This document shows positions 1 through 64,000 of a stretch of 64,000 nt of DNA, one piece after another. The position numbers were made by a program, and so were the translations under genes. The notes beneath the pieces are model-generated. The model saw only the letters and a program-made list of their open reading frames with translations, searched no databases and was not told the origin of the DNA. Source of the DNA: Fimbriosthenelais zetlandica (Eukaryota). Positions within the stretch are counted from its first letter, which is position 1, and the number at the start of each line of letters is the position of its first letter. The stretch lies in the NCBI GenBank assembly GCA_977030845.1, contig OZ365111.1, forward strand, positions 6,138,001-6,202,000, written 5' to 3'.

Positions 1-1099
1 ATTTAATATGCATCTATTTGATGCCCTATACTACCACTCATATGCTCAACGTTCCCAAATTTATGATTTAAAATTTATCAGTATTTTTATTGTTACCTTA
101 AAAAAGTATCTCCAGAAAAAATATTACCACCAAAGAGTTATTTTGTGGTGGAAATCTTCATTTGTTTCCCTAAAGCTCTTGAGCTGCTGATACTGATCCT
201 CAAGAATGATCCATTAACTCAAATTGTGGCCTTAGTGTCAGCAAATTTCTGTGATAAATTTCTGGCAAAATGCTTGAGTTAATTCAGAATTAAGTGACAT
301 GAAGGAAGATTAACTTGATGCATTGCTGTCGGAGTGGGAGTCAATGGGTGGGCGGTCCGACCCGCAAAATAATACAGAATTTCATCATTTTCTTTAGAGT
401 TCATCTACTTCCTCCTACTCAAAATCTTTATGAAAAAAATCAGAAGAGAAGCTGAGGAGAATCTCTGGAAATACACTCGATCATGTGTGTGTGTGATTTT
501 GACAGGGATGATAGTGACATGTAGTCTGTAGGAGTACCACAGTGAAGGATTCCACTCCCACCTTACTTTTGCTGATGACCTCTTCCATCAAACAAATATC
601 ATACATTTCCCTCAACTGTATCATGGAGAAAAATTATTGCGAAACTGAAATTTTACCATAGTTCTTCTCTCTGACCTCTGAGATTCCAGATGGAATTCAG
701 CAGCTGAATGAATTCAATGCCACATCAAATTTAATCTGATCGGTTCTGATCATGAACATATGAGGTTTGAAATTGTTCCTGGCATTTAAAAATATTTCCC
801 GAAATATTTCTGTCAAAAAACAGACCTCAAAGGATGCTCCTTCACTAGTGAATAATGTTACGTGGCCCTGATACCTATACTATTATTGGATCAGGAATAA
901 AGGTTGGCTTGATGTGGATATATGTATGTTAGCCATCTGGAGGTATTTTCAGTCGGTATGGTATTGTTCTGTCTGGGGGAAGCCACGCCCTCTCTTGGTT
1001 TGAATAATAGATGAATGTAATCCATGTTGGTTGGTGAGGCATGGAGGGGGAGGTGTCTGCCACGAGTCACAATTTTACCTTCACATCTTTTATATGTCG

Positions 1100-1660
1100 C
1101 CATTCTCCGTTTCTCTGTCGTTTTTTGACTCCTATCCCCCAGTCCTCAGATCTCTTTTTAACTATTTTTCTGTGCCTTTCTCTGGCGGATTGTCTGTCCT
1201 ATTTTCTCATTCTCTATTATTCTGTCTCATTCTCTCCCTCCCTCTCCCTTTCCCCTTTTCCTCTCTCCTCTCTCCTCTCTCCACCGTCTCACTGCTTTTT
1301 GACTTCTATCCCCCCTGTCCACAGATTTCTTTTTCTCTATTTTCCAGTGCCTTTCTCTGGCGAATCATTTTCTGTCCTGTTTATTCTCTCTGATTCTGTC
1401 TCATTCTCCCTCTCCCTGTCCTCTCCCCTTCTCTCCTCTCTCCCCCTCTAGTACCTCCCCCACATTCTCTCATTCTCCCTCTCCCTCCCTGTCATCTCCC
1501 CTTTTCTCTCCCCCCCCCCCTCTAGTACCTCCCCCACATTCTCTTTCTCTCCTCTTTCCCCCGTCCTCTCCCCTTCTCTCCTCTCTCCCCCTCTCCCTCC
1601 CTGTCCTCTCCCCTTCTCTCTCCTCTCTCCCCCTCTACCTCCCCCACATTCTCTCTCATT
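1100..1660. repeat. About 175-bp tandem duplication followed by a CT-rich polypyrimidine array
   Basis: tttttgac..ctatccccc...gtgcctttctctggcg...ctgtctcattctc occurs twice; tacctcccccacattctct occurs three times. Confidence 0.8.
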
Positions 1661-3886
1661 GTGTAATGGATGATCCCATGTTGACACACGCTGCAACTCC
1701 CAACAGATGTAGGCGAGTGATAATCCAAATAGTTGCTATATTGATTGTCATGTCAATTATTCAGGCTTCCCCAACCATGGAGCTGAAATGTGGATCAGGA
1801 TAAGCAGCCACATGTATCCACTCTATATGTGTATCCAATCTATATGTGTATCCACTCTATATTCTATAGAGCAAACTAAGTAACGAGATACCCACAGTTC
1901 CTGTTGGCTTCATTTCTTATGAATTTACCTGAAAAGTGGTCGGGAGTATGTATTTGCCTTTGACTGTGGAATATTTGAAACTGGGTGCATATATAATATA
2001 CATCTGTTTTGTACGGTTCACTCAAAAATTCAGAATCATGTATATCTGTGTGCATTTGACCAGCCTAGTATCACTTATCATGGAAGTTTTTCCATTGGAT
2101 TCTAGAAAGGAAAATATATGCTACATTTCAACACATCAGAAGATTTCCAAACTAGTGAAATCTTGATGGATCAATAGCCTCAGATTCCTTGGTTCAATTT
2201 TGCACCTAGAGCCTTAACCCCAGCTTTGTTTATCCATCCCCCGCACTAAATTTCCCCATTCTGACTCCCAGCGTGGGAGATGGTCCTCCCAGATCATCAG
2301 ACTCTCCCAGTTTTTACCTTGCACCAATACCATCAGCATATATACATCTTCCAAGTTCCTCCCACACAGAAAGTGCAAGGAATTATTTGCAATATTGGAG
2401 AATGATATTGTAAAGGTTTGGACATGGTCTATGTACTATGTATGCTGTATAAACGGAGTGACCAATAAGTGGCGCCAAGTTAATGGCTTTAATGTGAAAT
2501 ATACATGTTATATGACCACCAGCCTGCACTCCCTACTCCCGTACCCCATGCATGGATTTTTAACATGTCGCACCCCACTTCAGGTCAAGCTGGAGCGTTT
2601 CCTCTGTTGAACATCTATGCATGCAGTATGCATTACACATGGTTGTATCCAGGTACCATCTACAGTATGAGGCAAAATATTTGCTCATTTTTTCACTATT
2701 TGCAACATACTTTGTTTAATCAAATCAGAAGACAGTTACATCTACTCTTACAACATCCTTCTGGTATCACTGTCACTGTCACAACACGAGGCTCCGTCAT
2801 AATTATAAGTGAAAAATTGTTGACAGTGACGTAAAACATACATACAACTCCCCAAAAGATCATGTTTTTTCAAAGTATATAAATCATTTTTGGTGATACT
2901 GTATCGTGAGTTCATGTCAATATTGTGACATGAGAAACACACATTACACGCTCAATTATCCTGACGTGAGGCTATAGTAAGATGGGGTATCAATCAATTT
3001 CACTACTCAGAATGAATTACACGTTGAATACCATATATACTCATGGGTATAGTCTTTCCCTGAGTTTGTATTGTCCCCACCAATACCTCTTTGTAATATT
3101 ATTATAAAGAACCGTTCTGAATGCTTCCTTAAAAAAATCGGACGTTAAAATATTTTACGTTAACTTTTTCAGTAACAACCCTGTATTTTGAGAAGGCTTA
3201 TGAAATTAGGTTGAAGCCTTTATGCTGAATTGCACCATTAATTTTTATGACATGAAATAAAATGATCTTTCTTACAATGTCTACCCCTGGTCTTGGGTAG
3301 AAACAAATATTCCCAAATGATTCTTTATCCCAGATTGTATAGATTGTACCACCCAAGTAGCCACAAGGAAAGACAAGTGTCTAAATAATTGGTGCTAATA
3401 GATTACCTTAATGAAGCATATGGTACAGTATCGTGGCAGAATATACTCCGTACCACCATATGTTTAGTGTGCAACTGCATCAGTCTGGGAAGCCTTTGAT
3501 GCTATGCTTTGAACGGGAAGTGACTGAGAGTATAGTGCCGTCTGCCACCACCACCCTGTTGCCTCTGCAGCATGATTCTATTGATTCTCTATCGCTGTAG
3601 TGTGGAGAGAGAACCTGGCCTGGCCCTGTACACAATGGCCGCATCTGACCTCTGACTATGGCAAGAGATGCACTGATCTGGCAGCATTTGTGGGCCATTT
3701 AAAGCCATTGATTTATTTAGTCATTGATGAAGTGATTGTGGTAAAAATTCCGACTGAAGTGCCTTCATACTTATCATGATGGTTCTATGATACCAAATCC
3801 ATTTAGATTCCTAATTGGACTGGCCTATAAATTAACCTGGTATCATTTCTGAACGCTGGTGCATCATTAAATAATCAAGTTCTGCT

Positions 3887-4091
3887 TAAGCCAGGTCTCC
3901 ACTGCTGAGATTAGTTTGCGACACTACTGCGACAAAGGGATGCTTGTGTAGGGATACAATTTATAGATTGTGGTCCAAGTTTCCAAGGCCTTAAGGCCGT
4001 CCTCCAGTGGTAAATTTGCCATTGGAACACTAGCATTACATTTGTCGCAGAGGTGTCGCAAGCAAAATCGCAGCAGTGGAGTCCCAGCTTA
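3887..4091. mobile_element. Palindromic MITE, family A (about 50-bp imperfect TIRs)
   Basis: aagccaggtctccactgc...tttgcgacac...gcgacaaa versus tttgtcgc...gtgtcgcaa...gcagtggagtcccagctt; central ccaaggccttaaggccgtcc. Confidence 0.75.
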
Positions 4092-7000
4092 TCGAAAGAT
4101 TAGTCATCATTTCTGGAAATATTAAACATTAAGGAACATGCCATATAGTCTCCCAATGGCTATTGCTGGCCTTTGAGATGAGTACCCATGGAGAGCCGAC
4201 AGCGTGTTTCCTCCTAGTCCTGAGGGCATTCATTTTACGGAAATCTTTCTCCATTTATCCAACTGACCCCATGTCTTAAACCGACAGAGATTTTACTCAA
4301 TTTCTCCAACTGACCCGTCACCCCCATGTCTTAAACCGACAAAGACTGTCATTATAGGAATATTACAAAGCACCTTAAGTACAACAATTGACGTTTCCAT
4401 GGTAATTACATGGTAGCGGCCAGCCAAGTTGAGGTCACTTACTCATTGAGAATTATTCATGTGATTGTAGGTACAATAGTGACCACTAGGCCATGGCATT
4501 GCTCCCTCTTACATTTGAATAATGCCTTTAATCCTGGTCTGGGTCATGTATAAATAACTATGTACATTCAATCCCCGAATACCGATCACTATTCACTCTG
4601 GAAACCAGGGCAATTATCGGGGCAGTATCATATTAAAGAGTTCTTTTGGGATTTTTGTTGTAAATTAATGGTGTCAATGTACCGAATGATTGGTGTCAGT
4701 GGCTGCTCTTGTTGTCCCATTTTGGTAAAATACTGAACAGAAGAGACCAATCTTAATGTTAGACAAGGGACCAGCCAGGGAATGAAATAACACCAATTTC
4801 CTGAATAAAAGACATAAGGTTGTACAACTGTATATCAGTTGTACAGCAATGCCTTATACTATGGTTGTACAATGAGCTGACCATATATGACAGGAGGCAT
4901 GTCTTCCCCCCTTTCAATGGAAGTGGTCCCTTTACCACTAACCAGTATAATATCATGGTCAGTTGGTATCTACTGTGGGTCGGTTTAGTGTGAACATTCC
5001 TTGATCTGTCAGAAATATCGGTCGGTCTGTATTTGTAGCATATTCCCACCTCAGTCATGGAATGTGTTCACATTGTATAAGCATCACAAAACTATGCATG
5101 GGGGAATAGTATATAATATCGCCGTTTGACCCCTGCTTGAACTTGCCTATGGCTTTGCAATAACACCACCAATATGGAAAGTTTATATCAATTATTGGTG
5201 CATGGGCATCAGACTTAAATCTATTTATAGACCTTATTTATACCAGAACGTCTGATTTGATGTTGTCGTTTGGACTTTGAATTTCTGATAAAAAAAAGTC
5301 CACGAACTTTACAAACCGAGTTAGTTCAGGTCATCAACCCAAATGAAATGGTCCTGAACTGCTTCAAAACATTTGAATTTATCAGCGTTTCTAAATATTT
5401 GACGACCGCTATTAAATATTTATGAAAATTAGATTTTATGGTCACTTTTTAGTGCATTGAATTTGTAATATGAACTTCAGAAACAAGTTCCTTTCTTGTG
5501 CTATGGCATGATTCTATGTCATAGATTTACCATGGCCTTTGGATTTGGAATTGAAATCCTGAGGAAATTCTTCGGACGAATTTTTTTTCTGAACTAAGAA
5601 AGAATGAAAACTGAACTCGACTTGATCACAGGTTTTCCCTCAGGCCGTGGGATCACTCCTCCGAGTCCTTTTACTCTGAGATTAGTCCTACTTCCAATGG
5701 TTGACCACAATTTACTTAATCGGGGGAAAGTAGGGAGAGGGAGTTTATTTATGGCTTGAATCCCAACGTGAATCTGTCCAGCGGAATTATTTGTCTGGTC
5801 TGTCAAGACTAAAAGGATTTGTGGGGAATAATATATTCCCGGTCCAAGTTAAATAAATCTGACCCTCGCTCGCCTCACTTGACGAGAAATCCACAGAGAG
5901 GATTTATAAATGAACAGGAGGACCGTTCCCATGGTTACCCGAGCTCCGGCGAAAATTTCAAATTGATCGGCTGATATTTCATTCTGACCCTTTTGAGAGT
6001 ATCATTTCCCCCATTGAAGTGAAATCATGCTACTGACAGCCATTTCCCTCTTTGAAGTGAATTCGTAGTTGGCCTGGGCATGCCCAACGTTGGGACTGGA
6101 AGAATTAGATACTGCGTGAAGATACATTTGATTGATTGATTGATTGATTGATTTGATGGATTTATTGGAAAAGTTTTTTTTTGTAATGACATGGACTTGT
6201 TCGGTTCTGATCGTGGCCACCATTAACATGGATTATTGATAATGCTGAACATCGCTCATTCACTTATAAATGTAATTTAAAAAAAATGATAAAGTCCCAT
6301 TTATTAATATGATAATTAGAACAAAAAGTGGGTTGGGGATGGATGTGGCGTCGGGGCTAGGGGTGGGGGTTAGAGTTGGGTGGGGGTGGAGAAGAGACTG
6401 GCGTGATGCTGGAGCTGGGAGATAAGAGGAAGAGGAGGGGTGGGGAGAGAGAAGGGGATATTGATATCACCCTAGTGATAGCCTACGCGTCTCCATGGAG
6501 ATGGAACATGCCATGCATACCAAGAAAAACAGGGAGTCTGGGGAGGACATGGTCAAATCTCAGAGGGGGGCGCCGAGGTGAAAATGGGGCGGGGCCAGGG
6601 GATTGGATCTGCTTCACCCTAGTGTACCTTTATGATCCGCGGATAATGGCATCAAAGGGCAGGCAGTTTTTTTTTCGAGTGAAGGCATCGAAGCAAAACC
6701 CGTGGGGCAATGGCATTTTATCAGATGAATGGTTATTGTTCTGTTAATAAAAAGGCCGGAAGGGAAAGTTGGATGGCTTGGGAAAGCTATTTTAGCCATG
6801 AACTGGATTCTGGATGAATTGAAACTAGATCAAGTGTAATCATCAGTTTCTATTCTAGTGACTGAATTCAGAAAAAAAAATATCCCAAATTAAGAGCCAT
6901 TTTCCATAGAATAAAGCTTGATTTACAGCACGATAAGCTGCATACATGTACGTAAAAAAGTCTAGAAAATAGGATGCATACATGTAACTAAAAAAGTAAA

Positions 7001-8189
7001 CATTTTCTATCCCAATAGTGAAGTTCCAAAACCGAAAAACTTCTAATCTTTGCATAGTATATTTGAATTCATTCTCCTCCACAAGAACCAGTGATTCACT
7101 CCAACCGTCGCCAACAATTTGTGTTGAGTTAAAATACAAATTGTAGGTTAAACATACTTTTATCTTGCGAGGCGCCATAAAAAGGCATTTTGTTAGGCAG
7201 AGTAAACTGTTGGAGAGGTTCACAATGTTGGTGTTGGTTATCATAAGGGACCTGTGAGTGTGGATAGAGTGGAGAGTGAGCGTTCTCACATAGTGATAAG
7301 CTATGTCTATATTACAACCATCTCCCTTCATACCTCATGCTTTCTCACACGGGATCCAAAGTTCAGACTTGTTATCCCCCCCCCCCACCACCCACCCACA
7401 CCTCCAGCCCACTTTCCCACTACACCTCCACCCCAGCTGCCCCTCCCCTTCCCAACCCCTCTCCATACACCCCCCCCCCCCGCCCCCCCGCCTCCCCCAA
7501 AACACCATGCCCCGCGTTGACAGCCGCAGGGCTTGATCTACCCTGTTTTCATAATGTAGCACACATTTTCCATAAAAAGAAAAAAAAAACAATTTTTGAA
7601 AAAAATCCTCCAATCATTTTCTTTGCTTCAGGGAATCAATGTGTATTTAATTACGTTCATATGTTATACCAATGAAGGCTCGGGCTCAAAATAAAATATA
7701 AAATTGAGATATATAGAGCTATTGCCAAGCTTATAAGCTACCCTAACCCGGTGAGTTTAATCGCGACTTTACGGTAAATAGCTCGGCCTAGACTTTGGCT
7801 GATCTCATAAATAAGCGAGATGATTTAATGCTGATACATGCAGTGTTAAAAAACACCGCCAGCCCGTGGCATCATTTCTAAAAGGCTAAAGCCATCATGG
7901 AATGAAAACTTACAAATAAATAACATGACAGTCCTCCAGTCAGGACACGTTGAATGATTCATGAAAATAATTATTTTCATTTTATCTGACAACATTATGT
8001 GGGTCGATCCTCCGATAGTATATATCCTAGGATATATAAAACCAAGTTTTACGAAAGTAAATGTAAAACTAACTGCAGCTCTGTAGAGATGAGGTAATTG
8101 GCCCCGAGGCCACTGTTATAGCATTAATATAATTAGTTGTGGCCCGAGACCGCACAAGGGACGGTTTAATAAAAAAAATATGCGAGATC

Positions 8190-8499
8190 ACCATCTCGGT
8201 GTAGAGGTGGCTGCCCTGTGTGTGGAAGGTTGCCCGTTCGAACCTCGTTCTGGTCAAACCAGAAAATTATAAAAAATTTGTACTCGTACCTCCCTCGCTT
8301 GGCACTCAGCAATAATATAAGAGGACAGTACTAGGTCTGGTCGGCCTAGTCTCAGGATAATGTGACTGGGTGAGGTATCGTGTCATGTACCTGTGACTTG
8401 ATATGGCAGTGAGGAAGCACTATGAAAGAGCATAGGGCTTACTATCACAAGTAGGCACCCTCATGATATAACTGAAAGCGACGTTACAACTAGAAAAAG
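8190..8499 (+). mobile_element. tRNA-derived SINE, near full length (MetaSINE-like core)
   Basis: Pol III A/B-box-like head (TCGGTGTAGAGG...GTTCGAACC), core ggcactcagc...ataatgtgactgggtgaggtatc...cagtgag...cactat, tail gaaagcgacgtta. The core is shared with three other copies. Confidence 0.8.
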
Positions 8500-11400
8500 A
8501 TGCGCTACCTTAGCCCATTGTTCTTACCATTGAATAATGCAACACATCTTTCTTACGAGACAGGCCCCCGAGACTGCCAATGCACTAGAGGCTGACCGAT
8601 TGACCTGCCCCCTCTAGGTAATGATACAAACAACAGAGGGACATGATATCATGTTATGCCATGGTCATATACAATGGCCAAGTCCCATCAGCCCATTTAC
8701 CATATGAGGCAATAAAAATATATACGGCCCAGGGAAGATACACTTTATTTTTCTCTCAGACTAAGGAATTATTTTATGGTGTGAGAGAGTGCACAATGGC
8801 CGTTTCATTTGAGATAAAACGTGGCTCAGATTTTCGTATTTGTAGGAATGCGATAAAAGTGTTTTGATAGACACTTGGTGTAAGAGTAGGTTTTTCATTG
8901 TACATCCACCACCCCCCCCCCCCAAAAAAAAAAAAATAAAGGAGGAAAACAGTAAGGAAACAACACAAAAAACACCCACACACATGTATAATTTAAGCAT
9001 TGTCTTACATTTGCAATAACTGGTGAATGTATTGTAATGCATAATATAATTTATTTAATAATGATATAGGAATACCTAGGCCTATGCTATCGAATTTGGA
9101 ATGCCTATACATTCATACTTAAGGTAAATGGTCATATATCTATGAATGATTAGTATGTATAGTAATTTGTATTTCAATATTTAATTTAGCCGTTCGTTTA
9201 CCCATGGAACTGTAGCTTGACCCTTGAGATGAGTATGATAGAATTATTCATACCATCATAGTACATACATGTATACAGTTCCTATTACCTTATGTATCCC
9301 TTTAATAGTTGTATACACTGTCACGAAAAAGTAATTGTCCATTTACTTTCAACTTTAACTTGGTTGAAATTCATGAATAATAAATTTCACCTCTAACAAT
9401 ATCCGCCTAGGTGTTAAGGACCTTTCCTTACACAGGCTCATGGGTTTTTAAAGTGATCCCTTTTCACCAGTCCAATTCTTAGTAAAATGTCAAAAAACAC
9501 TGCCCCAAAATTGATACATTTTTAAAAGGTTTACAAATAATTTTCAGTGATAGTGTAGACAGTATATGGTCTATGTTGATTCCTGCGGTGCACCATTCTA
9601 ATCATGATGATGTATCATATAACACAAACATGTATATCATGTACAGCTATGGCCGGACCCAGCTATGACCTGAATATGATTGATCTCATAGTAGCTTCTA
9701 TACACTGGGAACCGCTCATCAATTGTGAGTAGAAATATGTGGCGGTGGCTGGTGGGGAGACAACAGCACCGTGACAGAATGGACGACAAGCCCGCATTTA
9801 TGTATGGCCGCTATCTCCTACTAAATAATGTGAATAATATGCATTCTACATTACAAATATAGTACCGGACAAGGTATGACACTGGAGGCCATGTTCTCTA
9901 AGGGAATGCTAAATCCGGGAATGTTTGCTGGAATGTTGTAATGAGATAATTCATTAGATAATATAATCCGATCCAAACCCCCCCCCCCCCAATGAAATTA
10001 AAGAAGATTGCTCTGTAAATCCCAGTTCCAATTTCCAATCAGTTTGGTCATCAATCATTTTGCAATCAGATTCCAATCGAGGAATCTTCCCGAAATCATA
10101 CATTTTAAACTGTTTTTATACAAGTTTCAAATTTGTATTGAACTTGAATCTAGATTTTGGTCATGCATGTCCCAGAGATTCCAAATGAAAAAAGGCTAAG
10201 AGAATAGAAAATGAATGAGGGTTCGAGGGTAACAAAGTCCAATCCCCTACGGAGCACATCCTTTTAAAGATTTTACCCCCGAAAAAGTTTGGACACATTT
10301 CAGCTCTCACAATGGTATTAAATCTATTGTAGATCAGCTGTCGCCCGTGCTTACAGTGGGTCTTTTAATGGGCCCCCCACTCACTAGCCGCTCGCTGTCA
10401 TACATAATGTAAAATAAGTATACGGTCAGCCAAATTGTCATCCAGCCAGGCATTGTCTCCAGAGACAAATATTTGTGACTCTGGTAACATTAACTGGCCG
10501 CCCTAACTGACCACTTCTTACTACATTTTCACCAGTGAAGCGTGGATCATTGCCAAAGACACTGTATTATAATTATTCTGTGCCATACACCTGTGGTCTA
10601 AGTAAGGCTAGTAATGGGGTATAGCTATACTGGGGTTCTTTTGCCTTGCGAGTGTTGCCATTTTGTTGCAGCTAGCCCTTGTGGTTGTCTTTTCTATATC
10701 TGCCGCAAAACTCACTAATGTAGCACAATATATGGTAGTCACCCCACTTTACTTTAAAAGAAAGATTGTTAAAAACGGAAGGATTTCTGATCTGGAACAT
10801 CGTTATATTGGTCAGGAACGGCCACCTGTGAAAATACCCACTTTCTGGCACCAACTAAGCCAATTTTTGCTTTTACAAATTTTTCATGACCAGTCTGCTT
10901 GGAGGGTGGGTAGACTTGTTCAAGTCTGATTCTGTGATGCAAATTTTGTGATGTAAATTTTATGGTGATGCCTAACAAACCGAGAAATCTATGACCCCCG
11001 AAATGAAGTGAGTGCCAGACTTGCACTGGCGTTGGTAAAAAAAAAATTGTCTTGGGGACGAGGGCTAGTCTACATAGAGTGCAGATTGGGTGTGTACAAG
11101 CATGTTTGTATTTATTGAGCAGCTCGGTCACACCATTTCAGGTCATGATATATATACATGTATATATATATATTCCTTACATACCACACACATAGCGTCT
11201 TGCTGGGTCCAGCCCTCTCCACATAGACCTTATCCTGTATCCATAATTGCACTAAATGTGGCAAATATGCACTAACGGGCAAACCTAGATATTTTAAGCC
11301 CCACTATATTGGGCTATATATTTGCCAATATGCATTGTCACTCTGGCTGGGATTTTACAATAAGGGGCCATATCCATTGTGCAACAGACTCGTGAGCTCT

Positions 11401-13968
11401 GGTTTATGTCTTCTTCAGTCAAGAGTGTAAAATAGCACAAAAAAAACCCATTTTTTAAATTTTTTATTTATGATGTTTATACAGCGATTTATACCCATAA
11501 AAATAGGAAAGAAATCCCCAGATATATCTATCCGATTGAGAAATGTCTTTTTGAGAAATCATGATTTTTAGAGCTCAAAATTTATCAATATACCCAAAAA
11601 TATACAGGTACCCTGTATTAAATGAGAAAAATATGTATGGAACAGTGGATTCGACCCTAAGTTGTCTGTGCTTAGAGCTCACCCATTTACAGACCCCAGG
11701 CTTTCTCAATAACAACATGTTCCTACAACCACATGCTTTACACATGTCAGAAACATGTCATCAAGACAGGCCTTCTACTGACACCAACTTGGAAAAACAG
11801 GAAAGAATAAAATAGAAAGAAAAAAAATTAGCACAAGCCCCTACTCTTTTTAAGGCATCTTTCATACGCTGGTCTGTATAAATATGGCGGTAGTGGGATG
11901 TGGGAGCAGAGTTGTATCGTTCCTTCTTTGCTAATATAATATTACATCCTGCCGAAAACCAAAACAACCGATCATTGGCATGAGGAAAAGATACATTTCT
12001 GCTTTAAAAAATGTGGAAACATTGTTTCATGAAAGGGAATTTAATCAGATGTTGTTGGAGACTTCGCTGTGATTTTAGATATGGGAATTAAATAGGTTAA
12101 TGTTCATTGAGTAGAATTAGAGTATGTGGAAAGTAGAACCAAAAATTGAGACTAGTAGCTCCCTCGCTTAACACTCGGCAGTAACTGGACGGATTGGAGA
12201 ATCGGATTAGTACGTTCCAGGCTTTAGACTCTAACTTAAATACTTCCATGTCCTATTGGGTTTTGTTGCTTTTTCCTCCACATGCAACCAACTCAATCTC
12301 AGTCTGGCTGGTTGCCTTTCTAATAGAGATTACCATAAAAGGTAAAAGCTGTGATGAGGGCGCTTCATTCTGTCTATAATAGAGGTGTCGATAAGTGAAG
12401 GCTCCCTAACAGGAAAAACACTGCCAGCAGGGTGATTATTGTCGCCATGGTTACCTCTCTCTACCAGCATGTCGATTACAGGTGATGGATTGTAGTGAGA
12501 GGTGGGGCGGAAAGCAGGCTGCCATAGTAATACACCGGAAAGATATTGCCTTACAGGCATATATATGTCTCTACATACATATTATATAGGCCTACAGACA
12601 TGTAAGGTATGAGACTATTAGGCAACCTCAGCAGGACTTTGTATGGAAGATATTAGCTTTTGATGAGTCTAGACATATCATGTCGTTAGGTAAAACCAAA
12701 AAATATGTACCGGGTGAAAAAGTGGTGCAAGAATGATTTGTGTAAAAGGTTTGTGTTTGTCTAAAAAGTTTTCACCAAAATTGTAATTAAAAAAAATGTT
12801 TATCAGAATTTGGAATGGGATCTCAGAACATTGGTCATTTCCATCGACACATTCTGTCCCTATCCTATTCTACCCCAACCCTCTTTCGCCCCCCCCCCCC
12901 TTCCATCCCCCTCTCAACTCAAGTTAGAGTACATATATATACACACTTAGGATCACCAAGACAAAAAAAAATATTCCTCCCAGAAGAGTTAGTGTAATAT
13001 ATTAACATGGCTGCTCAGTCTAGCTTGGACACAGTGTCTGAATGCTTAACCATACTATAATTACTCCGGGGAAAAAACGCCCGTAGAATAAGTAATATAT
13101 TCTGTCTGCTATTCTGGCATGGATAACGGTCTACAACATTGTATTCCCATTAGGTTTTGATTATATTCTCACCCATGTAAATTAGCCCGGCCATAAAAGA
13201 AATCTATTCTCGCACTTGCAGAGTGTGAGCACTCCAAAGTGGTTTTCTAAGCCTGGTATGCAGGAGGAGAGACATTTGTTTGCTCCATTTTTCTTACCAC
13301 CCCTTATACCCCTCTCCCTCATGGGACTCATAGATTCTCGTGAGAAGCTGAAGTCTACTGGTGTGAAATCCATACAATGCCGGTATTAGTATTAAAGTCG
13401 TTGGTGAAGTACGGATCTAAAAATTGTCAACTCTCTTGGGGTTCTTCACTGTGGAGGGGTCAGTATGGCTTTACAACTTGTTGAATGTGGCCATGCATTA
13501 TGGTCAAAATGTCCATGTATTTATAAGCATACAAAAATAAAATCAGTGCATCAATTCCTTCCCTTTTTTAGGTAGAAGTTTGATGGGATAGGTTAAATAG
13601 ATATTCAATGTAAAATCATTAAGTATTTTATACTAAACCGAATGTCCCAAGGGGGGTTTACCAAGAGAGATATACTATATACCAGGCCACAAGATTTGTT
13701 TGCCTATAAAAATGTACATCCTGAGAGGCCCCGATGCCTCTCTCCCCCTGTCTCTCTACCTACCCCCTCTCCCCCTATGTCTACCCCCTCTGTCTCCCAT
13801 AAAACTTCCAAAACATAATAAACAAGATAATAAAAACTCACACACCCCCTTTTTCCTACTCACATCTCCCGGTTGGAGTGTGAATTGGTGTCAACGTCAC
13901 AGAACTTGACAACTATTACATGTACCTCCCCTTCCCCTTCTCATTCTCCTTCTCCTCCCACTATTAAA

Positions 13969-14276
13969 GGCCAAACTTTTTTTATTGTTTGGTTCGCAGA
14001 TCCGCGGACGAAATTTTTTGAAAAATAGAATGTCTCCACCGTCACCGACGTTAAATCCAGTCAAAACGAAAAAAGATATTTTATTTAATTTTAGCTCCCG
14101 ACCTCGGATGTTCGAAATTGTTTATATCATGGACCTATAAACCTATGGTTTTTACCCGTTTATATATAACTTTAATGAAGATTTTTAAAAATTCCTTAAA
14201 AATCTATTGTTAATCTGTATCTATCGAAAAAATTTAGAACTATTTTGTCCGCTAACCAAACAATATAAAAGTGGCC
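13969..14276. mobile_element. MITE family B (GGCC...GGCC TIRs, TWA-type flanks)
   Basis: ggcca..ttttt.attgtttggtt ... aaccaaacaat.aaaa.gtggcc; internal homology to 21180-21485. Confidence 0.75.
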
Positions 14277-15405
14277 TAAAAGAACCTCGAGCCAGACAGC
14301 CCACATGGTGACAGCTTCCCCGGCTATATATCACATATCATCTCTCCCCTTGGAGTGCCTCCTCACTATCCGTATTGTAAGGCTAAACAGTCTGTCACGC
14401 CCACCTCCTCTTGTGTGTTTTTTACACTCAAAGTCCACAGTCACCAGTATCTGCTCAGAGAAGGAAATTATATGTGAGCAGAGAGACTACACTGATGTGA
14501 ATAAGCTAGAAAATCCCCTGCTTTCCACAAGATTAAAAAAAGATGCTGCTATGTACCATATAATATGGATCCATAGAAAATATTGGAAATATTATTCAGA
14601 CCCGTATCTCCATTCAACCTTATGGTAATTTACTATATTGCAAGTAAATTATATGTCTTGAGCTTACAAGCAAAAAGGGCCCCATTCTGTGCTTTGATAT
14701 TTTATGTGGTCTCTGCTCCTGGCAATTAAAATCAACTGCCTAGAAGCAATATAATATCCTCAGAAAGTGAATATAATATCCTCAGAAAATGAATTTTATT
14801 TTAAACAGAATAGTATATATGTCAGAATGAATTTAACAAAGTTCCCTTGTTTGAACATTACAAACACCTCATGCACACATATCAGTCGGATCACTCTCCA
14901 TCCGTGAAGATAACCTTTGATTTGCCTGTTTGTTCAGCTAGTATGAATGCAGCCATAAGGACATGCCTGCAAACAGATGAGAGATAGGACCTGAGTGCAT
15001 TGTCCCATACAAGTACTGATAGCATCTGATAAATAGGCATCTATAGAGATAAAAGCCCTCCGACCATTTGTACTATATATTAATATTTCTACTGATGTTC
15101 CTCTTGGGCCATTAATAATATTGTAGTATGTGTATATATGGTTGCTTTCTGATAATATAGTCTGCCACCTTGAATAGGAATCCTATCCTAGCAATGCCCA
15201 CTATTTGTATTATTAAATATACATGTCTATTGACTACCAGTTTCATTGTATTAAATGCTCAATATTATCCAAACTGGCATGCATTGTATATGCTACACTG
15301 GCATATACGTAAACTAATTTAAATTAAAATGTTTTTTTTCCATTACCTTCCATATCACTTGGAGAACGTTGGAGAAATTGATATTTCATATTTAGTTTAA
15401 ATAGC

Positions 15406-15526
15406 TGGTCTCTCAGCATAAATGTGGCTGGGTGAGGTATCATGTCATGTGCCTGTGCAGCATGATACATCAGTGAGACAACTGAACACCATAGGACTCA
15501 CTGTCACAAATAAGCCATGATATAAC
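15406..15526 (+). mobile_element. SINE core fragment, same family
   Basis: aatgtggctgggtgaggtatcatgtcatgtgcctg...cagtgag...catgatataac. Confidence 0.7.
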
Positions 15527-18500
15527 ATATAGCTAAAGAGTTTCATGCTAGTCTATCTAACTAGATGCTGGAGCCAGAAGAACAAGAACCCAGGTGGTTG
15601 TGTGTAAAGGCATGAGTAATTCACCGTCAAGTTATCGGCTGGGGCCCAAGCCCTAGTCGTACCCATCCCCTTCTTGTTACCAACTCACTCACAACCTCTC
15701 CCCCACCCCCACCCCCACCATCTCCCCACTCTCCCACTGCAATAAACACAGAAACCCCTTCAGCTATCTGCTTCTCACCACAGCAGGCCTGTAAACGAGA
15801 TTGTTTTGTTTCTTTTCACATAGCAAGAGGAGTGAGGCTTTGCAACTCTAAGCATAGACGTGGGCGTATCAGAATAGACCAAGCCCTCAGCTATGCCATC
15901 CATGTACCCTATGTGTTGTACTCTCCACACGGGTACACGGCACACTATTAATTGCCAACAGACCTTCTTGTTCATTCTCAAGTTACTTGTAAGAGAAAAA
16001 AAGAAGAAAGAAAAAAAGAAGAATTAACCCCCAGTCCACGGATTTTGAAATCCCAATTGATCGGTTTTTAAAATATCCCATACAAAAACTGAATATCAGG
16101 GTTCTACCCGACGTGAGAATTGAAGTTATGGAACCATGTCAAAGTTTATGGAAAGCCAACAATGAACATTATGCCAACATTATCCAAAGTTATGGGAAAT
16201 CAACATTAGCATCAGCAGTGGCTACTTTCAACGCTATGTTAAAAGAGTGGGCAAAAAAACCGAAATAATGACTCCTTATTTTTTCACAACGCCCCATAAA
16301 ACATGAAAATGAAAATTGCCATGTTTGGTTTTGAAAAGAAATGGAAAGGTTATGGAATTGAATTTTCTGTGGAAACTCTGAATTAATTCACACTAAGTGC
16401 ACACTATTTGCTGTTTGCTTGGTTTGTGGGTGGTGTCACATTTTGGAGTGGTCAGAAAGTTCTGATGTTTCTTGTGACGGTTGGCCTAGATGGAAAAGTG
16501 GTGATATGGAATGGATCCAAATGGTCTGTCATGAAGGGGTCAGGGACCCAGTACTAGGTCCCTAGTTATCTAGTTATTTAGCTCACGTATTCATGCCAGG
16601 TTACTTTACTTTAAGTGCCACTAGTTTTAAGATAACATTAATCTTAAAATACAGATTATGGTTAATCTAAATAAACTTTGTTTTACTTAAGAGAAGAAAC
16701 CCCCAAAATTTAAAAATCCAATCTTCAAGTCAGCCTGTCTCTGATTTTTGACTAATAAAACTTGAAAAAAACCCATAGGCCCTATCAATTGATTTGCAAC
16801 TACTAAACTTTCTTCCCCAGCACTGTTTTCTTCGACTTTCTTCCCTGACAATACTTTCAACAGCCACTGTTGTTCAACCTACTTTGATATATATGTAGAA
16901 GAAAAAATAATTAAAAAAACTTTCTGTTTTATTGAGAAGCTTGTTTTATATCATACATATGATCCAGATCATGTCTGGGCTGGGACCCTTGGCTCTGTGT
17001 GGAGGTAGCTGAGCATTGTAGCCGGGGGCCTAAAGAAAACCTTATGTGATAATGATAAAAAGCTTACAATAATATGATGCCTGCTGCATACACCATTGTA
17101 TTGGTGAAGCTATGTGAGACAGAGGGATCTGGGACTTTGTACCGTATGCACACATTTAAACACTGGTTCAAAATGAAAGCCAGGGGTTGGGGATCGCCAG
17201 AAGTTTCGTGTTTAAAGTTTCAATATTGACCCCCCCCCCCCAACAAAAAAAAATATATATATCCAATCAAATTATCAAAACAAACAAATTTTACAAAAAC
17301 AGAACCGTCTCAATTGAAAGGGGTACTTGGAAAATAGGACATCGAGTGGTAATTGGAAACAATACGGTAAATAACAATCTAATGTCAGGAACACACTTCC
17401 ATAAAGTTGCATTATTTATTAGCCGGCCCTCACTATATTACCATGGCATAGATGGTGTATACAGTATCCTGGATCATATTTGTTAGCCGTCAGAAATGGA
17501 AAGTGTAACCGCCATGTAATGGTGGAAAAAGAGACAAATCATGTACTGTAATATGATAGCTCTATATATATTAGGGAATTCATAATTGCTGTCAGATTTT
17601 TCCTGAGGTTTATGCGTGGGTTGCTTTGTGGCTTTTAGAGTTGGTTTGGGTACTTATGCACTTGGCGTTATTTTTAAAATCTATGACAAATATATATATA
17701 TTTTCAAAAATAATATTTAAATTTGTGAACAACATAGAAAGAGAGCGAGATCCCCACTTCAATGCACGTGTAGGCAATTAGCTCTGGTATAAAGAAAAGA
17801 AATGAATATTACAAAACAAATCCCCCCAGACCCCCGAAAACACAAGTACCGTAGTTGAAAAATAACCCCTAAGCAAACTTCCCTCCAAACTTGACTAAAA
17901 AATAAGTCAAAAAAAAATCCAAAGATGACTTAATTGAATAGGGAAAAAGTCCAATTGAATGATATCAGTGGATTGTTTTCAGTGCATTGGATGAGATGGG
18001 AATGTTAGCATGTGGCCTTCCATCTGGGTTATAGGGTGGGGGGCTGGTGGATGGACTAGATACACTGTACACATATAGCTTATGTTGCAGCCACTCCCTC
18101 CCTGACCTCAGCATTGGGATCACCAACCTTGGTCCTTGCCCCATCTCTCCCCCTTCTCTCTTTCCTCCTACATACACAGCTCTCAGTCTACCACATTATA
18201 CTATGGAACTTATCAACATTTTTTTAACCCCTATTCTATCCATACGCCCAGCATCAATGGCAGGGTGTGTGTGCCAGTGGGCTATTATATATTATACACA
18301 TACATAAATGCCCCTGATTTTAGATGTACATGCACATCAAAACCCCCCAACATTGGTGTCAAGGGTTATGTCAATGGGATTTATGTAAGGGCAAAGTTAG
18401 GTTGGGCTTTTCATTTGCCCACATATACAGTTTATAGTCAGAACATTTCATAGGCCACATATCAATTTTCTAGCCACTCTTGGAGGGATGAAAGTTTGCT

Positions 18501-19842
18501 GGTTTTATATATGCCAGAATCTAAGGCTGTGTTCAATGAATTTATAGAATATTTAATTTTTCCAATGAGGAAAAGTAGGGTGAACATTGTATATAGGGCT
18601 AAAGGGCTTTTTGGAATTATAAAACGATCTTTGGACATTTTGGACCCCAAATCCTGGATCTAAATTTTATCTTCCAAGTAATTAATTTCAGTCCCGTCTT
18701 AGCAAAAGCCCAACATTTACTAAGTGTGAGTGAATAAAAAACCTAAGGCAGGAAGGATAACTTGGTCTCAAGAGATAAGAGCTTTGTAATATTTGTTGAA
18801 AAGACCAGATCATGAGTGACTGTCAATAACCCGAGTAGGGAGATAGAACATGATAACACTCACAACCCCCCCCCCCCCCCACCCCCCCGGACCACCCCCC
18901 ACCCCCATCTGGTATGAATCAAATCACCAACCTGGCCATATGTGTTTGCCTTCCCACTCGAACCCTGGCCCCTGGGATGGAGGTCAGGGGTCATTGGCCC
19001 CTGAGGCTGAAACTGATGGAGGAGGTCATGAGTGTTTCTTGTACACTTTTCGAAAAGAAAATTGAAAGTTTTTCCTTCCTTTAGGTCCTCTTCTTTCCGG
19101 TAATGAAAATATGCAAGATTAGTGGCAAATGAAACGAAAGGTGCGAAGGATCTTAATTTATTTTTTAAATAAAGGTTTTCAATTAAAACCCCCATAGACA
19201 TAATGCAAGTATGACCTTTCTTTTAACCTCGCACATACTTGAGCTAAAGCCATGCTGCAATGTACAGTATTTCTCAATTAGATGTTCATTTGCGCAGATT
19301 TGCCATTTTTAAATTAAAAAGCGGGCGTGGTCTGCCTTCACCCAGCTTCCAAAGCCTCGCTGGAATATAATGGATGATTGTGAGATGGAGAGGAAATAAA
19401 TGACTAGGAAATAAATGGATGACAAAGAGGCAAACTGTCTCCATTTCTGGTAGATAAATTACAGTGGTACACAATAAGATTATTTTGGGAATGCACAAAG
19501 TCTGTGAATTTGATCTGTATCAGATGGAATCCTCATGGAATCGGTGCGTGTCTAGCGCTCATACAATCTATGGCTTTGTAATCAGAATGTTTTCCAAGAG
19601 AAATGGTGGTGGGTTTTTAAAAGAATCAAATGTTTTTAATTGGTTGCGTGGTTGAGGGAGAGAAGGTGGTTGGGGGGAGGGTGATCGGGAGAGAGAGATA
19701 GGAGCGATCTGAGGTAGGACGAAGAGGACAGTGAGACAGAAAGAAAGGGAGGGCGATGGGATAGGGAACTGGATAGAGAGACAGAAATAAAATGTTTGAA
19801 CAGAGAGATGGAGAGACATGAAGACAGAGAAGGGGAGAGGGA

Positions 19843-20015
19843 TTTTGCTTGCGACACTATCGCGACAACGGTGATGCTTGTGTCTCAATAAAATTTATAA
19901 ACTGTTGCAGTGTCCAAGGCCTTAAGGCCGTCCTTCACTGGTACATTTTTCTTCAAATGCAACACAAGCATCCCCTGTGTCGCAAGCAAAATCGCAGTAG
20001 TGGAGTACAGGCTTG
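19843..20015. mobile_element. MITE family A, second copy with truncated left end
   Basis: Same ccaaggccttaaggccgtcc core and gtgtcgcaagcaaaatcgcag...gtggag right arm. Confidence 0.75.
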
Positions 20016-20936
20016 ATATGTATAGACTGTAGAAGAGATGAGGTCAGACGACTAGACGACTAATACAATAAGTCTACCGTCTGAAGGTGGATCCCTCAAG
20101 CACTGCTGACACATGCCTGTCAATCAATAGTCAATGCCTTCCTCCAGACTTCTTTCTGTCTGAGTGATAATTCCAATTAGATACCAAATACAGTTCTCCC
20201 CACTTAAACCGACCAAAGCGGTCTCTATAAGGAGGTGGTCGGTTAGGAGGGCTATTTTAAACTGTGACCAGACGAACATAGTCGATGTGGTCGGAAGTTG
20301 GTGGGGGTGGGAGGGGGGGGGGGGGAGTACTGTAATATTGGTTCTCTAGAGTCAGTTTATATCTGATGAAATGATGTGAGATCCGATTATCTCTTATTTG
20401 AGATATTGTCTTGATATCAGGAAGAGTTCACTCCGATCAGATCTTCTAGACTTATGTTACTGATAGCGACCTCACAGTGGTTCGGTTAGGCCCTCTGGTG
20501 TAAGGCAAGTGTGATGACAGAATAATTATTGTGTACATCGAATTCCCGCTTGTCAGTAGCTCAGTAAGCACATAATAAAAGTATATGTCTAATTTCACCT
20601 ACATACCCTGACAGTTAAGTAAAATGAGAATTTATAATAATTTGGGCAAAAAAATGAGAATTCTGAATTCTTTCCAGGGTGCTGGTAATATTTGTTCTTT
20701 CCCACTCTTACAGTCCCGGACATAGCAGTCTCCAAGACTCCATATAGATTTTTTTTATTGGTACAATTTCCATTAGAAGTTGATAACAAATTGACATTGG
20801 ACATTGCAGCAGACAAAATGATACAACGATCCATTTCTAGATTATTTACTTCTTCAGCTCCCACTCAACCATAACAAACATTGTTAAAAAATATAAAGAT
20901 TTTAATTAAATATTTCTGACTTTTCCTGTCTTACAG

Positions 20937-21109
20937 ATCCAGGACATTACAGTAGAGGAGGCTGACAGCTCAGAGACCAAGTCCGCTAAGGATGCGCTGC
21001 TTCTGTGGTGTCAGATGAAGACAGCCGGCTATCCCAACGTGAACGTGCGTAACTTTACCACCAGCTGGCGCGACGGCCTCGCCTTCAATGCTATCATCCA
21101 CAAACACAG
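20937..21109 (+). CDS. beta-Spec: beta-spectrin core exon 1 in window (CH2: IQDITVEE...IIHKH)
   Basis: ttacag acceptor, AG|gtaaac donor, phase 0 to 2. Confidence 0.95.
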
Positions 21110-24100
21110 GTAAACCATGGCTTTTATTCTTATCAATGCAAGGTCAAATTGTAACGTAAAACCTCCATGTCCTCACTTAGGCCACATTTTTTTTAATTGT
21201 TTGGTTCGCGGACCCGCCGACAAAAATTTTTGAAAAATAGAAAAAAAATAATTTATTTTTCTGGCATTAGCGGATCCGCCGACGTTCCGACCTCCGAAGT
21301 TTAAAAATGTTCATATCATGGACCTACACATCAATGGTTTTTAGCAGTTTATATATACTTTTAATGAAGATTTAAAAAAAAAAATTATAAATTTATATTA
21401 AAAATATTTATATTTTTTTTCCGCCCGCCCCCAAAATATTTAGACCTATTTTGTCCGAGAACCAAACAATTAAAAAAATGTGGCCTTAGACGATTAAGAA
21501 AAAAGGTACAAAAAAATCAACACTCCACTCACTCTATCTCAACTTCGGACTTGACAAAAAAAACAATATGTTGTATGGAGATGTCTCTTTCTTCCCTAAA
21601 ACAAGCCTATAGGGAACTCAAATGAAAATGACATCTCAGGAACTTGGGACTTGAAAATGTGGTGGTCTGGTAGATTAGATCTTGCTAAAAGCCAAAGTTT
21701 ATCCTTTCCCAAATGAAGAGTAAATGGAGTAATTAAATAAAGACAATTCTTTTCAAGGCCAAAAATAGGGACTTACCCTTGTCTTTGAATGGATCCATTT
21801 CCAAAGCCAAATCTAAGGCCAATATATGTTGAGGTAACAATTATGCTTTCATAAATATAATATTTGTTTTCGTAAACATAATTATATTCAAGAAAACATA
21901 ATTGTTACCTTAACATAACATAGATGAGTCATGGTTATGCAAACGCCTGACAACCAGATTAATCTTTAGGTCGCGACCCATGCTCAAAAATCGTTCTTCA
22001 GATGAGTACAATTCCGATGAGAAATGTTTTTTGAGAGGGGAAGGGCTGCTTATTCCTGAAACCCTTGGATTAAGATTGAAACTGAATGTTAAAAACAGTC
22101 CCTGAGACTGAGCCCTGTTCAGCTTCAGTTGTGCACTTGGCTTAAAGCACCAACAGGTGTCTGGCCTGTCTGGTTTGTCCGTCCATTGACCAGTTCCGTC
22201 CCTCGCCCGGCTGATAGAACAAACACTGGAAAGGTCCAGACCGGACAGGCACTAGACGGGTATTTGGCCGAGAGTCTGATAAGAATCAGACAAGCATATT
22301 TTTGTCCCTCACCGAACAACAGAAAAAGGATGGAACCGCCAGATTTCGGAATTCCCTTCCTCTCTGACTGGCCAAATAGATGGACAACCTCCCCGGACCG
22401 AATATTGGACGGTTTTTTATTCCGATTGTATCTTTTGAGGATTCATTACTATATGTACAATGGAGAGTCCAGTATTGGGGCCAAAATGTATTTATAAGGA
22501 ATAATGGTTGAGTGGCCGCCTGGCACACAAGTGTGGCTGTACTGATAAAAGCCAGAGAGACTGAGAGAGGGGGAAGGATCGATATTACAGACATTGATCA
22601 GGCCTGGTGCTCGCTCCGTGTACATGGCAGGGCCCACTGTTGTACATCTTGTTGTACAACAGTGATAGAGGGGAAATATCCTGCTGTGGGGTAGGTTGTT
22701 AAGTAATGGATTATGTTAGGGTAAGGTTTTGTGAACTGGGGGTCGGGGTAAGGAAGGAAGGGAGGGAACAGGTTGGGGAAATGTTTTAGGTTTTTGGGAG
22801 GGGTACGGAAGGAATGGAATAGATTGGGGAAAGGTTTGGTGAATGGGGGATATGAGCAGGGAGGAAAGGAAGGAAGTGAACTGTTTGAGGAAGGAAGGAA
22901 GGGAACATGTTGGGGAAAGGTTTTAGGATTTCGGGATATGAACAGAGAAGGGAAAGAAAGGCCAGGAATAGATTGGGTGAAAGGTTTGGTGAATGGGGGA
23001 TATGAGCAGGGAGGGGAAAGGAAAGAAGGAAATGAATTATTAGGGGAAAGGTTTTGTGATTGGGGGATATAATCAGAGTGGCGTAAGGAAGGAAGGGAAT
23101 AGATTGGGGAAGACTTTTGGGATTCGGTCTTGCACAGATCCAGACACAATAAGATGCCGAGGGCAGTGGAGCTGAGATGAGCAAATATACAAGGACTATA
23201 CAAGGAAATCGTCGGTGATAGAGCCACTTTAAGATCTTTTCGATCGCCTAATTGATTGAGACTTTAAGTTTAAGTAGATCGGTGTGAACCATGGCAAGTT
23301 TCAACGTTTATGATGTATTGAGATTGAGTAGAGTGGTAGAGGCAGTGTGTCAAGATTGACAGAGGTAATCTGTCAAGTTGTTGACATATTTTAGTTGTAG
23401 ATGTAGAGTATGTTGATTGAGTGTGATAAGTAGACCTTAGCCTACTATAAGTCCTAACCTATCACTGGTCCGGTTTACACTCCACTCATAACAACCTGCA
23501 TCTGAAAAATAGGACCTTTTGAAAGGGCCTGAGACATTAAATTGTATTTTAAAAAAGGTCTATACTGTACATGTTTACATAGTAAGTTTCCTAAGAAACA
23601 TGAAAAAAATTGACCCCTCGGGCCTCCCTAAAATAAATAGAAAGGATAATAAAATTAAAGTTGAAAAAAAAGTTCAATGCGATCTCCCAGAATAGTGCTC
23701 GGAAAACTTAATCTAAAAACATGAAATTTCAGTCTTTTATGGTCAAATAAATACGTAGAACAGACCGAGGTCTGTGTTTGTCTTCCTCGCCTTGCCGGTA
23801 TCCCTATTGCACGAGGATTTGGCTCCGAAAGGAGAAGGAAATAATTTATAATATAAAGAAAAAGAAAATGCCTAATGAAGATGGAAGGTTGATGGCCCAA
23901 TGCCACCATGAAAGTATTAAAAAGCTGTATTGGAAGAGACCAGCGCCAAGTGAAAAATCTTGTCCACCAAAATTAGTCACTTAAGTCTTGATCTAATACA
24001 GCCGGCTGAGTTTATAGTGTAGTAGGATGGTCAAAAAGAAATATTTTCCTATTTACTGAAAAATCAATATTCTTGCAGGGAGGAGAAATTTATTGTAAAT

Positions 24101-27100
24101 TCAAGAAATTCGGTAATATTCAGAAAATAAAAATGTCTTCCTATTTATGTTTTTCAGGCCCGACCTTATCCGCTATGACAAACTTTCCAAGGCTAACCCT
24201 ACCTACAATCTTAACAATGCTTTCAACGTGGCCGAAGAAAAACTCGGTCTTACACGCTTCCTTGATGCTGAGGGTGAGTACAATTTCCCAATATTTAAGA
24301 AGTTTTTCATTCACAAATTTATAACTTTAAGTTTTCAAGAAGGTGAATCATGAAATTCTTCCTGACAAAAATGTATGTATTTTAACAATTTAGCGATACA
24401 ATATTACACTCATTGTCAATTTTTGGGGGGAATTTTTAAAAGTGGGATTTTACATATTTTGTCACTTTCTGGGAAATTTCAAAAGTGGGTTTTTAAAAAT
24501 TAACGAGTAGGAAAAAATGATTTGTAATTTTTCGCCTTTCAGATGTAGCTTAAAAATTGAACAAGTACTTGTTGGGATTTTAAGAATTGAACGAGTAGGC
24601 TTAAAAAGTAAAGTAGGTCTACAATATTTTATATTATTTTAAACTTTCAGATGTGGCTGTTGACTACCCGGATGAGAAGTCCATCATGACATACGTCGTG
24701 ACATACTATCACTTCTTCTCTAAGATGAAGGCTGAATCTGTACAGGGTCGCCGTGTCGGAAAGGTACGCATCTTTCCCTTTTTACTTCTTCACCAAGTGA
24801 AAAATGAGAAAAAAAAGATGGGGGAAAAAATCCATCATTATCAAATCCCCGTATACTTCCAAAATCTTCCCAAAATTAACTAAGCATAAAAACGCGAGTT
24901 TTGTCTCTTTGAGCGAAAAAAATTCAGTTTTGATTTTAAAATAAAGTAGATTGTTTTAATGAAGTTTAAAGGTTTTTTTTTCTCTAAATTGATATTAATT
25001 CATGGGGTTTTTTGGGCGTCCAGGTGAAATAATGGATTTATTGTATTAAAAAAAAACTAGGCACTTCCAAAAATATACAAATTTATTCAGCTGATGACGA
25101 ATATGCAAGTTCAAACAAATGAAACATTCGGGGAGAAAAGCATGGCGTCAGTTTATATTTCTCAAAATTAAAAAAAAAATGTTTTATGTAGGTCATCAAC
25201 CAGTGCCTGGAGAATGATCAAATGATCAATGACTATGAAACCCTCACCTCTGACCTGCTCGAGTGGATCAAGAACACCATCGAGGTCCTGAACGAGAGGA
25301 ACTTCGCTAACTCCCTCACTGGTGTACAGCAACAACTCACAACATTCAACACTTACCGCACAGTAGAAAAACCTCCCAAGTAAGTCGCCATTAGATCATT
25401 CTGAGATCATTTGTTGACAAAGATGCGATATATCAGCCAGTTGTAAGGCTGTCTTCTTATGCAAAAGGCCCCAACCTGAAAAATGATGGTTTGAAATATA
25501 TGTAGAGGATAGAACTTGGAATTGTGTCAATTGACAGTCTATTTAAAGTCGGTGTATTTTATTTAGTAAAACGAAATTTATAAAATGATGGATTTACATA
25601 ATATATCCTTAATGCGTCTTCAATTTGGCTGCAGTAAAGATTTTACTGCATATTCGACAAGGCAATTAACGTTACTGATCATGATGTTAAAATTTCTTTT
25701 TTCTATAATTGAAAAATCGAACAAAAAATTGAAAAATATTAATAAGTTTCTTTTTCATTTGAAAAATGTTCATAACTTGTACCTTTATTGTTGACAAAGT
25801 GTCAAACTAAAACACCACCCCTCCACTTTTTTGCAGATTTGTAGAGAAAGGTAACTTAGAAGTGCTTCTCTTTACGATACAATCCAAAATGCGGGCCAAC
25901 AACCAGAAGCCCTACCTGCCCAAGGAGACCCAGCTCATCTCCGACATTAACCGGGCCTGGGACCGCCTGGAGAAAGCGGAGCACGAGCGGGAGCTGGCCC
26001 TGCGCGAGGAGCTCATCAGACAGGAGAAACTGGAGCAACTCGCCTCCAGATTCGACCGTAAAGCCGGCATGCGTGAGACGTGGCTCGGTGAGAACCAGCG
26101 GCTGGTGTCGCAGGATAATTTCGGTTACGATTTAGCCGCGGTGGAAGCCGCCACCAAAAAACATGAAGCTATCGAGACAGATATTAACGCTTATGAAGAG
26201 AGAGTACAGGCGGTAGTGTCGGTAGCTCATGAATTAGAACAGGAGAATTATCACGATATAGAGAGGATCACCCTGAGGAAGGATAATGTCCTCCGACTGT
26301 GGAACTACCTGCTGGAACTGCTGCGTGCACGTCGCATGAGGCTCGAACTCTCGCTGGCTCTACAAAAAATATTTCAAGAAATGCTCTATATACTTGACTG
26401 GATGGATGAAATCAAAGTAAGTCAAAGAATTTAAAAAATAATAATTTTATTTTGTTATTCCTCTGAGGAAAGTACATCATAGTTTGAAAATAAATGATAA
26501 AAAGGCAAAAAATATGTTAATGATCAATAAAATTTTGGGATTTTTGCAGTTGTAACATCAAAGGATTGATGAACATGCAAAAAACACATTATTTCAGAGA
26601 TTATTTTAGCTATTGTCACAAATATTGTCCTTTCTTTTGTTTTGATCTTGTACATTTCTCGGGTCATAAATTCGGTACATAAATAAATTTCAAAATAACA
26701 AAACAAACCATAAAACTACATTTAAACTTAGAATGATTTAGAAAAATCAATGTACCCTACTCATTATAAACTACTCCTAATCACAAGTACAAACTGCCGA
26801 CAATATATTTTATTTAGTGATTTCTTGAAAATTGCAAGGTGTAAGTAGGTAATTTTGTGACTTTTAGGCAAGACTCCTGTCTGAAGACTATGGTAAACAT
26901 CTGATGGGTGTAGAGGACCTACTACAGAAACATTCGCTACTCGAGGCTGACATCAACGTCGTCGGAGAGCGGGTCCGCAGCGTCAACTCACAGGCTGACA
27001 AGTTTGTGGAGGGAGAATTTGCTGAGGCGGGCGGTAAGTGTTATTTTTTTTTTTTTTTTTATTTTTTTTTTTTTTTTAATATCATATATCTTTCCGCCCC

Positions 27101-30100
27101 ATATCGGCTATGCATTTATTTAAAAATAGACGTATACAGTACATATAAACTGAATGGTGGGATTATGAATAAAAATAATTATGGAAAAACTATAAAGAAC
27201 ACATTCGTGTTAACTGTACTAGTTTAAAATAACAGCATTGACCGTGTTAATGTAAATAAGAGCTATGGAAAAAATGGAATCAAATCAGAAAAATATAATT
27301 CATTATCTGTACTTAGCATTCAAAGAAAGAATATCTAATGAATAAATAAGGTCGAGGCTTGCATAACATTGAACGAATATGTCCAGAGAAAAAAGGTCGA
27401 ACCATTCAGCTTGACTAATTGAATACAGTTTATAGACCCATGCTTCAGTGAATCAGAAATTGAATCAAAATAAACCAGAACAAAAATAAATCTGAAAAAT
27501 AATTTAATTTGTGGAGTAATATTTTTTTCAAAATCTTTACCCCTCAGGATACAAACCGTGCGACCCTCAAGTGGTGAAGGACCGCATGGCACACCTAGAT
27601 GCGGCCTATGAAGAGCTCCAGTCGCTGGCGTCAGACCGGCGAGCCAAGCTGGAGGAATCACGCCGTCTGTGGCAGTTCTACTGGGACATGGCCGACGAAG
27701 AGGGCTGGATCCGCGAGAAGGAACAGCTCATGTCATCACCAGACCTGGGTCATGATCTAACTAGTGTACACCTGCTTCTTAATAAACATAAGGTAATCAT
27801 TTTAATTAATTTATATTTGATGAAATGTTTTTTATTTTATTCAATTTTTATTTTAACTGCTGCAAATGGAAAAATACTTAAGATTTAAAATTGAAATAAA
27901 ATCTTTATTCCCAAATATCGCAAGTTCATCAGAAAATTTCTTGAAATTGGACTATTAGACTTTTATCCCTGAAATTCTCATACAGATGTGATTGTCACAT
28001 TTATGGCATGTTGAATAGTAGACATTTTATGAATATTAGAAATTTTGCTCCTATTGGTTGAATCCGTGCTTTATGTATTTCTCCGAAATTCCCAAGTCCC
28101 CAAAACTTGAGATTTTTTTCTCATCAAATGACACTAAACTCCTATCCTGCATCGGGGAAAAAAACTTACAGAATGTTGTATGTTTCAAATGAGTTCCTTG
28201 AACTTATGGATGAAATGTGTTTGTGTAGAACGTAGATGAGCAGATACAGGCTCGGTTCGCGGACCATCAAGCGTCTATTAAACCCATATCTGACTCAGTG
28301 GATGCTGTAATGAACCCAGACTCGCCGGTAAATTAGTTAATAAAGGCCCAGGATTAAACCCTTCATCCACAGGTTAAGCTGCCACCAGTATAACTATAAG
28401 ATTGGACATCCAAGGGTTAATTAAGCCATACCGCTTAGATTACTCTAAGTCGACCCAAATGTGTTATTTTTTCCTAAATATATATAGTAGATATATCCTA
28501 GTGAATCCTAATTCAAAATGTTTTCAACTTTTTTTCAACAATCAAAGGCGCTAGTAACTGCCACCAGTATACGCTTGGACATTTGAGGGTTAATTAAGCC
28601 ATGCCCCTTAGATTACTCTAAGTCTAAGTCGACCCAAATGTATTATTTTTCCTGAATATAAGAAGATACATGTATATCATGATAGTAAATCCTAATTCAA
28701 ATTTCAACATTCAAGTTTTTGTCATCAACGCCTGTACAAATGCCATAAATATCTTAGTAAAACCCAGACAGTTTACTTAGTATTAAGCATTTGGTAGATA
28801 TTTTAGATAAGCCTTATATTATAAATAATATAAAAGTTCTTAGGGGAAAATATTGTAAATTGTAACTTCAAATCTCTAAAAAAAAAATCTGTAACAAGTA
28901 TAATTTGTCATGGACCTCAGATCAAGTCATTGACATTGCAATGTTTTGTTTTGTAAAGTTATGTCAAAGGATTTTCAGATTTTAGTGGAAACCCTGGTTA
29001 ATTTTCAACCGAAAAAAAATCCTTTCAAGATATACTAACAGCAAAATTTGTATTTTTCAGTCTAATGAGGACGGCATGCAAGCCCGACACTCACACCTTC
29101 AATCAGTAATGCAAGTCGGAGAAGACCTTATCAAGGCGGGCAACCTGGGCGCCGACAAGATTCAGGAACGCATCAACGAGATTAATGGACAGTGGGACAA
29201 CCTCATCGACCTTGCCGCTTATCGCAAGAAGCGCCTTCTGGAGGCTGTCGACTTCTATCAGGTACCTTTTTTTTGAACGAAAATATTTTTTTTTTGTTGT
29301 AAATCTATATTTATTCAGGAGGTACAAGAATGATACAAATCCCAATAACCACGTGTAATGACATAACATCTAGAAAAATACAGAAAATTAATACAATGAT
29401 ATCATACATGTTATGGTGGGATGGATCGATGTCACTAGATTCTGGATTTGGAATAGAAAAATTAAAAACCGATTATCAATGTCCTGACAGAATAAGATTA
29501 CTAGGTAAGGAGTATATTTTGTCCATAGAAATGTTCTGGGGAGTTAAAGGGATATGCAATATGTACATTAATTGGGGTTTATTTGTAGCCTAGCATCAGA
29601 ACTGTACACTTAAAATTTGGTACCCATTGATCATAAGAAAAATATAAAGGAAATCCTGCATTGTTTTAGGAACCAGAATATGTAATATCTGAAGAGAAAT
29701 ATCAAGAAAAACTTAGTTTATAAATTTTAATCTGATGGCCGCCATATTTTTAAAAATCACACCAGGATTTAACGTTGTCTGTGCTGATGATCAACTCTGT
29801 CCAGTCAGAGTGCTAGCTCAACTCTGTACAATGGGGGCCCCTATAAAAGATAAAAGATCTGCCAAATCTGTGCTGACAGTTATGTCAAAGATCCATTCAA
29901 TAGTGTCAATTACTGTACTGACAGCGTGTTTTCTCTTGCTTGTCAGACAACCCTGTTTGTTCCTGAAACGAAAAATTAAAACAAATCTATTTTCTAATGT
30001 TTCAGTTCTTCGCTGACGCGGATGATGTAGATACATGGATGTTGGACACACTGAGACTCGTGTCCAGTGAAGATGTCGGTCGCGACGAGGCATCGGTACA

Positions 30101-33100
30101 AGCACTACTGAAAAAACACAAGGTACAGTGAAAAAAAAAACAAAAAAAACCCACACGTCAAGCATGACTCGTGTTCTAATTATTAAAACAGTTGTTCTCC
30201 CATTCATAATAGCTACATGTTGTCCACTTATTTCATTATTATTAGTGCTTCTTTGACATAAAGTTTTAATGCAGCCATTCCTGTATTGATGTTATTAAAA
30301 ATATTCTTATCGTTTATAATGCCCGCAGTTTTGACTCCCTTTCACTTCATAATCACTTTTGCCTATCTGATCAGATTCATTCATTGATATATGAAAAGAA
30401 AACATCCTGTGTTTTTAACATTCCTTGAACATATCACTTTTAACGATCGTTCTGAATGTGTTCTATTTGAGTAATGAAAATATATCGGTACTAATTTTTC
30501 TCTCGCTACACTCCAATGATTATCTTCTATTTTTTTTGTATTTGAAGAGAAAGAATTTTGTCTATTCATTTTTTCTCCCCTCAAAAAAATAAGGGAAAAT
30601 GTTCTTTCTTAATGTGCCTCCTCTCAAACCTGCATGTAAAAATCTTTTGGCCAGATCCCTTTCAAGTGTTAACATCTTCAGATTGAAAATGTTGAACTTA
30701 AAGCGATTCCTTTCCAATGGATAATATCTCAATTTTGATAATTGGGATATTATACATTACTGGGTAAAATTCCACTTACATGGTGTAAAGGGGAAAAAAT
30801 ACATTTAGGGCTTTTGGATCTTTGCCGTATTTTGTATTTTTGATGTGGATTTTTTTCTCATTTTGGGAGGTGTGACTACTGACTGCTTGCATGCAGTGTG
30901 CAACCTATAGTAGAATACTTCAATATTCTACATGGTTCTGTTTCTCTTAACAACGATCGCTTCGTTCACTGCTCACTCCAAAAATAACCCAATTCATCCT
31001 CTTCGAAATTAAGAAATTCATCAGTTTTCCCCTTCTAAATTTTCCAAACCAAAAAATACATTTTATTGATACATTCCATTGTTTTCTATGGAAATGTATG
31101 ATTTTTTTTATTTTTTTTTTTATAATAATAATTTTGTGATTCTTGTGGACGAAGGTATTGGTTGTTGGTGGCTCCCCACTTGCCACAGGCTTTGGGCAAT
31201 TAATTTTTTTGTACTGGATCCAAAAAAAATCCAAATATATAATAATATAAACCAACTTAACTAGGAGTGAAAATAGGAGAGGAAAGAGGCGAGCTGGGTG
31301 TGGCTAGCAGAGATTCCTAACAAGCTGTGTTGTGCCCATGTGTTTTCAGAGAATTGAAGATGACCTCTTTGCACAGCAACCTGTGAGTGCATGAGAAGAC
31401 CTTTTTTCTTCTTCTTCTACTTCTTCCTACTCCTTCCTCCTCTCCTCAATCTATCCCTATCCTTGTGTTCAACTACTGCATTATACGCTGCTGTGATGTT
31501 ACTGCTAATTTTTTTTTTTTTTTTTTTTTAATAAATTTAGACCAGCATTAATTTCTGGTATCTATTGTTATGTCTGTTATAACATCTAGTTTTTGTTCTG
31601 GTTTGAGTTTGATTAATATTTTTGACGTTAATTTGTTGATATGCTTCCCAATCATTTGTTTGGATTGAATCAAGTTTTTGGACTGAACTACTGACAGTGT
31701 TATGATTGTTTGCGCTCATAAAAAAAATCACTCCCTGTGACCTGGATAAATCACAAAATAGTGTCAAACCAGCCAAGTGGGCTCTTGCACATACATTTTT
31801 CTCTGTTGCAAATTCTAAAAAAACATCATTATTGCTAAATTTGTAAAATTGTGTAAAGTAATACCATTGTTCACATGTTCAAAGGTACATGTATATGTAA
31901 AACAAGTTTATATTATAAGTTTATATTATCTTCAAAATTATAAGTTTATATATCTTCAAAATTATGTGGGAGAAAAATTCTTTCAAAATTGAAATTTATA
32001 AAAGATGAATTTAACAGACGCAAGAGCCTTGGTTGAGACACTTTTCCCTGTGTTTTTTTTTGTCCCAATGATTTGATGTGCTGAGCACAAGAAGGCTCAG
32101 AATGTGGCATTATCATCAGTCAAATAAAACAAAATCAAGATGCGTAATTTTCTGCATGGAAAGCATGGATCTCGGGCATGTGAGACTGGGGCATGCCCCC
32201 AGAAACAAACCCTGTAAATATAAGTGCAAGGTGGAAGCTGTAAATGTTTACGAATTAAGGGGTGAACAAAATTCCAGGTGGAGGAACTGTGATTACTACT
32301 AGCATTGTGAATGCACATTTGACTAAATCGTTTTGGGGAAAAATAACTGGAATTCTTTGTGTGTTTAGATGTTAAGATGTTGAAATTTTTGTTCTTATTC
32401 ATTGTGGCAAACCCTGGGGCCTTTGGTCCCATGGATGTTATACATTTTGGTGGTTGAAATTCTCTATTTTGAAAAGAACCTTTTAGCATTACAATCGAAT
32501 GTCCTATGTGTCTATATTATGTAGAAATATGACCGAAATTTACCAATGTCTCAATTTTCCATTTGAACCTCATTACGTTCTGTTCGTGTCCAACCCCATG
32601 TGTAATAGATATTACGTTCGTTGGCAGTCTTCCAAAGTCCCGAGTTATTGCCCACAATTTTCCCCTTTAAATTTCATGGATCGTTCTTTATATATTGTGG
32701 TAGGAAAATGGCTGGAAACGATATATTTAGTTATATAGTTATAAATTCAGGGGATAGTATGATGATTCAAAATATCTATTTCTCCTAAGTTTATGCTTGC
32801 GCACTGCTGAGAAAATAGCTTGGCTTTTATAAGAGGAATCATGCTCAAACCAGACGACAAAAAAAATAAAAATAAAATATTTAATTAAAATATAAAATGT
32901 CATCTCAGTAGCGGAGGCACTCTAGAAACGCTAAGACAGATTTACTTTACTGCTAGTATCAACCGTAGGTTCTAGATTGGCAAAAATTAATATCTGGAAA
33001 AAATGAACTCCAAATGAAGTGATTGATTGAAAGGGCATTGGTGTGTTTGGTTTAGAATTGCATGTACTTAGGAACAGAAGATAGAAACACTCGCTGAAAT

Positions 33101-36100
33101 CCTGGTTTGATTTGATGTAGTCATAGCATTCTTCTCTCGGTGTTATTCGGTAAATATTAAAAAAGAAGCTCTTTAAAATTTAAAAAAAAACTAACGCATG
33201 GTTCTTTCGTATCTAAGGGTTAGTTCGGTTTAAGGGGTTTAATCATTGTAATATTAATGTTAGACTACAGGGGTTTCTAAGTTCGCGTGGTCGCTGCTTT
33301 CATAGTTATTGTTTCTGTTGTTTTTTTGTACAAATTTCTGGCTAATTCTGGTTCGTTTTTGGTCGTTTTATAGGAGGTAAGCGACGAACTACAGAATTAC
33401 AACAGCGTGATCCAGGCTCTACACGAACAGGCAGCAAGCCTTGGAGAACAGGTAAACTGAAAATGATATTCATATCAACAAAAGACAAATCTCTGATCTG
33501 TCGTATCAAGATCAGAAATGCTTTATGTATTCAATACGAGTTACATTATTTGTATTAAAACACTGCCTGTCACTTCCCTGCCAGTCAAGGAATATGCTCC
33601 TTTTGCAATCAAGGAAAATGCCTTTTTTCCCAATCAAGGAAAAGGCATAATCCGAAAATAATTCCGATTCAGTTCATCATCTTCTAGGAACCCTATCAAA
33701 AGCAATTCATGTAAATTTGTTTTCAGGACAAGGAATCCCCCGAGGTGCTCGGACGCCTTGGATCCATCGACCGTCGCTATCAAGAGCTTCTGGAGCTAGC
33801 TAAACTCCGCAAACAGAGACTTCTCGACGCCCTGGCCCTATACAAACTGTACAATGAGGCTGATGGCGTGGAACAGTGGATCGCAGAAAAGGTGAGATAT
33901 TTGAAAAAAAATATTTATTTTGTACCTCCTGTTAAAGGATATTTGAAAAAAAAATTTCTTAATTTATATTTTGTACCTCCTGTTAAAATACAGTGGAACC
34001 AAAGATAACGGTCGCCTCACTATATCGAATATCTCGCATAATAATAAGTTATGCTCGTACCATTTCTACTAAATTATGTCTAAATAATATCTATATTCTC
34101 TAAATCGGTCGCCTCCCAAAATCTCCAGAAAGCTCTTACCAAAGACTAGTGACTCCCTCGATTGGCACTCAGCAAAAAGAGGACAGTACTAGGACTGGTC
34201 AACCCGGTGTCAGTATAATGTGACTGGGTGAGATATCATGTCATGTGCCTGCGACATGATACCTCAGTGAGGCAGCACTATAAAAGAGCCTTGGGCTCAC
34301 TCTCAGAAGTATGCAAAAACTGAAATATTATTGAAAGCGATGTTAAACCCAATTCAACTTCAACAACAATTTACTCTTTCCAGGAGAAACTTCTGGCATC
34401 CATGGAGCCTAGTGAGGACATTGAAGATGTGGAAATCCTCAAGGCCCGCTTCGCCACCTTTGATCAGGAGATGAACTCTAACGCCTCTAAAGTGGCCGTG
34501 GTCAACCAGCTGGCTCGCCAACTGCTGCACAACGAGCATCCCAACTCTGACGAGGTGATCGCTCGCCAGAACCAGCTCAACGGACGCTGGACGGAACTGC
34601 GCGAACTGGCCGACCGCAAACGAGACTCACTCAACCTGGCTCACGGTGTCACCACATGGCACATCGAATGCCAGGAAACCATTGTAAGTCAAACTTTTCT
34701 AATTCAGGGTTTTTTTTTCGGTCCTTGAAAAATGTCATTAGAAATTTTGTAAAACCGGGAATATTTTCATTCTTCTATGAACTGGGTGGACGACGAGCTT
34801 CTGCTCTTAGCCACCATAGATAGTAGTTAGTTCTGGCATGCCAACAAAAAGCCACCAAAATGTGACAATTATGGCCCGGGAATCGGCTTAAGTCAGGTAA
34901 AAATCTGGGAATTTAGTGACGCCAAAAACTTGGGAACTATTATTTTAAGTCCTGCGCCATGTGGGAATGCCTCGAAGATATAGATTGAGAATAATTTATT
35001 TCTTCTTTTCAGTCTTGGATTCGCGAGAAGGCCAAGTTGATAGAATCGACCGACGAACTTGGCAATGACCTTGCTGGTGTGATGACCCTACAACGTCGCT
35101 TGTCTGGTCTGGAACGTGACTTGGCTGCCATCCAAGCAAAAGTAAGTCAATAAACTCAAACCCATCATGAAATTAAAAGGATAAATAATGCTTAGAATAA
35201 TTGACATTTCACAAGAAATTTGTAAGCTAAATAAGTATTTTCATTTGTCCTTCTAAGGTATTGATAGATATACTTAAGACTATAATCCTTTCCGGCATAT
35301 ATTGACCGCTTTTGGGGCGTGACCGCGAGGAGGGAGGATACCTAATCATATTCTAAACCTATAAATTAACTTGTTACAGTTGGATTCACTGCAAGAAGAG
35401 GCAGACAGGCTGAAGGATCAGAAGCCAGAGGAAGCTGAGGCCATCCAGGTCAAGATCAATGAGATGACCGAGCTCTGGACTGAACTCAAGACCATGGTAA
35501 GAACAAAAAATAGCGATTACAAAATCTCAAAATAACTCAATTGAAGCCCTACCATTTGACTGCTCAGAGAAATAGTGAATGACTAAAGTTAAGAAAAAAA
35601 TTAAATTGGGGAAATATTGCATATGTATCGGTACATGTGTTCTGAGAAAATTGTCACAAATGATATTAGGAGCACAAAAATGAATATGAAAGAAATATCA
35701 TATGAAACAAACTATCAAGTGAAAGTATTTGTAAACTTGTAAAATTACAGGTCATTGTATTTGAATGAACCCAGGAATTACAATTAAATTAACCATCCCA
35801 GGAATAGGAAACAAAATTAAATCCTATGGGAAATTGTTACTATCTATGGGAAATTGTTACTTGCTAACAACCCAGGAATTTAATCTAAAATAATTTATTC
35901 CCCAACAGCTGAAGGTGCGTGACGAGCGCCTGGGAGAGGCCAGCGAACTGCAGCACTTCCTCCAGAACTTGGACCACTTCCAGAAGTGGCTGACCAAGAC
36001 CCAGACAACAGTGGCGAGCGAGGACATCCCTACAGACCTGGCCGAGGCCGAGAAACTCCTCAACCAACATCAACAGATCAAAGAGGAGATCGATGGCTAC

Positions 36101-39100
36101 TCCGACCAGTACAGACAGATGCACGAGTACGGCAACAAGGTGGTGGAGGGACAGACAGACGTGCAGCACATGTTCCTCAGAGAGGTAAACCCCCACCACC
36201 CCCACCCACGGTGCCCCCTTCCCCCCCCCCCCCCCCCCAAAAAAAAACAACCAAAAAAAACCAACAAAACCTCATCTCCCTTATTTCAGGGTCCCCAGTG
36301 ACTCTGGAAATGAGGGAAAACCTGGAAAATAAGTTTCATTTTTCCAGACAGGGAGTACTAAGGGAGTTTGAGAAAAACTTGAAAAATCTGGGAAAACTCA
36401 GGGAATTTCAGGGAACACTGACTCAGAAGGATATCTAATTGACGCATACAATCCCATGCCCGCCACTAAAGTTCAGGATGCTTCATATTTATATAATATC
36501 TTATGGTATTTCAGGGCTTACTTTATCGGGGGAAAATCAATTTTCATGAACTGCTGGGAACCCTGTAAAATTTGTCCGGGTGTGGAATAATTAGTTATAA
36601 ATTGTTCTATAATACATGTAGCTATCAATGGCTTTATAAAAATCTAGTAAAGACTTAAGTGACTTATTATTATATATAATCTAATAATTGCCCACTCTGG
36701 CCGAACCCCCAAGAGCCTGTTTCAAAACAAATATAAGCCATAAACTTAGCATTGCTCATAGTAATATTCCTTCCTCCAGCTTATTATTAAAATTGTTTGA
36801 TTAAAACAAAATTAAGTTCTTAATCGACTTAATTATTTTCTGTTAACAGCGTCTCAAGGCTCTGGACGACGGGTGGGCTGATGTACAGCGTATGTGGGAG
36901 AACAAGCAGCATCTTCTCTCCCAGAGTCTCAACCTCCAGGTTTGTTGATATTTTTTACTTGGAACAATAATATATTTTTCCAAACGTTTTTAGCTCACTC
37001 ACCAGAGAAGTCATTGTTAAAATTTTATTTTTTCAAATTTGTGAAATATTTGACAACATAACTGCAAGATATTCGAACCTTCGTAATAATAATTTAGTAG
37101 ACAATTGTGTGCCGACAGCGTGTTATCTCTCGTCCTGAGCGAATTGCTAACTGGAGTTTAGATATCATAATATTCATAATTCTTGTTAAATTTTTTATTC
37201 ACCTTCAGTACCGTGACGAATGAATGAGAAAAAAGTTTAATCAAATCATCAAATTTCAGGTATTCCTGCGTGATGCCAAACAAGCGGAGGTTCTGTTGAG
37301 TCAGCAAGACAACTTCCTATCCAAAGAGGAGGTTCCTGTAAGTATTTATATTCATTTTAACATAACGATTTTTATGCTGTTTTGGGGTTCATATATATGT
37401 AAATAGGTTGAAGTTTGTTGCCAAAAGTCAACTTGGACTGTCAGTTGAAAAACGGTCCAAATTTCTGAAACAACATATTGAGGGGTAATTGTTTAGAGGA
37501 AAAATGAAATGGGAACATCAGAAAAATACTTTTTTTTCCACAGCAACTTATAATTTAGCATTGTCTTTGGCATGTTGTTCAAACGTTTCCGTAGTATTCT
37601 ATTTGGCGGTTTAGAAAAAATAAACTTTTATTTTCCCCAGCTCTGATTGAATTCCTTCTTGCCACGCTGTCTTCATTTTCCCTCATGATATGCCTCTCAT
37701 TTTCCCCCCTCTTCCCCATCCCATGGACTCTTTATTTCCCAGAAATTCCCCCCCATTGTCTCTACTGGCCTGTTTCATATTTAGAGTGGTCTTTTCCTGT
37801 AGTTTATTCATTGTCGACCCCTCATTGAAGCTGCTATTTGTATCAAAAACCGAGCAATTCTTTTGATGAATGCCCCCAAAAATATTCAAAATTTTGCCTA
37901 TTTTTTTTTCGCTCTCAATGTGCAACTTGTTGATATTTACAGCATATTCATTTTCATATTTTTTTTATTAACCTAATTCAGCTTTGATAAAAAAAATTGA
38001 ATTTACCAAGTATGTTTTTTTATTTACCTTTTATTATTTTTGAGCAATACATATATTTTTGCTGATTATCTCAGGTGCTGAAAAAATGTATAGCTTGAGG
38101 GACACAGTGTTAATTGATATAATTAATAGAAAAATTATATTTTTGGACAGTTAGTTGATTCCAATAGCAGCATTTCATATTATATATACATTAGCCTTGG
38201 ATGGCATTGCTCATGTGGCTGTGTTGACGCAAAAGTAGCTGTGGCTTTTTACATATATATATCTCTCTCCGTTTTGTGTTCTGTTGCACAGACTACCCCT
38301 GGACTAGACAAACAGGTAAAAACCACTACCAACACCACCACCACCACCACCACTCCTTCAAGCCATGCTGGCTGGCAGAAATTTATGTCTCATTGTTATG
38401 TTGCCGCCAGATAATTGTGTACTTTGTCATCATGTCCAGCTGTGGCATTTATAATTGGTGCGTGCGTGCGTGTATGTACATCATGTCTTGTCTAATGGTG
38501 TTCACAAACAAAAACATTTTTTTTTAAATGTGGGTGTCATATATACGTGTTTAGAAACAAACCTGCAATCATTCATGCATGTCACTGTTGTTTTCCATCT
38601 CTCAACCTTATTCAGTGTTGATTTGGAGAAAAAAAAATTATTGAAAGTATTTGGTTTTTCCTCTTGTTACTTCTCTCTAAAGACACTTTCTCATCTGGGA
38701 TTTTGTGGGTGGTTTTCCTGGTAAAATGTCGCCCTTGTTAACCCATCCTCCTGCTGATCCCGATTCGTTAAGTTTTAAAGCGGCTCTATCACCGATCTGT
38801 AATGAGGACTATCTAAGCTTGGGATCAAAGCTTAAGAAGTTAACTAACACAAGTTCTAGTCACATTTGGCAGGTGCCTACAAAATTAAGAACAGAGGACC
38901 AAAAGATGAATCCAACAATACATCGAACTCTTTTTTCGTACAAGGAAAAAATCGGCGATAAAGTCGCTTTAAGAACAGAATTTAAGTAAAGCTATGATGA
39001 GAGACTTCAGAAATTGCTTGCCCTCACTCCACTCCCTTGCCCCCTCCCACCAGCCCAGGGGACTGCAGATAGGGTTTTCCCCAGAGGTATTAGGCCAAAA

Positions 39101-42100
39101 TACAATTCATATAAGCCTTTATATAACTAATATTCTAACCTTTTCTGACATTGATCCGGCCGTGGGGACATCTGCCAGTCTGGTATTACCATATACAATG
39201 TGGTTTATTGAGTTACAAATAATCTCAATAGAAATTGAAGTCTCTCATAACAACTCAAACCATTTCTTTATAGAACTCCCCCTCTCCCCTTCCTGTGTCA
39301 AATACAATTTTAATTTTAGTCAATGAAGACAAATTCACCTATTCACCTCCCCTCCCCACACTCTACTCTCTCTTTCCACCTATTTTCTTTACGGTCTTTG
39401 AACTTTTATTTCTGGTCGGTTGTGAGGGTGGGTTTTGAGTTTGAGTGGGTTTTTATGTTTTGGTTTGCCTGACTGTTTCTCTCTACACTTGTGTCGTGTT
39501 TGGAGCCTGGTTGATGATGGCCTGTTGGAGGTGATATGTACTCTAGGTGTTTGTTGTCATTGTGGGCGTCGATCTTTGTTAATGATTCAATAAGAAAAAA
39601 CAAAATAGAACAATAAAAGGTAAGGATTGGTTGGAATCCCAGCGTCTGGCAAGGCTTGGTCATCTCGCCCATCTAGCCTTAGGCCTTGCCAATCAACATG
39701 AATATTTATCTCGAATAAAACTTAAAATTTTGAACAATAAATGATTTTTTAAATTGTGAAAAAGAAAGTTGGGTACAGGTAAAATATATTAAAGAAAAAA
39801 CCCGAGAAAAAATATTTTAAAAAACGGCCTTTGTGTCATTGTAATCTCCTTGAAAAAAGGTCAAAATAGGTCATGGAGAATTCACTTCAGAAAATTAATA
39901 CCTTGCATAAATGGGTCTTATTTCTGGCAATTAATAGGAACTTGAAGGCTATGAAGAAAACTAAGGCTATGGTTGCTGGTCCGAAGCCTTGCTGACCGTG
40001 GAATCCTGGGCCGGCCTTTGTGTCGGCCCTTTGAACTCTGGCAGCTCCTAGTTAATGTTCTGCGTGTGACAAGTTGTCGAGTCCCGGCCCGGCGACCGTT
40101 TTTTGCTGTCTTGCCGTAGTTTGGTAGTACAGTCTTTATTTTTGTTGCAGCTCTGTTTACGGCCACCTCCCAAAGAGTGGATCTTATAAATACGCTCTCT
40201 TATTTTCTTCCTCGTCTTTTAATCCAAATGAGCATGTCTGAATAATGGGCATACTTTATGCGCATTGAAAGATTCGCGGGACACTGATATTACCAATTAT
40301 AATCTGAAGGATTTTTATTTATTTCTTCCATGATATTTCATTTGGATTTTCATTTGTTTATCGTTTGGCTTTGAGAATTGGGATGGAGTGATGATATATA
40401 CTGGTTGTTGCTCTATACTTTTTATCTCCTATTTTTCGCTGTTGCGATTTTTATTTGACTATTGTCATTTGAATTTGTGGGGACAGGTTTGTACTTGTTC
40501 TCAGTCTTGGTTGGCATTGCAGGTCAGATTTGAGTGTTCTGCACATCTATGTGCTGTGAATTATGGAGAAAAAATGCCCCCATATTAACAGCTAACCACT
40601 ATAATGATGCATGCTTCCAGGAATAAAACTGATTATAAAATATTTCAATTATAGAGGCAGCTTCTTTACCTTCACAACCCATAAAAATTCAACGCAAAAA
40701 TAATATTTCGCTCCTTGGTACAATTGCACTTAAAACCTGATAAATTCATGTATCTGGCATCACAGCTTTTGAAAGGTGTATTTACAAAATGCAATCTAAA
40801 TGTCAAAATTCCCTACTGACGTTGAGAATAGAATATATGTCAAAGGCTTTAAATGGTTAAGGCTTCAGATGCCTTATCTAACACTCCATAACCCCCATCA
40901 AAAGCTCTGCGAAAAAAAAAAAAATGCTTGGGCTATCAAAACTAGACACAGCTTATATTCACCGCTGCCGAAAGAAACTATTAAAGCACGAAATCACACG
41001 GAAAACTTTTTTCTTAAATTAATTAAATGTTATGACATTTAATAATGAAAAGCACATTTAATCGTTACACACCTCAGATTTAATACACCTATATTTATTT
41101 CTATATTCATAACATAATGGAAGACAAAAGCAATCTAAAATATTCGCCGCTTTAACAAATATTTTTGGGCAATTAGCTCCAGTAATTCCACATGTGCAAC
41201 AAGTAATATTTTTTAGCTTTGTTAAAATAAATAATTTCACTATTCAAATGTGCAGGTTAAAAACAAATGACTTTTGTAGGGTTTATCTGACAAGGTAAAT
41301 TGCATGTGATGAGATGTTGATGTTCATTGAAATTCGACATTAATTTTCACAAAATTCCACATTTTCAGAGTATGTTTCTTCATCAATAATCCATTATTAA
41401 ATCCTTTCAGCAAACAGATTCATCTCTGAATATGAACTAAATTCCATCCACCTTATTTTGTCTTCTGGTCAGATCTCGATCAAAACAATGTACCCTTCTG
41501 CAAATCAACAAAACTTACAAATTTACAACTAAGTTGATGTATATTTTATTATACATACATTTTCCATTATAAAAGACAACAATCTTAGTGTAGTCTTTAG
41601 CAGTTGCTTTATGGAAGTTCTGGTACATTGGTGCTTGGGTTTGGTATATAAAGTTGAAACGCTGAGATTTTTAAATGATCAATAATGATTTTTCTCTCTC
41701 TGGTTTCCTCTCTGCAGCATTCTCTTGAGGCTGCTGAGAATATCATCAAACAACATGAGGCGTTCATCACCACCATGGATGCCAACGACGAGAAGATCAA
41801 CGCCGTGTTACAGTTTGCCTCGCGTCTACAGGAGGATAGCCACTTTGCTGGCGACAAGATTAAACTTAAAGCTGAACAGCTAGCTGACAGGTTTGTAAAA
41901 ATATTGTACTTTCATTCAGTATTATCTCGGGCCACCCTAGATTAGGGGGTTAATATAATATGTTTTTAAAAAAAAATGTCTCCTTATATTCCCGGTTAGA
42001 ATAAAAGAATCAATTGAAATTTTTTTTTTTCAATTGATTCGGTTAATATAATGTGACATTTTCTTTTGTCCACACAATTATACAGTACCTTAATATATAC

Positions 42101-45100
42101 TATTCACTACTTTGCACCTCTCAATACTAGTAATTGAGTGAGAAAAAAATGCATAAATAATTTTATACATTGGTCTCACTCTCTCACCAATAATATAACC
42201 TTACCTCCATACATATTTTTTTGCCTTTCAAATTCAGTATTGGCATTGATTTTCACATGTATACATGCTCTTACTATCGAATTATCACAAAGGAATAATT
42301 CCTGACAATATTGCTACATAATTATATAATGCATTCTCTCAGTACAGAAACCCTGCATACTTTATTTTGCTCTGACTATACACATGCTTTCATATTTCTG
42401 AACATATCTGTTCAAATACATTCAACAGAATACATGCTTCTTGAAGGACAAACAGGTTTAGCTAATATTACTTTTGTTACTAAGTCACACATACTTATAA
42501 TTTTTACACCCCAAAAAAGGAGCAGAAGGTGAGACGGTGTTGTACAACTAGTTGCAGAAATAGTTGTCGAGAATATCGTACCAGTTAGTTGAACACACAG
42601 AAATATTTATACTACTGGTCAGATTTATAATAAAGAAAATAGGACTAATCCTGTAGCCTCCTTCTTGTAAAAAAAAAAACAAAAAAAACAGGGTACGGCC
42701 ACAGAGGAGTGCACTCCCAAATTCCATTTTAGGTATTATATTGGAGTTAACTTTAAAATCGACTGCACTGGTAGAATTCAATCAGAAGTTAGGGGAAAAA
42801 ACAGTTTAAATTATCCATACGTTGTATACCAAGGATACGCCTAGGGTATGGAAATGCTTTTGCTTCTGTCCAAATCTCCTAGAATAATGTATCCCCATGT
42901 CATACCTCATAGTCAAAGGCAATATGTCTCTCTCCTTTGGAGAAGGAAGCGATACTATCATTTTATATTAGCGCTTATTTCATTATTTTCAATGCTTACA
43001 AAAATTAGCTAATTGGCTTCCAGATCAGTTATAGATCATGGCCTCTTAGAGGTGAAATCTTACTTTTGGGCGATCAGGACTTTGTGACAAATTGGAGACT
43101 TCAACTTGTTAGCGTTTCCAATTAATGGCAAAGTCCTGACTCCACAAGTATATTCGAGTCTAACCATTAGTGCTCAACCAAAATATTGAGAAAAAAAAAT
43201 ATTTTAGGGGCTTAAATACTGAGTTTTCTTTCAGAATTTGTCAGATGAAAATCTATTCTTTCAGTACTTTACAGCATTTTCTATTTTCACTTTTTCGATC
43301 CTCCATTTTTGCTGATCAGCCAATATCGGACATATTTTTTTAATTTTTTTTTTTATATATCTTCAAGCCATTGGGTTGGAGGAAATTCAACTTTGTTAGA
43401 AACATAGATCTCTGGTATTTTGAAAGTAATGAAAGTTTTGTTTCTTTTGTGGTGCAGGCGTAACCAAAACCGTCAGCGCGCTTACGAGCAGCTAGAGCGC
43501 CTGAAGGACAGTATGCAGGTACAGCAGTACCTCCAGGACTGCGAAGAACTTAGTGAGTGGCTTGGAGACAAGATGATCGCGGCTCAGGACGAGACGTACC
43601 GTGATGCCAAGAGCATCCACTCCAAGTACCTACGTCATCAAGCCTTCGAGTCCGAAATAGCTGCTAACAAGGACCGCCTTTCCAAACTCATTGAGGTAGG
43701 TTTAACTTCTACATTTTTATACATTTTTTAAAAATCTTTTTAAAACATACTTAACACTTAACTACCATAACCTCTGTATAGAGTATCTTTCGGTGGTTTG
43801 CCTTATATCAAATTTACCGGTAATCTGCAAAATTCAAGGCAATTGTTGGAATGGATTCAGTTGGAAAATTCACTCTCGTTTCAATGAAGTGAGGATGAAT
43901 ACATCCAAGAACTGATGATTCAATTAAATAAATTAATGTCTTGTATCTGTCCCTTTAAGGGCCCATGAAGCCGTTCATGAGCCTCAAAGTGACACTCTAT
44001 AATTATATGCCTCCAAAAATATTAATTGAAAAATACTTTTTCATAACCATTGAAAAATGTCCCCCAATAAAGGTCTGATATAAATTGTGAAAGTTGAAAA
44101 TATGTTGAAAATGAAATGAATCCCTTGTCTCTAAACTGATTTCAGAACGTAAGTGAGAAAATACTTTTCATCCAATTGATATGCATTATTTTGTACCGTA
44201 TTTTGGCGAGTCAAAAATATACACATATTACACCAGCACTTGCATTTATAACGATGTGGTTGAAAAATGTTTCAGTGATGTTTTCTGAAACGTTCACTGT
44301 TATCTCCTATATATATACGCTTGGGATCGGATACCCCGTATCGCCCATTTCCTTCCACTGAGCTGTTCTAGTTGACACTATAGGCTTCACTGCCATTGAA
44401 TTCCAATACATTTCGAATTTCAAGAGTTTATACAGAAATTATCCTATGCCCCAATTGTACATCTACAAATCTTTGAAACCAACCCATGCACTGTGTGCCT
44501 ATACCAAGTTTTGGAGATCTCGTATCTATATAATAAGTGTGTAGTATTCTGGTGTATCTGTAAAAATGTTTATAAAGAAAAATGTTTAAAACATTGCACT
44601 CAAATCATGGACGCATTCCATATGAAAAGTCCTGAAATCCTTCTGCTTTAGCTAGGACTCCTTGTCCAAAATTTATCACATTCATCAAAGCTTGTCGTGC
44701 ACCCTCTTCTATTGAAAATGTATTGTATTATAAAGAAATTCATTCTTTTTCCAAGGTCTTGAGGCATTTTGAGTTATTTTATATTTCAGATTAAATCACT
44801 GCTGAATCTTCAAATTCTAGCCATCTTAAAAATAATATTCATCCTTGGGTTTGCATGAATTTCAATGCCAGGGATTGGGAATTGGCCTAAATAATGCAGT
44901 AATATATTTCTTCCATTTTAAATGAAAATTATCCACTAAACCATTGCCAAAGACAGCATGGGAATGGCCTAAATTGCGGACATGATGAAAAATCGCCTTT
45001 CATTCAATGACCCATCCACCCACCTTCCATCCATCCATCAATCCATCCTCCCATCCATTCTCACGCCCATCCTTACATCCATCCATCCCTCATGATCCAT

Positions 45101-47326
45101 GATCCACCAGCCATTCATCCATCCATCTCCCATGATCCACCATCCACCCATCCATTCATCCACCCCCCCCCCCCCCCCCCAATCCATCCATCAATCAATT
45201 CACTAAATTATAACTTTCTCATCCAGGAAGGAGAGGAGCTCCTCCGACAGAAGCCTGAGATGGCCAGATCGGTGGAGCCGCGCATTGACGAACTGCGCAG
45301 ACAGTGGGAGGAGTTGGAACTAACGACCAAAGACAAGGGTGAGAAGCTGTTTGATGCTAACCGCCACGTGCTCTACGAACAGAGCTGTGACGACATCGAC
45401 GGCTGGATCAACGAGATCGAATCCCAGGTCGTGACCGAGGACACAGGCCACGACTTGACCACCGTCAACCTGCTTGTCCAAAAACAGAATGTAAGTGCGC
45501 TTTCCTATTGGTTAATATTTTATAGGCGCACTAGCTTGCCTACTAACGAATATAGTAAGCAGGGCTTCATTAGTTTTCCCTACTAAGAAATTTAGTTCGG
45601 TGTGGCTGCAGAAACCCTTCCTACTAAACAAGAAAACCTTTGATGATGTAAGTGACTTCGTTATTAGCGAAACTAATAACGGACTAAATTACATTAGATT
45701 TAAGAGGAAATGAATCGGTTCTTGGGATTTAATTCTCTAGGATAAATTAGATTAAAATTTTAAAAAATGCAAATACCGCATATATACAGCACTACGCAAT
45801 GTATCTAAATTATATGATTATGAATTTTTGTTTCTTATTATATCGACCCCCTATTCTAGGGTGGCTCTGTGTAATATTGAAGGGAATCTTGATATTCTAA
45901 ATATTTAAATTAGGTTCCCCTTGAACTTAGAACTCCTTAACTTACTGAAAAAAATGTTATTCATTAGGTCCACTGGGGAAAAGCTGATACGCAGAAAATT
46001 GAGATAAACTCCTCTAAAAAACAATTTTAAAAAACTTCATATGACTCTATGTGACAGATACCTGAATTCTTATTATTTTATTTATCAGATTTTGGAGTCG
46101 CAGCTGAAGATCAAGCAAGAACAAGTACAAGAGCTTGAAAGCCAGGCGTCACATCTGCGTGAGTTGGACCCCGACCGCGAAGAGGAGATCCGCGCGAGGA
46201 AGTCACGCGTGGAGGAGCGCTTCCGCAAGGTGCTGGCCCCTCTACAGCAGCGCAGAATGCAGCTGGAACGCGTGAAGAAAATCCAACAATTCCTTCGCGA
46301 TATCGAAGACGAGAAAATGTGGATCGAAGAGAAAGTGCCACAAGCCAAGAACGCCGACTTCGGTAATTCGTTACTGAGCGTACAAATGCTGGAGAAGAAA
46401 ACGCAGAGTCTGCAGAATGAGATTGACAGCCATGAGCCGAGGCTGCAGTCGGTGTATGATGTGGGTGAGGGGCTGATAGAGGAGGGCCACCCACAGAGCG
46501 GGGAATTCCAGGAGAAGCTGGACGACCTGAAGGATCGCTGGCAGGAACTGATGGATGCCATGCAGGGCAGGAAAAATAGGCTCCAGTTGTCAGAGGTTGC
46601 ACAACAGGTGAGCAATTTATATTAAAAAAAATTGTAAAAGAAACCCCCCCCCCCCCCCCAAAGAAAAATACAACAAAAAAATAATTTAGTTTCAATTCAG
46701 GATAAGATATACAGACTTACTAGTGTATTTTGATATGTAGTCGCATCATTTTTCGATGCAGTAAAATTGTTTGTTGTCCTTTGAAGTATTCTTGGCTTGA
46801 AGTACTTTTTCTATGCAATCAAATTGTTCCCCCCCCCACTTGAATAAATAAATGGGGCTTTGATTATGGAATTGGGCGCTCATAATATAGCCTATATGCG
46901 TTTTAAAATCAACATGTCTACCTTATAAAATTAATCTGCCATAAATTTTAAAGGTACTTTTAAAATTAAAATTCGAATTTTCAATTTAAAATTGTTCAGA
47001 TTTTTAAAATCTTGCTATATAAAATTGTTCCTCTGACTTTTAAAAGCTACTAATATAAAATTGTTTCTCTGCAGTACTTTTTCGATGCGGCTGAAGCCGA
47101 AGCATGGATGTCAGAGCAGGAGCTTTATATGATGGGGGAGGACAGAGCCAAGGACGAGATGGGTGCAGGGAACTTCCTCAACAAGCACGCCACACTTGAG
47201 AAGACCGTCGAGGACTTTGCTGAGACTGTGAGACAGCTCGGCGAGCGGAGTCGTCAACTCGCTGAGGAGGGACACCCCGACAGGTAACTCGACTAATCTT
47301 TCTTGCTCTACTGTAGTTATGTTGAC

Positions 47327-47369
<43 letters not shown>

Positions 47370-50300
47370 TATATATTTATTTAATATTTATACAGCTGCA
47401 ATTGGTCTCAGCCTGAAATGCTGCTTTTCTGGCCGCAGCTGTGCCAGATTGGAAATGCGGTCTTTGTCTTAAATGGTTTTAACAAAGTCTTAAATTTGTT
47501 GACGTCATTGCCGACGAAATTACTCACGATTTTTTCGATGATAACTGGCGATTTTGCCGACGATTCATTGTCAGAAAGTGTGTATTTTTGGTCTTAAAAA
47601 TGAAGATCATAGGTCTTAAAAAGTATGAAAAAAATCAAAATTTCCGAACCGCAGGAACCCTGATAAATATCCAACTATCTAAATACTCACGAAAGATACC
47701 GCTAGATATTAGAAATAATTTTTGAAATTTATTTGAAGCAACTAGGCATGTAAAAGAACAATTCCTGCAAGTCGAAAAAGTACCTCATTGTGTGCCGACA
47801 GCGTATTTCCTCTTGTCCTGAGACAGCTCTAAAATTGCTGACTGGAGGTTAAACAATAGGCCTATATAGTACAAACAAAAGTTGATATTTTCTGATGTGG
47901 GACGGACTTTTTTCATACTACTTTACCACTGGTATTAGGAAAAATAATTAATTTTTTCTTTACAAAAAATGAAACTTTCTCCGTTGGCCACTTTCAGTGC
48001 CCAAGTCGCTATCAAGCAGTCACAGGTCGACAAGCTGTATGCTTCACTCAAGGATCTGGCCCAAGAACGCCGTGGCAAGCTGGACGAAGTGCTGAAGCTG
48101 TACATGCTTAACAGAGAGATTGACGACCTGGAACAATGGATCGCTGAGAGAGAAGTGGTAGCTGGCTCACACGAACTGGGGCAGGACTACGAGCATGTCA
48201 CTGTGAGTTCTCAATACTAGAAAAATTACATCTTCAGATTCTCCTGAGAAATAAACTTGGCTTTATTTTGCTTCAAGAATTGAAAGCGCATTACATGTGT
48301 TTAAATGCAACCTTACTTTTCTACAAATACCAACATTTTAAACTGTCATACATTTTAAAATGTCGACCTACTTGAGCGGAATTATCACATGTAGTTCGGG
48401 AAGAGTAGGCCATTGTGTCGGGGAGGAGAGTAGAACATTGTCTCCCGACAGCGTGTTTCCACTTGTCATGAAATTGCTGACTGCTCATTAAACAATTATG
48501 AATATACCTACTTATTGTAGAAAATTTCCAGAATAATTCAAATAAAAAAAAAAACAACAAAAAAAAACAAAAAAACAAAACAATTTTGCATACTATTGTT
48601 AAAATACTTATCACATTTTCCATCAATACTATTTATTCCACAGATGTTGCGAGACCGCTTCAAGGAGTTTGCCCGTGACACAGAAACCATTGGCCAGGAG
48701 CGGGTGGCAGCAGTGAACGAAATCTGCGACCAACTCATCGGTGCCGGCCACTCTGACGCTGCTACCATCGCCGAATGGAAAGATCAGATCAACGAGTCTT
48801 GGGCCGATCTATTGGAACTTATCGACACACGTACACAGATGCTTGCTGCCTCATGGGAACTTCACAAGTTCTTCCATGACTGCAAGGAGACTCTTGATAG
48901 AATTTATGTGAGTAGAATTTTCCGATAATTTTCTTTTCTATGAATTAATGATAAGCGTTAACAGGCTTCAGAAACTCTTGGAAGGTTCTGCAAAGTATTA
49001 TAAAACACATAGTTTCAGTACTTGCATAATCTATGGGAAACACAACAGACTCCAAAAAAATATTCAGAAAATGTGATTTTCCCATAAAAAATATTAAATT
49101 TCATCTGTAGGGTATTGGAAGCCGAAAATGTAACTATTATCTCAAATTTGGTTCTAAAAAATGTGGTTTCTCTAATTGTATAAACCATGGATAAACTCTC
49201 CCATAATCTTGCTTTGATATGACAAATATTGATAGATTTTTGGTTGGATTTGCAGGAAAAACAGCACACTATTCCCGAAGAGCTGGGCAAAGATGCCAAG
49301 AGTGTAGCTGCCCTTCAAAGACGACATGCTACTTTCGAACATGACCTCGTTACACTAGGATCACAAGTAAGTTCCTCTCGTTTTTTTTTGTCCGAACCAA
49401 AGACTTTGGTACTAGGCACTCAGAGATAAGAGGACAGTACTTGGACTGGTTGGCCTGGTGTCAGGATAATGTACCGGGTGAGGTATCTTGTCATGTGTAT
49501 GCAACATAATACCTCAGTGACACTGCACTATAAAAGACCCTAGGTATGGCTCACCTCACAAACTTGTACGCATGAGATACATTTCTGAAAAATTGCTGAA
49601 GTACGTTAAAGCTCATTGAACGAACAAACAATATTTTATATATATTTCCTTAGATCTGGAAATACTGGTAATTCAGTTGTAAAGCGACTGTAAAACCGAG
49701 ACATTACCTGGATAATAAAGATTTGATTTAAAAAAAAATATTTTGAACATTGCAGGTACAACAGGTACAGGAGGACGCCAGTAACTTGCTGGTGGCTTAC
49801 TCTGGAGACAAGGCCCGTGAGATCCAGGACCGTGAGACAGAGGTCGTGAACGCGTGGAGGAACCTCCAGATCAATGTGGAGGAGAGGAAGAACAAACTAG
49901 GAGACACCAGCGATCTATACAGGTCAGCCTTTTCACGATTCCCAGTGACTCTGGAAAGTTATAAGGACAACCTGGAAAATAGGTTTCACTTTTTCCAGAC
50001 AGGGAAATTTGAGAAAAACTGGAAAAATCAGGGAAAAAATCTGAGAAAGCTATGGGAATTCTGTTTTCATGAACTGCTGGGAACCCTGCTTTTAATCCCC
50101 AACCCACACACACATGCAAACAAATATTTTCCTCCTACGTTCAAACCTAACATTTGGATCTTTTAACCTCAGACAGAATCTGATTATAAATCACGACTGT
50201 CCTGAAAAATCTAACCCCAACCTCCAATAAACAATCTCTAGACAATTATCTTAGTAATTTGTCAATTTTACTGGACCTTCCGTCCTGTGGTAATTTATGA

Positions 50301-53300
50301 GTGAAATTTGTTTAAAAAAATCTTTATACAAAAATTATTTTGTATACAGGATTTAAATTTATGTGTGAAATTTGTTTTAAAAAATCTTTATACAAAAAGT
50401 GTGAAATTTTTTTTTTCCTTCAGGTTCTTCAACCTGGTACGAGACCTTCAGTTGTGGATGAGTGACATCCAGCGCCAGATGAGCACACAGGAGAAGCCGA
50501 GAGACGTGTCCGGCGTCGAGCTGCTCATGAACAACCACCAAAGTCTGAAGGCAGAGATAGACGCCCGCGAGGAGAACTTTGCCATCTGTCTAAATCTCGG
50601 CCGCGACTTGCTTCACCGCAAGCACTACAGACACCCAGAGGTGAGTGGACAGTTTTATTGTTAAGCCAGGAACACACTAATCCGATTCTCCAAACCGTCG
50701 CCAACCGATACCCGATTTCTAATGGCATCTAAAGATTGAAATTTTGTCAGTGGTTAACGTTACCTATGTGTAAAGGACTTCAAATTACAAGCATTTGGTG
50801 TGAATAGAAATATACTTTCTGACAGCTATCGGATGGCGCCGGATAGAAAATCGGATTAGTGTGTTCCATGATTTGTGTCAACCTAAATACGAGGGCTATA
50901 TGAAGTCGAAAAAGTAACAATTATTTGAATAATGGACCTGAAAACTCCAATTTCTTTCTGGGAATGATAATTTACATACACTACTGTTCATCGGGTGGGT
51001 AAATAAAATGATATATTGATGTCTATTTTACAAGAAAAACCCATGGAAATGATACACTACTGTTCATCAGGTGGTTAAAATCATCGGTGATAGAGCCCCT
51101 TTAAGTTAACTGAACCAGGAATACTAATTGAATTATCTATTCAACTGTTTATTCCAACTATATTTCAGGTGAGAGACAAATTAATTGGACTGGGAACACA
51201 GAGAGGAGAGATGATGGAACATTGGGATGGATGCTGGGAGTACCTCCAACTTAGTAAGTATCCAATTAAGAAATAAAAGAATCCTATACACTAAAATGAT
51301 TATCATTAAATAAAATATTAACATTTAAAAAACTAGTTCAGTAGACAAAAGATCAGCAATTAGTATTAAACTGTGTTACGTTTATGTCTTGCAATTAACA
51401 CCGGAGATTGACAACAAATGGTAACTAACTGAAATCTAATGCAAACCTTTCAACATTGCAGTATTGGAGGTCTACCAATTTGCCAGAGACGCATCCGTGG
51501 CAGAGGCTTGGCTTGCAGCACATGAGCCATACTTACAAAGTAGAGATTTTGGCGTAAGTTCTCTTTTCTTGGTTTTTGAACTGTACTAAATTGAAGATCT
51601 CGGATGCATTAATGCCTAAATTTACAGTTTCAAAATACATATATATATATATAAATAATAGGATTACTTATAGTATGTCCCAAGATTAGTCCTACATTTG
51701 AAAATTGAATTTCAGGATTCACTAGATGCAGTGGAAGCACTCATCAAAAAACACGAAGCCTTTGAGAAGTCTGCTGCCACCCAAGAGGAAAGATTCGCCG
51801 CTCTTGAGCGGCTAACGACGGTAAGTCTTAAACGTGTATTCATTCAAGTTTCCCACAGTCGTGGAGAAACCTGAAAAATGGAATGGAAATATATCAAAAA
51901 GTTGTTTAAAATGGTCACGGAAAATTTGTAGAATTTATTTTTGTAAAATGTTAAATTTTTATATTTGAAATTGATTGTATAAATCTTCAAAAAATGTTCT
52001 ACTACTTTAACCAAGAATGATCTCTCTCCTTTCAGTTTGAGATAAAAGACCGAGAAAAGAGGAAAGAAGAAGAGTTTCGACGAGAACATCCAGACGCGCC
52101 TTACCCTCAAAAACAAAGTTATGTTCAGAAATATACAGAAGAGTTCATACCACCACCAGAACCAGAGTAAGTACATTGAGTATCATTTCTTAAAAAATAT
52201 ATAGCCCGTTAATCTTAACTTCCCGAGGACTTCTCCTTCTACCCATGTTCTATATTACATTCAATATGAGGGAAAATCACTGGAAACTCGAGTTGACCAC
52301 ATTAAATGACTGTTGTCATTTCAATTTTCAGAACGGAAATTACAATCAGGTAACCTTGTCATGGAAGCCCAGGTTTTTGATTGAGATTCGTTCAAATGAA
52401 TAATAATATTTCTATGAACCCATTGAATACCCCCAAGATCATCAGCGCATGATATTTTTACTTGACCTCAGCACTGCACTGGAATGCAGATAGTATTTAC
52501 CATTTCCAGCCGAGATAATATATTATTTTGATTTGAAAATCTGAGATTTACTATAATAATACAATTAGGTATTTTAATCCGATTTAAATCCTAGTTTTGC
52601 ACTTTTTGCAATGCCATCTGAGATCGACCCTTCGAATGAATTCAGCTTCCCAATTATCTTTACTTTGCGACCACCGTTCCCCAATTCTTTTAGAACCCCA
52701 AACCAGAAAATAGCCACGGTTTTCTATTTAATTTTTATATTGATCCAAGATTTTTAAATTTCACCCCATTTTGTTGATATTTGGACCCCTAAGCATGATG
52801 TTCCTCTTTATTGCCCCGACTACCAATTTTTTGGATGTTTTTTGAAAAACTTTCAATATCCCTTTCCTCATCCATCAATGTTGCTGGTGTTTTCAGACCG
52901 GAACCGGAACCGGAACCAGAACCACAGCAATCGTCACCGGATCGTGACGAGGCTGGAGGAGCCGGCGAACCCGAGTCTGTTATAAATGGAGAGAAAGAAC
53001 ACGAAGACAGTCCCCGAGGAACTGCCGCTGAAGGTAAGAGAGAAACGCGTACCCCCGCTTGGGCGTCTTTAGTTTCTATAGGTGTTGTGGTCCGTCGGCG
53101 AGGGATCCCCAAAAGGTGCTTCCCAATGAAACTGAAGCCCCTGAGATTTTTTTTTGTAACAGGGGAGCTTCTTTGTTTCTCAATCCAGCGAACTTTCTTA
53201 CTCTTAGCCAGTGTCTCTGATTCTTGAGAGAACATGCCCAGCTGGAGTGATTTCCCCTATGTTGTGTAGTCATCTCTGCCCGTGGGGCAGTGAAGCATGC

Positions 53301-56300
53301 TCAGTCGGAATACCTTTGACTATAGGGTAAGCTGATGCATGCCTGCAATTTGCAGATTAAATTATTTTATGCATGTATTGTAAAAACTGGTAATGCCCAA
53401 GAAAGCTCGGCCCAAATCGTAAAAAAAAGCAAGGTTTGTAATTTTAAATACAATTTTTCACGTAGTTGTTTCTTTTAATTTCTGCATGGGTTTATTCATC
53501 AATGTAGTATACAGCACCTTTTCGTTTAGTTTAAAGTGCAGTATTATCGTGCATGATTCTTTAATTTAAGCTATTTGCACTATAAATATAAATGTTAATC
53601 GAATGTTTCTGAAGTACACATTTTTATTAGCATTTATGGTATATCTTTGCATGTTTGTTAACTTTTGTTTTTACTGTTATTCTTGATTGTTGAATGTGAG
53701 TTTGTCTGTGTATGAGATTTAATCTTATAAGTCATCGCCATAAAAACCTTTCAAATTTTAAGATTTTCATATCTGATATTAAGTTTGATATTAAGACTAG
53801 TGTCTATGGACTGAAAAAAAAGTAATTTTTGACGCCTTCTATAAGACAAGTTATTTTAGATCTTTTTGCGTACCATTGAAATAGAGTGTGAATGGCTGAC
53901 AACTATGCAACTTCAAAATCTCATCCAAAGTACTTTTGAAATTCGTTATCTAAAATGAAGTCATTTATAAATCTTCCTGCATATTTTGGACTTAATTACA
54001 ATTTCTGTTCAATTTTGAAACGAAAGCATGTGTTCGTAATTTTCAAAATTAACGAGAGAAAAGTTTTATAACTCATTATGCTTCCAATCGTCACAAATTT
54101 ATTGTATTTAAGTTTTCCTTTAATTAACCCATCCTATATTAGTTGTCTAGTAGTGCCTATTAGCAGTAGTTCTAACCTCGGTGGTGGCGTCCACTTGCAT
54201 TGTTAGTAGCGTTCCCTAGTTGCACTTAATTTTCATCAGACTGCTTCATTCACGAGTGAACATAATCATGGTAAGTGAAGATTAGACTCTTAAACTCTTT
54301 GCCAACTTGTGAACGGATGTCCCCACGGCATCACTCGAAGAAGTTATCATGCATGAGCCAGCGCTCTTTGCCATCTCTCCAAAACTCAGCAATGGAGTTG
54401 TCATGGAACTCTATCAAGACTGTCCTCCTTAAATTCCATGCGTTATGGAGTGCAGTTTGTTTTGGAGAGTGCAAAGGAGTGCAATCATGATCACTATGAA
54501 TGTGATGCCCTGGGCTAGAAACCCCCTGGAGTTTATAACTGTTTTACCAAAGAACACATGATGGCACAGGGTATACTGAAACCCAACCAAACCCACTATA
54601 GTTAGGACTAGACCAAGTGTGAGGAGTGGCGAGAGTGGAAAGTTTGTATAGAAAGTATTAGAGCCAAGTAGTTGAAGCTACAAGTAAGGTTCTTATTATT
54701 ATGATGGTCAGAAGAAGGTCCTACTCCTATGGATATTGATGAGGTACCGTCTGATACTGGGAGGAAGTTCCATGAACCAGACGTACCCGATATCCCGCCT
54801 GAACCTGTGGAGCATATACCACCTCCAGCGATATTACCCGCTACACCACGAACCACAGCGCCACCACCCACTGCCACTACAACTGCCTCTTCTTCTAGCA
54901 AACCCTCCACGGTTAAAGGTGAATACTAACAAAGAAATTAACCAGACGCGATATCGGTCATTCCATCTCAGCCTACTGTTTGCCCACTTAACAAAGCAAG
55001 GGCAAGCGGTATACCTCGAAAATGGTCATTCATTGCAGGGTTCCTAGCCACTCAGGAAATCAGGGAAAAACTGGAGTTTCACATTTACCGGACAGGGAAA
55101 ACTCGGGGAATTTGAGAAAAAAAATGCAAAAATCGGGGTATTTCAACACTGATTTAGAAGGATAATCTTTCGGAGGTTGACGCGTGCCCGCCACTGAAGT
55201 TCAGAGTGCTTCATATGACTACAATATCTGGGAACCCTGCATTGGAAAATGGTCTGTGATGCATGTGGTGGTTGGAAAAAATGCCCTTTGAATCTAGTAG
55301 CCATTGAAAAATGGTCTCTTGATTGAAATAAGTGATCATTGAATGGTGGTCTCTGAAATAAGTGACCATTGAAATAAGGCCTCAATGTGTGGCTGTTTGA
55401 CCACGTCTCTGGACACCCTCCTGAAGTTCCAAATCAAATAAATTGCTGATATGTTTGGCACTAAAAACTATGTTCATATCTATGGCAATTCATTGTATGC
55501 CAAGATGCTTGGCAATTCATTGTATGCTGAGATGGAATGAGCCTGCAAGTGGGATGACTGCAACCGACAGAGAAGGGTATACATCCTGTGTTATGGACTT
55601 TTCTTTTAACATTGCATGCATCTTTCTTTTCTCTGTGATACACTATTCATTTAACTGTTCTCTTATTTGGTATTGTATCTTCTTTTTTCCAATGTCTGTA
55701 TCCTGGTAATCAATATTCATAAAATCCTGGTACTTAAATACGTACGTCCTGACTAGTAGACCTTGGCAAGCAATTTCAGACTGGCTGCCTGTCGACAATA
55801 TTCATTTTCCATCCATTTTCCAACTATATTTTCCATGAATACACCGAAATTCAAAATTGTATTCGCAGAAATATCTCTAAATTCCTGGGGCGTTGCTTGC
55901 TGGGGAAAACTGCCTTTTGACTAAGGTTATCTATCTATAATCAAGCATGACGGTAGCTTTAGACATTTTTAACTGTGCCCAGAAAATGGAACAGTTAATT
56001 CATATTATATATCTCTGTCTCTGCGTATGTTCGACATTAGACATCAATTCCATCGTGTTTTAGACATTTCCCCATTTGTCGATGACTTTGTCCGAGTCTT
56101 TGATGTTTGGCTTTACCTTTAGAAATTATTTTTACTTGTAGAAATTACCAGAGATTTTTCATCTTATTCATATATTATATGGATGATAGTCATATTGTCC
56201 TCGTCCAAGAGTCATCTTTATGTTCCGTATTTGATCTAAATTTCACTGTTGGTTTATCAACGTGCGTAGTTGAACAGTGTATGACATTGGATAAAGAAAA

Positions 56301-59300
56301 AATCTCACTCTCTTAGTAGCGCCTCAAATAATATGAATCTCGCATACTAATCCATTGAACTTATGTTACTCAAACAAGTGGCCATAAGCATGATGATGTT
56401 ATGCCTTGCAACCTTAAACTATTCTAATATTTTATTTGTGACTGACTGATAAAAACTAAGAACAAACCCAGGACTAAAAAAAAGTACTACTATTAGACCA
56501 GGATCAGCACTGCTGAGTTTTCTGTTTGTATAGTTAAAGTCTTAGTTATTCACTCCTTCTGATTGATACGTTTGATTCTCTTTGTGTGTTTGCACTCTGG
56601 TTTGGGGGTGGGACCCTGCGAGCAGTATTTCCGCGGAAAATGCCAAAATCTGATTCCGCTCTAGGTGCTCTGGGTCCCCGATATCGTACCCTAACCTAAC
56701 CCAAAACCCCACACCATTGGGACTCGGAGCACTTGGGGCTGTCCTTATATATTGGGATTGGGTCATTTTATTGTATTATTGTGCATTCCCACTCCGACCT
56801 CCCATGTGCTCGCGGGGCTGCCCACTTGCCAAGGGCAGAGTGCTTTGTGTGTTAAGTTGCGATGATGCCCTTTCTCACTTCACCAGTGGAACGTCCCCGC
56901 ACCCAAGAGACGCCCCGAAAAGCCCAGGCAGAACGCCGCTCAGAACCGAGCACCTCCAAGAGTAAGTAACTCTGCTGGGAAGCAGAAAAAGAACAGCCAC
57001 ATAAGGGAAAGGAGACTCTCAGCACAAAACTCCTTCCATAGCTTTGCTGGGCTTTACGCTGAACTCTTATGTGGTCTAGGGAGGCTCACCAATGATAGGA
57101 AACAAAAAGAAAAAAATCTTAAATCCCCAATCAGTGATTCTTACTACCTATCAATGCTTACTTTCCACGCCTTTTTCATTATTGAATTTATGCTTTTCCA
57201 AGATTACTCACCTTATTTATCAATACGATCTGTATTAAGTTAAATGTTCATTTCAGAATTATGCTATCAATCAGTAACATATATATAAGTTTCCTGAGTA
57301 AATTATTCTAAAATTTGTTATGTACTCAAACATTTATTCATAAAGATTTAAGAACACGACAAAAGTGACTAGATGCACATTAATCATTTTCACAGTGATC
57401 ACCTTGTACACTTTTCAATTCCATTATTAAGTCATTTCTGATAAAAAAAAAATCCCTCATTCCCAAACAATCAACGAGTCACACACACACACTGATATGT
57501 TCAAACTCCATTTAAATTTTCCATTTGACATTATATTATATCTGCATGTTCTGTGTACATATATAGTTTATTTTCATCTTTGCATGGTATAATATTTTTT
57601 TCCTCGACTTCAACCCATGAATGTAGGTGGTCAGAATTGACCCCCCACTCATTTTCTCTCTTTTTCCCCTTCCTGCATGCTCGCTACTAATAGAAATAAA
57701 ACCCCAAACTGGTGGAAGGGTTCCACACAAGGAGGTGTCGGACGATTATGAAAATAATATCGATTGTTTTAATCACCTTTCTGTGTTTAATGTGAGGTTT
57801 GTTTTGTTCTTTTCTCTTGCGTTTGGCAGAAGAGAAACGCTCCAAATCTCCCTTCAAGCGCAGGGCGCGCTCAATGGAACGTGAAGACATAAAACCTGTA
57901 GCCTTGCCCCCAGGTAAAACTCTGCATGGCCTTTGGTGGTCAGTCTGTGCCTTAGGCACAGAGACAGAGTGAGCACTTCGCACTGTTACCTAGAGTGGCA
58001 CCGGCGCTCTCAATATACCTATATACAGCTCTATATATATCACCAGCTCTTCGTTCTAGCCCGGGAATTTTGCATTTTAAAGAAACATCACAATCAATGA
58101 TAGAACATCACAAGTGTGGGATATCCAGTGAAAAATGCCATAACACAAATGTGGTTTATTAAAAACTTCCATAACAAGTCTTGACCATAAGTGTTATAGC
58201 GTATTCCACAAGATTGTCACGTGCGAGTGATATTCTATATTTATAACACAGTGCAGTATACTTCACTCATGTGGCAGAAACCCATGTGTGGGATATGAGG
58301 AAAATATATTATAAGTACATATTTTGCTCGAAATATGAGACCGATACTGACTGTGGAATAAATACTCATGTGTTTTTCACATATATATGGTACATACTTG
58401 ATGTACGTGAAACATGTTTACACGGTGGCAGCGATCTTGGTTGATGGGCTTTGCATATCGCATGGCCAGAAATGTTAATATTTATTTTGAAGACCAAAAA
58501 GCATTTTAGATATTTTAAAGTTATAAAATAAATCATGATTCAGGAGATTATTCTAATGGTTTATCTTTCTGGATCATGCACGGGGTTGACTTGGGACTTA
58601 TGTTCATGTTACTCAGTTTTAGTTATTCATTTGAATCTTGGGTTGATTTTACCCATTTCGCGACGGTCTTTCTCAGTGCGAAAAGGTTAAAGTTTATTAC
58701 AAATTGGGAACTATGGAAAGATGGAGACTGAGCAACATGGACATGTCGGTCTGGGTTGTGATACTGACAAGTAAGGCTGTCTCTGCCTCTGTCACTTCAC
58801 TGGGGATATGGCTAACAATGGATCCAATGTTCTGGAAATATCACCTGTCAACTGTTGGACATTCTCTGCATGAACCCTCGTAACGCACACCTCTCGTAAA
58901 GTAAACATCAATCGCACATTGCTAGTTAGAAAACCATATGGTACCCCTAGGTTTACCAGAGATTTGTACTGTTGAGTAGATCAATAAAGGTACTGTAGAG
59001 GAATAAAATAGTGAAATGATAATGATAAAAAAAAGTCTAAACTTCTAGTTGTTGAGGTTGCCATATGGTATTTAGTGAGCTGTATTCAGCTAGTTATCTA
59101 GACCTGTGGAGATGTGCAATAGGGAGGGTTCATATTTGTCTTGGTCTTCTGGCAATCTTGGTTTGGCGGAAAACTTTATTTTATCTGGGTTAATATTGGC
59201 ATCTTTGTCTTTCCTTGCTCGGGGCTTCATCCCTTCTAAATGCTATGATCACATTTTGATCGCTCATTTGGAAATAAATGATTTTTGATTTGACATTGTT

Positions 59301-61447
59301 CTTCATCCCAGGTGTAATGCCGGAATGGGCTTTTATATTGATGAAATGAACCGGTTATATTGCAATTGATGACCGTTTTAAACTCCCTAGTAAAATATTG
59401 TTGCCATCTCACCTGAAAGATTACACATACATGATATATTTTTGTCACCAAATTGGCAGTAGATTTGTTGATTTGTTTTGACTTACTTTTTTTAATTCAT
59501 TCCTGCCCTTTTTTGCATTTCTTACTTCCTTCGTATATATTTATATCTGTGTTACCGTTTTTTATCCATCACTTTTTCTTATACCATGCTATTTTTATGT
59601 GTTTATTCCTTAATGAATACAATGTAATAATTCCAATGAAAAAGAAACGTCATTCAAATAAGTTACCATTTTGCAAGCATTTGCCATGAAAATCAGCAAC
59701 TTGTAAAGGCCTTCGGTTCAATCTCCTTGTATGTTGTTTATTCGATTAAATTTTTTGTAAGCCGTCTTTAATTTTAATCATCTGTGTTGCTGATTTTGTT
59801 AGGCAAACGAATTTATATTCGCAAACATGCAGATGTCATATTCTATACTATTCCTGCTACAATGGACCAAAACTAATTTGCTCACTCGAGTGCTTCATTT
59901 AACCATTACATGCATAAACCCCAACACAACCTTATGAGAAAAGCTTCTGGAATAAGTGGTATCGGGCAATAAGTTAAGACTTTTTCACAAGTTGTTATCC
60001 TTTGTACTCTGATCTGAGACTAAATGAATCTAATTTGTTTTTTTAGTGCCAGGACAGGATGCGGAGGACCGATTTGAGGGAATACTTAGCCGAAAACACG
60101 AATGGGAGACCACCACAAAGAAAGCTAGTAATCGGTAAGTATCTACCTTCATTGATGATCATGATCATTATGTTCTAGCTTCAGAAGGATTAAGAATACT
60201 ATGCGTGGTTTGCAGTAATATTTTGACTTGCAGAAATCAGTTCTAGAATAACCTATAATTCAAATTACACAGATTCCATATTTCCACATGTGGAAATAGT
60301 CATGAAAAGAGTTCTTTGAAAAAAAATATATATGCTGTTCATTCTTTTTCTTAAATGAAAAGTATTAAAGTACAGTTTTGTTATGGATACTTTTGTATAA
60401 CAATGTGTATGTCATGTAATTTTGGTTTTCTTCCACAGATCGTGGGAAAAACTGTATTGCCTGTTGGAAAATGGCCAGCTTGCTTTCTACAAAGATGCTA
60501 AACACGCTAAATCAGTAAGTATCACATTAAGTTTAGCATGTTCCCCTTCAATATGCCAAAGTAAAATATCTAAGCATTAAAGGTCCCACTTTGAAATGAC
60601 CAGTGAAACGAATTTGTACCTTGCGCTGTGTAACTTTCAATTTATTCTGTCCTCATTCATACAAAACAGGGCCATTTGAATATTTTTCTTTTTGTTTTTC
60701 TCCTTCGGAATTCATGAATTCTCTTCATCTTTCAGGAACCAACTAACTACTTCCATCATGAACCACCAGTGGATATGAATGGTGCATCTTGCGCTATTGC
60801 TTCTAACTACACCAAACGCCCACACGTGTTCCGTCTGAAGCTGGCCACAGGTGGTGAATACCTCTTCCAGGGCAAAGATGAGGTTTGTACTCTACTTATA
60901 TATATATATATATATTTTTTTTTTAATTTGATTTATTTATCCTATATAGCCATTTCATGATGTTTAATCGATTGTTCTCAAAGAAATATTAAAATACTTT
61001 CACTAAGTGGGGCTCTGTGTAGCAATACTGTACCTTCTTGAAATTTGGTGCTTATAATTCATGCAATGTCCTAAGAGAAATATCAAGAGACAAAACATGT
61101 ACCGCTGTATTATATGGGCCTGTGGGACTTTCGAATCATTTAGTAAAAACACATCACATATAATTTACTGTGGTGCTAATGTTTTCTGCAGTTATCCCTT
61201 CATGGCTTCTTTATTTATTTATTTATTAATTTATCTATTTATTTATTAATTTATTTATTAATTAATTTATTCATTTATTTTTTCTTCACAGGAGGAGATG
61301 AACACATGGATCCAGCAGCTGAACGCCCAAGCAGGCGGCGAGGCGGCATCCCCAACGCGAGCACAGACACTTCCCGTAACATCAGGCGAAGGCAAGAAAG
61401 ACGACTCCAAACGACGCAGTTTCTTCACGCTTGGAAAGAAAAAGTAA
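20937..61447 (+). CDS. beta-Spec: Conventional beta-spectrin, spliced and 5'-incomplete: CH2, spectrin repeats SR1-17, linker, PH domain, C-terminal tail (36 core exons, 6516 nt)
   Basis: Exon translations match beta-spectrin hallmarks: [100 protein letters not shown] motif [22 protein letters not shown] and tail [11 protein letters not shown]. No SH3 domain is seen, so it is not beta-heavy. All junctions are GT-AG with consistent phase. Confidence 0.97.
21180..21485. mobile_element. MITE family B with TTA/TTA target duplication
   Basis: About 28-bp TIR ggccacattttttttaattgtttggtt / aaccaaacaattaaaaaaatgtggcc, flanked by TTA on both sides. Confidence 0.8.
22690..23130. repeat. Purine-rich degenerate tandem repeat, unit about 130-150 bp
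   Basis: aaggtttggtgaatgggggatatgagcaggga at 22831 and 22981; ggaatagattggg occurs three times. Confidence 0.8.
24158..24273 (+). CDS. beta-Spec: core exon 2 (CH2: [11 protein letters not shown]...RFLDAE)
   Basis: ttttcag acceptor, G|gtgagt donor, phase 2 to 1. Confidence 0.95.
24651..24763 (+). CDS. beta-Spec: core exon 3 ([11 protein letters not shown]...RRVGK)
   Basis: tttcag acceptor, AAG|gtacgc donor, phase 1 to 0. Confidence 0.95.
25192..25379 (+). CDS. beta-Spec: core exon 4 (SR1: VINQCLEND...EKPPK)
   Basis: tgtag acceptor, AA|gtaagt donor; missed by the ORF track. Confidence 0.95.
25837..26416 (+). CDS. beta-Spec: core exon 5 (SR1-SR3: FVEKGNLEV...WMDEIK)
   Basis: ttgcag acceptor, AAA|gtaagt donor; overlaps ORF 25862..26434. 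Confidence 0.96.
26868..27033 (+). CDS. beta-Spec: core exon 6 (SR3: [11 protein letters not shown]...FAEAG)
   Basis: ttttag acceptor, G|gtaagt donor. Confidence 0.95.
27548..27792 (+). CDS. beta-Spec: core exon 7 (SR3/SR4: YKPCDPQVV...LLNKHK)
   Basis: ctcag acceptor, AAG|gtaatc donor. Confidence 0.95.
28229..28327 (+). CDS. Candidate alternative exon in SR4 ([33 protein letters not shown]), cassette or terminal
   Basis: tgtgtttgtgtag acceptor, 33 open codons in phase 0, CCG|gtaaat donor. Read-through gives VN* with AATAAA at 28339-28344. Confidence 0.55.
28376..28715. repeat. About 180-bp tandem duplication
   Basis: ctgccaccagtata...gggttaattaagccat...ttagattactctaagtc...gacccaaatgt...aatcctaattcaaa occurs twice. 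Confidence 0.85.
29061..29261 (+). CDS. beta-Spec: core exon 8 (SR4: SNEDGMQAR...VDFYQ)
   Basis: ttttcag acceptor, CAG|gtacct donor. Confidence 0.95.
30006..30122 (+). CDS. beta-Spec: core exon 9 (SR5: FFADADDVD...LKKHK)
   Basis: ttcag acceptor, AAG|gtacag donor. Confidence 0.95.
31350..31382 (+). CDS. Candidate 33-nt microexon in SR5 ([11 protein letters not shown])
   Basis: tgtgttttcag acceptor, CCT|gtgagt donor, phase 0-0 like its neighbours, no stop, TGCATG at 31388-31393. Confidence 0.65.
33374..33451 (+). CDS. beta-Spec: core exon 10 (SR5: EVSDELQNY...LGEQ)
   Basis: tttatag acceptor, CAG|gtaaac donor. Confidence 0.93.
33727..33891 (+). CDS. beta-Spec: core exon 11 (SR5/6: DKESPEVLG...WIAEK)
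   Basis: tttcag acceptor, AAG|gtgaga donor. Confidence 0.95.
34135..34368 (+). mobile_element. SINE, 5'-truncated, same family
   Basis: ggcactcagc...gaggacagtactagg...ataatgtgactgggtgag...gaaagcgatgttaaacccaattcaa. Confidence 0.8.
34384..34683 (+). CDS. beta-Spec: core exon 12 (SR6/7: EKLLASMEP...CQETI)
   Basis: ctttccag acceptor, ATT|gtaagt donor. Confidence 0.95.
35013..35141 (+). CDS. beta-Spec: core exon 13 (SR7: SWIREKAKL...AIQAK)
   Basis: ttttcag acceptor, AAA|gtaagt donor. Confidence 0.95.
35380..35496 (+). CDS. beta-Spec: core exon 14 (SR7: LDSLQEEAD...ELKTM)
   Basis: ttacag acceptor, ATG|gtaaga donor. Confidence 0.94.
35909..36184 (+). CDS. beta-Spec: core exon 15 (SR8: LKVRDERLG...MFLRE)
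   Basis: caacag acceptor, GAG|gtaaac donor. Confidence 0.95.
36287..36565. mobile_element. MITE family C (CAGGGTTCCCAG-type TIR)
   Basis: cagggtccccag ... ctgggaaccctg; interior shared with the copies at 49934 and 55036. Confidence 0.8.
36850..36939 (+). CDS. beta-Spec: core exon 16 (SR8: RLKALDDGW...SLNLQ)
   Basis: taacag acceptor, CAG|gtttgt donor. Confidence 0.94.
37260..37337 (+). CDS. beta-Spec: core exon 17 (SR9: VFLRDAKQA...KEEVP)
   Basis: tttcag acceptor, CCT|gtaagt donor. Confidence 0.94.
38292..38315 (+). CDS. Candidate 24-nt microexon in the SR9 A-B loop (TTPGLDKQ)
   Basis: Long pyrimidine tract ending tgttgcacag, CAG|gtaaaa donor, phase 0-0, open frame. Confidence 0.7.
41718..41890 (+). 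CDS. beta-Spec: core exon 18 (SR9: HSLEAAENI...QLADR)
   Basis: ctctgcag acceptor, AG|gtttgt donor. Confidence 0.95.
43458..43695 (+). CDS. beta-Spec: core exon 19 (SR9/10: RNQNRQRAY...SKLIE)
   Basis: gtgcag acceptor, GAG|gtaggt donor. Confidence 0.95.
45010..45195 (+). repeat. Degenerate (CCAT)n microsatellite
   Basis: Direct reading; ends about 30 nt before the acceptor at 45226. Confidence 0.9.
45227..45490 (+). CDS. beta-Spec: core exon 20 (SR10/11: EGEELLRQK...VQKQN)
   Basis: atccag acceptor, AAT|gtaagt donor. Confidence 0.95.
46089..46607 (+). CDS. beta-Spec: core exon 21 (SR11/12: ILESQLKIK...EVAQQ)
   Basis: tatcag acceptor, CAG|gtgagc donor. Confidence 0.96.
47075..47283 (+). CDS. 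beta-Spec: core exon 22 (SR13: [12 protein letters not shown]...EGHPD)
   Basis: ctctgcag acceptor, AG|gtaact donor; missed by the ORF track. Confidence 0.95.
47456..47662. mobile_element. Degenerate element related to family C by its end sequence
   Basis: Right end ccgcaggaaccctg, remnant left end tgcggtc, repeated gtcttaaa interior. Confidence 0.45.
47998..48202 (+). CDS. beta-Spec: core exon 23 (SR13/14: AQVAIKQSQ...YEHVT)
   Basis: ctttcag acceptor, ACT|gtgagt donor. Confidence 0.95.
48644..48907 (+). CDS. beta-Spec: core exon 24 (SR14/15, ankyrin-binding region: MLRDRFKEF...LDRIY)
   Basis: ccacag acceptor, TAT|gtgagt donor. Confidence 0.96.
49256..49366 (+). CDS. beta-Spec: core exon 25 (SR15: EKQHTIPEE...TLGSQ)
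   Basis: ttgcag acceptor, CAA|gtaagt donor. Confidence 0.95.
49390..49630 (+). mobile_element. SINE, 5'-truncated, same family
   Basis: ggcactcag...gaggacagtacttgg...ggataatgtaccgggtgaggtatc...cactataaaaga. Confidence 0.75.
49756..49922 (+). CDS. beta-Spec: core exon 26 (SR15: VQQVQEDAS...SDLYR)
   Basis: ttgcag acceptor, AG|gtcagc donor. Confidence 0.95.
49934..50088. mobile_element. MITE family C, internally deleted, 5-bp TSD CTTTT
   Basis: ctttt|cacgattcccag...ctgggaaccctg|ctttt. Confidence 0.8.
50424..50640 (+). CDS. beta-Spec: core exon 27 (SR16: FFNLVRDLQ...YRHPE)
   Basis: ccttcag acceptor, GAG|gtgagt donor. Confidence 0.95.
50663..50873. mobile_element. MITE with about 45-bp imperfect TIRs, left end similar to family A (aagccagg)
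   Basis: ggaacacactaatccgatt...ccgat versus atcgg...aatcggattagtgtgttcc. Confidence 0.7.
51169..51253 (+). CDS. beta-Spec: core exon 28 (SR16: VRDKLIGLG...WEYLQL)
   Basis: tttcag acceptor, A|gtaagt donor, phase 0 to 1. Confidence 0.9.
51462..51553 (+). CDS. beta-Spec: core exon 29 (SR17, tetramerisation site: [11 protein letters not shown]...SRDFG)
   Basis: ttgcag acceptor, GGC|gtaagt donor. Confidence 0.95.
51716..51820 (+). CDS. beta-Spec: core exon 30 (SR17: DSLDAVEAL...ERLTT)
   Basis: tttcag acceptor, ACG|gtaagt donor. Confidence 0.95.
52036..52166 (+). CDS. beta-Spec: core exon 31 (FEIKDREKR...IPPPEP)
   Basis: cctttcag acceptor, GA|gtaagt donor, phase 0 to 2. Confidence 0.9.
52332..52349 (+). 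CDS. Candidate 18-nt microexon (E-TEITI-R)
   Basis: caattttcag acceptor, CAG|gtaacc donor, phase 2-2 like its neighbours, open frame. Confidence 0.6.
52897..53033 (+). CDS. beta-Spec: core exon 32 (linker: [12 protein letters not shown]...GTAAE)
   Basis: ttttcag acceptor, G|gtaaga donor, phase 2 to 1. Confidence 0.88.
53270..53326 (+). CDS. Candidate stop-containing exon ([16 protein letters not shown]), PH-less isoform or poison exon
   Basis: ttgtgtag acceptor, AGG|gtaagc donor, 57 nt. In phase 1 it reads 16 residues, then TGA CTA TAG. Five TGCATG follow within 330 nt. Confidence 0.5.
53336..53653 (+). promoter_or_regulatory. Cluster of five TGCATG (Rbfox-type) intronic splicing elements
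   Basis: TGCATG at 53336, 53370, 53483, 53550 and 53648. Confidence 0.6.
54220..54270 (+). CDS. Candidate 51-nt phase 1-1 cassette ([17 protein letters not shown]), with a second acceptor at 54240 giving DCFIHE*
   Basis: ttccctag and ttttcatcag acceptors share the strong ATG|gtaagt donor. Confidence 0.45.
54712..54918 (+). CDS. beta-Spec: Linker cassette exon, Pro/Thr-rich ([13 protein letters not shown]...SKPSTVK)
   Basis: 207 nt, phase 1-1, open frame, ggtcag acceptor (CAGAAGAAG tandem), AAG|gtgaat donor, coding-like composition. Confidence 0.7.
55036..55239. mobile_element. MITE family C, 5-bp TSD CATTG
   Basis: cattg|cagggttcctag...ctgggaaccctg|cattg. Confidence 0.82.
55245..55385. repeat. 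Short degenerate tandem repeat (ttgaaa..tggtctct / gaaataagtga.catt)
   Basis: Direct reading. Confidence 0.6.
56887..56961 (+). CDS. beta-Spec: Linker cassette exon ([25 protein letters not shown])
   Basis: 75 nt, phase 1-1, cttcaccag acceptor, A|gtaagt donor. Confidence 0.75.
57830..57913 (+). CDS. beta-Spec: Linker cassette exon ([27 protein letters not shown])
   Basis: 84 nt, phase 1-1, long pyrimidine tract ending ggcag, CAG|gtaaaa donor. Confidence 0.8.
60047..60134 (+). CDS. beta-Spec: core exon 33 (PH start: [19 protein letters not shown]...KASNR)
   Basis: ttttag acceptor, CG|gtaagt donor, phase 1 to 2. Confidence 0.94.
60439..60514 (+). CDS. beta-Spec: core exon 34 (PH: SWEKLYCLL...KHAKS)
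   Basis: ccacag acceptor, TCA|gtaagt donor. Confidence 0.94.
60736..60882 (+). CDS. beta-Spec: core exon 35 (PH: EPTNYFHHE...QGKDE)
   Basis: tttcag acceptor, GAG|gtttgt donor. Confidence 0.95.
61292..61447 (+). CDS. beta-Spec: core exon 36, last coding exon ([10 protein letters not shown]...[11 protein letters not shown])
   Basis: ttcacag acceptor, TAA at 61445-61447, conserved beta-spectrin tail. Confidence 0.95.
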   Translation, partial: EEMNTWIQQLNAQAGGEAASPTRAQTLPVTSGEGKKDDSKRRSFFTLGKKK

Positions 61448-64000
61448 ACTTAGAAACACGCTTTGGTCTTCTGAGGCCTGACCCTGCCCAACCTTTGTGA
61501 CGTGTGGAGTGTAAGGATAGAGTGGCTTCCCCAACACACCTGCCCCTCGCCCTCTAGTGTAGGAGGACTGTAACTACATTACTACTGTGACCATCATCAG
61601 CACCGCGTTTACATCCTTGTGACCCTTACCGCTTGGCATGGACGAACCATGGGCCCCATAATCATACCACCAAAACTAATGATATAACTAGTTGTCTCTG
61701 CCAATTACCAGCCACAATACCAAACATCGAGGCCGTCTAGTTTTCTATATCCAGACTTGATATTCACACCCTTTACTACCAGGGTATAATGAATGATTGA
61801 CAATTACTGTTACTCGCCACGTGTCCATAGATATGCATAGCTCCTATGATACTTTTGCTAGTGATTGCTTGGAGCCTGACTTTCTCACCATTGTCACTAA
61901 TTGTATATCCGCCACTCCATAGCTGAACGGCCCGGTTTTTAACTCTTTCTATATTATATATGGTCAATGATAGAGCCAGATATGTTCCCACACATTCTCT
62001 TTGCCATCTCTTGAAGTTGGTGACTCTGGTCTCTTGACAGTTTGGGGGCATGTGTTTATTGCATGCAGGAGAAGCCATTTCCATTTAACCATGTACAGAT
62101 ACTTCTTATCAGCCCAGCACTCATTGTGTCCTATCTCAGTCCCACTCTCGGGCCACGGAATCATTTGTACGGTCCATTTCTCATGATTCAGATCTGCATG
62201 CCAGAAAGTATATAAGAGTAATTCATGACTAATTTTTTTAGCTTCGATATATATATGTGAATAACTTGGGAAGAATACATGAAGGAAATATGTCAGTTGA
62301 GATATATATATCTATATATATATGTGCCCTGTTAGATGTTAGAAGAAAGATAAAGTAAACAAAAAAGAGATTCCAGAATTTGATCAAAGTGTTGGAAGAA
62401 GGGGCGATTTTTCTCTTGTGCTGCAGTCCTAGACCAGCTTGCAGCTTTCAGTATCTAGTCATATTATGATTGAGAGAGCTTACCCCCCACTACCTGCCTC
62501 CCGCCTCTCATTTCCCCCCAGTCTCTGACTGTGTACATAGTGAGCCCGTGTTTTAGTCTAGGTCCTTATGATGATTAGTAGGTAGGGTTGCCATTTGCCT
62601 TAATCGTGGTCAGAGATAGGGATGGTGGATCACCCATGGTAGTCCATGCCAAGCCGAAGCGGCAGAGAAGTAAAAAAAAACCATGCCCTAGAGAGCGAGA
62701 GACTGACAGTGTTTTAGTCTCACTCCTTTTGTTCCTAATTCATCCCTTCTAGAGAGCACGGGTAACATAAAACTTGAAACAATGCGCTGTAGAAATGTAT
62801 TAACGCTTGGACTGCCTACATTGTCCCATTGCAGCTGATCCGCCCGGCCTATACATGGGAGTGACAGACCTTAACCATGGAGCGACAGCGGCAATGTGAC
62901 AGCAGAGACAAAAATGTGAACCAACCAAGGTGAATTAATGGTAAAAATGATAGAAAATATTACAGCCACTAGATCTATATACATTGGTATGTTAACCAGC
63001 CTTGAGCTACTGGAAGGGTGGAAAATACGAAGGGAGAGATGGAAGATTAAATAAGGGAAGACCTCTCAATATTGTTTCCTAACTCTTTGAGTTCTCCTAG
63101 CTTCGAATCATGAACTCAAAAACATCATGTGTGTGCGTGTTGGTGTTTTGCATTCCATCTATGCAAAAGATGCGGATGTGCAACTTTGTCAAGAGTTTAA
63201 TTGTTCGGTCATTTATCCAATTATTACCACATTGGAATCTTTATGTGAGGATTGGCATGTAACCGGAAGGAATGATGATAATAATTGTAATAATAACTAA
63301 TTAATAAGGCGTTCGTCACACTATCACGGGGTGCACTGGTATAAGAGGAGGGCGTGATTGAAAAGCCACTTCGGGTGTATTCATGTAAAAGATATACATG
63401 TGCTGTTATGGTTGCTAATTTTGGGTTTCCGAACATGCCCATCGGTCCATGGATTAGCAGCTGTTGTTTAGAAAGTGAAAAATTGAGTGATCTGGCTGTA
63501 TCATATAATCCACTTGTGTGCACGCAGAGAAAAGGGAATCCACAGAGCGATTGTATACCACGAGAAACGGTATAAAACAAACACAAACCATGTCATACAA
63601 GAAAATAGTGAAATCTTTCATGTGACCGATAGAGAAATTGATTTGGACGATTTTGATGGACTTTATATACTATCGCTTCCATGAAATTCTTGGAAAGGCA
63701 GTCAGGCCCACTACATTCATTGAGATCACTGATAATATTAATCATAGAACGTTACCTGCCGTGAATGAGTTGGCGGCTAAGTTATTATTAGTCATTGAAT
63801 GTCGTTTGCGACTGTTGTCGAAGCCAATTGTATCGCTCATTTTTATCACCTTTATGGATGTAGGGGGAAAATCTACACAATGGAGTGTATCAGTTGTCAA
63901 GCATTGTAACCCTTACATAGCACTGCATCCGTCATTCGTTTTTACATTCTAATTGGCATGCTGCTGTTACTGCGGATCCAAATCCAATCCGAACAAAGAA
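61448..64000 (+). other. Probable long 3' UTR, end not determined
   Basis: Follows the stop codon. No AATAAA found by eye; ATTAAA at 63046-63051. Confidence 0.55.

Follow-up and report, generated by a model that had tools for sequence, protein, structure and literature searches.

Gene Model and Domain Organization

The window, a 64,000-nucleotide stretch of Fimbriosthenelais zetlandica contig OZ365111.1, carries on its forward strand a conventional β-spectrin gene at about 20.9-61.5 kb (Table 1), in which a CH-domain exon (20958-21109) is followed by spectrin-repeat exons, a linker, PH-domain exons, and a stop near 61444. The GT-AG gene model has 36 core exons, the same number as counted in the initial annotation, and is colinear with a fish β-spectrin (51% identity over 1,843 amino acids; tblastn/blastp). 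An N-terminal calponin-homology domain (Pfam CH, E 4.6e-12, about 20958-21110) and a C-terminal PH domain (Pfam PH_9, E 1.2e-7, 60751-60882) are both present, the latter region also being matched by the PH region of the fish protein in tblastn. The intervening spectrin-repeat array is long and colinear with known β-spectrins, with Pfam Spectrin matches on three exons. The closest named protein fragment is from a bivalve (74% over one exon).

Table 1. Positions of the β-spectrin gene, its small-exon candidates, and associated elements in the window
Feature	Position	Strand	Remark
Conventional β-spectrin gene	20958..61444	+	Portion inside the window
99-nt phase-0 exon (33 residues)	28229..28327	+	Within helix B, at about repeat 4
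Conserved intronic island	31298..31410	+	Encloses the 33-nt microexon; blastn versus close relative
33-nt phase-0 microexon (11 residues)	31350..31382	+	Helix B of about repeat 5
24-nt phase-0 microexon (TTPGLDKQ)	38292..38315	+	A-B loop of about repeat 9
18-nt phase-2 candidate	52332..52349	+	Good splice sites; unsupported
57-nt phase-1 candidate	53270..53326	+	Contains an in-frame stop; put forward as a poison or terminal exon, unsupported
Cluster of five TGCATG	53336..53653	+	Follows the constitutive 137-nt exon (52897-53033) at a distance of 300-620 nt
207-nt phase-1 symmetric exon	54712..54918	+	Pro/Thr-rich disordered linker
75-nt phase-1 symmetric exon	56887..56961	+	Linker; counterpart in close relative
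84-nt phase-1 symmetric exon	57830..57913	+	Linker, basic peptide; counterpart in close relative

Identification of Small Exons

Nine small exons had been proposed within the introns. Eight could be located, all with AG...GT ends, lengths divisible by three (3n), and the phases assigned to them, but the 51-nt exon is ambiguous, the linker intron containing 19 AG..GT segments of that length, eight of them stop-free in phase 1. The TGCATG and UGC motifs described for the 33-, 24-, 57-, and 84-nt segments lie where they had been placed. The combination of AG/GT ends, 3n length, and matching phase does not rise above chance as a criterion: the introns total 33,061 nt and contain 4,639 AG..GT segments of 9-210 nt with 3n length, of which 1,104 are stop-free in the correct phase, 30 with core-like splice sites. 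Splice sites were given simple scores, since position-weight matrices trained on 32 sites proved to be overfitted. The spotting of exons in a single sequence is limited accordingly, with about 1,100 chance segments picked in this gene. Six candidates rise above chance because of their conservation across species, not because of their ends or frame, and it was this comparison alone that split them from three decoys.

The comparison employed an unannotated genome of a close relative with about 90% amino-acid identity to the window gene and introns that cannot be aligned. Non-exonic blastn matches to this genome comprise two islands that coincide exactly with the 33-nt and 24-nt candidates and four further matches that are short and weak (E 0.003-0.04); window-wide tblastx against it gave no other convincing colinear open match indicative of further hidden exons. 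Six of the nine candidates (24, 33, 99, 207, 75, and 84 nt) are shown by this comparison to be real conserved coding exons, and the anticipated 3n counterparts in orthologous introns were recovered for all six, but not for the 18-, 57-, and 51-nt candidates. The counterparts of the 99-, 207-, 75-, and 84-nt exons are all open and AG/GT-bounded, and the length differences of the first three are multiples of three. The expected bias toward synonymous substitution is seen in the 24-nt exon, where all four nucleotide differences are synonymous; in the 33-nt exon one codon changes from F to N. The assignment of the small exons to rod loops and the linker holds in part: the 24-nt exon falls in an A-B loop and the 207-, 75-, and 84-nt exons in the linker, but the 33- and 99-nt exons lie inside helix B.

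Exons of the Spectrin Rod

The 24-nt exon is an old microexon, common to at least five genomes, with copies in the orthologous introns of the window, the close relative, L006 (TTPGQDRQ), L007 (STPGLARQ), and L009 (ATPSVARQ), each AG/GT-bounded; L008 lacks it. The peptide x-T-P-G/S-x-x-K/R-Q is kept in all five despite nucleotide divergence. In a decoy scan of 1,068 stop-free 24-nt AG..GT segments, none reached the scores of the L006 or L007 orthologs, while the L009 match, with a score of 18, does not stand out from the decoys, three of which scored similarly. The preceding exon ends in proline, such that joining to the microexon creates a conserved P-x-T-P motif. The window, the close relative, and L007 each have a UGC 7 nt upstream of the exon, and L006 has one at −18 to −40; a TGCATG lies +53 to +261 downstream in four of the five genomes (261 nt in the window, at 38576). 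The L009 copy has neither the upstream UGC nor the downstream TGCATG. The immediate flanks of the exon are only 58% and 52% identical. Protein fragments retrieved at its junction with exon-sized queries were all genomic exon open reading frames (ORFs), none a junction-spanning transcript.

The 33-nt microexon (31 of 33 nt identical in the close relative) is enclosed in an island of 113 nt with 89% identity, above that of most core exons. Its flanks are 84% identical upstream and 76% downstream, compared with maxima of 68% and 66% among 29 core exons, and the conserved flank sequence includes GUGAGUGCAUG at the donor. The donor reads GTGAGTGCATG, with a TGCATG at 31388-31393 (+5); the close relative retains the AG, the GT, and the TGCATG, as well as a UGC about 15 nt upstream. 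No counterpart was found in L005, L006, L007, or L009.

The 99-nt exon corresponds to a 90-nt exon in the orthologous intron of the close relative (13 of 33 residues identical) and was not found in L005 or L006. It evolves fast and is conserved in the close relative only; a stop followed by AATAAA after it is confined to the window. An origin as a duplicated piece of spectrin repeat was rejected, alignment scores being within the range of shuffled peptides. The 33- and 99-nt exons, seen only in the window lineage and the close relative, are the younger ones.

The Linker before the PH Domain

Three phase-1 symmetric exons, of 207, 75, and 84 nt, make up the linker preceding the PH domain. In the close relative the 207-nt exon has a 210-nt counterpart at the same place, with splice-site contexts kept and 20 of 69 residues identical; the 75-nt exon corresponds to one of 81 nt (15 of 26 residues) and the 84-nt exon to one of 84 nt (24 of 27 residues). 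The upstream flank of the 75-nt exon, at 74% identity, is better conserved than that of any of the 29 core exons. Linker exons were not found in more distant genomes within the linker stretches that their loci covered.

TGCATG is enriched in this region, with a density of 1.85/kb in the linker and 0.28/kb elsewhere in the gene (6.6-fold), and of 1.66/kb and 0.49/kb (3.4-fold) in the close relative, although the counts of the two species are not fully independent. First-order Markov simulations gave 2.7 occurrences on average and never more than 9, against the 13 seen in the window linker. A five-TGCATG cluster likewise lies about 400-790 nt downstream of the orthologous 137-nt exon in the close relative, in an intron that cannot be aligned with that of the window. 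A TGCATG 10 nt downstream of the 84-nt exon is present in the window only.

The three remaining candidates are probably chance pseudo-exons. The orthologous intron of the close relative (484 nt) yielded no match to the 18-nt candidate by blastn, by tblastx, or at the peptide level; a counterpart of the 57-nt stop exon was sought in that genome and none was found; and a separate 51-nt exon likewise has none there, one of the 51-nt segments corresponding to a donor inside the 84-nt exon. The isoform lacking the PH domain, proposed in the initial annotation, is left unsupported because the 57-nt stop exon on which it depended is not conserved, and no alternative terminal exon is common to the window and the close relative.

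Interpretation and Alternative Explanations

We consider it likely, with a probability of about two in three, that the gene contains six real small exons missed by the ORF view and that regulated cassettes are among them. The 24- and 33-nt microexons would be such cassettes, spliced in wherever a Srrm-type factor that reads UGC is present together with an Rbfox protein acting on the downstream UGCAUG, most likely in neurons or muscle. The UGCAUG enrichment in the introns of the phase-1 linker exons, seen in two species, is the ground for proposing that these exons are used combinatorially under Rbfox control.

An unlikely rival explanation is that the conserved small exons are constitutive in every transcript, hidden only by being too short or divergent for ORFs, with no tissue-specific program. 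The 207-, 84-, and 99-nt exons may indeed be constitutive, since their flank conservation is no higher than that of core exons, and β-spectrins normally have a linker separating the last repeat from the PH domain. The flanks of the 33- and 75-nt exons, however, are better conserved than those of any of the 29 core exons, and the conserved UGCAUG and UGC motifs occupy sites where regulated exons typically have them. Constitutive use also fits poorly with L008, which lacks the 24-nt exon, and with the distant relatives, which lack the 33- and 99-nt exons, the flanking protein being intact. The inserts are absent, moreover, from every annotated protein examined: none occurs at the three rod sites among about 200 long annotated β-spectrin-family proteins, mostly from fish, an absence that also counts against the preferred reading. 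A whole-length protein search for isoforms of the species itself, with the best full-length match as query, gave fish proteins only.

That the islands are never spliced into mRNA and represent non-coding elements instead, whether intronic enhancers, splicing silencers, or genes for small RNAs, is very improbable. The 33-nt island does reach well past the proposed exon, but AG and GT positions are identical across species, lengths are 3n, the 99-, 207-, and 75-nt exons have gained or lost bases in multiples of three, and the 24-nt exon has only synonymous substitutions and a peptide kept in five genomes; the islands have no Rfam match, and their folding z-scores are −0.27 and −0.46. That all nine are chance AG..GT segments with conservation as alignment noise, as the 1,104 frame-compatible segments and the behavior of the 18-, 57-, and 51-nt candidates might suggest, is scarcely credible and is refuted for the other six, given that the main blastn islands coincide with candidates and that neither the decoy scan nor window-wide tblastx produced a comparable match, although it stands for those three.

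Within the preferred reading of conserved exons with regulated cassettes among them, a more specific proposal is tentative: the 24-nt exon may be an ancient unannotated neural or muscle microexon, whose P-x-T-P phospho-acceptor in the A-B loop of repeat 9, set by Srrm/Rbfox factors, would form a tissue-specific switch, accompanied by an Rbfox-tuned combinatorial linker. Spectrin rods are usually regarded as invariant spacers, and a conserved loop insert with Thr-Pro across several invertebrate genomes would suggest a regulated site in the rod.

Relation to Known Splicing Systems

Microexons are defined as exons of 3-27 nt, or more broadly as exons of up to 51 nt; the 24- and 33-nt exons are both phase 0 and 3n, the latter qualifying by the broader definition only. 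Exons that depend on the eMIC domain have been described, in flies and mammals, as having a UGC near the 3′ splice site (PMC8797185). The two microexons resemble the bilaterian neuronal program of eMIC Srrm234/SRRM3/SRRM4 (PMC8797185) in being short, frame-preserving exons of a cytoskeletal gene with a UGC close to the 3′ splice site and strongly conserved peptides, to which the 33-nt exon adds a conserved flanking intron and the 24-nt exon an insertion in a surface loop. They differ in that the 33-nt exon is over the strict 27-nt limit and that the 24-nt exon of L009 has no nearby UGC, and the likeness is one of sequence. If it holds, β-spectrin would be an added cytoskeletal target of an ancestral bilaterian microexon program. 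A literature search found no published description of a β-spectrin microexon, and gene models of the window species and related genomes likely miss the 24-, 33-, and 99-nt exons.

The microexons also resemble Rbfox-activated cassette exons, which have a conserved (U)GCAUG in the first 300 nt or so of the downstream intron: a conserved TGCATG stands at +5 of the 33-nt exon, and in four of five genomes one follows the 24-nt exon at a distance of 53-261 nt. TGCATG is, in addition, enriched in the linker introns of both species, whose introns cannot be aligned. The TGCATG of the 33-nt exon overlaps the donor region, however, and could equally affect U1 pairing.

Vertebrate β-I and β-II spectrins have long and short C-terminal forms, and β-IV has the C-terminal isoforms Sigma1-Sigma4 (PMC2174349 for β-IV). 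The vertebrate forms vary mainly in the stretch from the last repeat to the PH domain, and in the window gene this stretch is composed of frame-neutral exons. A difference is that the vertebrate proteins examined have no rod microexons at the sites found here.

The Beta-Spectrin Gene in the Window

The plus strand carries a conventional beta-spectrin gene. Its CH-domain exon is at 20958-21109, its C-terminal exon ends near 61444, and it has Pfam matches to CH, Spectrin, and PH_9. It was outlined from open segments and colinear tblastn matches to a fish beta-spectrin (P0025), the best full-length reference found, to which the predicted protein is 51% identical across 1,843 amino acids. After its junctions were refined by GT-AG sites and by aligning it to the reference, the model had 29 introns, most of them phase 0; conservation served to position the last three core exons and also the first PH exon. 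Together with three remaining C-terminal (PH-region) exons at 60.4-61.4 kb, this model reproduces the 36 core exons of the initial annotation.

We compared the gene with its ortholog in a close relative (ENA ERZ25767047; unannotated contig merged from loci L003, L001, and L004), reached via exon-sized ORFs in the protein collection and about 90% identical in exonic amino-acid sequence. That assembly holds two near-identical gene copies on separate contigs (L001 and L002), explained either as haplotigs or by duplication very recently. In the relative (L001 9674-10052), the counterparts of window exons 46089-46607 and 25837-26416 are each split, by introns of ~380 nt and ~230 nt, respectively, suggesting that introns were recently gained or lost between these close species. 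Three blocks in 62435-63187, 1-1.7 kb 3' of the stop codon, are also conserved (75%-90%); they probably represent 3' UTR elements or else a neighboring gene.

Six of Nine Proposed Small Exons Are Conserved

The initial annotation had proposed nine small exons hidden in the introns, eight of which were located with the expected ends and phases, the placement of the 51-nt exon being ambiguous. The combination of AG/GT ends, 3n length, and phase is not above chance. The introns (33,061 nt) contain 4,639 AG..GT segments of 9-210 nt and length 3n, of which 1,104 lack a stop in the phase of the intron that holds them; 30 of the 1,104 combine a pyrimidine-rich YAG acceptor with a donor at least equal to the weakest core donors, and these include the proposed exons plus about 20 others.

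Comparison with the relative retained six of the nine candidates. The 18-nt, 57-nt stop, and 51-nt exons have no counterpart there by blastn-short, tblastx, or enumeration, which covered every 51-nt segment. Within the 84-nt exon, the internal GT needed for a shorter, 51-nt version is GC in the relative. The solid outcome is the existence of six conserved small exons in the beta-spectrin introns, one of them an old microexon; the proposed set of hidden exons is partly confirmed, and the proposed isoform program partly supported.

Candidate small exons, their window coordinates, and their counterparts in the close relative. AG/GT ends and the proposed phase hold for all eight candidates that were located.
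Candidate	Position	Strand	Counterpart in relative	Identical residues
99 nt	28229-28327	+	90 nt, open, AG/GT	13/33
33 nt	31350-31382	+	RIEDDLNAQQP	
24 nt	38292-38315	+	TTPGLDKQ	
18 nt	52332-52349	+	none	
57 nt, in-frame stop	53270-53326	+	none	
51 nt			none	
207 nt	54712-54918	+	210 nt, open, AG/GT	20/69
75 nt	56887-56961	+	81 nt, open, AG/GT	15/26
84 nt	57830-57913	+	84 nt, open, AG/GT	24/27

Linker and 99-nt Exons

The 137-nt exon 52897-53033 ends in phase 1, in which the first PH exon starts, and each of the 207-, 75-, and 84-nt exons between them is phase-1 symmetric, so the frame is preserved whichever of them are included. Their length differences from the relative are all multiples of 3. 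Judged by this conservation, the three linker exons are real. They may be constitutive, as may the small exons in general, the 207-, 84-, and 99-nt exons being the likeliest; among the linker exons, only the 75-nt exon has an unusually conserved upstream flank (74%).

For the 99-nt exon, nucleotide similarity to the relative is gone, and the counterpart in the orthologous intron was recovered by tblastx; the exon was not found in L005 or L006, loci of more distant genomes. In the window, reading through its donor (28328-28350) leads, two codons on, to a stop followed by AATAAA; the relative lacks both, so the idea of a mini-spectrin finds no support. The 99-nt peptide resembled other spectrin repeats no more than shuffled peptides did.

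Two Microexons within Conserved Intronic Islands

In blastn, almost only exons align between window and relative. The strong intronic exceptions, a 113-nt stretch at 31298-31410 with 89% identity and a 53-nt stretch at 38271-38323 with 87%, lie exactly over the 33-nt and 24-nt candidates; further matches comprise two short ones just upstream of 38271-38323 and two that are short, weak, and non-colinear. Non-coding elements are an unlikely explanation of the islands, which have no Rfam match or structural signal and a substitution pattern that is that of coding sequence.

The 24-nt exon encodes the same peptide in window and relative, with all four nucleotide differences synonymous and AG and GT kept. 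The orthologous introns of three more distant loci also hold a 24-nt AG/GT exon, encoding TTPGQDRQ (L006), STPGLARQ (L007), and ATPSVARQ (L009, intron of 280 nt); L008 has no counterpart, and in L005 the intron extends past the locus end. Among 1,068 decoys (24-nt AG..GT stop-free segments, both strands, all loci), none came near the L006 and L007 scores and three were within range of the L009 match. These comparisons make a solid case for an old, conserved microexon. As proposed, it inserts between helix A and helix B, here of about repeat 9. Because the upstream exon ends in P (...EEVP or ...ESIP in every genome), inclusion would create P-x-T-P, which may resemble a proline-directed kinase site.

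Two nucleotide changes within a single codon separate the 33-nt exon from its counterpart in the relative. Both share the donor GTGAGTGCATGAGAAGACC..., and with it the TGCATG at +5. Its flanks are 84% identical on the upstream side (-53 to -4) and 76% on the downstream side (+7 to +56), versus medians of 54% and 52% (maxima 68% and 66%) for 29 core exons; flank conservation at this level is typical of regulated exons. The exon is absent from L005, L006, L007 (intronless at the site), and L009, which makes it younger than the 24-nt exon. Its insertion splits helix B, contrary to the suggested rod-loop placement. Separately, L005 5616-6209 holds five partial matches, in tandem, to the counterpart of window exon 30006-30122, apparently a local tandem repeat covering part of that exon.

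None of the annotated proteins compared, all distant, has an insert at any of the three rod sites. Full-text literature searches turned up no account of a microexon in beta-spectrin; vertebrate beta-spectrins are known to be alternatively spliced (PMC2174349).

Splicing Motifs

TGCATG occurs 13 times in 53034-60046 (1.85/kb) versus nine times elsewhere in the gene (0.28/kb), an enrichment of 6.6-fold rather than ten-fold; across 500 first-order Markov simulations the mean count was 2.7 and the highest 9. Densities in the relative are 1.66 versus 0.49/kb, and a cluster of five TGCATG lies downstream of the 137-nt exon in both, though the introns are unalignable. In four of five genomes, the 24-nt exon is flanked by UGC 7-40 nt upstream and by TGCATG 53-261 nt downstream. 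In flies and mammals, exons that depend on eMIC have been described as having UGC close to the 3' splice site (PMC8797185). The conserved motifs make putative regulation by Rbfox and Srrm-type factors a reasonable proposal. Two short, colinear segments nearly identical to the relative, 37830-37848 and 38154-38171, are located 120-460 nt 5' of the 24-nt microexon and may be intronic regulatory elements.

Follow-up and report, generated by a model that had tools for sequence, protein, structure and literature searches.

A candidate 24-nucleotide cassette microexon in the ninth repeat of beta-spectrin in Fimbriosthenelais zetlandica

In axons and muscle, beta-spectrin forms the backbone of the membrane skeleton, and the repeats that make up its rod are usually regarded as inert spacers. 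In Fimbriosthenelais zetlandica, a long intron of a spectrin gene contains a 24-nt open segment bounded by AG and GT that would, if spliced in, add eight residues (TTPGLDKQ) to one of these repeats. This raises the questions of whether the segment is a real exon, whether its use is optional and what the added peptide might do. We addressed them in a window of 64,000 nt (contig OZ365111.1, positions 6,138,001 to 6,202,000 of the forward strand), in which all coordinates below are numbered unless another locus is named. Comparison with sequences from relatives leads us to a preferred reading, to which we assign a probability of roughly 0.78: that 38292-38315 is a genuine cassette microexon of a single conventional beta-spectrin gene, whose regulated inclusion would add an eight-residue peptide to a loop of repeat 9.

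The host gene and the form of the exon

The identity of the gene follows from its two ends. Exons resembling CH domains lie at about 20.9-25.4 kb of the window and exons resembling a PH domain at about 60.8 kb (tblastn), which leads us to reject alpha-spectrin, an identity also considered, in favor of beta-spectrin. Full-length orthologues of 2,200-2,600 residues have the corresponding Pfam domains (CH, PF00307; Spectrin, PF00435; PH, PF00169), and the arrangement found, in which two CH domains are followed by a rod of spectrin repeats and then by a PH domain at the C terminus, is that of conventional beta-spectrin. The region is single-copy in the genome, which has one beta-spectrin gene. The features that concern us here are the following, all on the forward strand:

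37260-37337 (+): upstream constitutive exon, encoding helix A of spectrin repeat 9; 26 whole codons ending ...SKEEVP, phase 0
38222-38291 (+): 3' splice region; TGC at 38285-38287 (-7 to -5) precedes the AG, and the region also has a CT-rich pyrimidine tract and a GGCTTTTTAC that resembles a branch site
38292-38315 (+): 24-nt microexon, ACTACCCCTGGACTAGACAAACAG, encoding TTPGLDKQ, phase 0-0
38316-38321 (+): 5' splice site gtaaaa, reading CAG/GTAAAA with the last bases of the exon
38576-38581 (+): TGCATG hexamer of the Rbfox type, at +261 relative to the microexon
41718-41890 (+): downstream constitutive exon; in repeat 9 it supplies the last part of the A-B loop (HS), helix B and the first part of helix C

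Because the upstream exon consists of 26 whole codons and the downstream exon starts at 41718, the microexon is in phase 0-0, inside an intron of 4,380 nt between the EEVP and HSLEAAE exons. Both neighbors are well established: the upstream exon and its end point are kept in many genomes, and the downstream exon, which begins HSLEAAEN and matches the Pfam Spectrin family, has a widely conserved phase-0 start. The segment itself has the form of a cassette microexon: its 24 nt are divisible by three and within the usual limit of 27 nt, and it is bounded by AG and GT sites. Directly 5' of it stands ctctctccgttttgtgttctgttgcacag, ending in the acceptor ttgcacag/; the acceptor tract reads ctctctcc...ttttgtgttctgt, and the nearest upstream AG is about 50 nt back. 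The donor, /gtaaaa, is weaker than the neighboring donor gtaagt. Exon, phase, intron and sites match exactly those proposed in a preliminary description of this locus. Form is easily come by, since 72 open AG...GT segments of 9-48 nt can be counted in the same intron; the bare pattern is thus expected by chance, and only conservation singles out 38292-38315.

Inclusion, skipping and a duplicated gene in relatives

The exon is found spliced into the mRNA of a relative. Contig L081 is an mRNA, its 7,782 nt containing just one ORF, of 2,317 residues; it carries AGTACACCTGGACTAGCTAGGCAG exactly between the sequences of both flanking exons (positions 3779-3802), and its protein (P0286) has STPGLARQ at residue 1197 of 2,317. 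Skipping is seen as well: the junction EEVP-HS[LV]E occurs in six full-length annelid-clade cDNA contigs (L009-L013 and L030), the included and the skipped forms in this clade coming from different species. We also searched with a relative's cDNA, restricted to the junction region, and parsed 114 full-length beta-spectrins; eight have an insert exactly at the repeat 9 junction and 106 have no insert at all. A 91-residue query across the included junction returned no insert-bearing protein fragment of 50-159 residues. The preliminary description had not recognized the insert, and yet annotated isoforms from molluscs, a brachiopod and amphioxus have one at the same site:

Ostrea edulis isoform X3: SSLGLLDKQ (isoforms X11-X17 without the insert)
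Aplysia californica X1, X3 and X4, and Physella acuta X3: IAPLDKQ
Lingula anatina: TTIGTLDKQ
Branchiostoma lanceolatum SPTBN1, one model (P0297, residues about 1189-1195): RRSGMDQ

Dozens of other amphioxus isoform models lack RRSGMDQ at the same phase-0 junction, and this insert may be an independent microexon or a homologous one.

A second kind of evidence comes from a duplicated gene. In 13 metagenome loci (L023, L026-L028, L031-L033, L035, L038, L041, L043, L045 and L047) the insert is fused into one large exon, reading EEIP-TTPGAAAR-LTPEAAEN with no introns around it; in L027 this exon (4066-6306) is 747 codons long. The TTPG of these fused copies has been kept through synonymous changes. 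The same samples contain a second gene (L007, L049 and L051-L069) that has an intron of 245-1,500 nt at the site, and no microexon was found in that intron. A PGLD-like stretch in L007 (4190) was considered as a decayed copy and rejected, since splice sites are lacking there and the other loci of this second gene do not have the stretch. In a quick tree, the fused and the microexon-less genes are sister groups within the annelid clade (SH-aLRT 98), with the fused copy on a long branch. The simplest reading of these sequences is a duplication after which the included form would have become fixed in one copy and the skipped form alone retained in the other, the fixation probably having occurred by cDNA-mediated intron loss that copied the included mRNA. 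On that reading an included mRNA would have existed, and mattered. While same-site inserts are already in the databases as automatic mollusc, brachiopod and amphioxus models, this hard-wired paralogue is the most unusual feature.

These observations bear on the strongest alternative, that the exon is real but constitutive in F. zetlandica, being always included and providing no isoform switch. It is in keeping with this that inclusion is the assembler's major path in L081, the only annelid-clade transcript in which the exon was seen, that all three Aplysia models listed include the insert and that one paralogue has it permanently built in. We nevertheless consider it unlikely, in view of the six cDNA contigs that skip the exon, the many full-length orthologues without any insert and the Ostrea models, which come both with and without it and are the one same-species pair, known from automatic annotation. 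The setting of the exon, alone in a 4.4-kb intron with a relatively weak donor and with the regulator motifs described below, also argues against constitutive use. Under the preferred reading of a cassette microexon, inclusion in F. zetlandica would most likely be regulated.

Conservation of the exon in related genomes

Genomic contigs of relatives were located through the neighboring exon, and a scan of metagenomes added 72 loci; a 57-residue exon query of the whole library returned mostly genomic exon fragments. Orthologous microexons were found at the positions below, where identity refers to the protein of the neighboring exon compared with that of the window:

L005 7476-7499: identity 96%; exon identical and about 70 nt upstream nearly so, the remaining intron aligning at 64-77%
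L001 7337-7360: identity 88%; TTPGLDKQ, with 4 of 24 bases different and all four changes synonymous; the sole strong match in the intron is the microexon and about 20 nt upstream (53 nt at 87%, E 5e-12)
L002 2237-2260: identity 81%; TTPGLDRQ; the sole strong match in the intron is again the microexon and about 20 nt upstream (49 nt at 88%, E 4.5e-12)
L003 125-148: TTPGLDRQ
L050 2967-2990: identity 73%; STPGLARQ (BLOSUM score 28)
L004 8369-8392: identity 67%; STPGLPRQ (BLOSUM score 29)

The last two are too diverged for blastn, and were recognized as 24-nt AG...GT exons in the same intron; the runner-up scores 13 in L004, and none of the 71 other metagenome loci scanned gave a score above 12. 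The JGI metagenome contigs yielded no match to an exact degenerate DNA pattern of the microexon. Across the genomes the length, the phase, the AG, the GTAA and residues T2, P3, G4, L5 and Q8 never change, giving the consensus [ST]TPGL[DAP][KR]Q at 24 nt throughout, and the substitutions seen in the five other annelid-clade genomes are mostly synonymous. Exon and neighboring intron ends are hence conserved, in six genomes and one mRNA, in the manner expected under coding constraint, and the peptide has been under selection. A tree built on 583 aligned columns groups the window and all of these loci in a single clade (SH-aLRT 99) that also contains Ridgeia piscesae, the one annelid in the set that is named. 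That the segment is a true coding microexon, as the preliminary description held, is borne out by this codon-wise conservation in five further genomes together with the junction in the relative's mRNA.

The same comparison speaks to whether the segment might instead be a conserved intronic element that is never translated, such as a site for the control of splicing or transcription or a small RNA, and merely resembles an exon. Some 40-70 nt of the upstream intron are conserved as well, and there are two more short conserved blocks further upstream, as such an element might lead one to expect. We consider it very improbable, however, because the substitutions follow codon positions (as with the four synonymous changes in L001), the 24-nt length and the frame are kept despite the divergence of the bases in L004 and L050, the AG and GT are invariant, the same 24 nt lie inside the ORF of the L081 mRNA, and no Rfam family matches within the 4,380-nt intron. 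That 38292-38315 is a functionless AG...GT segment, open by chance like the many around it, is scarcely credible, as the other 71 resemble nothing in relatives and this one recurs in five other genomes and one mRNA.

The two blocks upstream of the microexon, 37832-37850 (GCTGCTATTTGTATCAAAA) and 38154-38172 (GTTGATTCCAATAGCAGC), match L001 at 6893-6919 and 7229-7254, and the intron surrounding them is unconserved; they may be candidate elements for the control of splicing.

The repeat 9 loop, splicing motifs and age of the insert

Several comparisons place the junction in the ninth spectrin repeat, between helices A and B. On the Pfam Spectrin profile it falls at about position 30 of 105, with the eight residues scored as an insertion, and in an alignment to a solved full-length beta chain the region corresponds to residues 1071-1303. 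A solved two-repeat fragment of beta-spectrin (chain 1s35_A), which from its entry title we take to be repeats 8-9, aligns with a surplus of eight residues in the query. We also predicted folds for database orthologues (P0286 and a skipped form), which stand in for the spliced peptide of the window itself. In a single-sequence fold of the skipped orthologue (pLDDT 71), the junction lies in the loop that connects the first helix to the second. For repeat 9 of P0286 with its insert, folded with 24 aligned orthologues (mean pLDDT 90), helices are predicted at 2-27, 40-78 and 84-135, and the loop EEVP-STPGLARQ lies at 28-39, with a confidence of about 54; the insert, at 32-39, has low confidence. 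The profile, the alignment to known structures and the folds all agree with the A-B loop location put forward at the outset, and suggest that the insert lengthens an exposed loop and leaves the three-helix bundle intact. Splicing-in would add TTPGLDKQ between ...KEEVP and HSLEAAE..., extending the flexible loop from about 4-6 to about 12 residues and, with the bundle unchanged, presenting a new exposed peptide on the side of the rod.

The sequences around the exon suggest how its use might be controlled. Exons that depend on the eMIC domain in flies and mammals have a published signature in which a UGC stands near the 3' splice site and both the CU-rich tract and the AG-free zone are long (10.1101/2021.02.24.432780), and all three are found at this acceptor. 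The TGC at -7 occurs in five of six genomes, L004 being the one without it, and GTTGCACAG or TTTGCACAG in the acceptor region is invariant in five of the six. Downstream, a TGCATG of the Rbfox type is present in all six genomes (at +261, +164, +207, +63, +61 and +87), an outcome with a joint chance of about 8e-5 given the hexamer density of each locus, within a limit of 270 nt that was set post hoc, after the data had been seen. Of the motifs pointed out in the preliminary description, the TGC by the acceptor and the downstream TGCATG are thus conserved, but the CCAC run with its YCAY motifs, taken there to be of the Nova type, is not: the first 100 nt downstream contain 9, 5, 0, 2, 4 and 6 YCAY in the six genomes. 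We do not regard regulation by Nova as supported, because the run is a species-specific simple repeat. This (ACC)n-like repeat occupies 38322-38355, directly after the donor, and is absent at the orthologous position in L001 and L002.

In the mechanism that we propose, recognition of so short an exon would be aided by the conserved branch-like site, the long CT-rich tract and the UGC by the acceptor, as in the Srrm/eMIC signature, and the conserved UGCAUG downstream would act as a further enhancer, of the Rbfox type. The combination of an eMIC-like acceptor and a downstream UGCAUG points to use of the exon in neurons, and perhaps in muscle, as a prediction from these motifs. A matching factor may be encoded in the same genome, where an exon at G000:C11:15909256-15909330 (L082 1501-1575), on the same chromosome and about 9.7 Mb from the window, matches the Pfam family SRRM_C at 31.8 bits compared to a cut-off of 27. 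The exon reads ...SPSHLDRRRITR, and is probably the eMIC-type C-terminal region of an Srrm234 splicing factor.

The inserts of other phyla allow the exon to be dated. Those of molluscs, the brachiopod and amphioxus are 7-9 residues long and lie at the same position, after the ...K[ED][ED]xP of helix A of repeat 9. The lophotrochozoan ones (Ostrea, Aplysia, Physella and Lingula) end in LDKQ, as does TTPGLDKQ, and this common ending indicates that the microexon is very probably older than the divergence of annelids, molluscs and brachiopods. The inserts outside the annelid clade, known from automatic gene models, differ in their length and N-terminal half and have no TPG, and that of amphioxus has only D and Q in common with TTPGLDKQ, making its homology uncertain. 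A broader reading, which we offer tentatively and with more doubt than confidence, is of an ancient beta-spectrin isoform switch that goes back at least to the ancestor of annelids, molluscs and brachiopods, and perhaps to that of bilaterians if the amphioxus insert is homologous, and was resolved into two genes by duplication in one annelid lineage. If so, the two forms would be functionally distinct enough for a duplication to resolve them in this way. The question has a wider interest: that annelids, molluscs and brachiopods have retained a loop insert over several hundred million years, and that it became a separate gene in one lineage, suggests that this side of repeat 9 does something specific to one isoform, for instance in binding, phosphorylation or flexibility. 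Such an exon is easily missed in annotation, and offers a precise experimental target of 24 nt in spiralian models.

A literature search found no paper describing a beta-spectrin microexon, and the nearest counterparts are in alpha-spectrin. These are a 15-nt exon in C. elegans spc-1 (PMC7706725) and a microexon of sptan1 that has been removed in zebrafish (PMC12626420). Like the TTPGLDKQ exon they are very short in-frame spectrin exons, with the exon and the adjacent intron ends strongly conserved; they differ in belonging to the alpha chain, in lying in other repeats and in having been observed in RNA, whereas the TTPGLDKQ exon is known in its own species from the genome. A similar picture emerges for the microexons controlled by the eMIC of Srrm234/SRRM3/SRRM4 (10.1101/2021.02.24.432780), which share with it a length of no more than 27 nt, the UGC, the CU-rich tract, the AG-free zone, a branch-like site and a cytoskeletal host, though this likeness is one of sequence features, with the UGC at -7 missing in one of six orthologues. 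Exon E35a of Ank3 (ankyrin-G) is reported to be a deeply conserved microexon specific to neuron types (PMC12713133); it belongs to the same membrane skeleton, but to a different protein and to vertebrates.

Two minor observations concern the remainder of the gene and its surroundings. In the stretches 1000-1800 and 7200-7620 of the window, several reading frames on both strands are open over long distances and encode low-complexity sequence rich in Pro/Ser/Leu or Gly/Arg/Glu; these stretches are simple-repeat DNA upstream of the spectrin gene with no obvious gene of their own. The intron 36943-37259, between the exons 36835-36942 and 37260-37337, is missing in several relatives, where genomic fragments (P0179, P0181, P0186 and P0192) read through the site, and it has been gained or lost within the clade.

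Follow-up and report, generated by a model that had tools for sequence, protein, structure and literature searches.

A candidate premature-stop exon with Rbfox-type motifs in the linker region of an annelid beta-spectrin gene

In Fimbriosthenelais zetlandica, the gene for conventional beta-spectrin may carry a real alternative exon that brings a premature stop codon into the linker ahead of the PH domain, is followed by Rbfox-type motifs, and would commit its transcript either to decay or to translation of a truncated protein. Judging from the sequence, we place the probability of this reading at about 0.5, with the 5' border of the exon unsettled between 53163 and 53270; all positions refer to the window, by which we mean the whole 64,000-nt stretch of contig OZ365111.1 that was analyzed. 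The exon would lie in the intron that follows exon D, a linker exon of the gene, and the 5' splice site at 53326/53327 would mark its end.

The repeat exons of the gene were mapped at 20910-51838, and its PH exons lie downstream of the candidate exon at 60047-61447 (Table 1). Exon D ends in phase 1 at 53033 (...GGA ACT GCC GCT GAA G/GTAAGA) and has homologues in two annelid loci, L002 and L003, as well as in mollusc and annelid proteins. The linker of relatives continues as short phase-1 cassettes immediately 3' of exon D, and a counterpart of cassette H is found in some mollusc RefSeq isoforms and missing from others, indicating that this cassette is alternative in relatives. A search of representative proteins ranked multi-repeat proteins at the top and returned no close orthologue. 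The 3' end of exon D had 0 matches when metagenome contigs were scanned for it. The closest relative protein on record, P0001, is ~90% identical at the amino-acid level over the neighbouring exon.

Table 1. Features of the linker region in window coordinates (a slash marks a splice border)
Feature	Position	Strand	Remarks
Exon D, constitutive PEPEPE...GTAAE linker exon	52897..53033	+	phase 2 in, phase 1 out; donor AAG/GTAAGA
Stronger alternative acceptor, TTTTTTTTTGTAACAG/	53148..53162	+	exon start 53163
Candidate exon, 164-nt form	53163..53326	+	phase-1 frame; stop at 53225-53227; tail unlike that of the 57-nt form
Weak acceptor of the initial annotation, ATTTCCCCTATGTTGTGTAG/	53250..53269	+	exon start 53270
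Candidate exon E, 57-nt form	53270..53326	+	phase 1 to phase 1; TGA 53317-53319, TAG 53323-53325
Candidate donor GTAAGC (context AGG/GTAAGC)	53327..53332	+	
Five TGCATG, Rbfox-type motif	53336, 53370, 53483, 53550, 53648 (53336..53653)	+ only	
ATTAAA, possible poly(A) signal	53356..53361	+	permits a terminal-exon reading
Coding cassette F (EEGPTPMD...STVK)	54712..54918	+	phase 1 to phase 1; next possible partner for donor 53327
Coding cassette G	56887..56961	+	phase 1 to phase 1; homologous cassette in L002 at 7798-7863
Coding cassette H (KSPF cassette)	57830..57913	+	TGCATG at +10 (57923); three TGCATG upstream
PH exon 1	60047..60134	+	phase-1 acceptor TTTTTTAG/TG; PH runs to stop at 61445-61447

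The initial annotation had described a frame that, spliced after GTAAE, meets a stop and then a second in-frame stop two codons on, and in-silico splicing bore this out: when 53270-53326, which is preceded by TGTTGTGTAG/, is joined to the G carried over from exon D, the frame runs to TGA, CTA, TAG, G/GTAAGC. The acceptor before 53163, a T9 tract followed by CAG, pairs with the same donor. In-silico splicing further revealed that any exon ending at 53326 brings a stop ahead of the PH exons and of the linker cassettes that precede them, and that the spliced frame terminates before PH with repeats 1-17 and the actin-binding domain intact. As the PH exons are located downstream, a stop in the candidate exon would remove the PH domain. 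The stop is a TGA in both forms, at 53317 in the 57-nt exon and at 53225 in the 164-nt exon, and four or more junctions separate it from the normal stop at 61445. The earlier suggestion of either a PH-less isoform or a poison exon therefore holds with respect to the position of the stop, but nothing points to the autoregulation that had been coupled to it, and that idea is without support.

The donor of the candidate exon is strong, as had been claimed, with a PWM score of 9.7 that exceeds those of 21 of the 27 real donors of the gene. Seven donors scoring at least 9.0 also lie on the antisense strand across the gene span, from which it follows that strong donors arise here by chance, and six unexplained ones lie on the sense strand; since this is near the background rate, the donor at 53327 alone proves little. 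Two further, equally strong donors, at 53695 and 54270, share this intron and have no coding exon. These observations argue for the foremost alternative, namely that the candidate is a pseudo-exon, a chance pair of acceptor and donor that is left unspliced, and that the motif cluster instead has another role, for instance in regulating cassettes F to H or in general intron definition, or is functionless. We regard a pseudo-exon as a serious possibility, though one that we would not expect to be correct. Base composition weighs on the other side, as exon D has a GC content of 0.58, the interval between D and E one of 0.48 and E one of 0.53, against 0.29 over the following 400 nt, so that the exon-like GC block terminates exactly at donor 53327.

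The motifs themselves also speak against a pseudo-exon. The five TGCATG reported just downstream of the donor were all located, at +10, +44, +157, +224 and +322, with none on the minus strand of the cluster region. When the window was simulated 2000 times with a second-order Markov model, five TGCATG in 320 nt were never reached (0/2000), the maximum being four, which occurred once; the cluster is not due to chance. No other UGCAUG cluster in the window is significant, and this one starts 10 nt past the donor, an offset shared by the TGCATG that follows cassette H. Of the 27 known donors of the gene, only that of exon D has TGCATG within 400 nt downstream, its two motifs being the first two of this same cluster, and no constitutive donor has one of its own. 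At a density of ~7 per 40 kb, donors scoring at least 9.0 would be expected by chance ~0.01 times in the 50 nt that precede the cluster, an adjacency argument that was formed post hoc, after the data had been seen. Were the cluster instead to act on cassette F as an upstream silencer, it would do so from more than 1 kb away, which is distant for such an element. A search of the genome with the Pfam Fox-1_C profile gave no match, and the controls likewise gave none.

Comparison with relatives, by contrast, counts in favour of a pseudo-exon. In neither of the two annelid loci L002 and L003, which have ~75% exon identity, was an alignable or homologous exon, peptide or stop found, and the contrast between peptide and stop conservation raised in the initial annotation accordingly found nothing conserved on either side. 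The comparison covers these two loci, as L004 and L006, of which L006 looks gastropod-like, stop short of exon D and L007 to L009 terminate immediately after the query exon. An alignment of the E peptide with the first residues of the cassette in L002 (VIDAPVVVKR) scored ~16 with BLOSUM62, and chance acceptors gave 17-26, so this likeness was not taken as homology. Downstream of exon D, four GCATG were counted within 230 nt in L002 and a single TGCATG, at +130, in L003. An exon with strong signals that carries a stop should, moreover, face counter-selection in an essential gene; the PH domain helps direct beta-spectrin to membranes, and in flies a PH-less transgene mostly fails to rescue (PMC2064573).

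If the candidate is nonetheless a real stop-bearing exon, as we favour, the five UGCAUG would allow a factor of the Rbfox type to promote its inclusion in muscle or nerve cells. Inclusion through 53163, the stronger site, or through 53270 would then place a stop codon before F, G, H and PH, and the product would be either a decay-prone transcript with a premature stop or a beta-spectrin that lacks PH but is complete in its actin-binding domain and its 17 repeats. Whereas the frames, the sequence features and their statistics are shown, we infer from them splice-site use, Rbfox binding and RNA fate.

The exact form first put forward, a 57-nt cassette at 53270-53326 encoding a stable PH-less protein that ends in ...SEYL and serves as a PDZ ligand, appears improbable to us. 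Its frame and stops are as stated, its TAG/T type of acceptor is also in use at the constitutive PH exon 1 (60046/60047), and PH-less models are found in Aplysia. However, the TAG acceptor at 53269 is the weakest part of the proposed exon, a point that also favours a pseudo-exon: its PWM score of 1.6 equals the lowest of the 27 real acceptors, versus 8.8, above their median, for the site before 53163, which sits 107 nt upstream. The -E-Y-L end fits only the loose class III PDZ pattern X-[DE]-X-hydrophobic, such short C-terminal motifs are frequent by chance, the peptide is not conserved in the two annelid relatives, and the tail requires the weak acceptor; the PDZ-binding idea is thus left without support. 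A stop that precedes at least four exon junctions is also a typical decay substrate, which argues against a stable product.

It is more doubtful still that 52897-53326 forms one long exon, either using 53327 as a distal donor for exon D or ending at the ATTAAA, which lies 30 nt past the donor. The exon-like GC content, which is unbroken from exon D to 53326, would agree with this, as would an open frame of 64 codons beyond the exon D donor, ending in ...LLLASVSDS*, the precedent of an Aplysia isoform that reads through a cassette donor, and a predicted stem between the exon D donor and 53189-53200, albeit with a weak z-score of -2. Against it, the exon D donor (AAG/GTAAGA) is itself strong, 64 open codons at 50% GC are only mildly unusual, the read-through frame of exon D shrinks to 25 codons in L002 and 7 codons in L003, and three of the five TGCATG would fall past the proposed poly(A) site. 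Several further readings were rejected outright: recursive splicing, because neither 53163 nor 53270 recreates a donor on joining the end of exon D; a repeat or mobile element, because the genome contains a single copy of the stretch; a structured or known RNA in the GC-rich block, which has no Rfam match and a fold z-score of only -2; an acceptor at 53241, which would yield an 85-nt frameshifting exon; and E in its only open frame, which needs a phase-2 entry that only exon C, upstream of D, provides.

If the stop-bearing exon is real, PH would be removed in a regulated manner, or the mRNA lowered through decay, in cells that express Rbfox, and invertebrates too would tune the membrane attachment of spectrin through splicing; one exon and five motifs would offer a simple experimental handle. 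Should the exon prove unused, it would be an example of how a strong donor beside a motif cluster can mislead. In C. elegans, PH is kept in both unc-70 isoforms (PMC2174563), and the cited worm and fly literature (PMC2174563, PMC2064573) does not mention a PH-less isoform.

Among known systems, cassettes activated by Rbfox resemble the candidate in being short exons whose downstream intron carries (U)GCAUG repeats within its first ~300 nt. Premature-stop exons activated by Rbfox share with it an in-frame stop upon inclusion and further junctions downstream, although inclusion of the candidate is a prediction. Known poison exons are usually conserved, whereas no conservation of the candidate was detected over the distances compared. 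In vertebrates, the short forms betaI-Sigma1 and betaII-Sigma2 are likewise conventional beta-spectrins that have no PH and stop soon after repeat 17 in a brief alternative tail, but their tails are unrelated to that of the candidate, they have RNA- and protein-level support where the candidate is predicted from sequence, and they are made with alternative 3' exons or alternative 3' end processing and are not known to use an internal stop cassette. As the initial annotation held, these short forms lack PH, which is present only in the 'long' vertebrate isoforms (PMC3249148). That the Rbfox-flanked stop cassette gives a stable PH-less annelid isoform in nerve or muscle, and hence an independent route, controlled by a splicing factor, to 'short' beta-spectrins of the vertebrate type, seems to us unlikely, if a little less so than the PDZ-ligand version.

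Closer to annelids, other lophotrochozoans also have beta-spectrin models that lack PH, one being isoform X4 of Aplysia californica (RefSeq model, P0410), which terminates within the same linker with a short hydrophobic tail (...DGWLLHLL). The X4 tail differs in that it arises by reading on through the donor that ends the KSPF cassette, in one continuous block (L005, 68494-68700); it follows the equivalent of cassette H and not exon D, and has no sequence similarity to the candidate. RefSeq isoforms of Mytilus, Ostrea and Saccostrea also place short cassettes right after the PEPEPE exon in varied combinations, and the phase-1 cassettes F, G and H of the window match these; the mollusc linker cassettes are coding, whereas the candidate exon carries stops.

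On its + strand the window contains the gene of a conventional beta-spectrin (table), to which the closest full-length proteins found, a Logan-transcript protein and those of Owenia, Lingula and molluscs, are 70-76% identical; the linker of the Logan-transcript protein is similar to those of the annelid loci. Splice sites were scored with position weight matrices (PWM) built from the gene's own sites, 27 donors and 27 acceptors mapped by protein alignments. Donors at 25379, 33376 and 35141 score at least 9.7 and close exons missed by the protein chain (query gaps 288-324, 783-801 and 1012-1047), which are probably ordinary constitutive exons. Candidate microexons of 18 nt (52332-52349) and 33 nt (31350 onward) have donors, at 52349 and 31382, that score at least 8.0 on the gene's donor matrix.

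Features of the beta-spectrin gene and its motif cluster, in window coordinates
Feature	Position	Strand	Remark
Spectrin repeat exons	~20910 to 51838	+	mapping of the gene's exons
Exon C	52036-52166	+	after repeat 17
Exon D	52897-53033	+	after exon C; ends GTAAE plus one G, leaving in phase 1
TGCATG (5)	53336, 53370, 53483, 53550, 53648	all +	motif search
PH-domain exons (4)	60047-61447	+	

The most likely reading, which we put at roughly 0.5, is that the donor at 53327 ends a genuine alternative exon under positive control of an Rbfox-type factor. Such a factor, binding the UGCAUG repeats further downstream, would promote inclusion of the exon ending at 53326, and inclusion would introduce a premature stop in every case, whether the 5' border is 53163 or 53270, and lead either to decay of the RNA or to a truncated, PH-less protein. 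The autoregulatory role also envisaged in the initial annotation found no support.

The five TGCATG described just downstream of this donor are present, on the + strand only, and exceed what chance gives: a density of five in 320 nt never arose when the entire window was simulated 2000 times with a second-order Markov model. Setting aside the donor of D, whose two TGCATG within 400 nt are the first two of this cluster, none of the 26 other donors of the gene has the motif within 400 nt downstream. Cassette H (57830-57913, the KSPF cassette) has a TGCATG at +10 (57923), identical to the offset after 53326, and its homologue is present in some mollusc RefSeq isoforms and absent from others. Conservation of cassette H extends across annelids, nemerteans and molluscs; in the window, three further TGCATG precede it (57543, 57581 and 57674).

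The donor at 53327 had been called strong, and its PWM score of 9.7 does exceed 21 of the 27 real donors; such strength is nevertheless not rare, as seven donors score at least 9.0 on the antisense strand over the length of the gene. On the sense strand, six that reach this threshold have no known exon; 53695 and 54270, both in the D-F intron, are among them. A decoy, with splice sites that are never spliced, is a serious if somewhat less probable alternative. The argument for an exon rests on the donor's position 10 nt before the motif cluster; the background rate predicts about 0.01 such donors within 50 nt, an estimate made post hoc. An exon-like GC block also stops at 53327: GC content is 0.58 for exon D, 0.48 between D and 53270, 0.53 for 53270-53326 and 0.29 over the following 400 nt. 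The donors at 53695 (AAT/GTGAGT, 9.0) and 54270 (ATG/GTAAGT, 9.7; TGCATG 80 nt downstream) have no in-frame coding exon upstream; they could be either decoys or additional exons without coding sequence.

The initial annotation had drawn the exon as exactly 57 nt (53270-53326, E) with a PDZ-like E-Y-L tail. Its letters proved exact by sequence reading and in-silico splicing: TGTTGTGTAG directly precedes it, and with the G carried over from D it reaches a stop at 53317, then CTA and TAG (53323) before G/GTAAGC. This stretch occurs as a single copy and has no match in Rfam. However, its acceptor scores 1.6, at the lowest end of the real-acceptor range, versus 8.8 for an alternative 107 nt upstream (T9 followed by GTAACAG/), which with the donor at 53327 gives a 164-nt exon with a different tail in phase 1. 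This makes E-Y-L the less likely tail of the two, and the exact 57-nt exon is improbable. A third reading, through the donor of D, adds 64 codons before the same stop. In a predicted RNA fold, this donor (53034-53045, GGUAAGAGAG) pairs with 53189-53200 (CUUUCUUACU), ~155 nt downstream, in a stem of 10 pairs including two G-U that could mask it, with a z-score for the whole region of just -2.

Two annelid-like loci, L002 and L003, with 72-78% nucleotide identity in flanking exons, contain C, D and the KSPF cassette, and L003 contains the PH exons as well. A nucleotide search and a scan of every AG in phase 1 detected no homologue of E in either, so that conservation of its peptide or stop was not borne out. 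In each locus a different short candidate exon, open in phase 1, follows shortly after D (66 nt long in L002 and 42 nt in L003), and in L002 four GCATG lie no more than 230 nt from the D donor; the architecture may therefore be shared, a short cassette with Rbfox-type motifs right after D being possibly common to these relatives. Cassette G (56887-56961, 75 nt, phase 1) is homologous to the 66-nt L002 cassette at 7798-7863 (VATSAPSHQKAAIEKRKSEPPK), and both end A/GTAAGT. At 14570-17010 in L006, a beta-spectrin locus that looks gastropod-like, an intron contains ~18 tandemly repeated 132-nt units in which each of the three forward frames stays open.

Of the 120 beta-spectrins listed, one without PH is isoform X4 of Aplysia californica, whose C-terminus reads ...DGWLLHLL; PH is missing too from models of Lingula and Strigamia, which appear incomplete. 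The X4 tail (REREEEVQRLSKDGWLLHLL, then a stop) is a read-through of the KSPF-cassette donor into the intron (L005, 68494-68700) rather than a separate exon. PH is retained in both unc-70 isoforms of C. elegans (PMC2174563), in flies, rescue with a transgene that lacks PH mostly fails (PMC2064573), and in vertebrate beta-spectrins only the 'long' isoforms carry PH (reviewed in PMC3249148). If real, the exon ending at 53326 would join two known kinds, Rbfox-flanked stop cassettes and short beta-spectrins.
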